Assembly (NCBI RefSeq): GCF_018977255.1
Contig: NW_024704812.1
Location: forward strand, 124,001 to 188,000
Origin: Callorhinchus milii
Lineage: Eukaryota
Reading direction: 5' to 3'
DNA: 64,000 nt
In this document: positions 1-64,000 of the stretch, piece by piece
Numbering within the stretch: the first letter of the stretch is position 1
How the letters are laid out: every line of letters begins with the position of its first letter
Translations under genes and position numbers: made by a program
The notes under the pieces: generated by a model
The model's database searches: none
What the model saw: the letters and a program-made list of their open reading frames with translations, nothing else
Told to the model about the DNA's origin: nothing

Positions 1-1431
1 GATGCGATTGTGGAGCTGGTGTTGACTTTCCATATTATACTAAAATTTCCCAGTTCACTGGGCATTACCAGGAAGTACACAGATTGTCCGGCTGTGGCTT
101 CTATCTGACTCTCAGTGACGGTCAGACTGAAAGCTCCCACCTGCTCTGTAATACAAAACACACACAACAGTCAATCACCAAATATCACAATGTAATAATA
201 ATATTCATCCTTGCATTTGATCTAACGTCTTATCACGTCTTTGAGATGTCTCAAAGCGCTTCACAGAATTACTGTCAGGTGAATTGACTATATTTGTGGA
301 CAAAAGTTTTGAAGGAATTATTACCCCCAGAAAAGCAATCCGCCAATCGACTAACAACCAGGTTTCTACTTACTTCTGATAAACAGAGGCGTGTGGGTAC
401 GTGTGAAGTAAGGAAACTTGCCCAACGTTTCCCCCAGAGGGGAAGCGAACCCAGATCTCTCACTTACAAGGTGAGCGCTCTTACCACTGAACTACAGAAC
501 TGCACAATTCAGAAAATGTCATTTGTTTAAGATGAAAGATAGATTTAGATAGATTTCTGCTAGAAAATAATAGCTTGGGATACAGTAGATAGACCCACAG
601 ATACACACAGAAAGACATAGAGAGAGAGGAGACAGACACATACACACACACCGAGACAGAGACACACACACAGAGGCAGAGAGAGGTACCATTTGTGTAG
701 CGACTTTCACGTCGGGAGGATATCTCATAGATAGACACACTCACAGACACAGAGAGTCACTCACACACATAGAGAGACACACACAGGCACATCCACAAAC
801 ACACAGAGAAGGAGACACAGACACACAACGACACACAGACACTCACAAACAGAGAGATACACAGACAAACAGACACTCACAAACAGAGAGATACACAGAC
901 AAACAGAGACACACATAGACACTCACAAATGCATATAGAGAGACACACACACACACTCATACACACGCGGACACAGAGACACACACACACTCACAAACTG
1001 AGAGAAACACACACACTCACAAACAGAGACACAGACACACACACTGAGAGACAGAAACACAGACACACACAGAGAGCGACACATACACAGAGACACACAG
1101 AGAGACACATACAGAAAGACATAGATACACGCGGATAGATAGAGAAACATACCGAGAGACAGACACCCCCCAGATAATCACACACACACACACACAGACA
1201 GAGACATACACTGTGAGACAGACACACACATCCAGACAGAGATATATATACACACACACACAGTGGGAGACACACACAGTATATAGTTTGGGACATGTCG
1301 AACGACTGCCAGGACGGTGGGAGATGAACGAGATGGACCTTTGCTTATGTTGTTACCAGTAACTCACCCAAATTAGTGACCAGAATGAGCAGAGCAGCCA
1401 CCAACATCCTCGCGGCTGGAAACCACCACAT
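1..1431 (-). CDS. Copy 0: 5' part of CEACAM/VSIG10L-like Ig receptor (leader exon + partial IgV exon; gene continues off the left edge)
   Basis: Leader exon 1431-1368 (64 nt, MWWFPAARMLVAALLILVTNL+G, donor gtgagt). V exon starts at 145 after ttacag and reads EQVGAFSLTVTESQIEATAGQSVYFLVMPSELGNFSIIWKVNTSSTIAS... Confidence 0.88.
190..490 (-). mobile_element. tRNA-derived SINE in the leader-V intron of copies 0 and A (also 13915-14220)
   Basis: Family tail ccttgcatttgat...ttatcacg and head accactgaactacag. Confidence 0.8.
600..1285. repeat. Compound (CA)n/(GA)n microsatellite tract, leader-V intron (also 14325-14995; shorter at 29530-29655, 44480-44505, 59650-59675)
   Basis: Direct inspection; length differs strongly between copies. 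Confidence 0.95.
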
Positions 1432-1560
1432 ATACACGTTAGGGAGAGAGACAGAGACAAACTGAATATGGGCTGTCACCTGAACGCAGGGCAGAGTCTG
1501 CTGTTAATCATTACTGTTACTGTAGAGAGACCCTGACACTGGCTCTAATGGCACCCGGTG

Positions 1561-1620
1561 CACTTTCACTTTGTCAGGAATTAATATGTTAATTTATGAG
1601 ATAAATAGATTTACTTCCTG
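1561..1620 (-). promoter_or_regulatory. Putative proximal promoter of copy 0: IRF-E (AAAGTGAAAGTG) + ETS (CAGGAAGT)
   Basis: cactttcacttt at 1561-1572 and acttcctg at 1613-1620, 130-190 nt upstream of the ATG in non-repeat sequence. Motif match only. Confidence 0.55.
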
Positions 1621-1844
1621 TAAGACACATTTTACGCCCTCACTATTTTTAATATTATTATAATAATAGTCCTTGCGTTTGACACAGCGCCTTATCACGT
1701 TTTTGAGACTTCTCAAAGTGCTTCACAGGATACACTGAGAAATGTAGTGACTGTGTTTTGTGGGAGAAACGCAGCAGCCAATTCCATACAGCAATGTTCC
1801 ACAAACAGTAGAGGATTGAGTGCCGTATTAGTTACAAAAAATTT

Positions 1845-2240
1845 TGAATAATCCTTCCATCTGATACAGCACCTTATCACATCTTCGAAACGTCTCAAAG
1901 CGCTTCACAGGATACGCTGTAAAGTGGAGTGACTGTGTGTTTTGGGGGCTGAAACATGGCAGCCAATTGCACACAGCGACGTCCCCACAAACAGTTGTGG
2001 ATTGAGTGACCACATTATTATTATTTTTTAAAAGATATTATTGCCCCCAGGAAATCGATCCCCCAATCAACTAACCCCCGGGTTCCTACTGACTGCTGAT
2101 AAACAGAGGTGTGAGTAAAAAGTGTGTGTGTGGAGTAAGGAAACTTGCTTAAGGTTTTGCCCTGACACACCTGGGAATCGAACCCAGATCCTCTCGCTTG
2201 CGAGGCGAGCGCTCTAACCCCTGAGCTACAGGGACTCCAC
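1845..2240 (-). mobile_element. tRNA-derived SINE (homologues about 15570-15960, 30220-30618, 45070-45460, 60230-60622)
   Basis: Reverse-oriented head (ctgagctacagggactcc), body, and tail (ataatcc...tgatacagcaccttatcac). Confidence 0.85.
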
Positions 2241-2319
2241 AAGATACTCACTGAGACACAAGTTTAGTGTGTGTTTTGTGATGTGTTCAGTGACTGTTTA
2301 GGGATGTGTTCAGGGTCAT

Positions 2320-2745
2320 GTTTCGTTACCCCATCACCCCCATCTTCGTTCGGCTCCACTGACTCCCCATCACTGAGAGAGTACAGTTCAAGCTCCTGGT
2401 CCTCACCTTCGAAGCACTCCATGGCCTCACTCCCCCCCACCTCTGTGAACTCCTAACTCACCCCCTACCAACCTGTCCATTCTCTGCACTCAGTAGGCTC
2501 CGGCCGGCTTCACATCCCCCACCCGCCTCCCCCACCATTGGCTGTCGGGCATTCAGCCTCTCCGCCCCCTCCCTCGCCTCCTTCAAGGCCAGTTTCAAGA
2601 CCTTCCTCGTCGACCATCACATCTTTGGTCACTGTCCTACCCTCACTCTCCCCGTCCTCTACCCTTCCTGATCCCAACCCCCAACCTGGGTATAAACCTC
2701 TGACTGTCCAGCACTTTGGGATGTCCTCCTGACGTGAATATAATA
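2320..2745 (+). mobile_element. L2 LINE 3' fragment (also about 16040-16450, 30695-31100, 45550-45960, 60715-61110)
   Basis: PITPIFxRLHWLPITERVQFKLLVLTFEALHGLTP...FKASFKIFLF matches the L2 RT C-terminus; ends in gggacgtcctcctgac. Confidence 0.85.
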
Positions 2746-3029
2746 ATCATTCCATTTGATATCGCGCCTTATCACGTCGTCGAGACATCTCATTCATAGA
2801 ACACATTGTAGAGTGGAGTGACTGTATTTTGTAGCCGAAATACAGCAGCCAATTATCATTTAATTGAAGCGGCTCAAAGAGCTCAGCAGGATATGCTACT
2901 GTAAAGTGTAGTGACTGTGTGTTCAGAGACTGTGTAGTGACTGTCAGGGTTAGTGTGCACCCCACCACACTCCTTACCTCTGACACAAGATGGAATTATT
3001 GCGGTCAAACCAAAGGAATTTTATTACCA

Positions 3030-3482
3030 GAAGAAGATAACAAGAGAGAAATGTGGAGAGACGAGAGAAGCTGAGATTGTTCTCCTTAGAGCAAGAGGAG
3101 GATAGGGGAGATCTAATATAGGTGTTCAAAATGATGAGGGGTTTTGATAGAGTAAATAGGGAGAAACTGTTTCCACTGGTGTGTGGGTCAGTAACGGGAG
3201 AACATAGATTTAATATAATTGGGAAAAGAACCAGAGGGGAGACGAGGGGACATTTACGCAGCGATTTATTACGATCTGAAACGTACTGTCGGAAAGGCTC
3301 ATGAAATCAGATTCCATAGTAGCTTTCAAAAGGGAATTGGACAGGGACTTGAAAAGGAAAAATATGCAGAGATACGGGGTAGGAGCGGGGGAGTGGGACT
3401 GATTGGGCAGCTCTTTCAAAGAACCGGCACAGACACGATGGGCTGAATGGCCTCCGCCTGTGCTGTAAGATTCTGTGATTCC
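3030..3482 (+). mobile_element. CR1-type LINE 3' fragment (also about 16750-17200, 31220-31447 deleted, 46255-46670, 61410-61855)
   Basis: RT C-terminal peptide FKMMRGFDRVNREKLFPLV, then the typical 3' UTR atgggctgaatggcctcc...ctgtaagattctgtgattc. Confidence 0.85.
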
Positions 3483-3489
3483 ATAATTC

Positions 3490-3838
3490 CATTTGATATA
3501 GCGCCTTAACACGTCGAGATCTCAGAGCTCTTCACAGAGTACACTGTAAAGTGAATTGACTGTATATTTGTGGGCGAAACGCGGCAGACAATTGCGCACA
3601 GCAGTGTCCCACAAACAGTCGTGGATCGAAGCAGCCAATATATTATTTTTTTGTAAGGATTATTACCCGCAGAAAAGTAATCCACCAGTCGACTAACAAC
3701 CGTATTCTTACTTACTGCAGTGTAAACAGAGGCGTGTGCGTGTGAAATAAGGACATTATGCCCCGACCCGCCCAGGAATCGAACAAAGGTCCTCTCGCTT
3801 GTGAGGCGAGTGCTGTAACCACTGAGCTGCAGGACTCC
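3490..3838 (-). mobile_element. tRNA-derived SINE (homologues about 17210-17570, 31465-31818, 46690-47038, 61860-62228)
   Basis: Same family head, body and tail in reverse orientation. Confidence 0.85.
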
Positions 3839-3924
3839 AACGATAAAACCCCTGACAGGTAAACCACCCGGAGCTCAGTGACCTGTGAGTTAGGAATGTC
3901 TGGAGTTAATCGCTGTACAGCTCA

Positions 3925-3972
3925 AAGGTTTCAGTTGGTTTGAAGCAGTGATTTCATGTGGAAGTGAAAGCC
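3925..3972. promoter_or_regulatory. Candidate distal enhancer: ETS-IRF composite element GGAAGTGAAA plus an IRF half-site (also 17691, 31938, 47158, 62351)
   Basis: Exact EICE consensus GGAAnnGAAA at 3960-3969 and ggtttcagtt at 3927-3936, in a block of about 170 nt with no repeat I recognise, present in all five spacers. Confidence 0.4.
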
Positions 3973-4679
3973 ATTGTAAGATTAGCTCACTCATAAAGCT
4001 GGCTCGTGGCCTCAGATTCCTGTACCTTGCCTGCAGCTGGCTGGGATAATAATGGTAATAATAATAATAATAATAATCCTTGCATTTGATATAGCGCTTT
4101 TCACATCTTCTTGACGACTCCATACGCTTCACAGAATTGTGAATTGATTGCATAAATTTGTGGGCGAAATGCGGAGGCCAATTACGCACAGCAGTGTCCC
4201 ACAAACAGTCGTGGATTGAAATGACCAATTTATTATTGTTTTTTTTGAGGGATTATTATCAGGGTGTGGAGTAAGGAAACTTACCCAAGGCCTCGCCCGG
4301 CCGGGAATCAAACTCAGGTCTCTCACTAATAATAATAGTGATAATAATAATAGTAATTCTTGCAAAAAAGATAAATTGGTCACTTCAATCCACAACTGTT
4401 TGTGGGACACCTCTGTGCAATTAATTGGCTGTTGACTAACAAGCGAGATTACTTTCTGCTTGGTAAACAGAGGCGCGCGCGCGTGTGTGTGTCTGTGTGT
4501 GCATGTCTGTTTGTGTGTGTATGTCTGTGTGTGTGCGTTTCTGTGAGTATGTGTGTGTGTGTGAGTCTGTGTCTGCGTATGTGTCTGTGTGTGTGGAGTA
4601 AGGAAACTTGCCCAACGTTTCACCCTGAATACTGAACTCCTGGTAAATAACATTAACTTCTCAGTGAGCCGATAAGTCA

Positions 4680-5800
4680 CAACAACAACAACAACAATAA
4701 CAACTTGTATTTACACAGCGCCCTTTACGAGGGTAGCGTCTCGGAGTGGTGGAGCCTGACGCAGAGTCAGGGAGAGACAGGGAGTAGGTGACCGTGAGCA
4801 TGGTCAAAGAGAAAGATGTTCAGTCGTGAGAAAGAGGGACGAGGATAGGAGAGGGGAGGAAAGGTGGAAAGGCGGAGAGATCGGGGGAGAGAACTCCAAA
4901 GTCTGACAATACGACCCCCCATGATGGATCAGAGGGCACGAGGGACACGCAGGAGGCCGGAGGCAGCCGAGAGGAGGCAGTGGGTAGTGGGTTGGGGGGG
5001 TCAGCAGGTCGGAGAGAGAGGTAGGGAGGTGCCAGAGCCTGAAGAGATTTGTAGATGATTGAAAGGATCTTGAAATCGATCTACGTTGTCACAGCTATCT
5101 ACTTCCTGGTGCCATTACGACGTAAATTGTGATAAATATCTTTTTGGTGCTTTCCAAGGTCCTGAAACACAATGCAGATCGGACAGACCATTACCAACAA
5201 CATTTTACACTGAACCTTTCACATCAGGAGGACGTCCCAAGGACCTGGACAGTCAGGGATTTGGATCTGAGCTGTGGGTTGGGATCAGGACGGGGTGGAT
5301 AGTGGCGATGTAGGCGTTAGGAAGGTGACCAGGTTGAGGAGGAAAGTCTTGTGACAGGCCTTGAAGGAGGTGAGGGAGTGATGGGGTGGGATGGAGGTAC
5401 TGTGGGATGGAGTTCCAGAGGGTGGGGCAGAGTAACTGAAGGCCCAACCGATGGTGGGGCAGGTGAGGCGGGGGATGTGAAGCAGGCCGGAGCCCGCTGA
5501 GCAGAGAGAGCGGACAGGTTGTTAGGGGGTATGGGGAGCTGCAGAGTTAGTTCTGGATGATCTGCAGTTTGTAGAGGGAGGCGTTGGGGAGGCCGACAAG
5601 CAGGGAGTGGGCAAAGTCAAGCCTGTTTGTGGTGAACACATGGATGAGGGCCTCGGTGGCCTGTGGTGAGAGACAGTGGCGGAGCCGGGCAATATGGCGG
5701 AGGTGGGGATGGCATAGCAGGTCATGGCACGGATGAGGGGATGAAGGACAGTTTAGGGTCGTAAAGGACAGAGGTGGGACAGCAAGAGACTGAGCCGGGC
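4680..5800 (-). mobile_element. Degenerate L2 fragments flanking cyt3 (3' UTR and cyt2-cyt3 intron); repeated in each copy
   Basis: LWNSIP, FKACHKTFLF and GWAFSxSAP-like remnants with (TTG)n tails. Confidence 0.75.
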
Positions 5801-8800
5801 TGACACACTGTCCGTGTCAGCCATTTGTTTCCTCACCATGTAAGGGCCTGAATCCTTCTGGGAGACATTGGCAGAGGAAGCCTAAAATATAACCAAACAC
5901 AGTTTAGCTATTCATTAGCAATGTCGTTAGCAGTAAATAATAATAACCATTGCATTTCATACAGTGCCTTATCACGTCTTCATAACATCTCAAAGCGCTT
6001 CACAGGATACACGGTAAAGAGTAGTGACTGTGTGGTTTCATAATAATAATAATCGTTGCATTTGATACAGTGCCTTATCACGTCTTTGAGTCGTATCAAA
6101 GAGGAGCCAATTGCCTAAGGTTTTGCCCTGTCCGGGAAACAAAACCGGATCCTCTCGCTTGAGAGGCGAGGACTCTAACCACTGAGCTACAGGACTGCAC
6201 AGGACTTACTCTGACATCAATGGTCTCGTAGTGTGGTTCACCCTCTGTCTCTTGCTGTGTTTTGGCTGGAAAATAAACAACAACTTGTTTATTCAAAGGC
6301 ACAGCCTCTGATGGTGGGATGGAGGGAACGAGGGACAAATAGGAGGCCGGTGTGGGGTGGGGGTGAGCAGGTCGGAGAGGTAGGGAGGTGCCAGGGCATG
6401 AAGGGGTTTGAAAACGAGTGAGAGGATCTTGAAATCGTAGAAAATCTTGAAAATCTACAAGTTTGTACATTTGCTGAACCGGTTAACTTGGAGAGAAATG
6501 GAGAGGGAGGGACTGATAGAGAGAGAGAGAGAGAGAAAGAGAGAGATTGGCAGTGAGAGATAGGGTTAGAGCCTGACAGAAAGACAAAGAGGGAGCGATT
6601 GAAAGAGAGAGGTGGAGATGGATGGATAGAGACTGATAGAGAGTGAGATGGAGGGTGATAGAGAGGAGATGGTGAAATGGAGTGGGAGAGACTGATAGAG
6701 AGAGAGAGAAAGATGATGGGTCAAGACTGATGGAGGAAGAGTGAGACGGAGAAGATAGAGACTGATTGAGTTTGTGACGGAGGTGGATAGAGACTAACAG
6801 AGGGAGTGTGAGACAGAGGGGAAGAGACTGATAGAGAGAGATGAAGGGGGAGAGACTGACAGTGAAAGAGAGTGAGATGAAGGGGTAGAGACTGATAGAT
6901 GGAGAGGACAGTGAGAGGGTGAGTGGCTGAGGGGGGTCTGGGCTGGTATATAAACTACAGAACATGAAGGTGAAAGGTTTTCCTGTGTATATACGGCCTC
7001 ACCTTCCTTACGTTTCCTGTAAACGTACACCACAGCGAGTGTTGCAATGACCACCACAGCCACAGCCCCCACTATTGTCCCCACTATCAGGGCCACATTC
7101 ACTGCGGAGAGAAACACCTTCACTGTCTCTCTATTAGATTATACTCTCGTAACATAGAGACCACAGCACAGACCTCATGTAAATCATAGCAATCCTCGCA
7201 TTTGATACAGCGCCTTATCACGTCGTTGTAAAGTGTCGTAACTGTATTTTGTCGGCGGAACACAGCAGCCAATTGCGCACAGCGGTGACCCACAAACAGT
7301 CGTGGATTGATTGACCAGATTTTTTGTTTTTTTGGAGGGATTATGACCCCCAGAAAGTGAACCGTCAATTGACTAACAGCGGGTTCCTACCTACTGCTGA
7401 TAAACAGAGGTGCGCGTCTGTGTGTGTATGTGTGTGTGTGTGTCTGTTGTCTGCGGTGGGGTGTACATGTCTGTCTGTGAGTTTGTGTGTGTCTGTGACT
7501 GTGTAAGTGTGTGTGTCTGTGTGTGTGTCTGTGTGTGTGTCAACATATCATAACTTACCTCCGCCTTTCAAAGTCACGTCAAATTGGAAGAAGTTCTCTC
7601 CCATTGCGTTAGTGACACGGCATTGATATGTGCCCTGATCGGTTGCCTGGAATTTACTGATGAGCAGTTTAGAGAAGGTTAGTCCTGAGGTGATGTTGAA
7701 CTTGCCGTCAGAGCCAGTGATGGAGTTGTCTTCCTTCGACCATGTAAAGTGTGCGGGCAGCAGGCCAGGGTCTGACACCCGCACTGTGTCTGTCAGTGAC
7801 ACGTCTAAGGTCACATCTGCCTCCTTCCCCACTTCCACCTGAGGCTCAGACCCTGACGCTCTCTGGGGTTTATCTGTGTAACAGCACAGACGGCGTTCAG
7901 CAAAACAGCAACACAGTCACCCCAACAGTCAGTAGGAATAATAATAATCCTCCTGTTTGATACATCGCCTTATCACGCCATCGAGACATCTTAAATCCCA
8001 TCTAAAGACCTTCCTCTTCGACCAACCGCACCTTCAGCCACCCTCCCACCCCAAAACCCACCCCACTGCCCTCCACCCCTCCTGACCACAACTCCCAGCT
8101 CAGGTCCAAAAACCCTGACTGTGCAGCGTCCCGGGACGTGTTTGCGACGTGAAGGGCGCTATACAAGTGTAATTTGTCATCGTTGTTGTTGTTCAGCCCT
8201 CAAGTCCTCACCAATGACTATAGAGCATTGACTGTCAGAGACAACATGGCGTCCAACACATGTGAAGATCTCTCGGGAGCTGAGCTGATCCTTTGTGATG
8301 GTGACATTCCCCTCGTTTGTCTCAATGACAATCGTCTGTCCGACCTTCAGCTGAAGGACAGTGTCTGGCACCCCACCAGCCCAGGAGCACATCAACACCA
8401 ATGCTGTTCCTTTATCTGCTGCTCCGCATGTGATCTGCTGTGTGGGAGCCCCTTGAACAAGGCAAAGACAAACAGTCCAGTTATTGGCTCCACCTTGAGT
8501 TGTCCCCACCCTCGCCCGGCTCCACTGGCTCCCCATCCCTCAGAGGATACTGTTCCAGTTCCTGGTGCTCAGCTTTAAAGCCCTCCATGGCCTCACTCCT
8601 CCCTCCCTACCTCTGTGACCTCCTCACCCCTGACCAACCTCCCCTTATTGGGCTCCTCCTTGCTCCATGACCCCCGCCCGGCCCTCCTCACCATCAGCGG
8701 TCGGGCCTTCAGTCTCTCTGCCCCCACCCTCTGAAACTCCCACAATCCCTCTGCCACATCTCCCTCACCTCCTTCAAAACTTATCTCAAGATCCTCCTCT

Positions 8801-11800
8801 TTGACAGACTGTGCCTTCGTTCACCCTCCTACACCCATCCTCCCCACCCTCCAACCCTCCTGATAGCAACCCCCAGCTCAGGTGTGGGTCCCTGACTGTC
8901 CAGTGCCTTGGGACATCCTCCTGATGTGAAAGCCACTGTGTAAATGTCATGTGTTGTTTACACAGTGCCAATTTTGACTGAGATCTAACTCACTGTACAC
9001 GAGGATTGAAACCTTCTCCGTGCGGCTAATCGTGGTGTAATCGCTCTCCACATTGCAAGTGTAATCCCCGCTGCTTTGGAACGTGAGGCTCTCTATAGGC
9101 AGCTGTGAGGTGTTGCCGGCAATGACCGCGGTGTTATGTGTCCACCTGTAGTTACACTCTGGGAAACATTTCGTCTGACAGTTGAGTGTCACTAAATCTC
9201 CCTCCTTCCCACAGTAGTGGCCTGAGAACAAGCTGCCACATAGCTCCAGCCCGATCACTTCAACTGTGGGTGGATCAGGGCCATCTGAAAGAATAAGCAT
9301 TAAACTATGGCATAGATAGATAAATGGATGGCAGATGATAGCGTGAGAGAAACAGCCTTTTTACATGTATCACAGACCTCTGACTGTTTGTGGGTCGCTG
9401 CTGTGTGCAATTGGCTGCTGCGTTTTGCTCATAACATATACAGTCAATTCACTTTACAGTGTATTCTGTGAAGCGTTTCAGTCGTCCAGAAGACGTGAAA
9501 AGCGCTGTATCAAATGCAAGGATTATTATATTATTGACAGAGCAAAACGTCGGCCCAGTTTCCCTACTCCCAAACACACCCTCTGTTTACTGAGCAGTAA
9601 TTAGGAACCCGGTTATTAGTCGATTGGTGAGAATCAAACCAAAGTCCTCTCACTTGCGAGGTGAGGGCTCCAACCACTACAGGACCCCACTGTTTGTTTC
9701 TCTATTCACAGCATCAAACCCCAATGTAGAATATTCCAGCATTGCATTGGAGCTTCAGTCTGGACTACATGAGTTCCAAGTACTGACGTGAGGCCACAAC
9801 CTTCTGACTTATAGAGAGCTGAGCCAGGCTGGAACAAGTAGGGATATACGTGGGCCAACTGCACTGTCCTGTTCAGCTCACGTTGATCTGGTTTTAACAC
9901 CACAGCAAATATACTCACAAGTTATCACCAGCTTCACTGGTTTGCTGCTGTCACTGCTCACCAGGTTACTGGCCGTGCAGATAAACCCTCCACTGTCGTT
10001 CCTGTGTACGGGGCTGATTGTCAGAGTGCTATTATCTGCAGATAGTGTGTAACGTGGGGTTACAGGTAACGGGTGTCCACCCAGTGCCCAGGAATAGGTG
10101 GGGAACGATCCCATCGCTGTACATCTCAGTGTCACTGTGTCCTTATTCTCTATCATCATCTCCCCGTCTGGACTCAGGCTGATGCTCACATTGGACACCA
10201 GGGCTGTAAGATAAAGCGTTTCATTTCATTCAGACACAAAGCTTAACACAAAGCTGTTCTGATTCACTTTACTAACACTGCACTGCATTTCCGACACTGT
10301 TAGTGTTATTATTTTTCCCCCTTAATTCAGACATCAAGTGCTCTGGGACGCTATCCTGCGTGAGGGGGCTATATCAATGTAAGCTGTTGTTGTTATAATA
10401 ATAATCTTTGCATTTGATACAGCGACTTATCACATCTTCGAGACATCTGAAAGCACTTCACAGAATATACTGTGTAACTTGTGGGTGAAACGCGGCTTTC
10501 AATTGAGCCCAATGACATCCCCAGAAACAGTTGTGGATTGAGTGACCAAATTATTATTATTATTTTATTTTTTTGAAGTAATTATTGCCCCCGGAAAAGT
10601 GATCCACCAATCGACTAACAACTGGGTTCCTACTGACTGCTGTTAAACAGAGACGTATGGAGTAGGAAACCTGCCCATCGTTACGCCAGGAATCAAACCC
10701 TCTCACTTTCGAGGCCAGTGCTCTAACCCCTGAGCTACAGGTCTCCGTACATAGTATGCAGTTCTGTAGTTAGTAGTATTGTTACACCAGTAGTTATGCG
10801 AACAACAATCTGGGCCAAGAAAAGTAAAAATTGTGGGGCGATTTGGGCATTTTTGACACATTTTGCAGAAAATGGCGGGGAGTTGATCGGGGATTTTGAT
10901 GAACATGTTTTCACTTTATTGATAAAAAGTGAACATGTTACATTGTTGGGGAAAAATATAATTGCTTCTTTACCGAGGACTGGGTGGGTTTTTTTTTGGG
11001 GCGGTGTGGGCGAGAGAGATACACACTCACACACACACAGGGAGAGTCACACACTCACAGAGAGAGGCACACACACTCAGAAACACAGAGACAGTCTCAC
11101 ACACACACACACACACAGGGAGAGTCACACACTCACAGAGAGAGACACACACTCAGAAACACAGAGACAGACACACACACACACACACACACACACAGGG
11201 AGAGTCATACGCTCACAGAGACGCACATACAGAAACACAGAGAGACACACACTCTCACAGAGAGACACACACACTCAGAGACTCAGAGTGAGGCACACAC
11301 ACAGACACGGAGAGCAACACACACATTTGTATAGCGCCTTTCACGTTGGGAGCATATCCCATAGATTGAGACGCACTCACAGACACAGAGAGACACTCAC
11401 AAACACATAGAGAGACACACAAAGGGACATTCACAAACACACAGACGGAGACGCAGACACACAACGACACTCACAAACAGAGATACACAGTCACACAGAG
11501 ACACACATAGCTCACAAATGCATATAGGGAGACACACACACACACTCATTCACACACGGACACAGAGACACACTCACAAAGAGAGAGACACACACACTCA
11601 CACACAGACGCAAACAATCACAACAGCGGTGAATCCAAGTGAAGCCCATTTGCGTGTCCTGAGCCGAGCGCCCCACAGTGACGTCAGTGAGGCCCGTGGG
11701 CCGGAAAGTACATTATTATTTGTACCGGGTTTCTAATAATAATAATGACAATACTCGTATTTGATATAGCGCCTTATCCCGTCGTTGAGACTCTTGTATT

Positions 11801-14800
11801 ATTATTGTATTAATAATATAATATTGTAGATTGTATTAATAATATAATATTGTAGATTGTATTAACAATATAATATTGGAGTGGGCTCCGCATGACAAGG
11901 ACGCACTTTTCCATTGGTCCAAAAGCAGATGTCGCTGGGAACACTCAGCCGGTCAGGCAGCATCTATGGAGAGAGGAAAGTGAGTCAACATTTTGGGTCC
12001 ACGACCCTTCATCAGAATGTCAGAACGAAGGGTCGTGGACCTGAAACGTTGACCCGTTTCCTCTCTCCATAGATGCCGCCTGACCTGCTGAGTGTTCCCA
12101 GCGACGTCTGTTTTTGTTTCAGATTTCCAGCATCTGCAGTATTGCCTTTTGTTTGTATTGGTCCAGCTCACCTTGTATGGTAAGGGCCACCGGTTTGCTG
12201 CTGTCACTGCCCACCAGGTTACTGGCCGTGCAGATAAACCCTCCACTGTCGTTCCTGTGTACGGGGCTGATTGTCAGAGTGCTATTATCTGCAGACAGTG
12301 TGTAACGTGGGGTTACAGGTAACGGGTGTCCATCCAGTGCCCAGGAATAGGTGAGGAACGATCCCATCGCTGTACATCTCAGTGTCACTGTGTCTTCGTT
12401 CTCGATAAATATCTCCTTGTCTGGACTCAGGCTGATGCTCACATTGGACACCAGGGCTGTAAGATAACGAGTTTCATTTCATTCAGAAACTTGTTCAGAT
12501 TCACTTCACTGTCACAAACCTGTTCGGAGTCACTTTGCTGAACCCTACACTTTATTTCTGACGCTGTTTGTTATGATTCACTGTTTATTCAGGTCTCAGT
12601 TTGGCTCATTTGGTAGCACAATTTTATGGTTTAAAGCCACACTCTGGGAGCTCACAGTCCAGGTTTATTGGCTTAATGAATGAGATGAAATGGGCCCGGG
12701 GGCCGGATGCGGCCCGTGGGCCACCAGTTGGCCCACCCTGCTCTCACCGATGCTCTGAAGCAGGGTGGCTGCCGTGGGCCGGATTCCCGTTTGTCAAAGA
12801 TCCACGAGCCACATCCAACCTGAGGCCATTTCCACTCCCTCCCTCCCTCCCTCCCTGGTCAGCGGCAGGAGCTGATGGTTGGGAGACCCAGCGACCAGAG
12901 CCTTTACTGCAGTCTGTCAGGAGAGCAGAGCAAATACGTCTCTGCTCCTCACTCTCCCCCTCCCTCTCCCCTCCTCTCTCTCTCTCCCGCCCCCCCCCCC
13001 CCCTCTCTTGCTCCCAAGATCCACTGGCACTTGCCTGGCTTTCCTATCACACACTAAACCCTGTACCCCATCACCCCGCCTCGCCAGGCCCCACTGGCTC
13101 CCTATCACACACTAAACTCTGTACCCCATCACCCCCGCCTCGCCAGGCTCCACTGTTTCCGTATCACCAAACAGATCGATTTTGAGATCATCTCACTCGT
13201 TTTCAAATCCCTTCATGCCATGGAACTGCCCTAACTCTCCGACCTGCTCACCCCCACTGCACCTCTCGGTGCTCCTCTTGGCTGGTTCCATCCTTGTCTT
13301 ATTTGTCCCTCGTCCCCTCCACTCCACCATCAATGGCTGTGTCTTCAGCCACTGCGTCACTTTCTCCCTCAATCCCAACGCCTCGCCCCTCCCTCCCACT
13401 TCAATCGCGCCTAAAGACCTTCCAGTTTGATCGTGTTTACAGTCACCGCTCCCTCTCCCTCTCCCCCCGGGTCGGGGTCAGACTCGGCCCTGCCAAGTGC
13501 TCCGGGACACTCCGCGTGAAGGGCGCTGTTGTTGTTTACTCACTGTGAACACGCAGTTGTAAATCTGCTGAGGCTGCTCCGAGGATAAAGTCATACACGA
13601 ACTGAGTACGAACCGGAATCAGCCCGGAGTCACTGTGTCCAGACGTAGGTGGGCATTGTTGGGGTAAAGCTCAGCCCGACCCTGGTAGTCTCCATAGTAC
13701 TTTCACTGTTGTTCCCTGTGCTGTTGCGATTGTGGAGCTGGTGTTGACTTTCCATATTATACTAAAATTTCCCTGTTCACTGGGCATTACCAGGAAGTAC
13801 ACAGATTGTCCGGCTGTGGCTTCTATCTGACTCTCAGTGACGGTCAGACTGAAAGCTCCCACCTGCTCTGTAATACAAAAACACACAACAGTCAATCACC
13901 AAATATCACAATGTAATAATAATATTCATCCTTGCATTTGATCTAACGTCTTATCACGTCTTTGAGATGTCTCAAAGCGCTTCACAGAATTACTGTCAGG
14001 TGAATTGACTATATTTGTGGACAAAAGTTTTGAAGGAATTATTACCCCCAGAAAAGCAATCCGCCAATCGACTAACAACCAGGTTTCTACTTACTTCTGA
14101 TAAACAGAGGCGTGTGGGTACGTGTGAAGTAAGGAAACTTGCCCAACGTTTCCCCCAGAGGGGAAGCGAACCCAGATCTCTCACTTACAAGGTGAGCGCT
14201 CTTACCACTGAACTACAGAACTGCACAATTCAGAAAATGTCATTTGTTTAAGATGAAAGATAGATTTAGATAGATTTCTGCTAGAAAATAATAGCTTGGG
14301 ATACAGTAGATAGACCCACAGATACACACAGAAAGACATAGAGAGAGAGGAGACAGACACATACACACACCGAGACAGAGACACACACACAGAGGCAGAG
14401 AGAGGTACCATTTGTGTAGCGACTTTCACGTCGGGAGGATATCTCATAGATAGACACACTCACAGACACAGAGAGTCACTCACACACATAGAGAGACACA
14501 CACAGGCACATCCACAAACACACAGAGAAGGAGACACAGACACACAACGACACACAGACACTCACAAACAGAGAGATACACAAACAGACACTCACAAACA
14601 GAGAGATACACAGACAAACAGAGACACACATAGACACTCACAAATGCATATAGAGAGACACACACACACACTCATACACACGCGGACACAGAGACACACA
14701 CACACTCACAAACTGAGAGAAACACACACACACTCACAAACAGAGACACAGACACACACACTGAGAGACAGAAACACAGACACACACAGAGAGCGACACA

Positions 14801-15145
14801 TACACAGAGACACACAGAGAGACACATACAGAAAGACATAGATACACGCGGATAGATAGAGAAACATACCGAGAGACAGACACCCCCAGATAATCACACA
14901 CACACACACAGACAGAGACATACTGTGAGACAGACACACACATCCAGACAGAGATATATATATACACACACACAGTGGGAGACACACACAGTATATAGTT
15001 TGGGACACGACATGTGAACGACTGCCAGGACGGTGGGGATGAACGAGATGGACCTTTGCTTATGTTGTTACCAGTAACTCACCCAATTAGTGACCAGAAT
15101 GAGCAGAGCAGCCACCAACATCCTCGCGGCTGGAAACCACCACAT
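5099..15145 (-). CDS. Copy A: CEACAM/VSIG10L-like ITAM receptor, 6 Ig domains (V-A-A-B-C-D-TM-cyt), about 688 aa if leader/V indels are errors; otherwise a pseudogene
   Basis: Exons: leader 15145-15083 (63 nt, 1 short); V 13867-13544 (+1,+1,-2 indels, internal stop as assembled); A 12456-12172; A 10203-9919; B 9284-8994; C 8451-8212; D 7873-7559; TM 7101-7003; cyt1 6265-6210; cyt2 5881-5837; cyt3 5161-5099. All have GT-AG boundaries; Ig exons are phase 1-1. Confidence 0.8.
10390..10745 (-). mobile_element. tRNA-derived SINE unique to copy A
   Basis: Complete tail-body-head in reverse orientation. Confidence 0.8.
11010..11620. repeat. Compound (CA)n/(GA)n tract unique to copy A
   Basis: Direct inspection. 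Confidence 0.95.
11921..12150. mobile_element. Penelope-like inverted-repeat remnant (hairpin), unique to copy A
   Basis: Arms of about 90 bp (11921-12010 and 12027-12114) around a 16-nt loop. The sequence ...ctcagc.ggtcaggcagcatct.tggagag...gacccttcatcagaa resembles, from recall, the abundant shark Penelope-type repeat. Confidence 0.7.
12700..12745 (-). mobile_element. hAT-Charlie-like MITE terminus (also about 27970-28020)
   Basis: Reverse complement cagggtgggccaactggtggcccacgggccgcatccggcccc resembles MER58/Charlie-type ends (from recall). Confidence 0.55.
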
Positions 15146-15275
15146 ATAACACGTTAGGGAGAGAGACAGAGACAAACTGAATATGGGCTGTCACCTGAAC
15201 ACAGGGCAGAGTCTGCTGTTAATCATTATTGTTACTGTAGAGAGACCCTGACACTGGCTCTAATGGCACCCGGTG

Positions 15276-15335
15276 CACTTTCACTTTGTCAGGAATTAAT
15301 ATGTTAATTTATGAGATAAATAGATTTACTTCCTG
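15276..15335 (-). promoter_or_regulatory. Putative IRF-E/ETS promoter of copy A
   Basis: cactttcacttt at 15276-15287, with acttcctg about 50 nt further upstream. Confidence 0.5.
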
Positions 15336-18197
15336 TAAGACACCATTTACGCCCTCACTATTTTTAAATATTATTATAATAATAGTCCTTACGTTTGACA
15401 CAGCGCCTTATCACGTTTTCGAGACTTCTCAAAGTGCTTCACAGGATACACTGAGAAATGTAGTGACTGTGTTTTGTGGGAGAAACGCAGCAGCCAATTC
15501 CATACAGCAACGTTCCACAAACAGTAAGAGGATTGAGTGCCGTATTAGTTACAAAAATTTTTGAATAATCCTTCCATCTGATACAGCACCTTATCACATC
15601 TTCGAAACGTCTCAAAGCGCTTCACAGGATACGCTGTAAAGTGGAGTGACTGTGTGTTTTGCGGCTGAAATGGCAGCCAATTGCACACAGCACGACTCCC
15701 CAACAAACAGTTGTGGATTGAGTGACCACATTATTATTATTTTTTAAAAGATATTATTGCCCCCAGGAAATCGATCCCCCAATCGACTAACCCCCGGGTT
15801 CCTACTGACTGCTGGTAAACAGAGGTGTGAGTAAAAAGTGTGTGTGTGTGTGTGGTAAGGAAACTTGCCTAAGGTTTTGCCCTGACACACCTGGGAATCG
15901 AACCCAGATCCGTTCGCTTGCGAGGCGAGCGCTCTAACCCCTGAGCTACAGGGACTCCACAAGATACTCACTGAGACACAAGTTTAGTGTGTGTTTTGTG
16001 ATGTGTTCAGTGACTGTTTAGGGATGTGTTCAGGGTCATGTTTCGTTACCCCATCACCCCATCTTCGTTCGACTCCACTGACTCCCCATCACTGAGAGAG
16101 TACAGTTCAAGCTCCTGGTCCTCACCTTCGAAGCACTCCATGGCCTCACTCCCCCCCACCTCTGTGAACTCCTAACTCACCCCCTACCAACCTGTCCATT
16201 CTCTCCACTCAGTAGGCTCCGGCCGGCTTCACATCCCCCACCCGCCTCCCCACCATTGGCTGTCGGCCTTCAGCCTCTCCGCCCCCTCCCTCGCCTCCTT
16301 CAAGGCCAGTTTCAAGACCTTCCTCGTCGACCATCACATCTTTGGTCACTGTCCTACCTCACTCTCCCGTCCTCTACCCTTCCTGATCCCAACCGCCAAC
16401 CTGGGTATAAACCTCTGACTGTCCAGCACTTTGGGATGTCCTCCTGACGTGAATATAATAATCATTCCATTTGATATCGCGCCTTATCACGTCGTCGAGA
16501 CATCTCATTCATAGAACACATTGTAGAGTGGAGTGACTGTATTTTGTAGCCGAAATACAGCAGCCAATTATCATTTAATTGGAAGCGGCTCAAAGAGCTC
16601 AGCAGGATATGCTACTGTAAAGTGTAGTGACTGTGTGTTCAGAGACTGTGTAGTGACTGTTCAGGGATAGTGTGCACCCCACCACACTCCTTACCATCTG
16701 ACACAAGATGGAATTATTGCGGTCAAACCAAAGGAATTTTATTACCAGAAGAAGATAACAAGAGAGAAATGTGGAGAGACGAGAGAAGCTGAGATTGTTC
16801 TCCTTAGAGCAAGAGGAGGATAGGGGAGATCTAATATAGGTGTTCAAAATGATGAGGGGTTTTGATAGAGTAAATAGGGAGAAACTGTTCCACTGGTGTG
16901 TGGGTCAGTAACGGGAGAACATAGATTTAATATAATTGGGAAAAGAATCAGAGGGAGACGAGGGGACATTTACGCAGCGATTTATTACGATCTGAAAACG
17001 TACTGTCGGAAAGGCTCATGAAATCAGATTCCATAGTAGCTTTCAAAAAGGGAATTGGACAGGGACTTGAAAAGGAAAACTATGCAGAGATACGGGGTAG
17101 GAGCGGGGGAGTGGGACTCATTGGGCAGCTCTTTCAAAGAACCGGCACAGACACGATGGGCTGAATGGCCTCCCCCTGTGTTGTAAGATTCTGTGATTCT
17201 ACAACCAATAATAATAATCTTGCATTTGATATAGCGCCTTATCACGTCTTCGAGATCTCAGAGCTCTTCACAGAATACACTGTAAAGTGAATTGACTGTA
17301 TATTTGTGGCGAAACGCGGCAGACAATTGCGCACAGCAGTGTCCTACAAACATTGTGGATCGAAGTAGCCAATATATTATTTTTTGTAAGGATTATTACC
17401 CCAGAAAAGTAATCCACCAGTCGACTACAACCGTATTTCTTACTTACTGCAGTGTAAACAGAGGCGTGTGCGTGTGAAATAAGGACATTATGCCCCGACC
17501 CGCCCAGGAATCAAACAAAGGTCCTCTCGCTGTGAGGCGAGTGCTGTAACCACTGAGCTGCAGGACCTCCAACGATAAAACCCCTGACAGTTAACCACCC
17601 GGAGCTCAGTGATCTGTGAGTTAGGAATGTCTGGAGTTAATCGCTGTACAGCTCAAAGGTTTCAGTTGGTTTGAAGCACTAATTTCATGTGGAAGTGAAA
17701 GCCATTGTAAGATTAGCTCACTCATAAAGCTGGCTCGTGGCCTCAGATTCCTGTACCTTGTCCTGTACCAGCTGACTGGGATAATAATGGTAATAACAAC
17801 AATAATAATAATAATAATAATCCTTGCATTTGATATACGCTTTTCACGTCTTCTAGACGTCTCGAAGCGCTTCACAGAATAGTGAATTGACTACATTTGT
17901 CGGTGAAACACAGCAGCCAATTGTACACAGCAGTGTCCCACAAACAGTCGTGGATTGGAATGACCAATTTATTATTGTTTTTTTGAGGGATTATTATCAG
18001 GGTGTGGGGTAAGGAAACTTGTCCAAGGCCTCGCCCGGCCAGGAATCGAACTCAGGTCTCTCACTAATAATAATAGTAATAATAGTAATTCTTGCAAAAA
18101 AGATAAATTGGTCACTTCAATCCGCAACTGTTTGGGGGGCACCTCTGTGCAATTACTTGGCTGTTGACTAACAAGCGAGGTCCTACTTACTGCTTGG

Positions 18198-18347
18198 NNN
18201 NNNNNNNNNNNNNNNNNNNNNNNNNNNNNNNNNNNNNNNNNNNNNNNNNNNNNNNNNNNNNNNNNNNNNNNNNNNNNNNNNNNNNNNNNNNNNNNNNNNN
18301 NNNNNNNNNNNNNNNNNNNNNNNNNNNNNNNNNNNNNNNNNNNNNNN
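18198..18347. other. Assembly gap (150 N)
   Basis: N run. Confidence 0.99.
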
Positions 18348-18827
18348 TACGTTTCACCCTGATACTGAACTCCTGGTAAATAACATTAACTTCTCAGTGA
18401 GCCGATAAGTCACAACAACAACAACTTGTATTTACACAGCGCCTTTATGAGGGTAGCGTCTCGGAGTGGTGGAGCCTGACGCAGAGCCAGTTGGAGGGGA
18501 GAGACAGGCAGAAGGTGACCGTGAGCATGGTCAAAGAGAAAGATTTTCAGTCTTGATCTAAAAGAGGGAGAAGGATAGGAGAGGGGAGTTAAGGGGGAAA
18601 GGCGGAGTGATCGGGGAGAGAACTCCACAAAGTCTGACAATACGACCCCCATGATGGATCAGAGGGCACGAGGGACACGCAGGAGGCCGGAGGCAGCCGA
18701 GAGGAGGCAGCGTGTAGTGGGTTGGGGAGTCAGCAGGTTGGAGAGAGAGGTAGGGAGGTGCCAGAGCCTGAAGAGATTTGTAGATGATTGAAAGGATCTT
18801 GAAATCGATCTACGTTGTCACAGCTAT

Positions 18828-21800
18828 CTACTTCTGGTGCCATTACGACGTAAATTGTGATAAATATCTTTTTTGGTGCTTTCCAAGGTCCTGAAACACA
18901 ATGCAGATCGGGACAGACCATTACTAACAACAACATTTTACACTGAACCTTTCACATCAGGAGGACGTCCCAAGGACCTGGACAGTCAGGGATTTGGATC
19001 TGAGCTGTGGGTTGGGATCAGGACGGGGTGGATGGTGGCGAGGGAGGGGTTAGGAAGGCGACCAGGTTGAAAAGGAAAGTCTTGTGACAGGCCTTGAAGG
19101 AGGTGAGGGAGTGATGGGGTGGGATGGAGGGACTGTGGGATGGAGTTCCAGAGGGTGGGGCAGAGTAACTGAAGGCCAACCGATGGTGGGGCAGGTGAGG
19201 CGGGGGATGTGAAGCAGGCCGGAGCCCGCTGAGCAGAGAGAGCGGACAGGTTGTTAGGGGGTATGGGAGCTGCAGAGTTAGTTCTGGATGATCTGCAGTT
19301 TGCACAGGGAGCGTTGGGGAGGCCGACAAGCAGGGAGGGGCAAAGTCAAGCCTGTTTGTGGTGAACACATGGATGAGGGCCTCGGTGGCCTGCGGTGAGA
19401 GACAGTGGCGGAGCCGGGCAATATGGCGGAGGTGGGGAAGGCATATCAGGTCATGGCATGGATGAGGGGATGAAGGACAGTTTAGGGTCGTAAAGGACAG
19501 AGTTGGGACAGCAAGAGACTGAGCCGGGCTGACACACTGTCCGTGTCAGCCATTTGTTTCTCACCATGTAAGGGCCTGAATCCTTCTGGGAGACATTGGC
19601 AGAGGAAGCCTAAAATATAACCAAACACAGTTTAGCTATTCATTAGCAATGTCGTTAGCAGTAAATAATAATAACCATTGCATTTCATACAGTGCCTTAT
19701 CACGTCTTATAACATCTCAAAGTGCTTCACAGGATACACGGTAAAGAGTAGTGACTGTGTGGTTTCATAATAATAATTGTTGCATTTGATACAGTGCTTA
19801 TCACGTCTTTGAGTCGTATCAAAGGGGAGCCAATTGCCTAAGGTTTTGCCCTGTCCGGGAAACAAAACCGGATCCTCTCGCTTGAGAGGCGAGGGCTCTA
19901 ACCACTGAGCTACAGGACTGCACAGGACTTACTCTGACATCATGGTCTCGTAGTATGGTTCACCCTCTGTCTCTTGCTGTGTTTTGGCTGGAAAATAAAC
20001 AACAACTTGTTTATTCAAAGGCACAGCCTCTGATGGTGGGATGGAGGGAACGAGGGACAAATAGGAGGCCGGTGTGGGGTGGGGGTGAGCAGGTCAGAGA
20101 GGTAGGGAGGTGCCAGGCATGAAAGGGTTTGAAACGGGTGAGAGTATCTTGAAATCGTAGAAAATCTTGAAAATAAACAAGAGTTTGGTGCTGAACCGGT
20201 GAACCTGGAGAGAAACGGAGAGGGAGGGACTGACAGAGAGAGAGATAGGGGTAGAGCCTGACAGAAAGAGAGAAAGACAAAGGAGGAGTGATTGATAGCG
20301 AGAGGGGGAGATGGATGGATAGAGACTGACAGAGAGTGAGATGGAGGTTGATAGAGAGAGAGGGGTAGAAACTGATAGAAAAGAGTGGGTGAAATGGAGA
20401 GGGAGAGACTGAGAGTGATGGAGGGTGATAGAGAGAAGGGGGAGAGACTGATAGAAAAGAGAGGGTGAAATGGAGGGGGAGAGGCTGATAGAGAGAGAGA
20501 GACAAAGTGGGAGAGACTGATAGTGAAAGAGAGTGAGACGGAGGGGCTAGAGACAGATAGAGAGAGACGGAGGGGTAGAGACTGACAGAGAGAGAGGACA
20601 GTGAGAGGGTGAGTGGCTGAGGGGGGTCTGGACTGGTATATAAACAACAGAACATGAAGGTGAAAGGTTTTCCTGTGTATATACGGCCTCACCTTCCTTA
20701 CGTTTCCTGTAAACGTACACCACAGCGAGTGTTGCAATGACCACCACAGCCACAGCCCCCACTATTGTCCCCACTATCAGGGCACATTCACTGCGGAGAG
20801 AAACACTTCACTGTCTCTCTATTAGATTATACTCTCGTAACACAGAGACCACAGCACAGACCTCATGTAAATCATATCAATCCTCGCATTTGATACAGTG
20901 CCTTATCACGTCGTTGTAAAGTGTAGTAACTGTGTATTTGTGGGTGGAACACGGCAGCCAATTGCACACAGCAGTGTCCCACAAACAGTCGTGGATTGAT
21001 TGACCAATTTTTGTTCTTTTGGAGGATTATGATGACCTCCGGAAGTGAACCGTCAATTGACTAACAGCGGGTTCCTACCTACTGCTGATAAACAGAGGTA
21101 CGCGTCTGTGTGTGTATGTGTGTCTATGTGTGTCTGTGTGTGTGTGTCTGTATGTGTGTGTGTCTGTGGGTGTGTGTCTGCGGTGGGGTGTGTATGTCTG
21201 TCTGTGAGTTTGTGTGTGTCTGTGACTGTGTAAGTGTGTGTGTGTGTGTGTGTGTGTCAACATATCATAACTTACTCCGCCTTTCAAAGTCACGTCAAAT
21301 TGGAAGAAGTTCTCTCCCATTGCGTTAGTGACATGGCATTGATATGTGCCCTGATCGGTTGCCTGGAATTCACTGATGAGCAGTTTAGAGAAGGTTGGTC
21401 CTGAGGTGATGTTGAACTTGCCGTCAGAGCCAGTGATGGAGTTGTCTTCCTTCGACCATGTAAAGTGTGCAGGCAGCAGGCCAGGGTCTGACACCCGCAC
21501 TGTGTCTGTCAGTGACACGTCTAAGGTCACATCTGCCTCCTTCCCCACTTCCACCTGAGGCTCAGACCCTGACGCTCTCTGGGGTTTATCTGTGTAACAG
21601 CACAGACAGTGTTCAGCAAAACAGCAACACAGTCACCCCAACAGTCAATAGGAATAATAATAATCCTCCCGTTTGATACAGCGCCTTATCACGCCATCGA
21701 GACATCTTAAATCCCATCTAAAGACCTTCCTCTTCGACCAACCGCACATTCAGCCACCCTCCCACCCCCAACCACCACCACCCCCCCTGTCCTCCACCCT

Positions 21801-24800
21801 CCTGACCCCAACTCCCAGCTCAGGTCCAAAAACCCTGACTGTGCAGCGTCCTGGAAAGTCTTTGCGACGTGAAAGGCGCTATACAAGTGTAATTTGTCAT
21901 CGTTGTTGTTGTTCAGCCCTCAAGTCCTCACCAATAACTATAGAGCATTGACTGTCAGAGACAACATGGCGTCCAACACATGTGAAGATCTCTCGGGAGC
22001 TGAGCTGATCCTTTGTGATGGTGACATTCCCCTCGTTTGTCGCATTGACAATCGTCTGTCCGACCTTCAGCTGAAGGACAGTGTCTGGCACCCACCAGCC
22101 CAGGAGCACATCAACACCAATGCTGTTCCTTTATCTGCTGCTCCGCATGTGATCTGCTGTGTGGGAGCCCCTTGAACAAGGCAAAGACAAACAGTCCAGT
22201 TATTGGCTCACCTTGAGTTGTCCCCACCCTCGCCCGGCTCCACTGGCTCCCCATCCCTCAGAGGATACAGTTCAAGATCCTGGTGCTCAGCTTTAAAGCC
22301 CTCCATGGCCTCACTCCTCCCTTCCTACCTCTGTGACCTCCTAATCCTGACCAACCGGTCCGCTCCCTCTGCTTAGCGGGCTCCGGCCTGCTCCATGTTC
22401 CCCGCCCGCCCATCCCCTTAAGCCTCTCTGCCCCCACCCTCTGAAACTCCCACAATCCCTCTGCCACGCCTCCCTCACCTCCTTCAAAACCTATCTCAAG
22501 ATCCTCCTCTTCGACAGACCGTGCCTTCGGTCACCCTCCTACACCCATCTCCCTGCCCTCCAACCCTCCTGATAGCAACCCCAGCTCAGATGTGGGTCCC
22601 TGACTGTCCAGCGCCTTGAGACATCCTCCTGACGTGAAAACCACTGTGTAAATGTCATGTATTGTTTACACAGTGCCAATTTTGACTGAGATCTAACTCA
22701 CTGTACACGAGGATTGAAACCTTCTCCGTGTGGCTAATCGTGGTGTAATCATTCTTCACATTGCAAGTGTAATCCCCGCTGTTGTTGAACGTGAGGCTCT
22801 CTATAGGCAGCTGTGAGGTGTTGCCGGCAATGACTGTGGTGTTATGTGTCCACCTGTAGTTACACTCTGGGAAACATTTCGTCTGACAGTTGAGCGTCAC
22901 TAAATCTCCCTCCTTCCCACAGTACTGTCCTGGGACCAAACTGTCACATATCACTTGCCCACTCATATATACTGTGGGTGGATCAGGGCCATCTGAAAGA
23001 AAAACATTAAGTGATGACATAGATAGATAAATGGGTGGCAGATGATAGTGTGAGAGAAACAGCCTTTTTACATGTATCACAGACCTCCGACTGTTTGTGG
23101 GTCCCTCCTGTGCGCAATTGGCTGCCGTCCCCCGACCCACCCACCCCACCATTGGCGGGAGAGCCTTCAGCCACTCTGCCCCCAACCTCTGTAATCCTAT
23201 CCCCCAGTCATTCCGCTTCACGCCCTCCTTAGCCTCCTTCAAGTCACGCCTCAAGACCCTCCTCTTCGACCATGCCATCGGCCATCCCCCTTCCCCGCCC
23301 CTCCCTTCTCCCCCCCGACACCAGCTCGGGTCTGAAATGCTGTCACTGTCCAGTGCTTTGGGACTCCTCCCGATGTGAAAGGCGCTGTACAAATGTAATC
23401 CTGTTGTTGTTGTTGTGTTTCATCCATAAAATATACAGTCAATTCACTTTACAGTATATTCTGTGAAGTGATTTGAGACGTGAGGAGGTGTTTTTTTTGG
23501 AGGGGTTAATACATTCGGAAAAGTGATCCGGCAATCGACTAACAAGGGTTCCACTTACTGTTAGGTAAACAACAAAATACAACAACAATAATATTACATT
23601 TATAGGCGTCCTTAACGTCGGGAGGACGTCCCAAGACATTGGCGCTGCTAAACAGTGGGGTGTATGTGTGTGGGGGGGTGGGGGTGGCGGCGAGTGTTGG
23701 GTGGAGTAATGTACCTGCCTAAGCTTTCGTCCTGACCTGCGCGGGAATCAAACCCAGGTCCTCTCGCTTGATAAGGCGATATATCAAGTGCAAGAATGAT
23801 TATTATTCTGATGATCATGACTATGATCATTATTATTGTTATTATCTTTACTGTTATTGCAGCTCAGGTCACGTGAGGCTGACTTTGGGTCATGGAGTTT
23901 AAAGCGAGTCGGGGTTCCTGCTCCTGGTCCCTAAACTCCCTCTCGGGCTCAGTGTGTGTGTTGCAGTCTGGTGGGGAGATTAGGTTTGTCTGTGGGGCCC
24001 TCTACAGTCAAGTGGCCGATTGACACTCAGATAGTGATGGGATCTTTAACCTGAACAGGCAGATAGTTTAACGTCTCATCCAAACAGCGGCTCTTTAATG
24101 ATAATAACAATAGTGGAGTCCTGTTGCTCAGTGGTTAGAGCATTTGCCTCGTAAGTGAAGTTGAATTCAATTCCCATCAGGGTGCGAATGCTTGGGCAAG
24201 TTTCCTTACTCCACACGCCTGATAATAAACCCTCCAGAAAGAAACTAATAGTAAATTGGTCACTTCAATCCACGGCTGTTTTGGGACGACGCTGTGTGCA
24301 ATTGTGTTTCACCCACAAATATACAGTCAATTCACTTTACAATATATTCTGTGAAGCATTTTGAGATGTCTCAAAGATGTAAAGAGCGCGGCATCAAATG
24401 AAAGGTTTATTATATTATTTATAGGGCAAAACATTGGGCAAGTTTCCTTACTCCGTACGCCTCTGTTTACCTCGCAGTGTGTGGGGACCCAGTTGTTAGT
24501 CGACTGATGGATCGCTTTTCCGAGGGTAAAAATTCCTTCAAAAAATAATATTCATGAATTGGTCCCTGAATCCCCAACTGTTTGTGGGACACTGCTGTGT
24601 GCAATTGGTTGACATTTTATGGAGTGGTTATTACCTCCAGAAAGCGATCCGGCAATCAACTGACAAGTAGGTTCCCACTTACTGCAGGTCAGCAGAGCCA
24701 TGTCTATGTGTGTTTCTATGAGTGGAGGAAGGACTATATGAGTTCCAAGTGCTGACGTGAGGCTTGAACCCACAACCTTCTGCCTTATAGAGAGCTGAGC

Positions 24801-27800
24801 CAGGCTGGAACAAGTAGGGATATACGTGGGCCAACTGCACTGTCCTGTTCAGCTCACGTTGATCTGGTTTTAACACCACAGCAAATATACTCACAAGTTA
24901 TCACCAGCTTCACTGGTTTGCTGCTGTCACTGTTCACCGGGTTACTGGCCGTGCAGATAAACCCTCCACTGTCGTTCCTGTGTACGGGGCTGATTGTCAG
25001 AGTGCTATTAGCTGCAGACAGTGTGTAACGTGGGGTTACAGGTAACGGGTGTCCACCCAGTGCCCAGGAATAGGTGGGGAACAATCCCATCGTTGTACAC
25101 CTCAATGTCGTTGTGTCTTTATTCTCGATAAATATCTCCTTGTCTGGACTCAGGCTGATGCTCACATTGGACAGCAGAGCTGTAAGATAAAGTGTTTCAT
25201 TTCATCCGGATTTACTTTACTTAACACAAAGCTGTTCTGCTTCAGTTCAAGATCCTGGTCCTCACCTTGAATGTCCTCTACAACCTCACTCCTCTCTCCT
25301 TACCTCCGCTCCCTCTGCTCAGCGGGCTCCGGCCTGCTTCATGCCCCCCGCCCACCTGCCCCACCATCAGCGGTTGGGCCTTCAGCCTCTCTGCCCCAAT
25401 CCACGACTGTTTGTGGGACACTGCTGTGTGCAATTGGCTGCAGAGTTTCGCCCACAAAATAGACCGGCAATTCACTTTACAGTATATCGTCCCAAAATAC
25501 ATCACTTTGCACTTCTCCACATTAAACTTCATCATGTCTGCCCATGTTACCAGTCTGTCTATGTCCTCTTGCAGTCTGTTACTCTCCTCCTCACTGTTTA
25601 CTACTTTTCTTAGCTTAGTATCATGTGTGTGGCTCCTGATCACACACTAAACTCTGTACCCCCATCATCCCAGTCCTGCCCAGGCTCCAAACTTGGCAAT
25701 TGTGCTCTCTATACCCAAGTCCAGGCCACCTTAAAGACCCATTTCAAGGCCTTCCTCTTCGACCGGCCATGCCTCCAGTCATCCTTCTATTCCAACCCTA
25801 CCCGCCCTCCACCCCTCCTTATCCCAACCCCCACCTCGAGTGCGGATCCCTGACTATCCAGTGCCTTGGGACGTCGTCCTGATATGAAAGCCACTGTTGT
25901 TGTTTACACCATGACATTTTTGACTGAGATAACTAACTCACTGTACACGAGGATTGAAACCTTCTCCGTGCGGCTAATCGTGGTGTAATCATTCTTCACA
26001 TTGCAAGTGTAATCCCCGCTGTTGTTGAACGTGAGGCTCTCTATAGGCAGCTGTGAGGTGTTGCCGGCAATGACTGTGGTGTTATGTTTCCACCTGTAGT
26101 TACACTCTGGGAAACATTTTGTCTGACAGTTGAGGGTCATCAAATCTTCCTCCTTCCCACAGTACTGTCCTGGGACCAAACTGTCACATATCACCTGCCC
26201 ACTCACAATAAAGGTGAGTGGATCAGGGCCATCTGAAAGAAAAAGCATTAAACTATGACATAGATAGATAAATGGATGGCAGATGATAGTGTGAGAGAAA
26301 CAGTCTTTTTACATGTATCACAGACCTCTGACTGTTTGTGGTTCGCTGCTGTGTGCAATTGGCTGCTGCGTTTTGCTCATAACATATACAGTCAATTCAC
26401 TTTACAGTATATTCTGTGAAGCGTTTCAGTCGTCCAGAAGATGTGAAAAGCGCTGTATCAAATGCAAGGATTATTATATTATTGATAGAGCAAAACGTCG
26501 GCCAAGTTTCCCTACTCCCAAACACACCGTCTGTTTACTGAGCAGTAATTAGGAACCCGGTTATTAGTCGATTGGTGAGAATCAAACCAAAGTCCTCTCA
26601 CTTGCGAGGTGAGGGCTCCAACCACTGCAGGACCCCACTGTTTGTTTCTCTATTCACAGCATCAAACCCCAATGTAGAATATTCCAGCATTGCATTGGCG
26701 CTTCAGTCTGGACTACATGAGTTCCAAGTACTAACGTGAGGCCACAACCTTCTGACTTATAGAGAGCTGAGCCAGGCTGGAACAAGTAGGGATATACGTG
26801 GGCCAACTGCACTGTCCTGTTCAGCTCACGTTGATCTGGTTTTAACACAACAGCAAATATACTCACAAGTTATCACCAGCTTCACTGGTTTACTGCTGTC
26901 ACTGCCCACCAGGTGACTGGCCGTGCAGATAAACCCTCCACTGTCGCTCCTGTGTACGGGGCTGATTGTCAGAGTGCTATTATCTGCAGACAGTGTGTAA
27001 CGTGGGGTTAGAGGTAACGGGTTTCCATCCAGTGCCCAGGAATAGGTGGGGAACGATCCCATCGCTGTACATCTTAGTGTCGCTGTATCTTTGTTCTCGA
27101 TAAATATCTCCTTGTCTGGACTCAGACTGATGCTCACATTGGACACCGGAGCTGTAAGATAACGCATTTCATTTCATTCAGAAACTTGTTCCAATTCACT
27201 TCACTGTCACAAACCTGTTCAGAGTCACTTTGCTGAACCCTACACTTTATTTCTGACGCTGTTTGTTATGATTCACTGTTTATTCAGGTCTCAGTCTGGC
27301 TCATTTGGTAGCACAATTTTATGGTTTAAAGTCACACTCTGGGAGCTCACAGTCCAGGTTTATTGGCTTAATGAATGAGATGAAATGGGCCCTTTACTGC
27401 AGTCTATCAGGAAGGCAGAGCAAGTGTGTCTCTGCTCCTCTCTCTCTCCTCCTCTCTCCCCACCACCCACTCCCCAACCCCACTCTCTCATTCCCTCTCT
27501 CCCCTCTCACTCTTCCCGACCTTGCCCTCTCTTTCCCACTCTCTCCCCCTTCTATTTCCCCCTCTCCCTCCCCCTTCTCTCCCCCCCCTCCTCTCTCCCC
27601 TCTCCCTTCCCCTCTCTCCCCCTTATCTTTCATGCCTCCCTCTCTTCTCCCTCTCTCTCTCTCTCCCCTCTCTCTCTCCCAATCACTCTCTCCCAATCAG
27701 CAGTGGTAGGAGCCCAAGGACACAGTTGGTAAGAGACTCATTTGCCTTCCTGACAGACTGCAGTAAGGGCTCTGCTCGCTGGATTCTCCCAAACGCCGGC

Positions 27801-29812
27801 TCCTGCCACTGCCCTGTGAGGACATTCACCAGGGAGGGAGGGAGGGGTGGGGGAGAGGAAGTTGGAACATTGCAAATGGCCGCCAGCCGCACAAAATCAC
27901 CAACGGGCAGCTGACAGCCCACGTACCGCCTCTTGGACCACAATGAGCTGAATGAATGAAATGAAATCGGTCCGGGGGGCCGGATGTGGCCCACGGGCCG
28001 CCAGTTGACCTTCCTGCTCTAACTAATACCCTACAGGACTCCACAGGGCTTCCGATCACAAGCACTAAATTCCGTACCCCCATCAACCTCGCCCTCCATT
28101 GGTAGATGGACCTTCAGGTGCTACGCCCCAAAACTCTGTCACTCTCTCCCGCAATCCCTCCGTCTCACCCTCTCGTTCCCCACCTCCAAATTCTATTTAA
28201 TGACCTTCCTTTTTGATTGTGTTTACCGTCACCTCCCCCCTCCCTCTCCCACCGGCTCGGGGTCAGATTCTGCCCCTGTTAAGCGCTCCCGGACGCTACC
28301 CCACGTGAGGGATGTGGTGTAAATGCAAGTTGTTGTTGTTTACTCACTGTGAACACGCAGTTGTAAAGCTGCTGTGGCTGTTCCGTGGCTTAATTCAAAC
28401 ACAATCACTGAGTACGAACCGGAATCAGCCGGAGTCACTGTGTCCAGACGTAGAGTGGCATTGTTGGGGTAAAGCTCAGCCCGACCCTGGTAGTCTCCAA
28501 AGTACTTCACTGCTGTTCCCTGTGCTGATGCGATTGTGGAGCTGGTGTTGACTGTCCATGTTATAGTAAAACTTCCCTGTTCACTGGGCATTACCAGGAA
28601 GTACACAGATTGTCCGGCTGTGGCTTCTATGTGACTCTCAGTGACGGTCAGACTGAAAGCTCCCACCTGCTCTGTAACACATAACACACACAACAGTCAA
28701 TCAATCACACTGTAATAATAATATTAATAATAATCCTGTAGCTCAATGGTTCGAGCACTCGCCTCACAAGCGAGAGGACCCGGGTTTGATCCCCGGGCGG
28801 AAGGGCGAAATGTTGGGCAGTTTCCTTACTTCACACACACACCTCTGTTTTCATCGCAGTAAGTAGGAACCCGGTTGTTAACCGATTAGAGGCTTTTTCG
28901 GGATAACAATTCCTTCAAAGAAATAATAAATTGATGACTCAAATCATGACTGTTCGTGGGCACTACAGTGCACACTGTATAAATGAATAATTATTAATAT
29001 TATATTAATAGTCCTTGCATTTGATCACGTCTTATCACGTCTTTGAGACGTCTGAAAGCGCTTCACGGGGTGTACTGTAAAGTGAATTATTGTATATTTT
29101 GTGGGTGAACCCTTTCAGCCAATTGTACACAATAGCGACCCACACAGAGCTGTGGATTGAGTGACCAATTTTTTTATTTTGAAGGAATTATTATCCCCAG
29201 AGAAGCGATCCGCCAACCGACCAACAAGTGGTTCGTACTTATTGTTCGGTAAATAGAGGCGCGTGTGTGTGGAGTAAGGAAACTTGCCCAACCTCTCGCC
29301 CTGTGCCGCCCGGGAATCAAACCCAGGACTCTCACTTTCGAGGCGAGTGCTCCAACCACTGAGCTACAGGACTCCACAATTCAGAACAATTCTGTGGAAA
29401 CACCGCCTCAGTGAGAGAGTGGGAAACGGGATCCCGAAGGAGACAGACGGCGGAAGCAGAAAATGTCATTTATTTCAAGATCAAATTGGATAGATTTCTG
29501 CAAGAAAATAATATCTCAGGATACAGTATATACACACACAGACACACAGACATAGACACAGAGAAAGGAGACACACAGACTCACACACACCAAGACACAG
29601 AGAGAGACAGAGACACACACACAGACAGAGAGACACACACACACACACACACACGTATATAGTTTGGGACACGATATGTGTAGCGACTGCCAGGATGGTG
29701 GGGGATGAACAAGATGGACCTTTGCTTATGTTGTTACCAGTAACTCACCCAAATTAGTGACCAGAATGAGCAGAGCAGCCACCAACATCCTCGCGGCTGG
29801 AAACCACCACAT
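18828..29812 (-). CDS. Copy B: CEACAM/VSIG10L-like ITAM receptor, 7 Ig domains; 3' exons frameshifted as assembled
   Basis: Intact exons: leader 29812-29749; V 28671-28348; A1 27151-26867; B1 26232-25942; A2 25179-24895; B2 22992-22702; cyt2 19609-19565. One base short: C 22170-21932; D 21589-21276; TM 20790-20693; cyt1 19987-19933. cyt3 18890-18828 has +1/-1. Confidence 0.8.
24113..24420 (+). mobile_element. tRNA-derived SINE, near full length with internal deletion (also about 39141-39450 and 54334-54640)
   Basis: GGAGTCCTGTTGCTCAGTGG head through to the ...GCGGCATCAAATG-AT-rich tail. Confidence 0.8.
25495..25640 (-). mobile_element. CR1 reverse-transcriptase fragment (also about 40525-40670, 55710-55850)
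   Basis: DTKLRKVVNSEEESNRLQEDIDRLVTWADMMKFNVEKCKVMYFG, the region just after the CR1 YADD motif. Confidence 0.85.
28735..28985 (+). mobile_element. tRNA-derived SINE (DeuSINE/SINE2-like), head and body
   Basis: Head TAGCTCAATGGTTCGAGCACTCGCCTCACAAGCGAGAGGACCCGGGTTTGATCCCCGGGCGG with Pol III A/B boxes, followed by the family body. Dozens of copies in the window. Confidence 0.85.
29000..29376 (-). mobile_element. tRNA-derived SINE (homologues about 43950-44327, 59130-59493)
   Basis: Reverse-oriented family copy in the leader-V intron of B, C and D. Confidence 0.8.
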
Positions 29813-29943
29813 ATACACGTTAGGGAGAGAGAAACAGAGACAAACTAAATATGGGCTGTCACCTGAACGCAGGGCAGAGTCTGCTGTTAATCATTACTGT
29901 TACTGTGGAGAGACCCTGACACTGGCTCTAATGGCACCCGGTG

Positions 29944-30003
29944 CACTTTCACTTTGTCAGGAATTAATATGTTAATTTATGAGATGAATAGTTTTACTTC
30001 CTG
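29944..30003 (-). promoter_or_regulatory. Putative IRF-E/ETS promoter of copy B
   Basis: cactttcacttt at 29944-29955; acttcctg near 29996-30003. Confidence 0.5.
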
Positions 30004-32472
30004 TAAGACACACTTTACGCCCTCACTATTTTTAATATTATTATAATAATAGTCCTTGCGTTTGACGCAGCGCCTTATCACGTTTTTGAGATGTCTCAAA
30101 GCACTTCACAGAATACACTGTGAATTGTAGTGACTGTGTGTTTGGTGCGCGATACGCGGCAGCTAATTGCGCACAGCAACGTTCCACAAACTATATGACC
30201 CAATAGTTAACTTTTCTTTTAATAATCCTGCATTTGATACGGTGCCTTATCACATCTTCGAGATGCCTCAAAGCGCTTCATAGGATACGCTGTAAAGTGG
30301 AGTGACTGTGTGTTTTGGCGGCTGAAACATGGCAGCCAATTGCACACAGTGACGTCTCCACAAACAGTTGTGGATTGAGTGACCACATTATTGTTATTTT
30401 TTGAAGTTATTATTACCCCCAGAAACGCATTCCGCCAATCGACTGACGACCGGGTTCCTCCTGACTGCTGGTAAACAGGGGTGTGAGTAAAAAGTGTGTG
30501 TGTGTGTGGGGTAAGGAAACTTGCTTAAGGTTTTGCCCTGACACACCTGGGAATCGAACCCAGATCCGTTCGCTTGCGAGGCGAGCGCTCTAACCCCTGA
30601 GCTACAGGGACTCCACAAGATACTCACTGAGACACAAGTTTAGTGTGTGTTTTGTGATGTGTTCAGTGACTGTTTAGGGATGTGTTCAGGGTCATGTTTC
30701 GTTACCCCATCACCCCCATCTTCGTTCGGCTCCACTGGCTCCCCATCACTGAGAGAGTACAGTTCAAGCTCCTGGTCCTCACCTTCGAAGCACTCCATGG
30801 CCTCACTCCCCCCCACCTCTGTGAACTCCTAACTAAGCCCCTACCAACCTGTCCACTCTCTCCACTCAGTAGGCTCCGGCCGGCTTCACATCTCCCACCG
30901 ATTGGCTGTCGGGCCTTCAGCCTCTCCACCCCCTCCATCGCCTCCTTCAAGGCCAGTTTCAAGATCTTCCTCTTCGACCATCACACCTTTGGTCACCGTC
31001 CTACCTTCCCCCTCCCCGTCCTCTACCCTTCCTGATCCCAACCCCCATCCTGGGTATAAACCTCTGACTGTCCAGCGCCTTGGGACGTCCTCCTGACATG
31101 AACATAATAATCATTGCATTTGATATCGAGCCTTATCACGTTGTCGAGACATCTCATTCATAGAACACACTGTAGAGTGGAGTGACTGTGTATTTTGTAG
31201 CCAAAACACGGCAACCAATTATCATGTCATTGAAGTGGGGAGACGAGGGGACATTTACGCAGCGATTTGTTACGGTCTGGAACGCACTGCCGGAAAGGGA
31301 ATTGGACAGGGACTTGAAAAGGAAAAATATGCAGAGATACGTGGTAGGAGCGGGGGAGTGGGACTGATTGGGCAGCTCTTTCAAAGAACCGGCACAGACA
31401 CGATGGGCTGAATGGCTTCCGCCTGTGCTGTAAGATTCTGTGATTCCATAATAATAATAATAATAATCATTTGATATAGCGCCTTAACACGTCGAGATCT
31501 CAGAGCTCTTCACAGAATATACTGTGAAGTGAATTGACTGTATATTTGTGGGCGAAACGCGGCAGACAATTGCGCACAGCAGTGTCCTACAAACAGTCGT
31601 GGATCGAAGCAGCCAATATATTATTTTTTTGTAAGGATTATTACCCCCAGAAAAGTAATCCACAAGTCGACTAACAACCGTATTCTTACTTACTGCAGTG
31701 TAAACAGAGGCGTGTGCGTGTGAAATAAGGACATTATGCCCCGACCCGCCCAGGAATCAAACAAAGGTCCTCTCGCTTGTGAGGCGAGTGCTGTAACCAC
31801 TGAGCTGCAGGACTCCAACGATAAAACCCCTGACAGGTAAACCACCCGGAGCTCAGTGAGCTGTGAGTTAGGAATGTCTGGAGTTAATCGCTGTACAGAT
31901 CAAAGGTTTCAGTTGGTTTGAAGCACTAATTTCATGTGGAAGTGAAAGCCATTGTAAGATTAGCTCACTCATAAAGCTGGCTCGTGGCCTCAGATTCCTG
32001 TACCTTGTCCTGTACCAGCTGAGTGGGATAATAATGGTAATAACAACAATAATAATAATAATAATAATCCTTGCATTTGATATACGCTTTTCACGTCTTC
32101 TAGACGTCTCAAAGCGCTTCACAGAATAGTGAATTGACTACATTTGTAGGTGAAACACAGCAGCCAATTGTACACAGCAGTGTCCCACAAACAGTCGTGG
32201 ATTGGAATGACCAATTTATTATTGTTTTTTTTGAGGGATTATTATCAGGGTGTGGAGTAAGGAAACTTGTCCAAGGCCTCGCCCGGCCAGGAATCGAACT
32301 CAGGTCTCTCACTAATAATAATAGTAATAATAGTAATTCTTGCAAAAAAGACAAATTGGTCACTTCAATCCGCAACTGTTTGTGGGGCACCTCTGTGCAC
32401 GTGCAATTAATTGGCTGCTGACTAACAAGCGAGGTCCTACTTACTGCTTGGTAAACAGAGGCAAACGCGTGT

Positions 32473-32602
32473 NNNNNNNNNNNNNNNNNNNNNNNNNNNN
32501 NNNNNNNNNNNNNNNNNNNNNNNNNNNNNNNNNNNNNNNNNNNNNNNNNNNNNNNNNNNNNNNNNNNNNNNNNNNNNNNNNNNNNNNNNNNNNNNNNNNN
32601 NN
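32473..32602. other. Assembly gap (130 N)
   Basis: N run. Confidence 0.99.
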
Positions 32603-33085
32603 CTACGTTTCACCCTGAATACTGAACTCCTGGTAAATAACATTAACTTCTCAGTGAGCCGATAAGTCACAACAACAACAACTTGTATTTACACAGCGCC
32701 CTTTATGAGGGTAGCGTCTCGGAGTGGTGGAGCCTGACGCAGAGCCAGTTGGAGGGGAGAGACAGGCAGAAGGTGACCGTGAGCATGGTCAAAGAGAAAG
32801 ATTTTCAGTCTTGATCTAAAAGAGGGGGAAGGATAGGAGAGGGGAGGAAAGGGGGAAAGGCGGAGGGATCGGTGGAGAGAGCTCCAAAGTCTGACAATAC
32901 GACCCCCATGATGGATCAGAGTGCACGAGGGACACGCAGGAGGCCGGAGACAGCCGAGAGGAGGCAGTGGGTAGTGGGTTGGGGGGGTCAGCAGGTCGGA
33001 GAGAGAGGTAGGGAGGTGCCAGAGCCTGAAGAGATTTGTAGATGATTGAAAGGATCTTGAAATCGATCTACGTTGTCACAGCTAT

Positions 33086-34967
33086 CTACTTCCTGGTGCC
33101 ATTACGACGTAAATTGTGATAAATATCTTTTTGGTGCTTTCCAAGGTCCTGAAACACAATGCAGATCGGACAGACCATTACTAACAACATTTTACACTGA
33201 ACCTTTCACATCAGGAGGACGTCCCAAGGACCTGGACAGTCAGGGATTTGGATCTGAGCTGTGGGTTGGGATCAGGACGGGGTGGATGGTGGCGAGGTAG
33301 GGGTTAGGAAGGTGACCAGGTTGAAGAGGAAAGTCTTGTGACAGGCCTTGAAGGAGGTGAGGGAGTGATGGGGTGGGATGGAGGGACTGTGGGATGGAGT
33401 TCCAGAGGGTGGGGCAGAGTAACTGAAGGCCCAACCGATGGTGGGGCAGGTGAGGCGGGGGATGTGAAGCAGGCCGGAGCCCGCTGAGCAGAGAGAGCGG
33501 ACAGGTTGTTAGGGGGTATGGGGAGCTGCAGAGTTAGTTCTGGATGATCTGCAGTTTGTAGAGGGAGGCGTTGGGGAGGCCGACAAGCAGGGAGGGGGCA
33601 AAGTCAAGCCTGTTTGTGGTGAACACATGGATGAGGGCCTCGGTGGCCTGCGGTGAGAGACAGTGGCGAAGCCGGGCAATATGGCGGAGGTGGGGAAGGC
33701 ATATCAGGTCATGGCACGGATGAGGGGATGAAGGACAGTTTAGGGTCGTAAAGGACAGAGTTGGGACAGCAAGAGACTGAGCCGGGCTGACACACTGTCC
33801 GTGTCAGCCATTTGTTTCCTCACCATGTAAGGGCCTGAATCCTTCTGGGAGACATTGGCAGAGGAAGCCTAAAATATAACCAAACACAGTTTAGCTATTC
33901 ATTAGCAATGTCGTTAGCAGTAAATAATAATAACCATTGCATTTCATACAGTGCCTTATCACGTCTTCATAACATCTCAAAGCGCTTCACAGGATACAAC
34001 AACAACAACAACAAGATTCCATTTATAAAGCGCCTTTCACGTCAGGAGGACGTCCCAAGCGCTGCACAGTTGGGTCATGACCCGAGCAGGGGGGAAATGG
34101 TCAGGGTAAGGGGAGGGAAGGGAGGGAGCGAGGAGGGGGAAGAGAGTCGAGAGGGGAGCTGAAGGCTCGGTCAAAGAGAAAGGTTTTGAGACCGGCCTTG
34201 AAGGAGGAAAGGGAGGAAGCGGCGAAGGCACTGGGGGATAGAGTTCCAGAGCCTGGGGGCTGAGAGGCTGAAGGCCCGACCACCGATGGTAGGGCGATTG
34301 GGGCGGGGGACGTGGAGCAGACCGGAGCCAGAGGAACGGAGGGTACGGGCAGGTAGGTAGGGGGATAGTAGGTCGGAGAGGTAGGAGGGAGCGAGGCCGT
34401 GAATGGCCTTGTAGGTGAGGATGAGGATCTTGAAATCTTGATACACGGTAAAGAGTAGTGACTGTGTGGTTTCAAAAATAATAATAATCGTTGCATTTGA
34501 TACAGTGCCTTATCACGTCTTTGAGTCGTATCAAAGGGGAGTCAATTGCCTAAGGTTTTGCCCTGTCCGGGAAACAAAACCGGATCCTCTCGCTTGAGAG
34601 GCGAGGGCTCTAACCACTGAGCGACAGGACTGCACAGCACTTACTCTGACATCAATGGTCTCGTAGTATGGTTCACCCTCTGTCTCTTGCTGTGTTTTGG
34701 CTGGAAAATAAACAACAACTTGTTTATTCAAAGGCACAGCCTCTGATGGTGGGATGGAGGGAACGAGGGACAAATAGGAGGCCGGTGTGGGGGCGGTGGG
34801 GGGTGAGCAGGTCGGAGAGGTAGGGAGGTGCCAGGGCATGAAGGGGTTTGAAAACGAGTGAGAGGATCTTGAAATCGTAGAAAATCTTGAAAATATACAA
34901 GAGTTTGTACATTTGCTGAACCGGTGAACTTGGAGAGAAACGGAGAAGGAGGCACTGATAGAGAGAC

Positions 34968-34998
<31 letters not shown>

Positions 34999-36214
34999 TT
35001 GGTAGTGAGAGATAGGGTTAAAGCCTGACAGAAAGACAAAGAGGGAGCGATTGAAAGAGAGAGGGGGAGATGGATGGATAGAGACTGATAGAGAGTGAGA
35101 TGGAGGGTGATAGAGAGACAGGGGTAGAGGCTGATAGAAAGGAGAGGGTGAAATGGAGTGGGAGAGACTGATAGAGAGAGAGAGAAAGATGGAGGGGGAG
35201 AGACTGATGGAGGAAGAGTGAGACGGAGAGGGTAGAGACTGATTGAGTTTGTGATGGAGGTGGATAGAGACTAATAGAGGGAGTGTGAGACAGAGGGGAA
35301 GAGACTGACAGAGTGAGATAAAGAGGGAGAGACTGAAAGTGAGAGAGAGTGAGACGGAGGAGGAGTGATTGATAGCGAGAGGGGGAGATGGATGGATAGA
35401 GACTGACAGAGAGTGAGATGGAGGGTGATAGAGAGAGAGGGGTAGAAACTGATAGAAAAGAGTGGGTGAAATGGAGAGGGAGAGACTGAGAGTGATGGAG
35501 GGTGACAGAGAGAAGGGGTAGAGACTGATAGAAAAGAGAGGGTGAAATGGAGGGGGAGAGGCTGATAGAGAGAGAGAGACAAAGTGGGAGAGACTGATAG
35601 TGAAAGAGAGTGAGATGGAGGGGCTAGAGACAGATAGAGAGAGACGGAGGGGTAGAGACTGGCAGAGAGAGAGGACAGTGAGAGGGTGAGTGGCTGAGGG
35701 GGTCTGGACTGGTATATAAACAACAGAACATGAAGGTGAAAGGTTTTCCTGTGTATATACGGCCTCACCTTCCTTACGTTTCCTGTAAACGTACACCACA
35801 GCGAGTGTTGCAATGACCACCACAGCCACAGCCCCCACTATTGTCCCCACTATCAGGGCCACATTCACTGCGGAGAGAAACACCTTCACTGTCTCTCTAT
35901 TAGATTATACTCTCGTAACATAGAGACCACAGCACAGACCTCATGTAAATCATAGCAATCCTCGCATTTGATACAGCGCCTTATCACGTTGTTGTAAAGT
36001 GTAGTAACTGTGTATTTTGTGGGCGGAACACAGCAGCCAATTGCGCACAGCGGTGACCCACAAACAGTCGTGGATTGATTGACCAGATTTTTTGTTTTTT
36101 TGGAGGGATTATGACCCCCAGAAAGTGAACCGTCAATTGACTAACAGCGGGTTCCTACCTACTGCTGATAAACAGAGGTGCACATCTGTGTGTGTATGTG
36201 TGTCTATGTGTGTC

Positions 36215-36252
<38 letters not shown>

Positions 36253-39200
36253 TGTGGGTGTGTGTCTGTGTGTGTGTCAAAATATCATAACTTACCTCCG
36301 CCTTTCAAAGTCACGTCAAATTGGAAGAAGTTCTCTCCCATTGCGTTAGTGACACGGCATTGATATGTGCCCTGATCGGTTGCCTGGAATTTACTGATGA
36401 GCAGTTTAGAGAAGGTTAGTCCTGAGGTGATGATGAACTTGCCGTCAGAGCCAGTGATGGAGTTGTCTTCCTTCGACCATGTAAAGTGTGCGGGCAGCAG
36501 GCCAGGGTCTGACACCCGCACTGTGTCTGTCAGTGACACGTCTAAGGTCACATCTGCCTCCTTCCCCACTTCCACCTGAGGCTCAGACCCTGACGCTCTC
36601 TGGGGTTTATCTGTGTAACAGCACAGACAGTGTTCAGCAAAACAGCAACACAGTCACCCCAACAGTCAGTAGGAATAATAATAATCCTCCTGTTTGATAC
36701 AGCGCCTTATCACGCCATCGAGACATCTTAAATCCCATCTAAAGACCTTCCTCTTCGACCAACCGCACATTCAGCCACCCTCCCACCCCAAAACCCACCC
36801 CCCCCTGCCCTCCACCCCTCCTGACCCCAACTCCCAGCTCAGGTCCAAAAACCCTGACTGTGCAGCGTCCCGGGATGTGTTTGCGACGTGAAGGGCGCTA
36901 TACAAGTGTAATTTGTCATCGTTGTTGCTGTTCAGCCCTCAAGTCCTCACCAATAACTATAGAGCATTGACTGTCAGAGACAACATGGCGTCCAACACAT
37001 GTGAAGATCTCTCGGGAGCTGAGCTGATCCTTTGTGATGGTGACATTCCCCTCGTTTGTCGCATTGACAATCGTCTGTCCGACCTTCAGCTGAAGGACAG
37101 AGTCTGGCACCCCACCAGCCCAGGAGCACATCAACACCAATGCTGTTCCTTTATCTGCTGCTCCGCATGTGATCTGCTGTGTGGGAGCCCCTTGAACAAG
37201 GCAAAGACAAACAGTCCAGTTATTGGCTCCACCTTGAGTTGTCCCCACCCTCGCCCGGCTCCACTGGCTCCCCATCCCTCAGAGGATACTGTTCAAGATC
37301 CTGGTGCTCAGCTTTAAAGCCCTCCATGGCCTCACTCCTCCCTCCCTACCTCTGTGACCTCCTAATCCCTGACCAACCGGTCCGCTCCCTCTGCTTAGCG
37401 GGCTCCGGCCTGCTCCATGTTCCCCGCCCGCCCATCCCCTTCAGCCTCTCTGACCCACCCTCTGAAACTCCCACAATCCCTCTGCCATGCCTCCCTCACC
37501 TCCTTCGAAACCTATCTCAAGATCCTCCTCTTCGACAGACCGTGCCTTCGGTCACCCTCCTACACCCATCTCCCTGCCCTCCAACCCTCCTGATAGCAAC
37601 CTCCAGCTCAGATGTGGGTCCCTGACTGTCCAGCGCCTTGAGACATCCTCCTGACGTGAAAGCCACTGTGTAAATGCCATGTGTTGTTATTTAGACAGTG
37701 CCAATTTTGACTGAGATCTAACTCACTGTACACGAGGATTGAAACCTTCTCCGTGTGGCTAATCGTGGTGTAATCATTCTTCACATTGCAAGTGTAATCC
37801 CCGCTGTTGTTGAACGTGAGGCTCTCTATAGGCAGCTGTGAGGTGTTGCCGGCAATGACTGTGGTGTTATGTGTCCACCTGTAGTTACACTCTGGGAAAC
37901 ATTTCGTCTGACAGTTGAGCGTCACTAAATCTCCCTCCTTCCCACAGTACTGTCCTGGGACCAAACTGTCACATATCACTTGCCCACTCATATATACTGT
38001 GGGTGGATCAGGGCCATCTGAAAGAAAAACATTAAGTGATGACATAGATAGATAAATGGGTGGCAGATGATAGTGTGAGAGAAACAGCCTTTTTACATGT
38101 ATCACAGACCTCCGACTGTTTGTGGGTCCCTCCTGTGCGCAATTGGCTGCCGTCCCCCGACCCACCCACCCCACCATTGGCGGGAGAGACTTCAGCCACT
38201 CTGCCCCAACCTCTGGAATCCTATCCCCCAGTCATTCCGCTTCACGCCCTCCTTAGCCTCCTTCAAGTCACGCCTCAAGACCCTCCTCTTCGACCATGCC
38301 ATCGGCCATCCCCCTTCCCCGCCCCTCCCTTCTCCCCCCGTGACTCCAGCTCGGGTCTGAAATGCTGTCACTGTCCAGTGCCTTGGGACATCCTCCCGAT
38401 GTGAAACACGCTATACAAATGTAATCCTGTTGTTGTTGTTGTGTTTCATCCATAAAATATACAGTCAATTCACTTTACAGTATATTCTGTGAAGTGATTT
38501 GAGACGTGAGGAGGTGTTTTTTTTGGAGGGGTTAATACATTCGGAAAAGTGATCTGGCAATCGACTAACAAGGGTTCCCGCTTACTGTTAGGTAAACAAC
38601 AAAATACAACAACAATAATATTACATTTATAGGGCGTCCTTAACGTCGGGAGGACGTCCCAAGACATTGGCGCTGCTAAACAGTGGGGTGTATGTGTGTG
38701 GGGGGTGGGGGTGGGGGCGAGTGTTGGGTGGAGTAATGTACCTGCCTAAGCTTTCGTCCTGACCTGCGCGGGAATCAAACCCAGGTCCTCTCGCTTGATA
38801 AGGCGATATATCAAGTGCAAGAATGATTATTATTCTGATGATCATGACTATGATCATTATTATTGTTATTATCTTTACTGTTATTGCAGCTCAGGTCACG
38901 TGAGGCTGACTTTGGGTCATGGAGTTTAAAGCGAGTCGGGGTTCCTGCTCCTGGTCCCTAAACTCCCTCTCGGGCTCAAGTGTGGGTGTTGCAGTCTGGT
39001 GGGGAGATTAGGTTTGTCTGTGGGGCCCTCTACAGTCAAGTGGCCGATTGACACTCAGATAGTGATGGGATCTTTAACCTGAACAGGCAGATAGTTTAAC
39101 GTCTCATCCAAACAGCGGCTCTTCAATGATAATAACAATAGTGGAGTCCTGTTGCTCAGTGGTTAGAGCATTTGCCTCGTAAGTGAACTTGAGTTCAATT

Positions 39201-42200
39201 CCCATCAGGGTGCGAATGCTTGGGCAAGTTTCCTTACTCCACACGCCTGATAATAACCCCTCCAGAAAGAAACTAATAGTAAATTGGGCACTTCAATCCA
39301 CGGCTGTTTTGGGACGACGCTGTGTGCAATTGTGTTTCACCCACAAATATACAGTCAATTCACTTTACAATATATTCTGTGAAGCATTTTGAGTTGTCTC
39401 AAAGACGTAAAGAGCGCGGCATCAAATGAAAGGTTTATTATATTATTTATAGGGCAAAACATTGGGCAAGTTTCCTTACTCCGCACGCCTCTGTTTACCT
39501 CGCAGTGTGTGGGGACCCAGTTGTTAGTCGACTGATGGATCGCTTTTCCGAGGGTAAAAATTCCTTCAAAAAATAATATTAATGAATTGGTCCCTGAATC
39601 CCCAACTGTTTGTGGGACACTGCTGTGTGCAATTGGTTGACATTTTATGGAGTGGTTATTACCTCCAGAAAGTGATCCGGCAATGAACTGACAAGTAGGT
39701 TCCCACTTACTGCAGGTCAGCAGAGCCATGTCTATGTGTGTTTCTATGAGTGGAGGAAGGACTATATGAGTTCCAAGTACTGACGTGAGGCTTGAACCCA
39801 CAACCTTCTGACTTATAGAGAGCTGAGCCAGGCTGGAACAAGTAGGGATATACGTGGGCCAACTGCACTGTCCTGTTCAGCTCACGTTGATCTGGTTTTA
39901 ACACCACAGCAAATATACTCACAAGTTATCACCAGCTTCACTGGTTTGCTGCTGTCACTGTTCACCGGGTTACTGGCCGCGCAGATAAACCCTCCACTGT
40001 CGTTCCTGTGTACGGGGCTGATTGTCAGAGTGCTATTAGCTGCAGACAGTGTGTAACGTGGGGTTACAGGTAACGGGTGTCCATCCAGTGCCCAGGAATA
40101 GGTGGGGAACAATCCCATCGCTGTACACCTCAATGTCGTTGTGTCTTTATTCTCGATAAATATCTCCTTGTCTGGACTCAGGCTGATGCTTACATTGGAC
40201 AGCAGAGCTGTAAGATAAAGTGTTTCATTTCATCCGGATTTACTTTACTTAACACAAAGCTGTTCTGCTTCAGTTCAAGATCCTGGTCCTCACCTTCAAT
40301 GTCCTCTACAACCTCACTCCTCTTTCCTTACCTCCGCTCCCTCTGCTCAGCGGGCTCCGGCCTGCTTCATGCCCCCCGCCCACCTGCCCCACCATCAGCG
40401 GTTGGGCCTTCAGCCTCTCTGCCCCAATCCACGACTGTTTGTGGGACACTGCTGTGTGCAATTGGCTGCAGAGTTTCGCCCACAAAATAGACCGGCAATT
40501 CACTTTACAGTATATCGTCCCAAAATACATCACTTTGCACTTCTCCACATTAAACTTCATCATGTCTGCCCATGTTACCAGTCTGTCTATGTCCTCTTGC
40601 AGTCTGTTACTCTCCTCCTCACTGTTTACTACTTTTCTTAGCTTAGTATCATGTGTGTGGCTCCTGATCACACACTAAACTCTGTACCCCCATCACCCCA
40701 GTCCTGCCCAGGCTCCAAACTTGGCAATTGTGCTCTCTATACCCAAGTCCAGGCCACCTTAAAGACCCATTTCAAGGCCTTCCTCTTCGACCGGCCATGC
40801 CTCCAGTCATCCTTCTATTCCAACCCTACCCGCCCTCCACCCCTCCTTATCCCAACCCCCACCTCGAGTGCGGATCCCTGACTATCCAGTGCCTTGGGAC
40901 GTCGTCCTGATATGAAAGCCACTGTTGTTGTTTACACCATGACATTTTTGACTGAGATAACTAACTCACTGTACACGAGGATTGAAACCTTCTCCGTGCG
41001 GCTAATCGTGGTGTAATCATTCTTCACATTGCAAGTGTAATCCCCGCTGTTGTTGAACGTGAGGCTCTCTATAGGCAGCTGTGAGGTGTTGCCGGCAATG
41101 ACTGTGGTGTTATGTGTCCACCTGTAGTTACACTCTGGGAAACATTTCGTCTGACAGTTGAGGGTCATCAAATCTCCCTCCTTCCCACAGTACTGTCCTG
41201 GGACCAAACTGTCACATATCACCTGCCCACTCACAATAAAGGTGAGTGGATCAGGGCCATCTGAAAGAAAAAGCATTAAACTATGGCATAGATAGATAAA
41301 TGGATGGCAGATGATAGTGTGAGAGAAACAGTCTTTTTACATGTATCACAGACCTCTGACTGTTTGTGGGTCGCTGCTGTGTGCAATTGGCTGCTGCGTT
41401 TTGCTCATAACATATAGTCAATTCACTTTACAGTGTATTCTGTGAAGCGTTTCAGTCGTCCAGAAGACGTGAAAAGCGCTGTATCAAATGCAAGGATTAT
41501 TATATTATTGATAGAGAAAAACGTCGGCCAAGTTTCCCTACTCCCAAACACACCGTCTGTTTACTGAGCAGTAATTAGGAACCCGGTTATTAGTCGATTG
41601 GTGGGAATCAAACCAAAGTGCTCTCACTTGCGAGGTGAGGGCTCCAACCACGACAGGACCCCACTGTTTGTTTCTCTATTCACAGCATCAAACCCCAATG
41701 TAGAATATTCCAGCATTGCATTGGCGCTTCAGTCTGGACTACATGAGTTCCAAGTACTGACGTGAGGCCACAACCTTCTGACTTATAGAGAGCTGAGCCA
41801 GGCTGGAACAAGTAGGGATATACGTGGGCCAACTGCACTGTCCTGTTCAGCTCACGTTGATCTGGTTTTAACACAACAGAGCAAATATACTCACAAGTTA
41901 TCACCAGCTTCACTGGTTTACTGCTGTCACTGCCCACCAGGTAACTGGCCGTGCAAATAAACCCTCCACTGTCGCTCCTGTGTACGGGGCTGATTGTCAG
42001 AGTGCTATTATCTGCAGACAGTGTGTAACGTGGGGTTAGAGGTAACGGGTTTCCATCCAGTGCCCAGGAATAGGTGGGGAACGATCCCATCGCTGTACAT
42101 CTCAGTGTCACTGTGTCTTCATTCTCGATAAATATCTCCTTGTCTGGACTCAGGCTGATGCTCACATTGGACACCAGGGCTGTAAGATAACGCATTTCAT

Positions 42201-44663
42201 TTCATTCAGAAACTTGTTCCAATTCACTTCACTGACACAGATCTGTTCAGAGTCACTTTGCTGAACCCTACACTTTATTTCTGACGCTGTTTGTTATGAT
42301 TCACTGTTTATTCAGGTCTCAGTCTGGCTCATTTGGTAGCACAATTTTATGGTTTAAAGTCACACTCTGGGAGCTCACAGTCCAGGTTTATTGGCTTAAT
42401 GAATGAGATGAAATGGGCCCTTTACTGCAGTCTATCAGGAAGGCAGAGCAAGTGTGTCTCTGCTCCTCTCTCTCTCCTCCTCTCTCCCCACCACCCACTC
42501 CCCAACCCCACTCTCTCATTCCCTCTCTCCCCTCTCACTCTTCCCGACCTTGCCCTCTCTTTCCCACTCTTTCCCCCTTCTCTTTCCCCTTCTCTCCCTT
42601 CCTCTCTCCCCTCTCCCTTCCCCTCTCTCCCCCTTATCTTTCATGCCTCCCTCTCTTCTCCCTCTCTCTCTCCCCTCTCTCTCTCCCAATCACTCTCTCC
42701 CAATCAGCAGTGGTAGGAGCCCAAGGACACAGTTGGTAAGAGACTCATTTGCCTTCCTGACAGACTGCAGTAAGGGCTCTGCTCGCTGGATTCTCCCAAA
42801 CGCCGGCTCCTGCCACTGCCCTGTGAGGACGTTCCCCAGGGAGGGAGGGAGGGGTGGGGGAGAGGAAGTTGGAACATTGCAAATGGTCGCCGGCCGCACA
42901 AAATCACCAACGGGCAGCTGACAGCCCATGTACCGCCTGTTGGACCACACTGAGCTGAATGAATGAAATGAAATCGGTCCGGGGGCCATCACACCCTCCT
43001 GTTTGCCCCTCGGCCCCTTCCGCTCCATCATCGGTGGCTGTATTTTCAGCTGTTACGCCCTGAAAGTCTGTCACTCTCTCCCTGTCAATCCCTCCGTCTC
43101 CCCCTCTCGTTCCCCACCTTCAAATCCCACCTAATATCCTTCCTTTTTGATTGTGTTTACCGTCACCTCCCCCCTCCCTCTCCCACCGGCTCGGGGTCAG
43201 ATTCTGCCCCTATCAAGTGCTCTCGGACGCTACCCCACGTGAGGGATGTGGTGTAAATGTAAGTTGTTGTTGTTGTTTACTCACTGTGAACACGCAGTTG
43301 TAAAGCTGCTGAGGCTGATCCGTGGTTTAATTCAAACACAGTCACTGAGTACGAACCGGAATCAGCCGGAGTCACTGTGTCCAGACGTAGAGTGGCATTG
43401 TTGGGGTAAAGCTCAGCCCGACCCTGGTAGTCTCCATAGTACTTCACTGTTGTTCCCTGTGCTGCTGCGATTGTGGAGCTGGTGTTGACTGTCCATGTTA
43501 TAGTAAAACTTCCCTGTTCACTGGGCATTACCAGGAAGTACACAGATTGTCCGGCTGTGGCTTCTATGTGACTCTCAGTGACGGTCAGACTGAAAGCTCC
43601 CACCTGCTCTGTAACACACAACACACACAACAGTCAATCTCCAGGAAATCTCACAATATAAAAATAATAATATTAATAATAATCCTGCAGTTATTGTTCA
43701 AGCACTCGTCTCGCAAGTGAGGAGACCCAGATTTGATCCCCGGGCGGAAGGGCGAAACGTTGGGCAGTTTCCTTACTTCACACACACGCCTCTGTTTGCT
43801 TCGCAGTAAGTAGGAACCCGGTTGTTAACCGATTAGAGGCTTTATCGGGATAACAATTCCTTCAAAAAAGTAATAAATTGATGACTCAAACCATGACTGT
43901 TTGCGGGCACTACAGTGCACACTGTATAAATGGAATGATTATTAATAGTATAATAATAATCTTTGCATTTCATATAGTGCCTTATCACGTCTTTGAGACG
44001 TCTGAAAGCGCTTCACGGGGTGTAATGTAAATTGAATTATTGTATATTTTGTGGGTGAACCCTTTCAGCCAATTGTACACAATAGTGTCCCACACAGAGC
44101 TGTGGATTGAGTGACCAATTTTTTTTATTTTGAAGGAATTATTATCCCCAGAGAAGCGATCCGCCAACCGACCAACAAGTGGTTCCTACTTATTGTTCGG
44201 TAAATAGAGGCGCGTGTGTGTGGAGTAAGGAAACTTGCCCAACCTCTCGCCCTGTGCCGCCCGGGAATCAAACCCAGGACTCTCACTTGCGAGGCGAGTG
44301 CTCCAACCACTGAGCTACAGGACTCCACAATTCAGAACAATTCTGTGGAAACACGACCTCAGTGAGAGAGTGGGAAACGGGATCCCGAAGGAGACAGACG
44401 GCGGAAGCAGAAAATGTCATTTATTTCAAGATCAAATTGGATAGATTTCTGCAAGAAAATAATATCTCAGGATACAGTATATAGACACACACACACAGAC
44501 ACACAGTATATAGTTTGGGACACGACATGTGTAGCGACTGCCAGGACGGTGGGAGATGAACGAGATGGACCTTTGCTTATGTTGTTACCAGTAACTCACC
44601 CAAATTAGTGACCAGAATGAGCAGAGCAGCCACCAACATCCTCGCGGCTGGAAACCACCACAT
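33086..44663 (-). CDS. Copy C: intact CEACAM/VSIG10L-like activating receptor, 785 aa (SP-V-A-B-A-B-C-D-TM-ITAM tail)
   Basis: 12 exons: 44663-44600, 43608-43285, 42179-41895, 41260-40970, 40207-39923, 38017-37727, 37190-36951, 36610-36296, 35867-35769, 34700-34645, 33868-33824, 33148-33086. Total 2358 nt, open frame, GT-AG boundaries. CEACAM-like hallmarks: Cys-less V domain with GRAELYPNNATL and DSGSY, and the 'ITYGPDP' junction. The CxWxGGxP domain is VSIG10-like. Confidence 0.9.
33999..34439 (-). mobile_element. Young 5'-truncated L2 insertion (441 bp) with GATACA flanking direct repeat
   Basis: Open frame FKILILTYKAIHGLAPSYLSDLLSPYLPARTLRSSGSGLLHVP...APRLWNSIP; (TTG)n tail. Empty site caggatacacgg in copies A and B. 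Confidence 0.9.
34930..35700. repeat. Purine-rich imperfect minisatellite (gagactgatagagagag...) in the TM-cyt1 intron (also 6490-6935, 20210-20620, 50160-50900)
   Basis: Recurrent gactgatagagag units. Intron lengths are 737, 705, 1068 and 1052 nt in A, B, C, D. Confidence 0.9.
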
Positions 44664-44792
44664 ATACACGTTAGGGAGAGAGACAGAGACAAACTGGATA
44701 TGGGCTGTCACCTGAACGCAGGGCAGAGTCTGCTGTTAATCATTACTGTTACTGTAGGGAGACCCTGACACTGGCTCTAATGGCACCCGGTG

Positions 44793-44852
44793 GACTTTCA
44801 CTTTGTCAGGAATAAATATGTTAATTTATGAGATGAATAGTTTTACTTCCTG
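44793..44852 (-). promoter_or_regulatory. Putative IRF-E/ETS promoter of copy C
   Basis: gactttcacttt at 44793-44804 (one change); acttcctg near 44845-44852. Confidence 0.5.
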
Positions 44853-47692
44853 TAAGACACACTTTACACCCTCACTATTTTTAATATTATTATAATAATA
44901 GTCCTTGCGTTTGACGCAGCGCCTTATCACATTTTTGAGATGTCTCAAAGCACTTCACAGAATACACTGTGAATTGTAGTGACTGTGTGTTTGGTGGGCG
45001 AAACGCAGCAGCTAATTGCGCACAGCAATGTTCCACAAACTATATGACCCAATAGTTAACTTTTTTTTTAATAATCCTGCATTTGATACGGTGCCTTATC
45101 ACATCTTCGAGATGCCTCAAAGCGCTTCATAGGATACGCTGTAAAGTGGAGTGACTGTGTGTTTTGGCGGCTGAAACATGGCAGCCAATTGCACACAGCG
45201 ACGTCTCCACAAACAGTTGTGGATTGAGTGACCACATTATTGTTATTTTTTTGAAGTTATTATTACCCCCAGAAACGCATTCCGCCAATCAACTGACGAC
45301 CGGGTTCCTACTGACTGCTGGTAAACAGGGGTGTGAGTAAAAAGTGTGTGTGTGGAGTAAGGAAACTTGCTTAAGGGTTTGCCCTGACACACCTGGGAAT
45401 CGAACCCAGATCCGTTCGCTTGCGAGGCGAGCGCTCTAACCCCTGAGCTACAGGGACTCCACAAGATACTCACTGAGACACAAGTTTAGTGTGTGTTTTG
45501 TGATGTGTTCAGTGACTGTTTAGGGATGTGTTCAGGGTCATGTTTCGTTACCCCATCACCCCCATCTTCGCCCGGCTCCACTGGCTCCCCATCACTGAGA
45601 GAGTACAGTTCAAGCTCCTGGTCCTCACCTTCGAAGCACTCCATGGCCTCACTCCCCCCCACCTCTGTGAACTCCTAACTCACCCCCTACCAACCTGTCC
45701 ACTCTCTCCACTCAGTAGGCTCCGGCCGGCTTCACATCCCCCACCCGCCTCCCCCACCATTGGCTGTCGGGCCTTCAGCCTCTCCGCCCCCTCCCTCGCC
45801 TCCTTCAAGGCCAGTTTCAAGATCTTCCTCTTCGACCATCACACCTTTGGTCACCGTCCTACCTTCCTCCTCCCCGTCCTCTACCCTTCCTGATCCCAAC
45901 CCCCATCCTGGGTATAAACCTCTGACTGTCCAGCGCCTTGGGACGTCCTCCTGACATGAATATAATAATCATTGGATTTGATATCGAGCCTTATCATGTC
46001 GTCGTGACATCTCATTCATAGAACAGACTGTAGAGTGGAGTGACTGTGTATTTTGTAGCCAAAACACGGCAACCAATTATCATGTCATTGAAGTGGCTCA
46101 AAGAGCTTAGCAGGATATGCTACTGTAAAGTGTAGTGACTGTGTGTTCAGTGACTGTGTAGTGACTGTCAGGGATAGTGTGCACCCCACCACACTCCTAA
46201 CCTCTGACACAAGATGGAATTATTGCGGTCAAACCAAAGGATTTTTATTACCAGAAGAAGATAACAAGAGAGAAATGTGGAGAGACGAGAGAAGCTGAGA
46301 TTGTTCTCCTTAGAGCAAGAGGAGGATAGGGGAGATCTAATATAGGTGTTCAAAATGATGAGGGGTTTTGATAGAGTAAATAGGGAGAAACTGTTTCCAC
46401 TGGTGTGTGGGTCAGTAACGGGAGAACATAAATTTAATATAATTGGGAAAAGAACCAGAGGGGAGACGAGGGGACATTTACGCAGCGATTTGTTACGGTC
46501 TGGAACGCACTGCCGGAAAGGGAATTGGACAGGGACTTGAAAAGGAAAAATATGCAGAGATACGGGGTAGGAGCGGGGGAGTGGGACTGATTGGGCAGCT
46601 CTTTCAAAGAACCGGCACAGACACGATGGGCTGAATGGCTTCCGCCTGTGCTGTAAGATTCTGTGATTCCATAATCATAATAATAATAATCATTTGATAT
46701 AGCGCCTTAACACGTCGAGATCTCAGAGCTCTTCACAGAGTACACTGTAAAGTGAATTGACTGTATATTTGTGGGCGAAACGCGGCAGACAATTGCGCAC
46801 AGCAGTGTCCTACAAACAGTCGTGGATCGAAATAGCCAATATATTATTTTTTGTAAGGAATATTACCCCAGAAAAGTAATCCACCAGTCGACTAACAACC
46901 GTATTCTTACTTACTGCAGTGTAAACAGAGGCGTGTGCGTGTGAAATAAGGACATTATGCCCCGACCCGCCCAGGAATCAAACAAAGGTCCTCTCGCTTG
47001 TGAGGCGAGTGCTGTAACCACTGAGCTGCAGGACTCCAACGATAAAACCCCTGACAGTTAACCACCCGGAGCTCAGTGACCTGTTAGTTAGGAATGTCTG
47101 GAGTTAATTGCTGTACAGCTCAAAGGTTTCAGTTGGTTTGAAGCAGTGATTTCATGTGGAAGTGAAAGCCATTGTAAGATTAGCTCACTCATAAAGCTGG
47201 CTCGTGGCCTCAGATTCCTGTACCTTGTCCTGTACCAGCTGACTGGGATAATAATGGTAATAACAACAATAATAATAATAATAATAATCCTTGCATTTGA
47301 TATACGCTTTTCACGTCTTCTAGACGTCTCAAAGCGCTTCACAGAATAGTGAATTGACTACATTTGTAGGTGAAACACAGCAGCCAATTGTACACAGCAG
47401 TGTCCCACAAACAGTCGTGGATTGGAATGACCAATTTATTATTGTTTTTTTTGAGGGATTATTATCAGGGTGTGGAGTAAGGAAACTTGTCCAAGGCCTC
47501 GCCCGGCCAGGAATCGAACTCAGGTCTCTCACTAATAATAATAGTAATAATAGTAATTCTTGCAAAAAAGACAAATTGGTCACTTCAATCCGCAACTGTT
47601 TGTGGGGCACCTCTGTGCACGTGCAATTAATTGGCTGCTGACTAACAAGCGAGGTCCTACTTACTGCTTGGTAAACAGAGGCAAACGCGTGT

Positions 47693-47822
47693 NNNNNNNN
47701 NNNNNNNNNNNNNNNNNNNNNNNNNNNNNNNNNNNNNNNNNNNNNNNNNNNNNNNNNNNNNNNNNNNNNNNNNNNNNNNNNNNNNNNNNNNNNNNNNNNN
47801 NNNNNNNNNNNNNNNNNNNNNN
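47693..47822. other. Assembly gap (130 N)
   Basis: N run. Confidence 0.99.
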
Positions 47823-48305
47823 CTACGTTTCACCCTGAATACTGAACTCCTGGTAAATAACATTAACTTCTCAGTGAGCCGATAAGTCACAACAACAACA
47901 ACTTGTATTTACACAGCGCCCTTTATGAGGGTAGCGTCTCGGAGTGGTGGAGCCTGACGCAGAGCCAGTTGGAGGGGAGAGACAGGCAGAAGGTGACCGT
48001 GAGCATGGTCAAAGAGAAAGATTTTCAGTCTTGATCTAAAAGAGGGGGAAGGATAGGAGAGGGGAGGAAAGGGGGAAAGGCGGAGGATCGGTGGAGAGAG
48101 CTCCAAAGTCTGACAATACGACCCCCCATGATGGATCAGAGGGCACGAGGGACACGCAGGAGGCCGGAGGCAGCCGAGAGGAGGCAGTGGGTAGTGGGTT
48201 GGGGGGGTCAGCAGGTCGGAGAGAGAGGTAGGGAGGTGCCAGAGCCTGAAGAGATTTGTAGATGATTGAAAGGATCTTGAAATCGATCTACGTTGTCACA
48301 GCTAT

Positions 48306-51300
48306 CTACTTCCTGGTGCCATTACGACGTAAATTGTGATAAATATCTTTTTGGTGCTTTCCAAGGTCCTGAAACACAATGCAGATCGGACAGACCATTA
48401 CTAACAACATTTTACACTGAACCTTTCACATCAGGAGGACGTCCCAAGGACCTGGACAGTCAGGGATTTGGATCTGAGCTGTGGGTTGGGATCAGGACGG
48501 GGTGGATGGTGGCGAGGTAGGGGTTAGGAAGGTGACCAGGTTGAAGAGGAAAGTCTTGTGACAGGCCTTGAAGGAGGTGAGGGAGTGATGGGGTGGGATG
48601 GAGGGACTGTGGGATGGAGTTCCAGAGGGTGGGGCAGAGTAACTGAAGGCCCAACCGATGGTGGGGCAGGTGAGGCGGGGGATGTGAAGCAGGCCGGAGC
48701 CCGCTGAGCAGAGAGAGCGGACAGGTTGTTAGGGGGTATGGGGAGCTGCAGAGTTAGTTCTGGATGATCTGCAGTTTGTAGAGGGAGGCGTTGGGGAGGC
48801 CGACAAGCAGGGAGGGGGCAAAGTCAAGCCTGTTTGTGGTGAACACATGGATGAGGGCCTCGGTGGCCTGCGGTGAGAGACAGTGGCGAAGCCGGGCAAT
48901 ATGGCGGAGGTGGGGAAGGCATATCAGGTCATGGCACGGATGAGGGGATGAAGGACAGTTTAGGGTCGTAAAGGACAGAGTTGGGACAGCAAGAGACTGA
49001 GCCGGGCTGACACACTGTCCGTGTCAGCCATTTGTTTCCTCACCATGTAAGGGCCTGAATCCTTCTGGGAGACATTGGCAGAGGAAGCCTAAAATATAAC
49101 CAAACACAGTTTAGCTATTCATTAGCAATGTCGTTAGCAGTAAATAATAATAACCATTGCATTTCATACAGTGCCTTATCACGTCTTCATAACATCTCAA
49201 AGCGCTTCACAGGATACAACAACAACAACAACAAGATTCCATTTATAAAGCGCCTTTCACGTCAGGAGGACGTCCCAAGCGCTGCACAGTTGGGTCATGA
49301 CCCGAGCAGGGGGGAAATGGTCAGGGTAAGGGGAGGGAAGGGAGGGAGCGAGGAGGGGGAAGAGAGTCGAGAGGGGAGCTGAAGGCTCGGTCAAAGAGAA
49401 AGGTTTTGAGACCGGCCTTGAAGGAGGAAAGGGAGGAAGCGGCGAAGGCACTGGGGGATAGAGTTCCAGAGCCTGGGGCTGAGAGGCTGAAGGCCCGACC
49501 ACCGATGGTAGGGCGATTGGGGCGGGGGACGTGGAGCAGACCGGAGCCAGAGGAACGGAGGGTACGGGCAGGTAGGTAGGGGGATAGTAGGTTGGAGAGG
49601 TAGGAGGGAGCAAGGCCGTGAATGGCCTTGTAGGTGAGGATGAGGATCTTGAAATCTTGATACACGGTAAAGAGTAGTGACTGTGTGGTTTCAAAAATAA
49701 TAATAATCGTTGCATTTGATACAGTGCCTTATCACGTCTTTGAGTCGTATCAAAGGGGAGTCAATTGCCTAAGGTTTTGCCCTGTCCGGGAAACAAAACC
49801 GGATCCTCTCGCTTGAGAGGCGAGGGCTCTAACCACTGAGCTACAGGACTGCACAGCACTTACTCTGACATCAATGGTCTCGTAGTATGGTTCACCCTCT
49901 GTCTCTTGCTGTGTTTTGGCTGGAAAATAAACAACAACTTGTTTATTCAAAGGCACAGCCTCTGATGGTGGGATGGAGGGAACGAGGGACAAATAGGAGG
50001 CCGGTGTGGGGGCGGTGGGGGGTGAGCAGGTCGGAGAGGTAGGGAGGTGCCAGGGCATGAAGGGGTTTGAAAACGAGTGAGAGGATCTTGAAATCGTAGA
50101 AAATCTTGAAAATATACAAGAGTTTGTACATTTGCTGAACCGGTGAACTTGGAGAGAAACGGAGAAGGAGGCACTGATAGAGAGACAGAGAGAGAGAGAG
50201 AGATTGGTAGTGAGAGATAGGGTTAAAGCCTGACAGAAAGACAAAGAGGGAGCGATTGAAAGAGAGAGGGGGAGATGGATGGATAGAGACTGATAGAGAG
50301 TGAGATGGAGGGTGATAGAGAGACAGGGGTAGAGGCTGATAGAAAGGAGAGGGTGAAATGGAGTGGGAGAGACTGATAGAGAGAGAGAGAAAGATGGAGG
50401 GGGAGAGACTGATGGAGGAAGAGTGAGACGGAGAGGGTAGAGACTGATTGAGTTTGTGATGGAGGTGGATAGAGACTAATAGAGGGAGTGTGAGACAGAG
50501 GGGAAGAGACTGACAGAGTGAGATAAAGAGGGAGAGACTGAAAGTGAGAGAGAGTGAGACGGAGGAGGAGTGATTGATAGCGAGAGGGGGAGATGGATGG
50601 ATAGAGACTGACAGAGAGTGAGATGGAGGGTGATAGAGAGAGAGGGGTAGAAACTGATAGAAAAGAGTGGGTGAAATGGAGAGGGAGAGACTGAGAGTGA
50701 TGGAGGGTGACAGAGAGAAGGGGTAGAGACTGATAGAAAAGAGAGGGTGAAATGGAGGGGGAGAGGCTGATAGAGAGAGAGACAAAGTGGGAGAGACTGA
50801 TAGTGAAAGAGAGTGAGATGGAGGGGCTAGAGACAGATAGAGAGAGACGGAGGGGTAGAGACTGGCAGAGAGAGAGGACAGTGAGAGGGTGAGTGGCTGA
50901 GGGGGTCTGGACTGGTATATAAACAACAGAACATGAAGGTGAAAGGTTTTCCTGTGTATATACGGCCTCACCTTCCTTACGTTTCCTGTAAACGTACACC
51001 ACAGCGAGTGTTGCAATGACCACCACAGCCACAGCCCCCACTATTGTCCCCACTATCAGGGCCACATTCACTGCGGAGAGAAACACCTTCACTGTCTCTC
51101 TATTAGATTATACTCTCGTAACACAGAGACCACAGCACAGACCTCATGTAAATCATAGCAATCCTCGCATTTGATACAGCGCCTTATCACGTTGTTGTAA
51201 AGTGTAGTAACTGTGTATTTTGTGGGCGGAACACAGCAGCCAATTGCGCACAGCGGTGACCCACAAACAGTCGTGGATTGATTGACCAGATTTTTTGTTT

Positions 51301-51416
51301 TTTTGGAGGGATTATGACCCCAGAAAGTGAACCGTCAATTGACTAACAGCGGGTTCCTACCTTCTGCTGATAAACAGAGGTGCACATCTGTGTGTGTATG
51401 TGTGTCTATGTGTGTC

Positions 51417-51450
<34 letters not shown>

Positions 51451-54400
51451 TGTGGGTGTGTGTCTGTGTGTGTGTCAAAATATCATAACTTACCTCCGCC
51501 TTTCAAAGTCACGTCAAATTGGAAGAAGTTCTCTCCCATTGCGTTAGTGACACGGCATTGATATGTGCCCTGATCGGTTGCCTGGAATTTACTGATGAGC
51601 AGTTTAGAGAAGGTTAGTCCTGAGGTGATGTTGAACTTGTCGTCAGAGCCAGTGATGGAGTTGTCTTCCTTCGACCATGTAAAGTGTGCGGGCAGCAGGC
51701 CAGGGTCTGACACCCGCACTGTGTCTGTCAGTGACACGTCTAAGGTCACATCTGCCTCCTTCCCCACTTCCACCTGAGGCTCAGACCCTGACGCTCTCTG
51801 GGGTTTATCTGTGTAACAGCACAGACAGTGTTCAGCAAAACAGCAACACAGTCACCCCAACAGTCAGTAGGAATAATAATAATCCTCCTGTTTGATACAG
51901 CGCCTTATCACGCCATCGAGACATCTTAAATCCCATCTAAAGACCTTCCTCTTCGACCAACCGCACATTCAGCCACCCTCCCACCCCAAAACCCACCCCC
52001 CTGTCCCACCCCTCCTGCCCCACTCCCAGCTCAGGTCCAAAAACCCTGACTGTGCAGCGTCCTGGAACATCTTTGCGACGTGAAGGGCGCTATACAAGTG
52101 TAATTTGTCATCGTTGTTGCTGTTCAGCCCTCAAGTCCTCACCAATAACTATAGAGCATTGACTGTCAGAGACAACATGGCGTCCAACACATGTGAAGAT
52201 CTCTCGGGAGCTGAGCTGATCCTTTGTGATGGTGACATTCCCCTCGTTTGTCGCATTGACAATCGTCTGTCCGACCTTCAGCTGAAGGACAGAGTCTGGC
52301 ACCCCACCAGCCCAGGAGCACATCAACACCAATGCTGTTCCTTTATCTGCTGCTCCGCATGTGATCTGCTGTGTGGGAGCCCCTTGAACAAGGCAAAGAC
52401 AAACAGTCCAGTTATTGGCTCCACCTTGAGTTGTCCCCACCCTCGCCCGGCTCCACTGGCTCCCCATCCCTCAGAGGATACTGTTCAAGATCCTGGTGCT
52501 CAGCTTTAAAGCCCTCCATGGCCTCACTCCTCCCTCCCTACCTCTGTGACCTCCTAATCCCTGACCAACCGGTCCGCTCCCTCTGCTTAGCGGGCTCCGG
52601 CCTGCTCCATGTTCCCCGCCCGCCCATCCCCTTCAGCCTCTCTGACCCACCCTCTGAAACTCCCACAATCCCTCTGCCACGCCTCCCTCACCTCCTTCGA
52701 AACCTATCTCAAGATCCTCCTCTTCGACAGACCGTGCCTTCGGTCACCCTCCTACACCCATCTCCCTGCCCTCCAACCCTCCTGATAGCAACCCCAGCTC
52801 AGATGTGGGTCCCTGACTGTCCAGCGCCTTGAGACATCCTCCTGACGTGAAAGCCACTGTGTAAATGCCATGTGTTGTTATTTAGACAGTGCCAATTTTG
52901 ACTGAGATCTAACTCACTGTACACGAGGATTGAAACCTTCTCCGTGTGGCTAATCGTGGTGTAATCATTCTTCACATTGCAAGTGTAATCCCCGCTGTTG
53001 TTGAACGTGAGGCTCTCTATAGGCAGCTGTGAGGTGTTGCCGGCAATGACTGTGGTGTTATGTGTCCACCTGTAGTTACACTCTGGGAAACATTTCGTCT
53101 GACAGTTGAGCGTCACTAAATCTCCCTCCTTCCCACAGTACTGTCCTGGGACCAAACTGTCACATATCACCTGCCCACTCATATATACTGTGGGTGGATC
53201 AGGGCCATCTGAAAGAAAAACATTAAGTGATGACATAGATAGATAAATGGGTGGCAGATGATAGTGTGAGAGAAACAGCCTTTTTACATGTATCACAGAC
53301 CTCCGACTGTTTGTGGGTCCCTCCTGTGCGCAATTGGCTGCCGTCCCCCGACCCACCCACCCCACCATTGGCGGGAGAGCTTCAGCCACTCTGCCCCCAA
53401 CCTCTGGAATCCTATCCCCCAGTCATTCCGCTTCACGCCCTCCTTAGCCTCCTTCAAGTCACGCCTCAAGACCCTCCTCTTCGACCATGCCATCGGCCAT
53501 CCCCTTCCCCGCCCCTCCCTTCTCCCCCCGTGACTCCAGCTCGGGTCTGAAATGCTGTCACTGTCCAGTGCCTTGGGACATCCTCCCGATGTGAAACACG
53601 CTATACAAATGTAATCCTGTTGTTGTTGTTGTGTTTTCATCCATAAAATATACAGTCAATTTCACTTTACAGTATATTCCTGTGAAGTGATTTGAGACGT
53701 GAGGAGGTGTTTTTTTTGGAGGGGTTAATACATTCGGAAAAGTGATCTGGCAATCGACTAACAAGGGTTCCCGCTTACTGTTAGGTAACAACAAAATACA
53801 ACAACAATAATATTACATTTATAGGGCGTCCTTAACGTCGGGAGGACGTCCCAAGACATTGGCGCTGCTAACAGTGGGGTGTATGTGTGTGGGGGGGTGG
53901 GGGTGGGGCGAGTGTTGGGTGGAGTAATGTACCTGCCTAAGCTTTCGTCCTGACCTGCGCGGGAATCAAACTCAGGTCCTCTCCGCTTGATAAAGGCGAT
54001 ATATCAAGTGCAAGAATGAATTATTATTCTGATGATCATGACTATGATCATTATTATTGTTATTATCTTTACTGTTATTGGCAGCTCAGGTCACGTGAGG
54101 CTGACTTTGGGTCATGGAGTTTAAAGCGAGTCGGGTTCCTGCTCCTGGTCCTAAACTCCCTCTCGGGCTCAAGTGTGGGTGTTGCAGTCTGGTGGGGAGA
54201 TTAGGTTTGTCTGTGGGGCCCTCTACAGTCAAGTGGCCGATTGACACTCAGATAGTGATGGGATCTTTAACCTGAACAGGCAGATAGTTTAACGTCTCAT
54301 CCAAACAGCGGCTCTTTAATGATAATAACAATAGTGGAGTCCTGTTGCTCAGTGGTTAGAGCATTTGCCTCGTAAGTGAAGTTGAATTCAATTCCCATCA

Positions 54401-57400
54401 GGGTGCGAATGCTTGGGCAAGTTTCCTTACTCCACACGCCTGATAATAAACCCTCCAGAAAGAAACTAATAGTAAATTGGTCACTTCAATCCACGGCTGT
54501 TTTGGGACGACGCTGTGTGCAATTGTGTTTCACCCACAAATATACAGTCAATTCACTTTACAATATATTCTGTGAAGCATTTTGAGATTCTCAAAGACGT
54601 AAAGAGCGCGGCATCAAATGAAAGGTTTATTATATTATTTATAGGGCAAAACATTGGGCAAGTTTCCTTACTCCGCACGCCTCTGTTTACCTCGCAGTGT
54701 GTGGGGACCCAGTTGTTAGTCGACTGATGGATCGCTTTTCCGAGGGTAAAAATTCCTTCAAAAATAATATTAATGAATTGGTCCCTGAATCCCCAACTGT
54801 TTGTGGGACACTGCTGTGTGCAATTGGTTGACATTTTATGGAGTGGTTATTACCTCCAGAAAGTGATCCGGCAATGAACTGACAAGTAGGTTCCCACTTA
54901 CTGCAGGTCAGCAGAGCCATGTCTATGTGTGTTTCTATGAGTGGAGGAAGGACTATATGAGTTCCAAGTACTGACGTGAGGCTTGAACCCACAACCTTCT
55001 GCTTATAGAGAGCTGAGCCAGGCTGGAACAAGTAGGGATATACGTGGGCCAACTGCACTGTCCTGTTCAGCTCACGTTGATCTGGTTTTAACACACACAG
55101 CAAATATACTCACAAGTTATCACCAGCTTCACTGGTTTGCTGCTGTCACTGTTCACCGGGTTACTGGCGTGCAGATAAACCCTCCACTGTCGTTCCTGTG
55201 TACGGGGCTGATTGTCAGAGTGCTATTAGCTGCAGACAGTGTGTAACGTGGGGTTACAGGTAACGGGTGTCCACCAGTGCCCAGGAATAGGTGGGGAACA
55301 ATCCCATCGCTTGTACACCTCAATGTCGTTGTGTTTTATTCTCGATAAATATCTCCTTGTCTGGACTCAGGCTGATGCTCACATTGGACAGCAGAGCTGT
55401 AAGATAAAGTGTTTCATTTCATCCGGATTTACTTTACTTAACACAAAGCTGTTCTGCTTCAGTTCAAGATCCTGGTCCTCACCTTGAATGTCCTCTACAA
55501 CCTCACTCCTCTTCCTTACCTCCGCTCCCTCTGCTCAGCGGGCTCCGGCCTGCTTCATGCCCCCGCCCACCTGCCCCACCATCAGCGGTTGGGCCTTCAG
55601 CCTCTCTGCCCCAATCCACGACTGTTTGTGGGACACTGCTGTGTGCAATTGGCTGCAGAGTTTCGCCCACAAAATAGACCGGCAATTCACTTTACAGTAT
55701 ATCGTCCCAAAATACATCACTTTGCACTTCTCCACATTAAACTTCATCATGTCTGCCCATGTTACCAGTCTGTCTATGTCCTCTTGCAGTCTGTTACTAA
55801 CCTCCTCACTATTTACTACTTTTCCAGCCTAGTATCATGTGTGTGGCTCCTGATCTCACACACACTAAACTCTGTACCCCAGTCCTGCCCAGGCTCCAAA
55901 CTTGGAATTTGCCAAGGCTGCAGACGTGGAAATTGTGCTCCCTATACCCAAGGCCATCTTAAAGACCTATCTCAAGGCCCTCCTCTTCGACCGACCATGC
56001 CTTCAGTCATCCTCCTATCCCGACCCTCCCCACCCTCCACCCCTCCTGATCCCAATCCACAGCTCGGGTGCAGATCCCTGACTGTCCTCCTGACGTGAAA
56101 ACCACTGTGTAAATGTCATGTATTGTTTACACCATGACATTTTTGACTGAGATCTAACTCACTGTACACGAGGATTGAAACCTTCTCCGTGCGGCTAATC
56201 GTGGTGTAATCATTCTTCACATTGCAAGTGTAATCCCCGCTGTTGTTGAACGTGAGGCTCTCTATAGGCAGCTGTGAGGTGTTGCCGGCAATGACTGTGG
56301 TGTTATGTGTCCACCTGTAGTTACACTCTGGGAAACATTTCGTCTGACAGTTGAGGGTCATCAAATCTCCCTCCTTCCCACAGTACTGTCCTGGGACCAA
56401 ACTGTCACATATCACCTGCCCACTCACAATAAAGGTGAGTGGATCAGGGCCATCTGAAAGAAAAAGCATTAAACTATGACATAGATAGATAAATGGATGG
56501 CAGATGATAGTGTGAGAGAAACAGTCTTTTTACATGTATCACAGACCTCTGACTGTTTGTGGTTCGCTGCTGTGTGCAATTGGCTGCTGCGTTTTGCTCA
56601 TAACATATACAGTCAATTCACTTTACAGTGTATTCTGTGAAGCGTTTCAGTCGTCTTGAAGACGTGAAAAGCGCTGTATCAAATGCAAGGATTATTATAT
56701 TATTGATAGAGAAAAACGTCGGCCAAGTTTCCCTCCTCCCAAACACACCGTCTGTTTACTGAGCAGTAATTAGGAACCCGGTTATTAGTCGATTGGTGGA
56801 ATCAAACCAAAGTCTCTCACTTGCGAGGTGAGGGCTCCAACCACGACAGGACCCCACTGTTTGTTTCTCTATTCACAGCATCAAACCCCAATGTAGAATA
56901 TTCCAGCATTGCATTGGCGCTTCAGTCTGGACTACATGAGTTCCAAGTACTGACGTGAGGCCACAACCTTCTGACTTATAGAGAGCTGAGCCAGGCTGGA
57001 ACAAGTAGGGATATACGTGGGCCAACTGCACTGTCCTGTTCAGCTCACGTTGATCTGGTTTTAACACAACAGCAAATATACTCACAAGTTATCACCAGCT
57101 TCACTGGTTTACTGCTGTCACTGCCCACCAGGTACTGGCCGTGCAGATAAACCCTCCACTGTCGCTCCTGTGTACGGGGCTGATTGTCAGAGTGCTATTA
57201 TCTGCAGACAGTGTGTAACGTGGGGTTACAGGTAACGGGTTTCCATCCAGTGCCCAGGAATAGGTGGGGAACGATCCCATCGCTGTACATCTTAGTGTCA
57301 CTGTGTCTTTATTCTCGATAAATATCTCCTTGTCTGGACTCAGGCTGATGCTCACATTGGACACCGGAGCTGTAAGATAACGCATTTCATTTCATTCAGA

Positions 57401-59832
57401 AACTTGTTCAATTCACTTCACTGACACAGACTGTTCAGAGTCACTTTGCTGAACCCTACACTTTATTTCTGACGCTGTTTGTTATGATTCACTGTTTATT
57501 CAGGTCTCAGTCTGGCTCATTTGGTAGCACAATTTTATGGTTTAAAGTCACACTCTGGGAGCTCACAGTCCAGGTTTATTGGCTTAATGAATGAGATGAA
57601 ATGGGCCCTTTACTGCAGTCTATCAGGAAGGCAGAGCAAGTGTGTCTCTGCTCCTCTCTCTCTCCTCCTCTCTCCCCCACCACCCACTCCCCAACCCCAC
57701 TCTCTCATTCCCTCTCTCCCCTCTCACTCTTCCCGACCTTGCCTCTCTTTCCCACTCTCTCCCCCTTCTATTTCCCCTCTCCCTCCCCTTCTCTCCCCCC
57801 CCCTCTCTCCCCTCTCCCTTCCCCTCTCTCCCCTTATCTTTCATGCCTCCCTCTTCTCCTCTCTCTCTCCCCCTCTCTCTCCCAATCTCTCTCCCAATCT
57901 GCAGTGGTAGGAGCCCAAGGACACAGTTGGTAAGAGACTCATTTGCCTTCCTGACAGACTGCAGTAAAGGCTCTGCTCGCTCGGATTCTCCCAAACGGCT
58001 CCTGCCACTGCCCTGTGAGGACGTTCACCAGGGAGGGAGGGAGGGGTGGGGGAGTGGAAGTTGGAACATTGCAAATGGTCGCCGGCCGCACAAAATCACC
58101 TCCGGGCAGCTGACAGCCCATGTACCGCCTGTTGGACCACACTGAGCTGAATGAATGAAATGAAATTGGTCCGGGGGCCATCACACCCTCCTGTTTGCCC
58201 CTCGGCCCCTTCCGCTCCATCATCGGTGGCTGTATTTTCAGCTGTTACGCCCTGAAAGTCTGTCACTCTCTCCCTGTCAATCCCTCCGTCTCCCCCTCTC
58301 GTTCCCCACCTTCAAATCCCACCTAATATCCTTCCTTTTTGATTGGTTTACCGTCACCTCCCCCTCTCCTCTCCACCGGCTCGGGTCAGATTCTGCCCTA
58401 TCAAGTGCTCTCGGACGCTACCCCACGTGAGGGATGTGGTGTAAATGTAAGTTTGTTGTTTGTTTACTCACTGTGAACACGCAGTTGTAAAGCTGCTGTG
58501 AGCTGATCCGTGGTTTAATTCAAACACAGTCACTGAGTACGAACCGGAATCAGCCGGAGTCACTGTGTCCAGACGTAGAGTGGCATTGTTGGGGTAAAGC
58601 TCAGCCCGACCCTGGTAGTCTCCATAGTACTTCACTGTTGTTCCCTGTGCTGCTGCGATTGTGGAGCTGGTGTTGACTGTCCATGTTATAGTAAAACTTC
58701 CCTGTTCACTGGGCATTACCAGGAAGTACACAGATTGTCCGGCTGTGGCTTCTATGTGACTCTCAGTGACGGTCAGACTGAAAGCTCCCACCTGCTCTGT
58801 AACACAACACACACAACAGTCAATCTCCAGGAATCTCACAATATAAAAATAATAATATTAATAATAATCCTGCAGTTATTGTTCAACATCGTCTCGCAAG
58901 TGAGGAGACCCAGATTTGATCCCCGGGCGGAAGGGCGAAACGTTGGGCAGTTTCCTTACTTCACACACACGCCTCTGTTTCTTCGCAGTAAGTAGGAACC
59001 CGGTTGTTAACCGATTAGAGGCTTTTCGGGATAACAATTCCTTCAAAAAAGTAATAAATTGATGACTCAAACCATGACTGTTTGCGGGCACTACAGTGCA
59101 CACTGTATAAATGGAATGATTATTAATAGTATATAATATCTTGCATTTCATATAGTGCCTTATCACGTCTTTGAGACGTCTGAAAGCGCTTCACGGGTGT
59201 ACTGTAAATTGAATTATTGTATATTTTGTGGGTGAAACTTGGCAGCCAATTGTGCACAACAGTCCCACAAAGAGCCGTGGATTGAGTGACCTTTTTTTAT
59301 TTTGAAGGATTATTATCCCCAGAGAAGCGATCTGCCAATCGACCAACAAGTGGTTCCTACTTATTGTTCGGTAAATAGAGGCGCGTGTGTGTGGAGTAAG
59401 GAAACTTGCCCAACCTCTCGCCCTGTGCCGCCCGGGAATCAAACCCAGGACTCTCACTTGCGAGGCGAGTGCTCCAACCACTGAGCTACAGGACTCCACA
59501 ATTCAGAACAATTCTGTGGAAACACGACCTCAGTGAGAGAGTGGGAAACGGATCCCGAAGGAGACAGACGGCGGAAGCAGAAAATGTCATTTATTTCAAG
59601 ATCAAATTGGATAGATTTCTGCAAGAAAATAATATCTCAGGATACAGTATATAGACACACACACACAGACACACAGTATATAGTTTGGGACACGACATGT
59701 GTAGCGACTGCCAGGACGGTGGAGATGAACGAGATGGACCTTTGCTTATGTTGTTACCAGTAACTCACCCAAATTAGTGACCAGAATGAGCAGAGCAGCC
59801 ACCAACATCCTCGCGGCTGGAAACCACCACAT
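48306..59832 (-). CDS. Copy D: CEACAM/VSIG10L-like ITAM receptor, 7 Ig domains; V, A1 and A2 frameshifted as assembled
   Basis: Exons: leader 59832-59769; V 58796-58472 (+1); A1 57369-57086 (-1); B1 56453-56163; A2 55396-55114 (net -2); B2 53208-52918; C 52382-52143; D 51808-51494; TM 51070-50972; cyt1 49919-49864; cyt2 49088-49044; cyt3 48368-48306. Nearly identical to copy C. Confidence 0.8.
49219..49658 (-). mobile_element. Same young L2 insertion in copy D
   Basis: Same junctions and GATACA repeats (49213-49218, 49659-49664). Confidence 0.9.
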
Positions 59833-59960
59833 ATACACGTTAGGGAGAGAGACAGAGACAAACTGAATATGGGCTGTCACCTGAACGCAGGGCAGAGTCT
59901 GCTGTTAATCATTACTGTTACTGTAGGGGACCCTGACACTGGCTCTAATGGCACCCGGTG

Positions 59961-60020
59961 CACTTTCACTTTGTCAGGAATTAATATGTTAATTTATGAG
60001 ATGAATAGTTTTGCTTCCTG
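59961..60020 (-). promoter_or_regulatory. Putative IRF-E/ETS promoter of copy D
   Basis: cactttcacttt at 59961-59972; gcttcctg near 60013-60020. Confidence 0.5.
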
Positions 60021-63000
60021 TAAGACACACTTTACGCCCTCACTATTTTTAATATTATAATAATCCTTGCGTTTGACGCAGTGCGTTATCACGTCTTTGA
60101 GACTTTTCAAAGCGCTTCACAGAATACACTGTGAATTGTAGTGACTGTGTGTTTGTGGCGAAACGCAGCAGCTAATTGCGCACAGCAATGTTCCACAAAC
60201 TATATGACCCAATAGTTAACTTTTTTTTTAATAATCCTGCATTTGATACGGTGCCTTATCACATCTTCGAGATGCCTCAAAGCGCTTCATAGGATACGCT
60301 GTAAAGTGGAGTGACTGTGTGTTTTGGCGGCTGAAACATGGCAGCCAATTGCACACAGCGACGTCTCCACAAACAGTTGTGGATTGAGTGACCACATTAT
60401 TGTTATTTTTTTGAAGTTATTATTACCCCCAGAAACGCATTCCGCCAATCGACTGACGAACGGGTTCCTACTGACTGCTGGTAAACAGGGACGCGAGTAA
60501 AAAGTGTGTGTGTGTGGGGTAAGGAAACTTGCTTAAGGTTTTGCCCTGACACACCTTGGAATCGAACCCAGATCCGTTCGCTTGCGAGGCGAGCGCTCTA
60601 ACCCCTGAGCTACAGGGACTCCACAAGATACTCACTGAGACACAAGTTTAGTGTGTGTTTTGTGATGTGTTCAGTGACTGTTTAGGGATGTGTTCAGGGT
60701 CATGTTTCGTTACCCCATCACCCCCATCTTCGTTCGACTCCACTGACTCCCCATCACTGAGAGGGTACAGTTCAAGCTCCTGGTCCTCACCTTTAAAGCC
60801 CTCCATGGCCTCACTCCCCCCCACCTCTGTGAACTCCTAACTCACCCCCTCCCAACCTGTCCACTCTCTCCACTCAGTAGCCTCCGGCCGGCTTCACATC
60901 TCCCACCGATTGGCTGTCGGGCCTTCAGCCTCTCCACCCCCTCCATCGCCTCCTTCAAGGCCAGTTTCAACACCTTCCTCTTCGACCATCACATCTTTGG
61001 TCACTGTCCTACCTTCCCCCTCCCCGTCCTCTACCCTTCCTGATCCCAACCCCCATCCTGGGTATAAACCTCTGACTGTCCAGCGCCTTGGGACGTCCTC
61101 CTGACATGAACATAATAATCATTGCATTTGATATCGCGCCTTATCATGTCGTCGTGACATCTCATTCATAGAACAGACTGTAGAGTGGAGTGACTGTGTA
61201 TTTTGTAGCCAAAACATGGCAACCAATTATCATGTCATTGAAGTGGCTCAAAGAGCTTAGCAGGATATGCTACTGTAAAGTGTAGTGACTGTGTGTTCAG
61301 TGACTGCGTAGTGACTGTCAGGGTTAGTGTGCACCCCACCACACTCCTAACCTCTGACACAAGATGGAATTATTGCGGTCAAACCAAAGGAATTTTATTA
61401 CCAGAACAAGATAACAAGAGAGAAATGTGGAGAGACGAGAGAAGCTCAGATTGTTCTCCTTAGAGCAAGAGGAGGATAGGGGAGATCTAATATAGGTGTT
61501 CAAAATGATGAGGGGTTTGATAGAGTAAATAGGGAGAAACTGTTTCAACTGGTGTGTGGGTCAGTAACGGGAGAACATAGATTTAATATAATTGGGAAAA
61601 GAACCAGAGGGGAGACGAGGGGACATTTACGCAGCGATTTGTCATGGTCTGGAACGCACTGCCGGAAAGGCTTATGAAATCAGATTCCATAGTAGCTTTC
61701 AAAAGCGAATTGGACAGGGACTTGAAAAGGAAAATATGCAGAGATACGGGGTAGGAGCGGGGGAGTGGGACTGATTGGGCAGCTCTTTCAAAGAACCGGC
61801 ACAGACACGATGGGCCGAATGGCCTCCGCCTGTGTTGTAAGATTCTGTGATTCTACAACAATAATAATAATCCTTGCATTTGATATAGCGCCGTAACACG
61901 TCTTTGGGATCTCAGAGCTCTTCACAGAATATACTGTGAAGTGAATTGACTGTATATTTGTGGGCGAAACGCGGGAGCCAATTGCGCACAGCAGTGTCCC
62001 AAAGATAGTCGTGGGTAGAAGTAGCCAATATATTATTTTTTTTGTAAGGATTATTACCCCCAGAAAAGCAATCCACCAGTCGACTAACAACCGTATTCTT
62101 ACTTACTGCAGTGTAAACAGAGGCGTGTGCGTGTGAAATAAGGACATTATGCCCCGACGCGCCCAGGAATCCAACAAAGGTCCTCTCGCTTGTGAGGCGA
62201 GTGCTGTAACCACTGAGCTGCAGGACTCCAACGATAAAACCCCTGACAGGTAAACCACCCGGAGCTCAGTGACCTGTGAGTTAGGAATGTCTGGAGTTAA
62301 TTGCTGAACAGCTCAAAGGTTTCAGTTGTTTTGAAGCAGTGATTTCATGTGGAAGTGAAAGCCATTGTAAGATTAGCTCACTCATAAAGCTGGCTCGTGG
62401 CCTCAGATTCCTGTACCTTGCCTGCAGCTGGCTGGGATAATAATGGTAATAACAACAATAATAATAATCCTTACATCTTCTGGACGTCTCAAAGCGCTTC
62501 ACAGAATAGTGAATCGACTGCATAAATTTGTGGGGGAAATGCGGAGGCCAATTACGCACAGCAGTGTCCCACAAACAGTCGTGGATTGAAATGACCAATT
62601 TATTATTGTTTTTTTGAGGGATTATTATCAGGGTGTGGAGTAAGGAAACTTGTCTAAGGCCTCGCCCGGCCGGGAATCAAACTCAGGTCTCTAACTAATA
62701 ATAGTAGAAATAGTAATAATAGTAATTCTTGCAAAAAAGATAAATTGGTCACTTCAATCCACTATTTGTGGGACACCTCTGTGCAATTAATTGGCTGTTG
62801 ACTAACAAGTGAGGTCCTACATTCTGCTTGGTAAACAGAGGCGCGCGCTCGCGTGTGTGTGTGTTTGTCTGTGTGTGCATGTCTGTGTGTGTGTGTATGT
62901 CTGTGTGTGTGCGTTTCTGTGAGTATGTGTGTGTGAGTCTGTGTCTGCGTATGTGTGTGTGGAGTAAGGAAACTTGCCCTACGTTTCACCCTGAATACTG

Positions 63001-63464
63001 AACTCCTGATAAATAACATTAACTTCTCAGTGAGCCGATAAGTCACAACAACAACAACTTGTATTTACACAGCGCCCTTTACGAGGGTAGCGTCTCGGAG
63101 TGGTGGAGCCTGACGCAGAGCCAGGTGGAGGGGAGAGACAGGCAGAAGGTGACCGTGAGCATGGTCAAAGAGAAAGATTTTCAGTCGTGATCTAAAAGAG
63201 GGGGAAGGATAGGAGAGGGGAGGAAAGGGGGAAAGGCGGAGTGATCGGGGGAGAGAACTCCACAAAGTCTGACAATACGACCCCCCATGATGGATCAGAG
63301 GGCACGAGGGACACGCAGGAGGCCAGAGGCAGCCGAGAGGAGGCAGCGGCTAGTGGGTTGGGGGGGTCAGCAGGTCGGAGAGAGAGGTAGGGAGGTGCCG
63401 GAGCCTGAAGGGATTTGTAGATGATTGAAAGGATCTTGAAATCGATCTACGTTGTCACAGCTAT

Positions 63465-63527
63465 CTACTTCCTGGTGCCATTACGACGTAAATTGTGATA
63501 AATATCTTTCTGGTGCTTTCCAAGGTT
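63465..63527 (-). CDS. Copy E: terminal cytoplasmic exon (NLGKHQKDIYHNLRRNGTRK*); rest of gene lies beyond the right edge
   Basis: Acceptor ttgtgtttcag, then 63 nt homologous to cyt3 of copies A-D (one D>N change and one synonymous change). Confidence 0.82.
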   Translation of the reverse strand, partial: NLGKHQKDIYHNLRRNGTRK

Positions 63528-63961
63528 CTGAAACACAATGCAGATCAGACAGACCATTACTAACAACAACATTTTACACTGAACCTTTCACATCAGGAGG
63601 ACGTCCCAAGGACCTGGAGAGTCAGGGATTTGGATCTGAGCTGTGGGTTGGGATCAGGAAGGGATGGAGGGTGGGGAGGGAGGGGGTAGGAGGGTGACCA
63701 GGTTGAAGAGAAAAGTCTTGAGACAGGCCTTCAAGGAGGTGAGGGAGTGAGTGAAACCGAGGGATTGTGGGATGGAGTTCCAGAGGGTGGGGCAGAGTAA
63801 CTGAAGGCCTGACCGATGGTGGGGCAGGTGAGGCAGGGGATGTGAAGCAGGTCGGAGCCCACTGAGCAGAGGGAGAGGACAGGTTGTTAGGGGTTAGGAG
63901 GTCACAGAGGTAGTGGGGAGCAAAGCCATGGAGGGCTTTGAAGGTGAGGACCAGGATCTTG

Positions 63962-64000
63962 AACAACAACAACAACAACAAGATTCCATTTATAAAGCGC
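63962..64000 (-). mobile_element. 3' tail of the young L2 family at a different site (cut by the window edge)
   Basis: (caa)n-aagattccatttataaagcgc is identical to the start of 33999/49219, but the left flank is different. Confidence 0.65.

What the first reader, a model, noticed from the sequence alone, without database searches (positions are those of the whole stretch)
1..64000. At least six near-identical tandem copies of a 7-Ig CEACAM/VSIG10L-like receptor
Seen: head-to-tail copies run off both window edges. The N-terminal V-A-B-A-B block is CEACAM-like (Cys-less N domain, YGPDP junction). The C domain (CxWxGGxP with an extra A-G strand Cys pair) and the D domain are VSIG10/VSIG10L-like. 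Inference: a lineage-specific immune receptor expansion whose architecture links the CEACAM and VSIG10L families.
Basis: partly seen in the sequence, partly recalled or inferred. Interest (0 to 1): 0.72.

Follow-up and report, generated by a model that had tools for sequence, protein, structure and literature searches.

The report
Elephant-shark CEACAM-like activating receptor array
This stretch of elephant-shark DNA is part of a long head-to-tail array of recently copied genes for a cell-surface immune receptor with its own activation signal. The outer half resembles the CEACAM family and the two domains next to the membrane resemble VSIG10, a combination also present in sharks and frogs but not described in the papers I could search.

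Summary
The tandem array is real. The window is Callorhinchus milii scaffold MU249885.1:124,001-188,000. It holds four complete minus-strand genes and two partial ones, spaced 13.7-15.2 kb apart, and the array runs for at least 175 kb. So "six" holds only if the partial genes are counted.

- **Gene models:** three genes have seven Ig exons (V-A-B-A-B-C-D) and one has six (V-A-A-B-C-D). Only G3 (44663-33086) reads open: 12 exons, 785 aa, ending in a canonical ITAM (YMDL-x7-YHNL).
- **Broken copies:** the other three carry clustered 1-bp indels that look like unpolished long-read errors.
- **N gaps:** all three lie about 480 bp downstream of a stop codon, so no reading frame crosses them.
- **CEACAM-like part:** A and B domains match human CEA and CEACAM1 best (E 4e-39, 2e-16). 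The N domain has no cysteine.
- **VSIG10-like part:** the C domain has few relatives, mainly VSIG10L2 and "VSIG10-like" proteins. A C-D model best matches Ig3-Ig4 of VSIG10.
- **Spread:** the composite architecture also occurs in four sharks and three frogs, some with ITIM tails, so it is ancient. Only the expansion is lineage-specific.

This is a new variant of a known kind. Neighbouring windows of this scan noted the same family. Copy number, expression and synteny remain untested.

The parts
33086..44663 (-). Gene G3, the only copy with an intact reading frame: 12 exons, 785 aa (signal peptide, V, A1, B1, A2, B2, C, D, TM, three tail exons)
   Evidence: Spliced model with a GT donor after every exon but the last, an AG acceptor before every exon but the first, and phase-1 Ig exons. 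The public record annotates a 785-aa product starting at the same base.
44600..44663 (-). G3 leader exon (MWWFPAARMLVAALLILVTNL, then a phase-1 donor)
   Evidence: The leader is the same as in RefSeq models P0022 and P0069 and differs by one residue in P0023.
43285..43608 (-). G3 N (V-type) domain exon. It has no cysteine and keeps the R...D pair and the YPNNATL motif.
   Evidence: Pfam V-set/I-set. PDB sequence hits are weak: CD276, CAR and CEACAM1/8 at E 6e-6 to 5e-3.
41895..42179 (-). G3 A1 exon (CEACAM A-type C2 domain)
   Evidence: 87% identical to A2. The PDB search was run on A2.
40970..41260 (-). G3 B1 exon (CEACAM B-type C2 domain, begins GPDP, six Cys)
   Evidence: 94% identical to B2. 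The PDB search was run on B2.
39923..40207 (-). G3 A2 exon
   Evidence: Best PDB hits are CEA at E 4e-39 and CEACAM1 at E 4e-26.
37727..38017 (-). G3 B2 exon
   Evidence: Best PDB hit is CEA at E 2e-16, aligned to its B domains.
36951..37190 (-). G3 C exon: VSIG10/VSIG10L2-type Ig domain (C-x12-CSWAGGVP ... FTCVGRH ... C)
   Evidence: (no PDB sequence relative)
36296..36610 (-). G3 D exon: I-set domain without the B-strand Cys. Together with C it forms a module like VSIG10 Ig3-Ig4.
35769..35867 (-). G3 transmembrane exon (no charged residue in the helix; ends RKRKE)
34645..34700 (-). G3 tail exon c1 (AKTQQETEGEPYYETIDVR)
33824..33868 (-). G3 tail exon c2 (ASSANVSQKDSGPYM): carries the first tyrosine of the ITAM, and the intron splits YM|DL
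33086..33148 (-). G3 tail exon c3 (DLGKHQKDIYHNLRRNGTRK, then stop): second half of the ITAM
48306..59832 (-). Gene G4, seven Ig exons. There are six 1-bp indels in V (58.5 kb), A1 (57.1 kb) and A2 (55.1-55.4 kb). B1, B2, C, D, TM and tail exons are open.
18828..29812 (-). Gene G2, seven Ig exons. L to B2 are open. There are six 1-bp indels in C, D, TM, c1 and c3.
5099..15145 (-). Gene G1, six Ig exons (V-A-A-B-C-D, no B1). Small indels lie in the leader and V exons, and one stop appears in the V frame. A1 to c3 are open.
3..1431 (-). Gene G0, fragment: leader exon (1431-1360) and the 5' half of the V exon (151-3). The rest lies beyond the left edge.
63468..63533 (-). Gene G5, fragment: last tail exon only. 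The rest lies beyond the right edge.
18198..18347 (.). Assembly gap in the 3' flank of G2, 480 bp past its stop codon
32473..32602 (.). Assembly gap in the 3' flank of G3, 483 bp past its stop codon
47693..47822 (.). Assembly gap in the 3' flank of G4, 483 bp past its stop codon

Best explanation
The window is a 64-kb piece of a tandem array at least 175 kb long, on an unplaced elephant-shark scaffold. Each unit encodes a type I membrane receptor in this order:
- signal peptide;
- a cysteine-free CEACAM-type N (V) domain;
- CEACAM-type A and B C2 domains (A-B-A-B, or A-A-B in the shorter form);
- a membrane-proximal pair of Ig domains (C-D) of the type found as Ig3-Ig4 of VSIG10 and as repeats in VSIG10L2;
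- an uncharged transmembrane helix;
- a short tail with its own canonical ITAM, split over two small exons.

Shown here: the anatomy, the splice structure, the domain affinities, the recent duplication, and relatives with the same ectodomain plan but ITIM-type tails.

Inferred mechanism: these are activating, probably endocytic, leukocyte receptors. The N domain binds a ligand, either a host partner or a microbial adhesin. Src-family kinases then phosphorylate the ITAM, and Syk-family kinases dock and trigger activation or uptake. Members with ITIM-like tails elsewhere in the genome act as the inhibitory partners, as CEACAM1 does for CEACAM3.

Inferred history: the array grew by unequal crossing-over of a 14-15 kb unit and by duplication of an A-B exon pair inside the gene. 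It is partly homogenised by gene conversion. Most amino-acid differences between copies fall on the C-C'-C'' and F-G parts of the N domain.
For: **Array**
- Self-alignment at 13.7-15.2 kb offsets with 90-98% identity.
- Exon maps of four complete and two partial genes.
- The same family occurs at 75.8-103 kb, 162-207 kb and 219-251 kb of MU249885.1. The window position was confirmed by exact match.

**Gene model**
- G3 gives a 785-aa open reading frame with canonical splice sites. The public annotation has a product of the same length and start.
- The leader and the c1-c2-c3 tail splicing recur in RefSeq models P0001, P0069, P0070 and P0072.

**CEACAM affinity**
- A domain: CEA E 4e-39, CEACAM1 E 4e-26.
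- B domain: CEA E 2e-16, on its B domains.
- V-A model: top PDB match is mouse CEACAM1b at 7e-17. More than 15 CEACAM/PSG entries are in the top 30 of the AlphaFold Swiss-Prot library.
- The N domain is Cys-free, the junction reads YGPDP, and the Ig exons are phase 1.

**C-D module**
- C has only 21 hits in 1.84 billion representatives, led by VSIG10L2 and 'VSIG10-like' proteins.
- Conserved motif.
- The structure model has pLDDT 85. Best matches are VSIG10 residues about 212-410 at E 3e-13 to 3e-11.

**Signalling**
- ITAM YMDLGKHQKDIYHNL.
- Houndshark relative P0010 has VEYAQI and VIYAQV ITIMs. Elephant-shark P0002 and sawshark P0003 have repeated D-x-Y-A/S-x-V motifs.

**Diversification**
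- 17 of 21 variable V codons change the residue, and 15 of those 17 lie at positions 35-57 or 89-101.
- pN/pS is 1.4-2.7 in V against 0.5-0.9 in A, B and C.
Against: - Three of the four complete genes have frameshifts in this assembly, and four of nine complete V exons seen on the scaffold have small indels. If these are real, most copies are pseudogenes.
- No transcript data could be reached, so cell type and expression are unknown.
- The N domain alone is only weakly CEACAM-like by sequence (E about 1e-3). The V-A model ranks HEPACAM and HEPACAM2 slightly above the CEACAMs.
- The excess of replacement changes in V is not significant with five intact copies (bootstrap 0.20).
- Synteny with the CEACAM locus cannot be tested on an unplaced scaffold.
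- No inhibitory-type exon lies in the window or in the fetched parts of the scaffold. The pairing therefore rests on a protein from another contig.
Confidence: 0.78

Rival explanations
1. Mostly dead array: the units are real, but most are pseudogenes decaying after a burst of duplication, and only one or a few copies such as G3 are functional.
For: - G1, G2 and G4 each carry several frameshifting indels, and G1 has a stop in the V frame.
- Four of nine complete V exons on the scaffold have indels.
- RefSeq had to build models that skip broken exons or bridge two units.
Against: - Between units 3 and 4 there are 69 indels of 1-2 bp against 163 substitutions. 50 of the 69 sit next to an identical base, and most fall in a 7-kb patch, introns included. 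In G4 exons there are 6 indels against 9 substitutions. Such ratios fit uncorrected long-read errors in a repeat where short reads cannot polish, not natural decay.
- Every exon of the broken copies keeps its AG/GT splice sites (the G1 leader's ATG lies beside an indel), and the unbroken exons show no stops.
- The five indels in the G1 V exon cancel out to the original length.
Confidence: 0.22
2. Assembly artefact: one or two real genes were copied several times by mis-assembly or by uncollapsed haplotypes, so the 'array' overstates the copy number.
For: - The scaffold is unplaced.
- Three gaps sit at the same position in the unit, so two contigs are exactly one unit long.
- A 5.4-kb tract of units 3 and 4 differs by only 18 substitutions.
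- Patches are dense with indels.
- The array changes orientation between 207 and 219 kb.
Against: - Units differ in structure: six or seven Ig exons, and 13.7-15.2 kb in length.
- Units differ by 1-9% in substitutions.
- There are at least five different intact N-domain sequences.
- One ungapped contig spans more than a whole unit (1-18197).
- Family members were already predicted from the older 2014 assembly (XP_007883578/9).
Confidence: 0.07
3. Not an immune CEACAM at all: an adhesion molecule of the HEPACAM/VSIG10 kind that happens to carry tyrosine motifs and works in cell-cell adhesion in epithelia or nervous tissue.
For: - The V-A model's best Swiss-Prot matches are HEPACAM and HEPACAM2.
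- C-D best matches VSIG10.
- Automatic names on the scaffold include 'VSIG10-like'.
Against: - The tail has a canonical ITAM with 7-residue spacing, and relatives have ITIMs.
- Multi-copy tandem expansion with N-domain variation is typical of immune receptors, not of conserved single-copy adhesion genes.
- By sequence, the A and B domains are far closer to CEA and CEACAM1 than to anything else in the PDB.
Confidence: 0.08

Closest known systems
Mammalian CEACAM1 / CEACAM3-type paired receptors (CEA family)
   Same: - Cys-free N domain followed by alternating A- and B-type C2 domains joined by YGPD.
- Leader split between exon 1 and the N exon, with phase-1 Ig exons.
- Tail built from several small exons and carrying an ITAM (CEACAM3-like). 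Relatives carry ITIMs (CEACAM1-like).
- Tandem gene clusters with variable N domains.

Sources; family features as described in PMC13278318 and PMC5112662.
   Different: - Two extra membrane-proximal Ig domains (C, D) that are not A or B type and have no CEACAM match.
- B domains have six cysteines.
- The ITAM is fully canonical, not the 'ITAM-like' motif of CEACAM3.
- N-domain sequence similarity to mammalian CEACAMs is weak.
- Synteny is untested.
VSIG10 (Ig3-Ig4) and VSIG10L2 (repeated C-type domains)
   Same: - The C-D pair superposes on the last two Ig domains of VSIG10 from four vertebrate classes (TM 0.61-0.71 by query, 23-26% identity).
- The C domain shares four Cys, CxWxGGxP and CxGxH with VSIG10L2 domains, including the human ones.
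   Different: - VSIG10 and VSIG10L2 are not among the top 30 matches to the V-A model.
- C domains of the shark and frog receptors form their own group, apart from VSIG10L2 and 'VSIG10-like' domains (93/94 support).
- VSIG10L itself did not appear among the best matches.
- From my own knowledge, not tested here: VSIG10 proteins lack a CEACAM-type N-A-B block and an ITAM, and are single-copy genes.
Shark and frog proteins with the same plan (sawshark P0003 'CEACAM5-like', houndshark P0010 'CD22-like', horn shark P0012 and catshark P0081 'VSIG10-like', frog P0059, P0021, P0011)
   Same: - V-A(n)-B-C-D-TM in the sharks.
- V-C-D in horn shark (P0012 is a 243-aa model whose D match is cut at its end).
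- A-C-D in the frogs, with a V match as well in P0011.
- The C-D linker IDxPQ and 15 columns are invariant.
   Different: - Those proteins carry ITIM or ITIM-like YAQV-type tails, or other tails. The elephant-shark array carries an ITAM.
- None is known from a dozen-copy tandem array.
HEPACAM / HEPACAM2
   Same: Best AlphaFold Swiss-Prot matches of the V-A model (E 1e-19 to 1e-17, 24-26% identity).
   Different: - In sequence searches of the PDB, the A domain goes to CEA and CEACAM1, and HEPACAM is not among the listed hits.
- From my own knowledge, not tested here: HEPACAM has only V plus one C2 domain, no ITAM, and is single-copy.
ITAM-bearing CEACAM1-like 'decoy' receptors of reptiles and Xenopus group 1/2 Ceacams
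   Same: Species-specific expansions of ITAM-bearing members next to ITIM-bearing ones. A-B exon pairs are amplified inside genes (PMC13278318, PMC5112662).
   Different: Those papers describe only IgV and IgC (A, B) domains. A VSIG10-type C-D module is not mentioned in them.

Membership tests
CEACAM (CEA) family | N-terminal IgV-like domain without the canonical disulfide | tested here: met
   No Cys in residues 23-129 of G3. V-set/I-set by Pfam. R64 and D83 are invariant across the family alignment.
CEACAM (CEA) family | IgC2 domains of A and B subtype, alternating, closest to those of CEA and CEACAM1 | tested here: met
   A: CEA E 4e-39, CEACAM1 E 4e-26, aligned to A domains. B: CEA E 2e-16, aligned to B domains. 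The junction reads YGPDP.
CEACAM (CEA) family | N-domain sequence closest to CEACAM N domains | tested here: inconclusive
   By sequence, CD276 and CAR score as well as CEACAM1/8, at E 6e-6 to 5e-3. By structure, the V-A model hits HEPACAM at 1e-19 and CEACAMs at 5e-17. The top PDB match is CEACAM1b.
CEACAM (CEA) family | Gene structure: leader split, with its last part on the N exon; phase-1 Ig exons; tail in several small exons carrying ITAM or ITIM | tested here: met
   The leader exon encodes 21 residues and the N exon starts with the EQVGA end of the leader. All Ig introns are phase 1. There are three tail exons with an ITAM. Criteria as stated in PMC13278318 and PMC5112662.
CEACAM (CEA) family | Location in the conserved CEACAM locus (neighbours such as LIPE, CNFN, PAFAH1B3, XRCC1, BCL3) | not testable with these tools
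   The scaffold is unplaced and 260 kb long. All genes called in the four stretches fetched (about 132 kb of the 260 kb) are Ig family members.
VSIG10 / VSIG10L2 family | C-type Ig domain with four Cys, CxWxGGxP and CxGxH | tested here: met
   (human, sturgeon, cichlid and eel VSIG10L2 aligned).
VSIG10 / VSIG10L2 family | Whole-protein architecture and N-terminal domains of VSIG10 type | tested here: not met
   Only C-D matches (VSIG10 residues about 212-410). VSIG10 is absent from the top 30 matches of the V-A model. The C domains fall in a separate group.
ITAM-bearing activating immunoreceptors | YxxL/I - x6-8 - YxxL/I in the cytoplasmic tail | tested here: met
   YMDL-GKHQKDI-YHNL with spacing 7, in G3 and in RefSeq models.
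ITAM-bearing activating immunoreceptors | Tyrosine phosphorylation and Syk/ZAP-70 recruitment; expression on leukocytes | not testable with these tools

The most novel reading that the evidence does not exclude
The V-A-(B)-C-D receptors of cartilaginous fish and frogs preserve an ancestral jawed-vertebrate gene, or a very old fusion of two neighbouring genes. Its outer half gave rise to the CEACAM/HEPACAM lineage and its membrane-proximal half to the VSIG10/VSIG10L/VSIG10L2 lineage.

This would explain why, in human, members of the two groups lie near each other on paralogous chromosome regions: CEACAM18 with VSIG10L on 19q13, and HEPACAM with VSIG10L2 on 11q24. Those locations are from my memory and were not checked here. 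It would also give the CEACAM family, whose origin is still open, a concrete precursor.
Probability: 0.18. Interest if true: 0.75.

Novelty: new variant of a known kind. Interest (0 to 1): 0.55.

Why it matters
CEACAMs are among the fastest-evolving vertebrate immune and adhesion receptors, and several human pathogens use them as entry points. Their origin and their early form are poorly known.

- **State of the literature:** for cartilaginous fish, the papers I found cite only a little-skate EST (PMC3628338, PMC4079198). The searchable library holds no paper that pairs CEACAM with Callorhinchus in a relevant way, or that links VSIG10L2 with CEACAM evolution.
- **What is added:** in a holocephalan, an ITAM-bearing branch is already expanded to a dozen or so tandem copies. 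Paired ITAM and ITIM forms therefore already exist in cartilaginous fish.
- **The composite architecture:** this early branch carries a VSIG10-type two-domain stalk shared with sharks and frogs. VSIG10, VSIG10L and VSIG10L2 have almost no known biology, and this gives a testable link between them and a well-studied receptor family.
- **A practical warning:** the public annotation of this locus is a patchwork of chimeric and truncated models named CEACAM5-like, PSG4-like, VSIG10-like and titin-like.

Tried and rejected
- **ITAM in single reading frames:** only chance matches turned up, because the real ITAM is split by an intron. It was found through the RefSeq tail and splice-site reading.
- **G1 V domain:** I first read it as strongly diverged (61% identity). 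The nucleotide alignment shows 93.5% identity with compensating 1-bp indels, so I dropped that reading.
- **Positive selection on the N domain:** pN/pS was 2.7 with four copies. It fell to 1.4 with five copies and is not significant, so I report it only as a tendency.
- **Flanking-intron divergence:** the values of about 0.2 are alignment artefacts and I discarded them.
- **Exact look-ups of P0070 and P0002:** nothing was on record.
- **Region-restricted homology search with sawshark C-D:** it found only one more protein (catshark), which reflects a limit of the word index.
- **Inhibitory-type TM and tail exons:** none were found in the window or the fetched loci.
- **Pfam on long plus-strand and repeat-derived reading frames:** nothing was found.
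- **PDB sequence search with the C domain:** no relative was found, so the link needed the large protein library and a structure model.
- **Considered and rejected:** CD22/Siglec, hemicentin and titin identities suggested by automatic names. They reflect generic Ig similarity only.


Full report
**What the window is**

The sequence has vertebrate composition (48% GC, CpG observed/expected 0.50) and three runs of N.
- Exact protein look-ups identify it as Callorhinchus milii, assembly GCA_018977255.1, unplaced scaffold MU249885.1 of 259,846 bp.
- A fetched locus matches the window base for base at the expected offset, so the window is 124,001-188,000 of that scaffold.
- Earlier notes of this scan had already suggested elephant shark.

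**The repeat**

A self-comparison shows head-to-tail copies at offsets of 13.7-15.2 kb.

| Units compared | Identity |
|---|---|
| 1 and 2 | 96% and 91% |
| 2 and 3 | 97.8% |
| 3 and 4 | 97.6% |

All coding exons lie on the minus strand. Mapping the exons of the best copy onto the window gives four complete genes:

| Gene | Leader to last exon |
|---|---|
| G4 | 59832-48306 |
| G3 | 44663-33086 |
| G2 | 29812-18828 |
| G1 | 15145-5099 |

There are also two fragments. G0 has only its leader and half of its V exon at 1431-3. G5 has only its last exon at 63533-63468.

The array goes on outside the window.
- Family members fill 75.8-103 kb, 162-207 kb and 219-251 kb of the scaffold.
- The last block is in the opposite orientation.
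- Two neighbouring windows of this scan were noted for the same family.

**The gaps**

The N runs at 18198-18347, 32473-32602 and 47693-47822 each lie 480-483 bp downstream of the stop codon of G2, G3 and G4. They are 2.7-3.1 kb upstream of the next leader.
- No exon and no reading frame crosses a gap.
- The flanks are collinear with the two units that have no gap at that place.
- I did not fill them or look up their letters.
- Because the gaps sit at the same position in the unit, two contigs are exactly one unit long. Unit order and number therefore depend on scaffolding.

**Gene model**

G3 splices into a 785-aa open reading frame. Every exon but the last is followed by GT, every exon but the first is preceded by AG, and all Ig introns are phase 1.
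- The exons are leader, V, A1, B1, A2, B2, C, D, TM and three tail exons.
- The public record annotates a 785-aa product starting at the same base.
- The leader and the c1-c2-c3 tail recur in RefSeq models from the scaffold.
- The transmembrane helix has no charged residue.
- The tail reads ...EPYYETIDVRASSANVSQKDSGPYMDLGKHQKDIYHNLRRNGTRK. YMDL-x7-YHNL is a canonical ITAM, split YM|DL by an intron.
- G1 lacks B1 and is V-A-A-B-C-D, like RefSeq XP_042201587.
- A1/A2 are 87% and B1/B2 94% identical, with conserved introns. This points to a recent duplication of an A-B exon pair.

**Broken copies**

G4 (V, A1, A2), G2 (C, D, TM, c1, c3) and G1 (leader, V) carry small indels, almost all of 1 bp.
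- Units 3 and 4 differ by 163 substitutions but by 69 indels of 1-2 bp. 50 of these sit next to an identical base.
- Most of those indels fall in a 7-kb patch that includes introns. Another 5.4 kb differs by only 18 substitutions.
- In the G1 V exon the indels cancel out to the original length.
- This pattern fits uncorrected long-read errors better than decay. I cannot prove that without reads, so I keep "many copies are pseudogenes" as a rival at about 0.2.
- Gnomon reacted by building chimeric models. P0069 joins the 5' exons of G2 to the 3' exons of G1. P0001 joins the next unit's 5' exons to the 3' exons of G4.

**Domain affinities**

| Part | Main result |
|---|---|
| A domain | Best PDB hits CEA (E 4e-39) and CEACAM1 (4e-26), on their A domains |
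| B domain | Best PDB hit CEA (2e-16), on its B domains |
| N domain | No cysteine; keeps the R/D pair and a YPNNATL motif; weak sequence hits only (CD276, CAR, CEACAM1/8) |
| V-A model (pLDDT 89) | Swiss-Prot models: HEPACAM/HEPACAM2 (1e-19 to 1e-17), then many CEACAM/PSG (from 5e-17); top solved structure is mouse CEACAM1b |
| C domain | No PDB sequence relative; only 21 hits in 1.84 billion representatives |
| D domain | I-set domain that has lost the B-strand Cys in all members |
| C-D model (pLDDT 85) | VSIG10 of Xenopus, zebrafish, mouse and human, residues about 212-410 (E 3e-13 to 3e-11, 23-26% identity, TM 0.61-0.71), then VSIG10L2 |

For the C domain, the hits after the elephant-shark and sawshark relatives were VSIG10L2 (cichlid 8e-10, eel, sturgeon, primates 5e-6). 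"VSIG10-like" fish and frog proteins, a frog "CEACAM1-like" and a houndshark "CD22-like" followed. The four Cys, the W, GGxP and CxGxH are conserved throughout, human VSIG10L2 included. In the model, the extra Cys pair sits on the first and last strands. No CEACAM appears in the top 30 matches of the C-D model, and VSIG10L itself did not appear either.

**Spread of the architecture**

Domain-by-domain phmmer searches and an alignment show the following:

| Species | Protein | Plan |
|---|---|---|
| Sawshark | P0003 | V-A-A-A-B-C-D |
| Houndshark | P0010 | V-A-A-B-C-D |
| Horn shark | P0012 (243-aa model, D match cut at its end) | V-C-D |
| Catshark | P0081 | C-D relative |
| Three frogs | P0059, P0021, P0011 | A-C-D, with a V match as well in P0011 |

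- 15 columns are invariant, including the linker IDxPQ.
- In a tree of C-type domains, the shark and frog receptor domains form one side of a 93/94-supported split against the VSIG10L2 and "VSIG10-like" domains. The composite plan is therefore old, and only the tandem expansion is recent.
- Tails differ. The elephant-shark array has ITAMs. Houndshark has ITIMs (VEYAQI, VIYAQV). Sawshark and a second elephant-shark gene, P0002, on another contig have repeated D-x-Y-A/S-x-V motifs. P0002's ectodomain is 89% identical to the array model P0023.
- No inhibitory-type exon lies in the window.

**Variation between copies**

Among five intact N exons, 17 of 21 variable codons change the residue. Of those 17, 15 lie at positions 35-57 or 89-101, the C-C'-C'' and F-G parts. 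pN/pS is 1.4 (2.7 with four copies) against 0.5-0.9 in the A, B and C domains, but the bootstrap is not significant.

**Reading**

The best-supported explanation is a recently expanded array of activating receptors of the CEACAM family, in an old branch that carries a VSIG10-type stalk. These receptors are paired with ITIM-type relatives. The signalling steps and the cell type are inferred from the motifs and from what is known of CEACAM3 and CEACAM1 (PMC13278318, PMC5112662).

**Literature**

Cartilaginous-fish CEACAMs are known only from a little-skate EST (PMC3628338, PMC4079198). The CEACAM papers I read describe only IgV and A/B IgC domains. No paper in the library connects VSIG10L2 or VSIG10L with CEACAM evolution. 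I therefore rate this a new variant of a known kind, of moderate interest.

Noticed in passing
window 435-497, 2163-2235, 6124-6195, 19847-19918, 34559-34630, 49778-49849 and 11 more: Seventeen tRNA-like matches, probably heads of tRNA-derived SINEs, lie in introns and intergenic DNA of every unit. One starts 15 bp after tail exon c1.
   Followed up: partly
window 20340-20488, 35126-35644, 50331-50847: GA-rich tandem repeats (periods 36 and 76 bp) lie in the intron after the TM exon. Their length differs between units. They keep the TM-exon reading frame open for up to 457 codons, which could mislead ORF-based annotation.
   Followed up: partly
window 5102-29812 (P0069) and 48306 to beyond the right edge (P0001): RefSeq models bridge two neighbouring units. 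They skip exons that carry indels and are named differently (VSIG10-like, CEACAM5-like, PSG4-like, titin-like) although they belong to one family.
   Followed up: yes
L001 (MU249885.1:219,789-251,404) versus the window: Units at 219-251 kb of the scaffold are on the opposite strand to those at 75-207 kb. The array is either inverted there or the scaffold is mis-oriented.
   Followed up: no
window 33743-33868 (and the same place in the other units): RefSeq model P0023 reads through the donor of tail exon c2 and ends after 'GPYM' plus 27 residues. That isoform would carry only the first ITAM tyrosine.
   Followed up: partly
window 11021-11273: A CA/GA-rich 78-bp tandem repeat lies in the A1-A2 intron of G1. 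This part of the unit has no counterpart in the seven-Ig units.
   Followed up: no
G3 residues 240-301 and 432-493 (B1, B2 exons 41260-40970, 38017-37727): Each B domain has six cysteines (…VICDSLVPGQYC…LNCQTKCFPEC…YTC), four more than the canonical Ig pair. The sawshark relative keeps most of them.
   Followed up: no
L003 19546-45240 versus window 64000-38306: The fetched public locus and the window are not letter-for-letter identical over their overlap.
   Followed up: no

What the first reader, a model, noticed from the sequence alone, without database searches (positions are those of the whole stretch)
28348..43608. V-domain differences between paralogues are all non-synonymous and cluster on the C'C''/FG face
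Seen by manual comparison: V exons of B and C differ at 7 nt, all 7 change amino acids and none is silent (IASA/IAAA, GTAV/GTTV, KYF/KYY, and SVIVFELSHGTATA versus SVTVFELNHGSASA). Copy A has GNFSIIWKV versus GSFTITWTV and an FG segment YDFILGAASAD. Even near-identical copies 0 and A differ non-synonymously (ELG/EQG, IAS/IAT). Established: pathogen adhesins bind the GFCC'C'' face of CEACAM N domains, which evolves under positive selection. Inference: pathogen-driven diversification of a decoy or recognition surface.
Basis: partly seen in the sequence, partly recalled or inferred. Interest (0 to 1): 0.75.

Follow-up and report, generated by a model that had tools for sequence, protein, structure and literature searches.

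The report
Shark CEACAM-like receptors vary on binding face
A tandem array of elephant-shark CEACAM-like activating immune receptor genes differs between copies almost only by amino-acid changes on the ligand-binding face of the outermost domain, the pattern known from mammalian and frog CEACAMs, so it is a credible but unsurprising extension of a known host–microbe arms-race signature to the oldest jawed-vertebrate lineage.

Summary
V (N-domain) exons B (28348-28671) and C (43285-43608), minus strand, differ at 7 bases, all amino-acid-changing. All 7 lie in the C', C'', F, FG and G elements of a confident AlphaFold model.

On its own, 7 of 7 is not significant (P about 0.1). All five window copies give 0 synonymous : 21 replacement changes (P about 0.001). 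Eleven copies from the same scaffold give 5:38, and a codon model gives omega about 3 (P=0.004). The other exons give omega about 0.9.

The skew comes from missing synonymous change, not from fast protein change. Adjacent intron is 8-24% diverged and the exon's synonymous sites 0%. This is the exon-restricted gene-conversion signature reported for Xenopus CEACAM N exons.

The genes are Callorhinchus milii CEACAM-like receptors: a cysteine-less N domain, CEA-type A/B domains, a TM segment and an ITAM. Gene C is intact. The frameshifts in A, B and D look like homopolymer consensus errors.

The N run at 32473-32602 lies between genes and does not touch any coding exon.

A pathogen as the driver remains inference. 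Verdict: a new member of a known kind, of moderate interest.

The parts
43285..43608 (-). V (N-domain) exon of gene C, intact, 324 nt, phase 1-1
   Evidence: Splice sites read; translation. It is part of a spliced CDS identical to XP_042201585.1.
28348..28671 (-). V exon of gene B, intact. It differs from C at 7 bases, all non-synonymous.
   Evidence: The identical exon is seen again in a second copy, F1 (L001 9895-9575), apart from 1-nt indels.
13544..13867 (-). V exon of gene A (type I: GNFSIIWKV ... FILGAASAD). The frame is broken as written by 1-2 nt indels.
   Evidence: The indels are mostly homopolymer length changes.
58472..58796 (-). V exon of gene D, equal to C except for a CT>TCA change near the 3' end (325 nt, frameshift as written)
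1..145 (-). 5' part of the V exon of copy 0. The full exon continues left of the window and is identical to copy F2.
44600..44663 (-). Leader exon of gene C (MWWFPAARMLVAALLILVTNL). Homologous leaders lie at 59770-59832, 29750-29812, 15086-15145 and 1369-1431.
   Evidence: tblastn; CDS check
36296..42179 (-). Six Ig C2/I-set exons of gene C: A1 41895-42179, B1 40970-41260, A2 39923-40207, B2 37727-38017, Ig5 36951-37190, Ig6 36296-36610
   Evidence: The A1-B1 pair matches CEA A1-B1 at E=8.5e-55.
35769..35867 (-). Transmembrane exon of gene C
33086..34700 (-). Cytoplasmic exons of gene C: cyt1 34645-34700, cyt2 33824-33868, cyt3 33086-33148 (includes the stop). The ITAM core YMDL-x7-YHNL is split YM|DL by a phase-0 intron.
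   Evidence: The motif definition and the characteristic split are from PMC5112662.
32473..32602 (.). N run (130), intergenic or 3'UTR, between the stop of gene C and the start of gene B. Letters not inferred.

Best explanation
The window (Callorhinchus milii scaffold MU249885.1:124001-188000) holds four and a bit units of a 14-15 kb tandem array.

Gene structure (shown). Each unit carries one CEACAM-like receptor gene on the minus strand, with these parts in order:
- a leader;
- a cysteine-less IgV-like N domain;
- CEA-type A and B Ig domains, arranged A-B-A-B, or A-A-B in gene A;
- two further Ig domains;
- a transmembrane segment;
- a short tail with an ITAM core, YMDL-x7-YHNL.

Sequence history (inferred from pattern). 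Unequal crossing-over and gene conversion keep the copies alike. At the N exon, conversion is confined to the exon. Synonymous sites there are therefore almost identical between copies, while the introns next to the exon are 8-24% diverged. What survives or re-accumulates in the exon is almost only amino-acid change, and 25 of the 30 variable positions lie in strands C, C', C'', F and G and their loops. In human CEACAM1 this sheet makes the homodimer and binds bacterial adhesins. Some changes also switch N-glycosylation sequons on this face: N33-F-S and N55-Y-S.

Function (inference). Diversifying selection on ligand specificity acts on this face. The membrane-distal N domain binds a ligand, microbial or host, and the ITAM signals activation or uptake, as in CEACAM3-type decoy receptors. 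The array would thus offer a panel of slightly different recognition surfaces.
For: Identity and structure:
- Gene C splices to a 785-aa product identical to XP_042201585.1.
- The N domain has no Cys, and R63 and D82 align with the CEACAM1 R64-D82 salt bridge.
- The A1-B1 pair matches CEA at E=8.5e-55, CEACAM1 at 1.6e-30 and CEACAM6 at 1.4e-21, well above other Ig proteins.
- The first YxxL of the ITAM is split by a phase-0 intron, and a YxNx motif is present. Both are noted as characteristic of CEACAM ITAM tails in PMC5112662.

Selection:
- Window copies give 0 S: 21 N (P about 0.001). Eleven copies with indel-adjacent codons masked give 5:38 (P=0.006-0.017). Copies outside the window alone give 5:36.
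- The GY94 one-ratio model gives omega 3.07 with an LRT against 1 of 8.2, P=0.004 (10 copies). It gives 2.67, P=0.015 (8 copies), and 2.49, P=0.06 (the 4 indel-free copies). The rest of the gene gives 0.92.
- The other exons give 28 S: 59 N. Fisher's test against V gives P=0.0008 (window copies) and 0.03.

Location of the changes:
- The AlphaFold model has pLDDT 94.3.
- 25 of 30 variable positions lie in C-C'' plus F-G, P=4e-6.
- The F/G positions 89, 91, 95, 97 and 99 align with CEACAM1 Q89, I91, L95, N97 and E99.

Conversion:
- V-exon dS is 0, against adjacent-intron divergence of 7.6% (B-C) and 21-24% (type I versus II). The expected 6-19 synonymous differences compare with 0 seen, P=0.002 to 4e-10.
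- 13 of 66 site pairs fail the four-gamete test.
- The same exon-restricted pattern, with a virtual absence of synonymous mutations, is described for Xenopus ceacam N exons.

Reality of the variants: the B-type states recur in copy F1, the C-type in D, and the type I in F2.
Against: - B versus C alone is compatible with neutrality: 7 of 7, P about 0.1, at 2.2% divergence, which is similar to the unit-wide non-coding 1-3%.
- The replacement divergence of V is not higher than that of the A1/A2/B2 exons, and it is below the adjacent intron divergence. There is therefore no excess of protein change in absolute terms.
- Copy G2 against B or C gives pS 0.050 > pN 0.037.
- Most of the synonymous changes (6 of 7 in the unmasked count) also fall in the variable segments. 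Part of the pattern may therefore reflect older unconverted patches.
- The B/C replacements are conservative: S/A, A/T, F/Y, I/T, S/N, T/S.
- Gene conversion violates the single-tree assumption of the codon model.
- The assembly has many 1-nt homopolymer errors: 52 indels against 29 substitutions in 10 kb between near-identical copies. No reads could be checked.
- Several pairs of copies have identical V exons and may be assembly duplicates.
- The ITAM lacks the D/E at -3, and Pfam finds nothing in the tail.
- No ligand, expression or pathogen data exist.
Confidence: 0.6

Rival explanations
1. Relaxed constraint plus recent exon homogenisation. The N exon was recently overwritten by gene conversion in all copies. 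The few changes since then are neutral, tolerated only on the exposed loops and sheet, and by chance are nearly all replacements.
For: - The rest of the gene already evolves at omega about 0.9.
- pN of V is similar to that of the other Ig exons.
- The B/C changes are conservative.
- 7 of 7 alone has P about 0.1.
- G2 comparisons give pN<pS.
- The four indel-free copies give only P=0.06.
Against: - Neutral change predicts about 26-29% synonymous. Observed are 0 of 21 in the window and 5 of 43 in eleven copies (P=0.001 and 0.006-0.017).
- The gene-wide omega of about 3 is significantly above 1 with 10 copies (P=0.004).
- Several codons carry three or four amino-acid states (37, 48, 57, 89, 94, 97).
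Confidence: 0.22
2. Assembly artefact. The differences, or the copies themselves, are products of a poorly polished, partly mis-joined long-read assembly of a tandem repeat. Consensus errors, collapsed haplotypes or false duplications would then stand in for real paralogous variation.
For: - The indel:substitution ratio is 52:29 between two near-identical 10-kb copies, and 38 of the 45 one-base indels are in homopolymers.
- There are four 1-nt indels in one 285-nt exon of gene D.
- The scaffold is unplaced, and an inverted block sits next to a 30-N join.
- Identical V exons occur in w0/F2, B/F1 and C/D.
- NCBI gene models skip across genes to avoid frameshifts.
- No short independent proteins support the B or C type.
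Against: - Random substitution errors would be about 26-29% synonymous and spread over the exon, not confined to one sheet.
- Every B-, C- and type-I-specific base is reproduced in a second, separately assembled copy that differs elsewhere.
- The older 6.1.3 assembly independently yields G2-like and F3/H1-like N domains.
- B and C have no indels at all in the V exon.
Confidence: 0.1
3. Selection by host ligands, not pathogens. The C-F-G face mediates CEACAM-CEACAM homo- and heterophilic binding. Paralogues diversify to acquire distinct self-partner specificities, or to avoid cross-dimerisation.
For: In human CEACAM1 the same residues form the homodimer interface and bind host partners as well as adhesins (PMC8013792; abstracts of PMC9525683 and of bioRxiv 10.1101/2020.07.14.199711, listed). 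Nothing in the sequence tells the two agents apart.
Against: - Self-recognition systems usually show co-variation and purifying selection once partners are set.
- An ITAM tail and a large, rapidly turning-over array are more typical of pathogen-facing paired or decoy receptors (PMC5112662; PMC13278318).
- This is an argument from analogy only.
Confidence: 0.2

Closest known systems
Human/primate CEACAM1-CEACAM3 (and CEACAM5/6) N domains under positive selection with gene conversion (Baker et al. 2022, PMC8860441)
   Same: - A cysteine-less IgV-like N domain.
- Rapidly evolving sites cluster on the protein-binding C-C'-F-G surface.
- Gene conversion shuffles N-domain variants between paralogues.
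- An ITAM-type member (CEACAM3) serves as a decoy.
- Shark variable positions 37, 89, 91, 95 and 97 align with S32, Q89, I91, L95 and N97.
   Different: - N-domain identity to human CEACAM1 is only about 25%.
- The shark genes have six C2/I-set domains, including two non-A/B types.
- The shark tail has a canonical YxxL-x7-YxxL core rather than the ITAM-like motif of CEACAM3.
- Selection here is inferred between paralogues of one genome, not between orthologues of many species.
- No adhesin is known.
Xenopus ceacam paired receptors (Zimmermann & Kammerer 2016, PMC5112662)
   Same: - N exons are kept alike by gene conversion restricted to the exon, with a virtual absence of synonymous differences and poorly conserved flanking introns.
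- The first YxxL of the ITAM is split by a phase-0 intron.
- A YxNx motif is present.
- The genes form large tandem clusters.
   Different: - In Xenopus the emphasis is on near-identity between inhibitory and activating partners.
- In the shark, the ITAM genes differ from each other by 2-7% replacement change.
- The N exon of the putative inhibitory-type partner (XP_042202604.1, YAxV motifs) is not on its contig, so pairing could not be tested.
Reptile CEACAM1-like ITAM decoy genes (PMC13278318, 2026 preprint)
   Same: - The N exon is selectively more conserved at the nucleotide level than the A/B exons between paralogues.
- The tails carry an ITAM.
- The N exon shows elevated dN/dS.
   Different: A different clade. 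The preprint cites cartilaginous-fish CEACAMs only as existing. I found no published analysis of the elephant-shark array.
Other multigene immunoreceptor arrays with diversified V or D1 domains (KIR/LILR, SIRP, teleost NITR)
   Same: Tandem expansion, activating and inhibitory tails, concerted evolution with diversifying selection on the ligand face (from general knowledge).
   Different: - The domain types and tails differ.
- Here the A/B domains are specifically CEA-like.
- Here the N domain lacks the disulfide.

Membership tests
CEACAM (CEA-related cell adhesion molecule) family | N-terminal IgV-like domain that lacks the canonical B-F intradomain disulfide | tested here: met
   The 107-aa N domain has no Cys, and V88 occupies the F-strand Cys position. 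Pfam V-set matches at E=2.7e-24. The AlphaFold model is a V-set fold, pLDDT 94.3.
CEACAM (CEA-related cell adhesion molecule) family | Conserved R64-D82 salt bridge and N70 glycosylation site of the N domain | tested here: met
   R63, D82 and N70-A-T align with human CEACAM1 R64, D82 and N70-A-S.
CEACAM (CEA-related cell adhesion molecule) family | A-type and B-type IgC2 domains homologous to those of CEA/CEACAM1 | tested here: met
   Shark A1-B1 matches CEA 1e07 residues 115-285 at E=8.5e-55, CEACAM1 at 1.6e-30 and CEACAM6 at 1.4e-21. The next unrelated Ig proteins score about 1e-19, over one domain only.
CEACAM (CEA-related cell adhesion molecule) family | Exon plan: leader, one exon per Ig domain with phase-1 introns, separate TM and short cytoplasmic exons; the first YxxL of the ITAM split by a phase-0 intron | tested here: met
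   The feature is described in PMC5112662.
CEACAM (CEA-related cell adhesion molecule) family | Location in the conserved CEACAM locus (synteny with marker genes) | not testable with these tools
   The scaffold is unplaced (260 kb), and every part of it that I saw holds only array units.
CEACAM (CEA-related cell adhesion molecule) family | N domain closer to CEACAM N domains than to other V-set domains | tested here: inconclusive
   By sequence against the PDB: CD276 5.8e-6, CAR 7.7e-4, CEACAM1 7.7e-4. By fold: PD-L1 TM 0.85, CEA/CEACAM1/6 N TM 0.75, though these have the highest identity at 23-28%. Full-length hits outside sharks are mostly auto-named CEACAM1/5.
CEACAM3-type decoy / paired receptor | ITAM or ITAM-like motif in the cytoplasmic tail | tested here: met
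   The YMDL-GKHQKDI-YHNL sequence gives YxxL-x7-YxxL. The D/E at -3 is absent (D is at -4). Pfam finds nothing in the tail.
CEACAM3-type decoy / paired receptor | An inhibitory partner whose N domain is kept nearly identical | tested here: inconclusive
   A paralogue with a different TM and a long tail with YAQV/YAKV motifs exists (P0006/P0035). Its 16.7-kb contig starts downstream of the N exon.
CEACAM3-type decoy / paired receptor | Binds the same microbial adhesins as the entry receptor; expressed on phagocytes | not testable with these tools
   No expression or binding data were available.
Genes under diversifying (positive) selection | dN/dS significantly above 1 at a defined surface, robust to more sequences and to recombination | tested here: inconclusive
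   Omega is 2.5-3.1, P=0.004-0.06, rising in significance with more copies. The changes cluster on the surface, P=4e-6. No site model or recombination-aware test was run, dS is depressed by conversion, and reads were not checked.
VSIG10 / hemicentin / titin / CD22 (names given by automatic annotation) | Orthology to those proteins | tested here: not met
   The names vary between models of the same array. The domain-level best matches are CEA/CEACAM. The CD22-like first-Ig Pfam match is below its cut-off (18.5 < 27).

The most novel reading that the evidence does not exclude
The CEACAM receptor/decoy arms race would date back to the base of jawed vertebrates. The features would be exon-restricted N-domain conversion, diversifying selection on the C-F-G adhesin-binding face, glycan-sequon switching on that face, and ITAM signalling. 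A holocephalan would then keep a tandem panel of at least ten ITAM-bearing decoy-like receptors with distinct recognition surfaces, a germline-encoded repertoire aimed at mucosal microbes.
Probability: 0.3. Interest if true: 0.6.

Novelty: new member of a known kind. Interest (0 to 1): 0.42.

Why it matters
CEACAM N domains are a textbook host-microbe interface in mammals. The same evolutionary signature has been reported in frogs and reptiles.

Suppose it holds in an elephant shark, with an ITAM tail whose exon structure matches tetrapod CEACAMs. That would show that both the architecture and the evolutionary regime are about 450 million years old. It would also offer a natural panel of N-domain variants for asking what such receptors recognise in a basal vertebrate.

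There is a practical point as well. The annotation of this scaffold is unreliable: the gene models are chimeric, and frameshifts come from homopolymer errors. This matters for anyone using these gene models.

Tried and rejected
- A sequence search of the N domain alone against the PDB did not single out CEACAM.
- The fold search ranked PD-L1, TIGIT and nectin V domains above CEACAM N domains, so fold alone cannot assign the family.
- Pfam found nothing in the cytoplasmic tail.
- A search for short independent proteins carrying the B or C N domain found none.
- Look-ups of P0003, P0006 and P0026 were not on record.
- The contig of the long-tail paralogue lacks an N exon, so the paired-receptor test failed for lack of data.
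- I first read the frameshifts in A, B and D as pseudogenisation. I dropped this reading because two near-identical 10-kb copies differ by 52 indels and only 29 substitutions.
- I tried using flanking intron as the neutral yardstick. The result was that the exon and its flanks do not share one history. This changes the meaning of the dN/dS ratio rather than settling it.
- I did not read the letters that the public record holds under the window's N runs.

Full report
**What the window is.**
- The 64-kb window is a tandem array of 14-15 kb units, about 4.3 copies, with genes on the minus strand.
- Homology searches place it in Callorhinchus milii (elephant shark), assembly GCA_018977255.1, unplaced scaffold MU249885.1, positions 124001-188000.
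- Gene C has 12 coding exons: leader 44600-44663, V 43285-43608, A1, B1, A2, B2, Ig5, Ig6, TM, and three cytoplasmic exons ending at 33086.
- Gene C splices to a 785-aa product identical to XP_042201585.1, which is auto-named 'hemicentin-1-like'.

**The N run, tested first.**
- The run 32473-32602 lies 484 nt below the stop codon of gene C and 2.66 kb above the start codon of gene B. It is outside every coding exon, so no reading frame crosses it.
- Both flanks align with the neighbouring unit at 0-0.8% divergence.
- The three N runs of the window sit at the same place in the unit: each ends 298-301 nt before the same repeat landmark.
- A locus fetched for another reason overlaps the sister run 47693-47822. 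It has no N and exactly 130 letters between identical flanks. That run is therefore masked rather than a true gap.
- I did not read those letters. Afterwards I used only the part of that locus that lies outside the window.
- V exons B and C lie 3.8 kb and 10.7 kb from the finding's N run, in N-free sequence.

**The observation.**
- The V exons are 324-nt phase-1/phase-1 exons with good AG and GTGAGT borders.
- B and C differ at exactly 7 bases with no indel. All 7 are replacements: S48A, A53T, F57Y, I89T, S94N, T97S, T99S (numbering from Q1 of QVGAF).
- Copies 0 and A differ at two bases in the shared 145 nt, both replacements.
Exon D has a +1 change near its end. Gene B has 1-nt deletions in its Ig5, TM and cyt1 exons, and gene D has them in A1 and A2, four of them in A2. 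Only gene C is open throughout.

**Are the frameshifts real?** Probably not.
- A 10-kb copy elsewhere on the scaffold is 99.7% identical to unit B in substitutions. The two differ by 52 indels (45 of one base, 38 of those next to the same base) against 29 substitutions.
- Over V exon B plus 400 nt of intron there are 0 substitutions and about 15 gap columns.
- Such a ratio marks long-read consensus error, not evolution.
- NCBI's models work around these errors and become chimeric. One example is XP_042201590.1, which joins V and A1 of gene B to B2 through the tail of gene A.
- Substitution differences are more trustworthy. Every B-specific base recurs in copy F1, every C-specific base in D, and the type-I bases in F2.
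- Reads could not be checked.

**Is the replacement excess more than chance?**
- Random change in this exon is expected to be 26-29% synonymous, using a uniform spectrum or the intron-derived one.
- 7 of 7 alone gives P about 0.1.
- A tree-free minimum count over the five window copies gives 0 synonymous: 21 replacement changes (P=0.0008-0.0016).
- Because the finding was picked for this property, I fetched six more V exons from the same scaffold.
- Synonymous changes then appear. The count is 7:38 unmasked, and 5:38 when codons next to indels are masked (P=0.006-0.017). Copies outside the window alone give 5:36.
- A GY94 one-ratio model (IQ-TREE) gives these values for the V exon:

| Data set | omega | Test against omega = 1 |
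|---|---|---|
| 10 copies | 3.07 | LRT 8.2, P=0.004 |
| 8 copies | 2.67 | P=0.015 |
| 4 indel-free copies | 2.49 | P=0.06 |

- The other exons of genes A-D give omega 0.92 and 28 S: 59 N.

**An important qualification.**
- Replacement divergence of V (pN 0.029 for B-C, 0.06-0.07 for type I versus II) is no higher than in exons A1, A2 and B2.
- It is also three to four times lower than the divergence of the 230 nt of intron just downstream: 7.6% for B-C, 21-24% for type I versus II.
- What is abnormal is the absence of synonymous change. Six to 19 differences are expected at the intron rate and none is seen (P=0.002 to 4e-10).
- Upstream, types I and II become unalignable about 60-100 nt from the exon. 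By my reading of that alignment, each carries a different SINE-like insert there.
- Thirteen of 66 informative site pairs fail the four-gamete test.
- In the unmasked count, 6 of the 7 synonymous changes lie inside the variable segments.
- Zimmermann and Kammerer describe this same pattern for Xenopus ceacam N exons. They report gene conversion 'exactly restricted to the exon', a 'virtual absence of synonymous mutations', and poorly conserved flanking introns (PMC5112662).
- The high omega is therefore best read as exon-restricted homogenisation, on top of which replacement differences at particular positions persist or re-arise.
- Even within the variable segments, F2 versus B has 14 replacement and 0 synonymous differences. 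By my arithmetic, about 6-7 synonymous differences would be expected there at the intron rate. The segments are therefore not simply old unconverted patches.

**Where the changes lie.**
- An AlphaFold2 model of the C-type domain, built on 13 aligned sequences, is confident: pLDDT 94.3, pTM 0.86.
- Its strands are A 7-9, A' 13-16, B 22-28, C 35-40, C' 44-50, C'' 53-56, D 64-67, E 72-75, F 84-92 and G 96-106.
- The seven B/C differences fall in C', C'', the C''-D turn, F, the FG loop and G.
- Over all copies, 25 of 30 variable positions lie in C-C'' (31-58) plus F-G (84-106), and 5 lie elsewhere (Fisher P=4e-6).
- On strands C, F and G the variable residues alternate (35/37/39, 89/91, 97/99/101), as expected for side chains pointing out of one sheet.
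- Aligned with human CEACAM1, positions 34, 37, 89, 91, 95 and 97 correspond to F29, S32, Q89, I91, L95 and N97. These are documented contacts for homodimerisation and for several bacterial adhesins (PMC8013792; PMC8860441).
- Coordinates of the model were not available to me, so exposure is inferred from strand register and homology.
- Some changes switch N-glycosylation sequons on this face. N33-F-S is present in type I, F3, H1 and G1 only. N55-Y-S occurs in F3 and H1. N41-T-S is lost in F3.

**What the genes are.**
- The N domain has no cysteine and keeps the R-D salt bridge and the N70 sequon of CEACAM N domains.
- The A1-B1 pair matches CEA residues 115-285 at E=8.5e-55, CEACAM1 at 1.6e-30 and CEACAM6 at 1.4e-21, far above other Ig proteins.
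- The tail reads ...YYETIDVRASSANVSQKDSGPYMDLGKHQKDIYHNLRRNGTRK. It contains a YxxL-x7-YxxL ITAM core. The first YxxL is split YM|DL by a phase-0 intron, and the second is a YxNx motif. Both are noted as characteristic of CEACAM ITAM tails.
- By N-domain sequence or fold alone the family cannot be told from other V-set domains. Synteny cannot be tested on this unplaced scaffold.
- A paralogue on another contig has a different TM and a long tail with YAQV/YAKV motifs, and elasmobranch relatives have true ITIMs. Its N exon is not on the contig, so pairing is untested.
- The literature available to me records CEACAM homologues in cartilaginous fishes only as existing: a skate EST and general statements. 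I found no analysis of this array.

**Verdict.**
There is moderate statistical evidence for diversifying selection, and it grows stronger with more copies. The structural localisation to the CEACAM binding face is clear, and the receptor type (ITAM) fits a decoy-like role.
- The signal rests on suppressed synonymous divergence caused by exon-restricted conversion. The assembly is error-prone and unplaced, and B versus C alone is not evidence.
- Nothing shows that the selective agent is a pathogen.
- This is a new member of a well-described kind of system, of moderate interest.

Noticed in passing
window 18198-18347, 32473-32602, 47693-47822: All three N runs sit at the same homologous place in the repeat unit, about 0.5 kb downstream of each gene's stop codon. 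For 47693-47822, a fetched locus of the public record has no N and exactly 130 letters between the same flanks. The runs therefore look masked on purpose rather than being assembly gaps. I did not read the letters.
   Followed up: partly
window 18754-28746 versus L001:1-9968; exons at 21932-22170, 20693-20790, 19932-19987, 55114-55396, 57086-57369: The assembly carries many 1-nt homopolymer indels. Near-identical copies differ by 52 indels against 29 substitutions in 10 kb. One 285-nt exon of gene D has four of them. The apparent frameshifts in genes A, B and D are most likely consensus errors, not pseudogenes.
   Followed up: yes
window 6209-28671 (genes A and B): NCBI model XP_042201590.1 ('VSIG10-like') joins V and A1 of gene B to B2, Ig5, Ig6, TM and the tail of gene A, skipping the frameshifted exons. 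Models of the same array are variously auto-named VSIG10-like, CEACAM5-like, CEACAM1-like, titin-like and hemicentin-1-like.
   Followed up: partly
window 8994-12456 (gene A): Gene A has a different domain plan: N-A-A-B instead of N-A-B-A-B. Its first A exon ends differently (...KPVALTIQ) and no B1 exon follows. Its A/B exons are about 10% diverged at silent sites from those of B-D, whereas the Ig5, Ig6, TM and tail exons are nearly identical in all genes. The unit is thus a mosaic of homogenised and non-homogenised segments.
   Followed up: partly
window 33086-33868 and homologous exons at 5102-5881, 18833-19609, 48309-49088, 63468-63533: The cytoplasmic tail carries a canonical ITAM core, YMDL-x7-YHNL. 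Its first YxxL is split by a phase-0 intron, and a further YETI motif lies upstream. The copy at 63468-63533 reads NL instead of DL after the splice.
   Followed up: partly
L004 (WEZY01003334.1, 16.7 kb) and P0006/P0035: A paralogue with nearly identical Ig5/Ig6 exons has a different transmembrane segment and a long tail with repeated D-x-Y-A-x-V motifs. It is a possible inhibitory partner of the ITAM genes. Its N exon lies beyond the contig end.
   Followed up: partly
L001:9575-11491 (record about 214.7-216.6 kb): Two V exons lie head to head, separated by a 30-N join. The inverted block is 99.7% identical to window unit B. It is either a scaffolding artefact or a real inverted duplication. 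A real one would allow intrachromosomal gene conversion, as proposed for reptile CEACAMs.
   Followed up: no
scaffold order F2-F3 ... w0-H1 (record about 215 kb/199 kb and 124 kb/111 kb): V exons w0 and F2 are identical, and the next units (H1, F3) are similar to each other. This suggests a higher-order duplication of at least two units about 91 kb apart, or redundant assembly.
   Followed up: no
window 13868-13930, 28672-28760, 43609-43700: The sequence upstream of the V exon becomes unalignable between type I and type II about 60-100 nt from the exon. By my reading of the alignment, the two types carry different SINE-like inserts there, and both have AT-rich (TTA)n and (GT)n tracts just before the acceptor.
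   Followed up: no
window 35126-35644 and 36187-36277: The intron after the TM exon holds a purine-rich 36-nt tandem array, read as S/L-rich open frames on the gene strand. A (TG)45 microsatellite lies just downstream of the Ig6 exon. A LINE reverse-transcriptase fragment lies between B1 and A2 (40309-40674).
   Followed up: no
V-exon codons 33-35, 41-43, 55-57 (e.g. window 43496-43504 in C, 13755-13763 in A): Variable positions create or destroy N-glycosylation sequons on the variable face. N33-F-S occurs only in type I/F3/H1/G1 copies, N55-Y-S in F3/H1, and N41-T-S is lost in F3.
   Followed up: partly

What the first reader, a model, noticed from the sequence alone, without database searches (positions are those of the whole stretch)
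33086..33868. Hidden ITAM split over two micro-exons: the array encodes activating receptors
Seen: cyt2 (45 nt, ASSANVSQKDSGPYM) and cyt3 (DLGKHQKDIYHNLRRNGTRK*) join in phase 0 to give YMDL-GKHQKDI-YHNL, i.e. YxxL-x7-YxxL. The same exons occur in A (5881-5837, 5161-5099) and D; B (cyt3 frameshifted as assembled) and E (cyt3 only) show them in part. Established: this is the ITAM consensus, and an intron at Yx|xL is the usual layout in FcR-gamma/CD3/CD79-type ITAMs. From recall, human CEACAM3 reads YEELLKHDTNIYCRM, which aligns with the same xKHxxxIY spacer. Inference: an expanded family of CEACAM3-like activating or phagocytic receptors in a probable cartilaginous fish, possibly not described.
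Basis: partly seen in the sequence, partly recalled or inferred. Interest (0 to 1): 0.88.

Follow-up and report, generated by a model that had tools for sequence, protein, structure and literature searches.

The report
ITAM-like tail of elephant-shark CEACAM genes
The two tiny exons are the real last coding exons of tandemly repeated CEACAM-family immune-receptor genes of the elephant shark, and when spliced they spell an ITAM-like signalling motif; this layout is already known from shark, frog, reptile and mammal CEACAMs and is already in RefSeq gene models, so the finding is correct but largely ordinary.

Summary
On the minus strand, cyt2 (33868-33824, 45 nt) and cyt3 (33148-33086, 63 nt with TAG) have good splice sites. 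They join in phase 0 to give YMDL-GKHQKDI-YHNL.

They end a 12-exon gene (unit C): leader, cysteine-free IgV N domain, six further Ig domains, TM, then cyt1-3. The phases are consistent throughout.

The window is Callorhinchus milii. Five named RefSeq-type models and one unnamed model end with this tail, four of them letter for letter.

The tail is homologous to known CEACAM ITAM tails:
- Xenopus Ceacams have the same three exons, phases (1)(0)(0) and ...GPYM|xL...Y(N/H)(N/H)LR.
- Mustelus and Carcharodon CEACAM-like proteins carry YxxL-x7-YxxL.
- I verified the same YM|EL phase-0 split in Mustelus DNA.

Caveats:
- There is no acidic residue at -1 to -3 of the first Y, so in CEACAM nomenclature this is "ITAM-like".
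- Only unit C is fully open as assembled. Units A, B and D carry 1-bp, mostly homopolymer, frameshifts.
- One RefSeq model retains the intron after cyt2.
- Signalling is untested.
- It is an analogue of CEACAM3, not an orthologue.

N-domain exons show 13-20 nonsynonymous and 0 synonymous differences between copies.

Verdict: a new member of a known kind, of modest interest.

The parts
33824..33868 (-). Unit C cyt2 micro-exon, 45 nt, phase 0/0. Encodes ASSANVSQKDSGPYM and carries the first Y of the ITAM-like motif.
   Evidence: ttttag acceptor, gtgagg donor. Present in RefSeq models.
33086..33148 (-). Unit C cyt3 terminal coding exon, 63 nt including TAG. Encodes DLGKHQKDIYHNLRRNGTRK*. It completes YM|DL and carries YHNL, which is also a YxN Grb2-type site.
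   Evidence: Similar to Xenopus cyt3 ELQFPSNDVYNHLRRTPR.
34645..34700 (-). Unit C cyt1, 56 nt, enters in phase 1 and leaves in phase 0. Encodes (A)KTQQETEGEPYYETIDVR, with a YETI (YxxI) motif 20 residues upstream of the proximal ITAM tyrosine.
   Evidence: The upstream Y motif 17-21 aa before the ITAM is described for reptile CEACAMs (PMC13278318).
35769..35867 (-). Unit C transmembrane exon: VNVALIVGTIVGAVAVVVIATLAVVYVYRKRKE. No charged TM residue. Contains GTIVG (GxxxG).
36296..36610 (-). Unit C membrane-proximal Ig exon C2, phase 1/1.
36951..37190 (-). Unit C Ig exon C1, phase 1/1.
37727..38017 (-). Unit C IgC2 exon B2.
39923..40207 (-). Unit C IgC2 exon A2.
40970..41260 (-). Unit C IgC2 exon B1.
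41895..42179 (-). Unit C IgC2 exon A1.
43285..43608 (-). Unit C N-domain exon: IgV-like, no cysteines, GRAELYPNNATLRLD...DSGSYSV.
   Evidence: Diversifying pattern between copies.
44600..44663 (-). Unit C leader exon, MWWFPAARMLVAALLILVTNL, phase-1 donor.
   Evidence: Identical N-terminus in P0001 and P0004.
5837..5881 (-). Unit A cyt2, identical copy.
5099..5161 (-). Unit A cyt3, identical copy.
19565..19609 (-). Unit B cyt2, identical copy.
18828..18890 (-). Unit B cyt3, frameshifted as assembled: one extra A in an A-run and one G lost.
49044..49088 (-). Unit D cyt2, identical copy.
48306..48368 (-). Unit D cyt3, identical copy.
63465..63527 (-). Unit E cyt3, two mismatches. D>N gives YM|NL, and the motif is kept. 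The rest of the gene lies beyond the window.
   Evidence: The same variant tail is in XP_042201596.1.

Best explanation
What it is. The region holds the last two coding exons of a Callorhinchus milii CEACAM-family gene. That gene is unit C of a head-to-tail array with a period of about 15 kb on the minus strand.

What it encodes. The mRNA joins TM > cyt1 > cyt2 > cyt3. The product is a type-I membrane protein with a cysteine-free IgV N domain, six further Ig domains, an uncharged TM helix and a 59-residue tail: RKRKEAKTQQETEGEPYYETIDVRASSANVSQKDSGPYMDLGKHQKDIYHNLRRNGTRK. The tail carries three tyrosine motifs:
- a membrane-proximal YETI (YxxΦ, endocytic type);
- YMDL-x7-YHNL, an ITAM-like motif whose first YxxL is split Yx|xL by a phase-0 intron;
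- a YxN (Grb2-type) site inside the distal half, YHNL.

The exon set is inherited. It is homologous in sequence, exon number and intron phase to the ITAM/ITAM-like tails of other vertebrate CEACAMs.

How it most likely works (inferred, not shown).
1. Ligand- or microbe-driven clustering of the variable N domain occurs.
2. Src-family kinases phosphorylate the two tyrosines.
3. These recruit tandem-SH2 Syk/ZAP70 and single-SH2 effectors (Grb2, and Vav, Nck or PI3K-type proteins).
4. Cell activation and/or uptake of the bound particle follows, as for mammalian CEACAM3/4-type receptors. No separate ITAM adaptor chain is needed.

The array looks like the activating or endocytic arm of a paired-receptor family whose N domains are diversifying.
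For: Shown directly:
- Splice sites and phases are consistent across 12 exons.
- Pfam finds one V-set domain plus multiple Ig/I-set domains.
- Five named Callorhinchus models (RefSeq or UniRef) and one unnamed model end with this tail, four of them letter for letter; P0001 and P0028 differ by one and two residues. Two of them begin with the predicted leader.
- The best named homologues outside the species are CEACAM-like proteins of sharks, a teleost, frogs and a cat.
- The N exon has no Cys and carries the GRxxxYPNxxLxL...D.G.Y signature. CEACAM N domains dominate the PDB hits.

Tail homology:
- The Xenopus Ceacam supplement shows three cytoplasmic exons with phases (1)(0)(0)...EEGPYM | GLQYPSQDTYSEL and ...YQ | ELQFPSNDVYNHLRRTPR.
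- Carcharodon XP_041032670.1 has ...YENIP...EEDSTYMGLQQQDLSVYSSL. Mustelus XP_078092387.1 has ...YENIP...ETSNYMELQLQDQSVYNEL.
- In Mustelus genomic DNA the intron falls at YM|EL in phase 0, after a 42-nt micro-exon (L001 60569-60610 | 60734-).
- Permutation test: p<0.0005, and p=0.0085 with the motif residues fixed.

Literature:
- The classical ITAM is always on two exons, with the boundary in the first tyrosine module (PMC4536121).
- The same split is characteristic of CEACAM ITAM/ITAM-like tails (PMC2832619; PMC5112662).
- Reptile ITAM-CEACAM tails use three exons and have an extra Y motif 17-21 aa upstream (PMC13278318). Here the distance is 20.

Constraint between copies:
- TM plus cytoplasmic exons show 0-1 substitutions in 263 nt between units, against about 1-5% in the flanking introns.
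- N exons show 13/0 and 7/0 nonsynonymous/synonymous differences, clustered in the C, C'C'' and FG regions.
Against: - No transcript or protein data were available here. RefSeq models are predictions.
- One model (XP_042201587.1, P0035) reads through the cyt2 donor, giving ...GPYMVRKQMADT..., which destroys the motif.
- Skipping the 56-nt cyt1 would shift the frame to a short tyrosine-poor tail.
- The acidic residue expected at -1 to -3 of the first Y is missing.
- Units A, B and D contain frameshifting 1-bp indels as assembled. If these are real, most copies in the window are pseudogenes.
- Pairwise BLAST similarity of the tail to the shark tails is weak on its own (E 0.005-0.06).
- N-domain similarity to solved CEACAM structures is weak (E 5e-4 to 0.1), and CD276 scores higher when its two domains are summed.
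- Synteny with the CEACAM locus could not be tested.
Confidence: 0.82

Rival explanations
1. The tail acts mainly as an endocytic or adaptor-docking tail rather than as a Syk-coupled activating ITAM. It would use YxxΦ sorting signals, a Grb2 YxN site and hemITAM-style use of one tyrosine. The receptors would internalise ligands or microbes without classical ITAM signalling.
For: - No acidic residue lies at -1 to -3 of the first Y, so the motif is 'ITAM-like/endocytic' by the definitions in PMC2832619.
- For CEACAM3, Syk is dispensable for uptake of bacteria, and pY230 alone is the main SH2 hub (PMC7026191).
- The 2026 reptile study calls these 'endocytic ITAM motifs'.
- YHNL fits the YxN Grb2 motif noted in Xenopus and marsupial tails.
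Against: - Both halves are YxxL with the exact 7-residue spacing required for tandem-SH2 binding.
- That spacing is conserved from chimaera to frog.
- The two readings are not exclusive.
Confidence: 0.3
2. Most of the array is dead. The frameshifts in units A, B and D are real, so the window holds one functional gene (unit C) among young pseudogenes. 'An array of activating receptors' would then be an overstatement.
For: - Frameshifts lie in the N exon (A, D), in A1 and A2 (D), and in C1, TM, cyt1 and cyt3 (B).
- RefSeq models for this contig are patchy or chimeric, for example 'titin-like, partial' P0003 with out-of-frame stretches, and P0001, which joins unit-B 5' exons to unit-A 3' exons.
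Against: - Most of the indels are 1-bp length changes, most of them in short homopolymers (GG>G, TT>T, A5>A6, G4>G3). Substitutions around them are very few. This is the signature of consensus errors in near-identical tandem repeats.
- There are no premature stop substitutions.
- N exons show an excess of nonsynonymous change rather than neutral decay.
Confidence: 0.3
3. The YxxL-x7-YxxL is a chance juxtaposition produced by joining two short ORF pieces, with no biological meaning.
For: The bare motif is common: 10 six-frame matches in this window against about 4.6 in shuffles, and 0.36% of random 59-aa tails. The paralogue copies are too similar to count as independent conservation.
Against: - The same splice appears in five named RefSeq-type models and one unnamed model.
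- Carcharodon and Xenopus share the motif and the 7-residue spacing, and Mustelus and Xenopus the intron position and phase.
- Tail similarity goes beyond the motif residues.
Confidence: 0.02

Closest known systems
Xenopus group 1 and group 2 ITAM/ITAM-like Ceacams, e.g. Xtr_Ceacam369, Xla_Ceacam328, Xtr_Ceacam304 (Zimmermann & Kammerer 2016, PMC5112662, Additional file 1)
   Same: - Three cytoplasmic exons with intron phases (1)(0)(0).
- cyt2 ends ...GPYM or ...SSYQ, and cyt3 starts xL, so the first YxxL is split Yx|xL.
- The spacer is 7 residues.
- The distal half reads Y(N/H)(N/H)LR(R/K), including a YxN Grb2-type site.
- cyt1 carries an extra Y motif (IYYNIP / PVYENT here PYYETI).
- The genes are tandemly expanded, with diversifying N domains.
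   Different: - The Xenopus motifs have E at -3, so they are true ITAMs by the strict rule. The shark has S at -3 and D at -4.
- The ectodomains differ in Ig number and are only distantly related.
- Xenopus has demonstrated ITIM partners; none was shown here.
Elasmobranch CEACAM-like ITAM proteins XP_041032670.1 (Carcharodon carcharias) and XP_078092387.1 (Mustelus asterias)
   Same: - YENIP ... (S/N)YM(G/E)L-x7-Y(S/N)(S/E)L.
- The upstream Y lies 21 residues before the proximal ITAM Y in Carcharodon; here it is 20.
- In Mustelus DNA there is a 42-nt micro-exon ending ...NYM, followed by a phase-0 intron, then EL...
   Different: - A different N-domain subfamily, about 30% identity overall.
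- A GAIAGIVIAV-type TM.
- Mustelus has additional cytoplasmic exons before and after the core three.
- Carcharodon has D at -3.
Reptile CEACAM1-related ITAM genes (Zimmermann & Kammerer 2026 preprint, PMC13278318)
   Same: The ITAM tail is encoded by three exons. A single endocytic-type Y motif lies 17-21 aa upstream of the proximal ITAM tyrosine. Copy number is variable and often expanded.
Human CEACAM3 (and CEACAM4)
   Same: A CEACAM-family receptor that carries its own ITAM-like YxxL-x7-Yxx(M/I) in the ligand-binding chain. It serves as the model for opsonin-independent phagocytosis and for decoy function against CEACAM1-binding microbes.
   Different: - A single IgV domain against seven Ig domains here.
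- Four cytoplasmic exons in mammals against three here.
- The distal half is YxxM (a Vav site) against YHNL here.
- It is primate-specific, so not an orthologue.
Classical ITAM signalling subunits (FcRγ, CD3 chains, CD79a/b, DAP12)
   Same: YxxL/I-x7-YxxL/I encoded on two exons, with the boundary inside the first tyrosine module (PMC4536121).
   Different: Those are short adaptor chains with an acidic TM residue, paired with separate ligand-binding chains, and they have D/E/N at -3. Here the motif sits on the multi-Ig receptor itself, with an uncharged TM and no acidic residue at -3.

Membership tests
CEACAM (CEA gene family, IgSF) | N-terminal IgV-like domain lacking the canonical intradomain disulfide | tested here: met
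   The N exon 43608-43285 encodes 107 residues with no cysteine. Pfam V-set matches residues 33-129.
CEACAM (CEA gene family, IgSF) | N-domain sequence closest to CEACAM N domains | tested here: inconclusive
   PDB phmmer: CEACAM1, 8, 6, 5, 3 and 15 N domains make up most hits, but E is only 5e-4 to 0.1. CD276 and CAR also score. The named full-length homologues in other species are mostly 'CEACAM-like'.
CEACAM (CEA gene family, IgSF) | One exon per Ig domain, all in phase 1, with alternating A/B-type IgC2 exons, then a TM exon and small cytoplasmic exons | tested here: met
   The exons N, A1, B1, A2, B2, C1, C2 and TM are all phase 1/1 with AG/GT boundaries. cyt1 is 56 nt; the literature gives a 53-bp cyt exon 1 for CEACAM1.
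CEACAM (CEA gene family, IgSF) | ITAM-type tail exon set with phases (1)(0)(0) and the first YxxL split by a phase-0 intron | tested here: met
   for the window. for Xenopus. for Mustelus genomic DNA. for the permutation test.
CEACAM (CEA gene family, IgSF) | Location in the conserved CEACAM neighbourhood (LIPE, BCL3, CD79A and similar marker genes) | not testable with these tools
All 64 kb of the window lie inside the array.
Canonical ITAM | Two YxxL/I modules separated by 6-8 residues in a cytoplasmic tail | tested here: met
   YMDL-GKHQKDI-YHNL, with a 7-residue spacer, 37 residues after the TM stop-transfer RKRKE.
Canonical ITAM | Acidic (D/E, or N) residue at -1 to -3 of the first tyrosine | tested here: not met
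   The sequence is K-D-S-G-P-Y: S at -3, D at -4. By PMC2832619 this makes it 'ITAM-like'.
Canonical ITAM | [quoted passage not shown] | tested here: met
   YM|DL, phase 0. The rule is stated in PMC4536121.
Canonical ITAM | Tyrosine phosphorylation and tandem-SH2 (Syk/ZAP70) recruitment | not testable with these tools
   Needs biochemistry.
CEACAM3 orthologue | Single IgV ectodomain, four cytoplasmic exons, YxxL-x7-YxxM, primate-restricted gene | tested here: not met
   Seven Ig domains, three cytoplasmic exons and a distal YHNL. Mammalian features are taken from PMC2832619 and PMC13278318.
Paired (activating/inhibitory) receptor set | A partner gene with a near-identical ligand-binding domain but an inhibitory tail | tested here: inconclusive
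   - Callorhinchus P0005/P0037 (XP_042202604/5), on another scaffold, is 84-88% identical over its aligned part to the array protein (IgC/C1/C2 and a related TM).
- Its tail differs, with D(F/L)YA(Q/K)V repeats like sawshark P0006.
- Its N domain is missing from the models.
- The motif is not a canonical ITIM (D at -2).

The most novel reading that the evidence does not exclude
The array is the activating or endocytic arm of a CEACAM paired/decoy-receptor system in a holocephalan. Its N domains would be under positive selection, and its partner would be the scaffold-separate gene (XP_042202604-type) whose tail carries DxYAxV repeats. If so, the pathogen-driven 'entry receptor versus ITAM decoy' arms race described for mammals, reptiles and frogs was already running in the common ancestor of jawed vertebrates. 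Alternatively it was reinvented in chimaeras by shuffling ITAM exons onto a different ectodomain subfamily.
Probability: 0.3. Interest if true: 0.55.

Novelty: new member of a known kind. Interest (0 to 1): 0.3.

Why it matters
The finding extends the ITAM-type CEACAM tail to the most basal living jawed-vertebrate lineage that has a genome. Exon by exon, the three cytoplasmic exons, phases (1)(0)(0), the Yx|xL split, the 7-residue spacer and the upstream Y motif about 20 residues away are all present. This supports a single ancient origin of the cytoplasmic exon set.

The excess of nonsynonymous change in the N exon, set against an invariant tail, suggests these receptors are in use and evolving under ligand or pathogen pressure. 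That makes the elephant shark a usable outgroup for the CEACAM decoy-receptor hypothesis.

It does not reveal a new kind of signalling module, and the proteins are already in RefSeq as predictions under misleading names (VSIG10-like, titin-like, PSG4-like).

Tried and rejected
- A homologue search restricted to C2+TM+tail found only Callorhinchus paralogues. The tail is too short for word-based retrieval. Distant tails were reached through the full-length search and a published supplement.
- An exact-protein look-up of the Carcharodon model found nothing on record. Mustelus worked.
- Pairwise BLAST of TM+tail against the shark proteins was collinear but weak (E 0.005-0.06). I replaced it with a permutation test over eight known tails.
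- tblastn of alternative tails against the window found no vestigial exons. The queries were the P0037/P0006 DxYAxV type, the shark CEACAM1-like VVYAQP...DYAELKF type and the Carcharodon ITAM type. I therefore rejected the idea that each unit can splice to either tail.
- No AATAAA or ATTAAA lies in the 483 nt between the stop codon and the N run, so the 3' end is undefined.
- Literature searches for CEACAM with 'elephant shark' or 'Callorhinchus' gave nothing relevant.
The CEACAM3 review confirms only Y230/Y241, that is an 11-residue offset. KH is absent from all intermediate taxa, so I treat it as coincidence.
- I considered other IgSF families suggested by the RefSeq names (VSIG10, titin, hemicentin, PSG, FcRL, CD22). 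I rejected them because of the cysteine-free N domain, the exon phases and the tail homology.
- I deliberately did not fetch the 260-kb Callorhinchus contig or the P0005 scaffold, to respect the rule on the N runs.
Full report
**Observation**

Reading the minus strand shows two well-formed micro-exons.
- cyt2 is ttttag|GCTTCC...CCTTACATG|gtgagg, at 33868-33824 (45 nt).
- cyt3 is tttcag|GACCTTGGA...AGGAAGTAG, at 33148-33086 (63 nt including the stop).

They translate to ASSANVSQKDSGPYM and DLGKHQKDIYHNLRRNGTRK*.

Exact copies of cyt2 lie at 5881, 19609 and 49088. Exact copies of cyt3 lie at 5161 and 48368. A two-mismatch cyt3 lies at 63527, and an indel-bearing one at 18890-18828.

**Gene context**

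Upstream on the same strand I reconstructed a complete gene, unit C, from open frames and AG/GT boundaries.

| Exon | Coordinates | Note |
|---|---|---|
| Leader | 44663-44600 | |
| N | 43608-43285 | |
| A1 | 42179-41895 | |
| B1 | 41260-40970 | |
| A2 | 40207-39923 | |
| B2 | 38017-37727 | |
| C1 | 37190-36951 | |
| C2 | 36610-36296 | |
| TM | 35867-35769 | donor in phase 1 |
| cyt1 | 34700-34645 | 56 nt, restores phase 0 |
| cyt2 | 33868-33824 | phase 0 |
| cyt3 | 33148-33086 | phase 0 |

All Ig exons are phase 1/1.

The 785-aa product has one V-set domain and six further Ig domains (Pfam). It has an uncharged TM helix and the tail RKRKEAKTQQETEGEPYYETIDVRASSANVSQKDSGPYMDLGKHQKDIYHNLRRNGTRK.

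**Identity**

A homologue search placed the window in Callorhinchus milii.
- Proteins P0001 (XP_042201590.1, 'VSIG10-like'), P0002 (XP_042201595.1, 'CEACAM5-like'), P0003 ('titin-like, partial'), P0004, P0026 (XP_042201582.1) and P0028 (XP_042201596.1) all end with this tail. P0028 carries the unit-E variant YMNL, and P0001 and P0028 read EPHYETI where the others read EPYYETI.
- P0001 and P0004 start with the leader I predicted.
- The cyt2>cyt3 splice is thus already in public annotation, though under uninformative names.
- One model, XP_042201587.1, instead reads through the cyt2 donor (...GPYMVRKQMADT...).

**Is it a CEACAM?**
- The N exon has no cysteine and carries GRAELYPNNATLRLD...DSGSYSV.
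- Among solved structures, CEACAM N domains make up most of the (weak) hits.
- Many of the best named relatives in other species are CEACAM-like proteins of sawshark, horn shark, bamboo shark, white shark, basking shark and smooth-hound. A glassfish, a poison frog and a tiger also appear.
- Exon phases and the A/B alternation fit the family.
- Synteny could not be tested.

**Is the tail homologous to known ITAM tails?**

Yes, on three lines of evidence.

1. *Xenopus.* The supplement of Zimmermann & Kammerer 2016 lists Xenopus ITAM Ceacams with three cytoplasmic exons and phases (1)(0)(0). Examples are cyt1 ...PSQIYYNIPNTAA, cyt2 AHPAIEEGPYM, cyt3 GLQYPSQDTYSELKP*, and cyt3 ELQFPSNDVYNHLRRTPR. 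The shark tail is (1) ...EPYYETIDVR (0) ...DSGPYM (0) DLGKHQKDIYHNLRRNGTRK*.
2. *Sharks.* White-shark and smooth-hound CEACAM-like proteins end ...YENIP...STYMGLQQQDLSVYSSL and ...YENIP...SNYMELQLQDQSVYNEL. In the Mustelus genomic locus, the exon ending ...NYM (L001 60569-60610, 42 nt) is followed by a phase-0 intron and an exon starting EL... (60734-). The preceding YENIP exon (56632-56696) enters in phase 1 and leaves in phase 0.
3. *Permutation test.* Against eight published or annotated tails the test gives p<0.0005. It still gives p=0.0085 when the Y and L/I residues of all three motifs are held fixed.

The literature states two relevant rules:
- Classical ITAMs are always split over two exons within the first tyrosine module (PMC4536121).
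- CEACAM ITAM/ITAM-like motifs show this split by phase-0 introns (PMC2832619).

The reptile study reports three cytoplasmic exons and an extra Y motif 17-21 residues upstream (PMC13278318). Here YETI is 20 residues upstream.

**Qualifications on 'ITAM'**

The bare pattern is common by chance. The strict consensus requires D/E at -1 to -3 of the first Y, and here the sequence is K-D-S-G-P-Y. By the CEACAM field's own convention this is an 'ITAM-like' (non-canonical) motif. The distal YHNL is also a YxN Grb2-type site, which is noted as conserved in frog and marsupial tails.

**The array**

The window touches six units: N exons at 145, 13867, 28671, 43608 and 58796, and a sixth gene's cyt3 at 63527.
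- Only unit C is fully open.
- Unit A has indels in the N exon and at the leader donor.
- Unit B has indels in C1, TM, cyt1 and cyt3.
- Unit D has indels at the 3' end of N and in A1 and A2.
- Most of the indels are 1-bp length changes, most of them in short homopolymers, with few surrounding substitutions. This looks like consensus error in near-identical repeats, but real young pseudogenes cannot be excluded.
- Unit A has six Ig domains rather than seven.

**Selection**
- Between units, TM plus cytoplasmic exons differ at 0-1 of 263 nt, while the flanking introns differ by about 1-5%.
- The N exon shows 13 nonsynonymous and 0 synonymous differences for C against A, and 7/0 for C against B. 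The IgC exons show pS>pN. Fisher's test gives p=0.011, or 0.0006 for the pooled comparison.
- Across eight Callorhinchus N domains, the variable positions cluster at 31-40, 48-57 and 89-101. By position in a V-set fold these are the C, C'C'' and FG regions. Residues 1-30 (apart from position 13) and 58-88 do not vary among the six N domains that align without an indel.
- This is the pattern described for ligand- or pathogen-binding CEACAM N domains.

**A possible partner**

Callorhinchus P0005/P0037, on another scaffold, is 84-88% identical over its aligned part to the array protein (IgC/C1/C2 and a related TM). Its tail, however, carries D(F/L)YA(Q/K)V repeats. The closest elasmobranch protein, sawshark P0006 (44% identical, same domain order), has the same repeat tail. 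No trace of that tail, or of a CEACAM1-type tail, exists in the window.

The ITAM-like array may therefore have arisen by joining this ectodomain subfamily to ITAM exons. That would give a paired set, but the partner's N domain and the function of its motif are unknown.

**Mechanism (inferred)**
1. Clustering occurs through the variable N domain.
2. Src-family kinases phosphorylate the tail tyrosines.
3. Syk/ZAP70 bind through their tandem SH2 domains to pYMDL-x7-pYHNL, and/or single-SH2 effectors are recruited (Grb2 at pYxN, and Vav, Nck or PI3K-type proteins as for CEACAM3; PMC7026191).
4. YETI may act as a YxxΦ sorting signal.

The uncharged TM fits a receptor that signals through its own tail rather than through an adaptor chain.

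**Novelty**

ITAM-bearing CEACAMs are documented in mammals, reptiles, amphibians and teleosts. A CEACAM with an ITAM 'from cartilaginous fish to humans' was asserted in 2013 on the basis of skate ESTs (PMC3628338). RefSeq already holds these elephant-shark proteins. No paper in the searchable library describes this array. I therefore rate it a new member of a known kind, of modest interest.

Noticed in passing
window 43285-43608, 28348-28671, 13544-13867, 58472-58796: N-domain exons differ between units almost only by nonsynonymous changes: 13/0 for C against A and 7/0 for C against B. The IgC exons show more synonymous than nonsynonymous change per site. Variable residues cluster in the predicted C, C'C'' and FG regions. 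This suggests diversifying selection on the ligand-binding face.
   Followed up: partly
window 18198-18347, 32473-32602, 47693-47822: Three N runs of 130-150 nt each sit at the same relative place, about 481-484 nt downstream of the stop codon of units B, C and D. They are not random gaps.
   Followed up: no
units A (5099-15145), B (18828-29812), D (48306-59832): Frameshifting 1-bp indels, mostly in short homopolymers, lie in otherwise near-identical exons: N and leader donor in A; C1, TM, cyt1 and cyt3 in B; N, A1 and A2 in D. They are probably assembly consensus errors in a tandem repeat, but young pseudogenes are possible.
   Followed up: partly
window 34950-35700 (minus strand), and the same intron in other units: The TM-cyt1 intron holds a long CT-rich, imperfectly repeated tract. 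It gives a spurious 452-aa ORF (34531-35889) full of SLSLS/PLSL. Its length differs by about 365-405 nt between units.
   Followed up: no
window 9919-12456 (unit A) versus 37727-42179 (unit C): Units differ in Ig-domain number. Unit A has N-A-A-B-C1-C2 (six Ig domains; its first A exon ends ...KPVALTIQ). Units B, C and D have N-A-B-A-B-C1-C2 (seven). RefSeq P0002 and P0035 show the A-A-B form.
   Followed up: partly
proteins P0005/P0037 (Callorhinchus, other scaffold) and P0006 (Pristiophorus japonicus): A sister gene type with a highly similar ectodomain and TM carries a tail of repeated D(L/F/M)YA(Q/K/R)V..K units, not a canonical ITIM. The Callorhinchus isoform models appear to run out of frame through later repeat units (LQILRIYTLK...). 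This may be the partner of the ITAM-like array.
   Followed up: partly
window 33600-33868 and 33824-35867 (minus strand): Two alternative tails are possible. Read-through of the cyt2 donor gives ...GPYMVRKQMADTDSVSARLSLLLSQLCPLRP*; a near-identical read-through tail, from another unit, is in XP_042201587.1. Skipping the 56-nt cyt1 shifts the frame to ...RKRKEGFLCQCLPEGFRPLHGPWKAPKRYLSQFTS*, which is reminiscent of the long/short switch made by the 53-bp exon of CEACAM1.
   Followed up: partly
window e.g. 33950-34060, 34500-34540, 35975-36000 (minus strand): Introns are littered with copies of a SINE-like element sharing the core ...GACGTGA(T/A)AAGGC(G/A)CT(G/T)TAT(C/A)AAATGCAA... This is consistent with a cartilaginous-fish genome.
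   Followed up: no
RefSeq model P0001 versus window units A and B: XP_042201590.1 combines the N and A1 exons of unit B with the B, C1 and cyt1 (EPHYETI) exons of unit A. It is therefore a chimeric prediction spanning two neighbouring genes, probably because of the frameshifts.
   Followed up: partly
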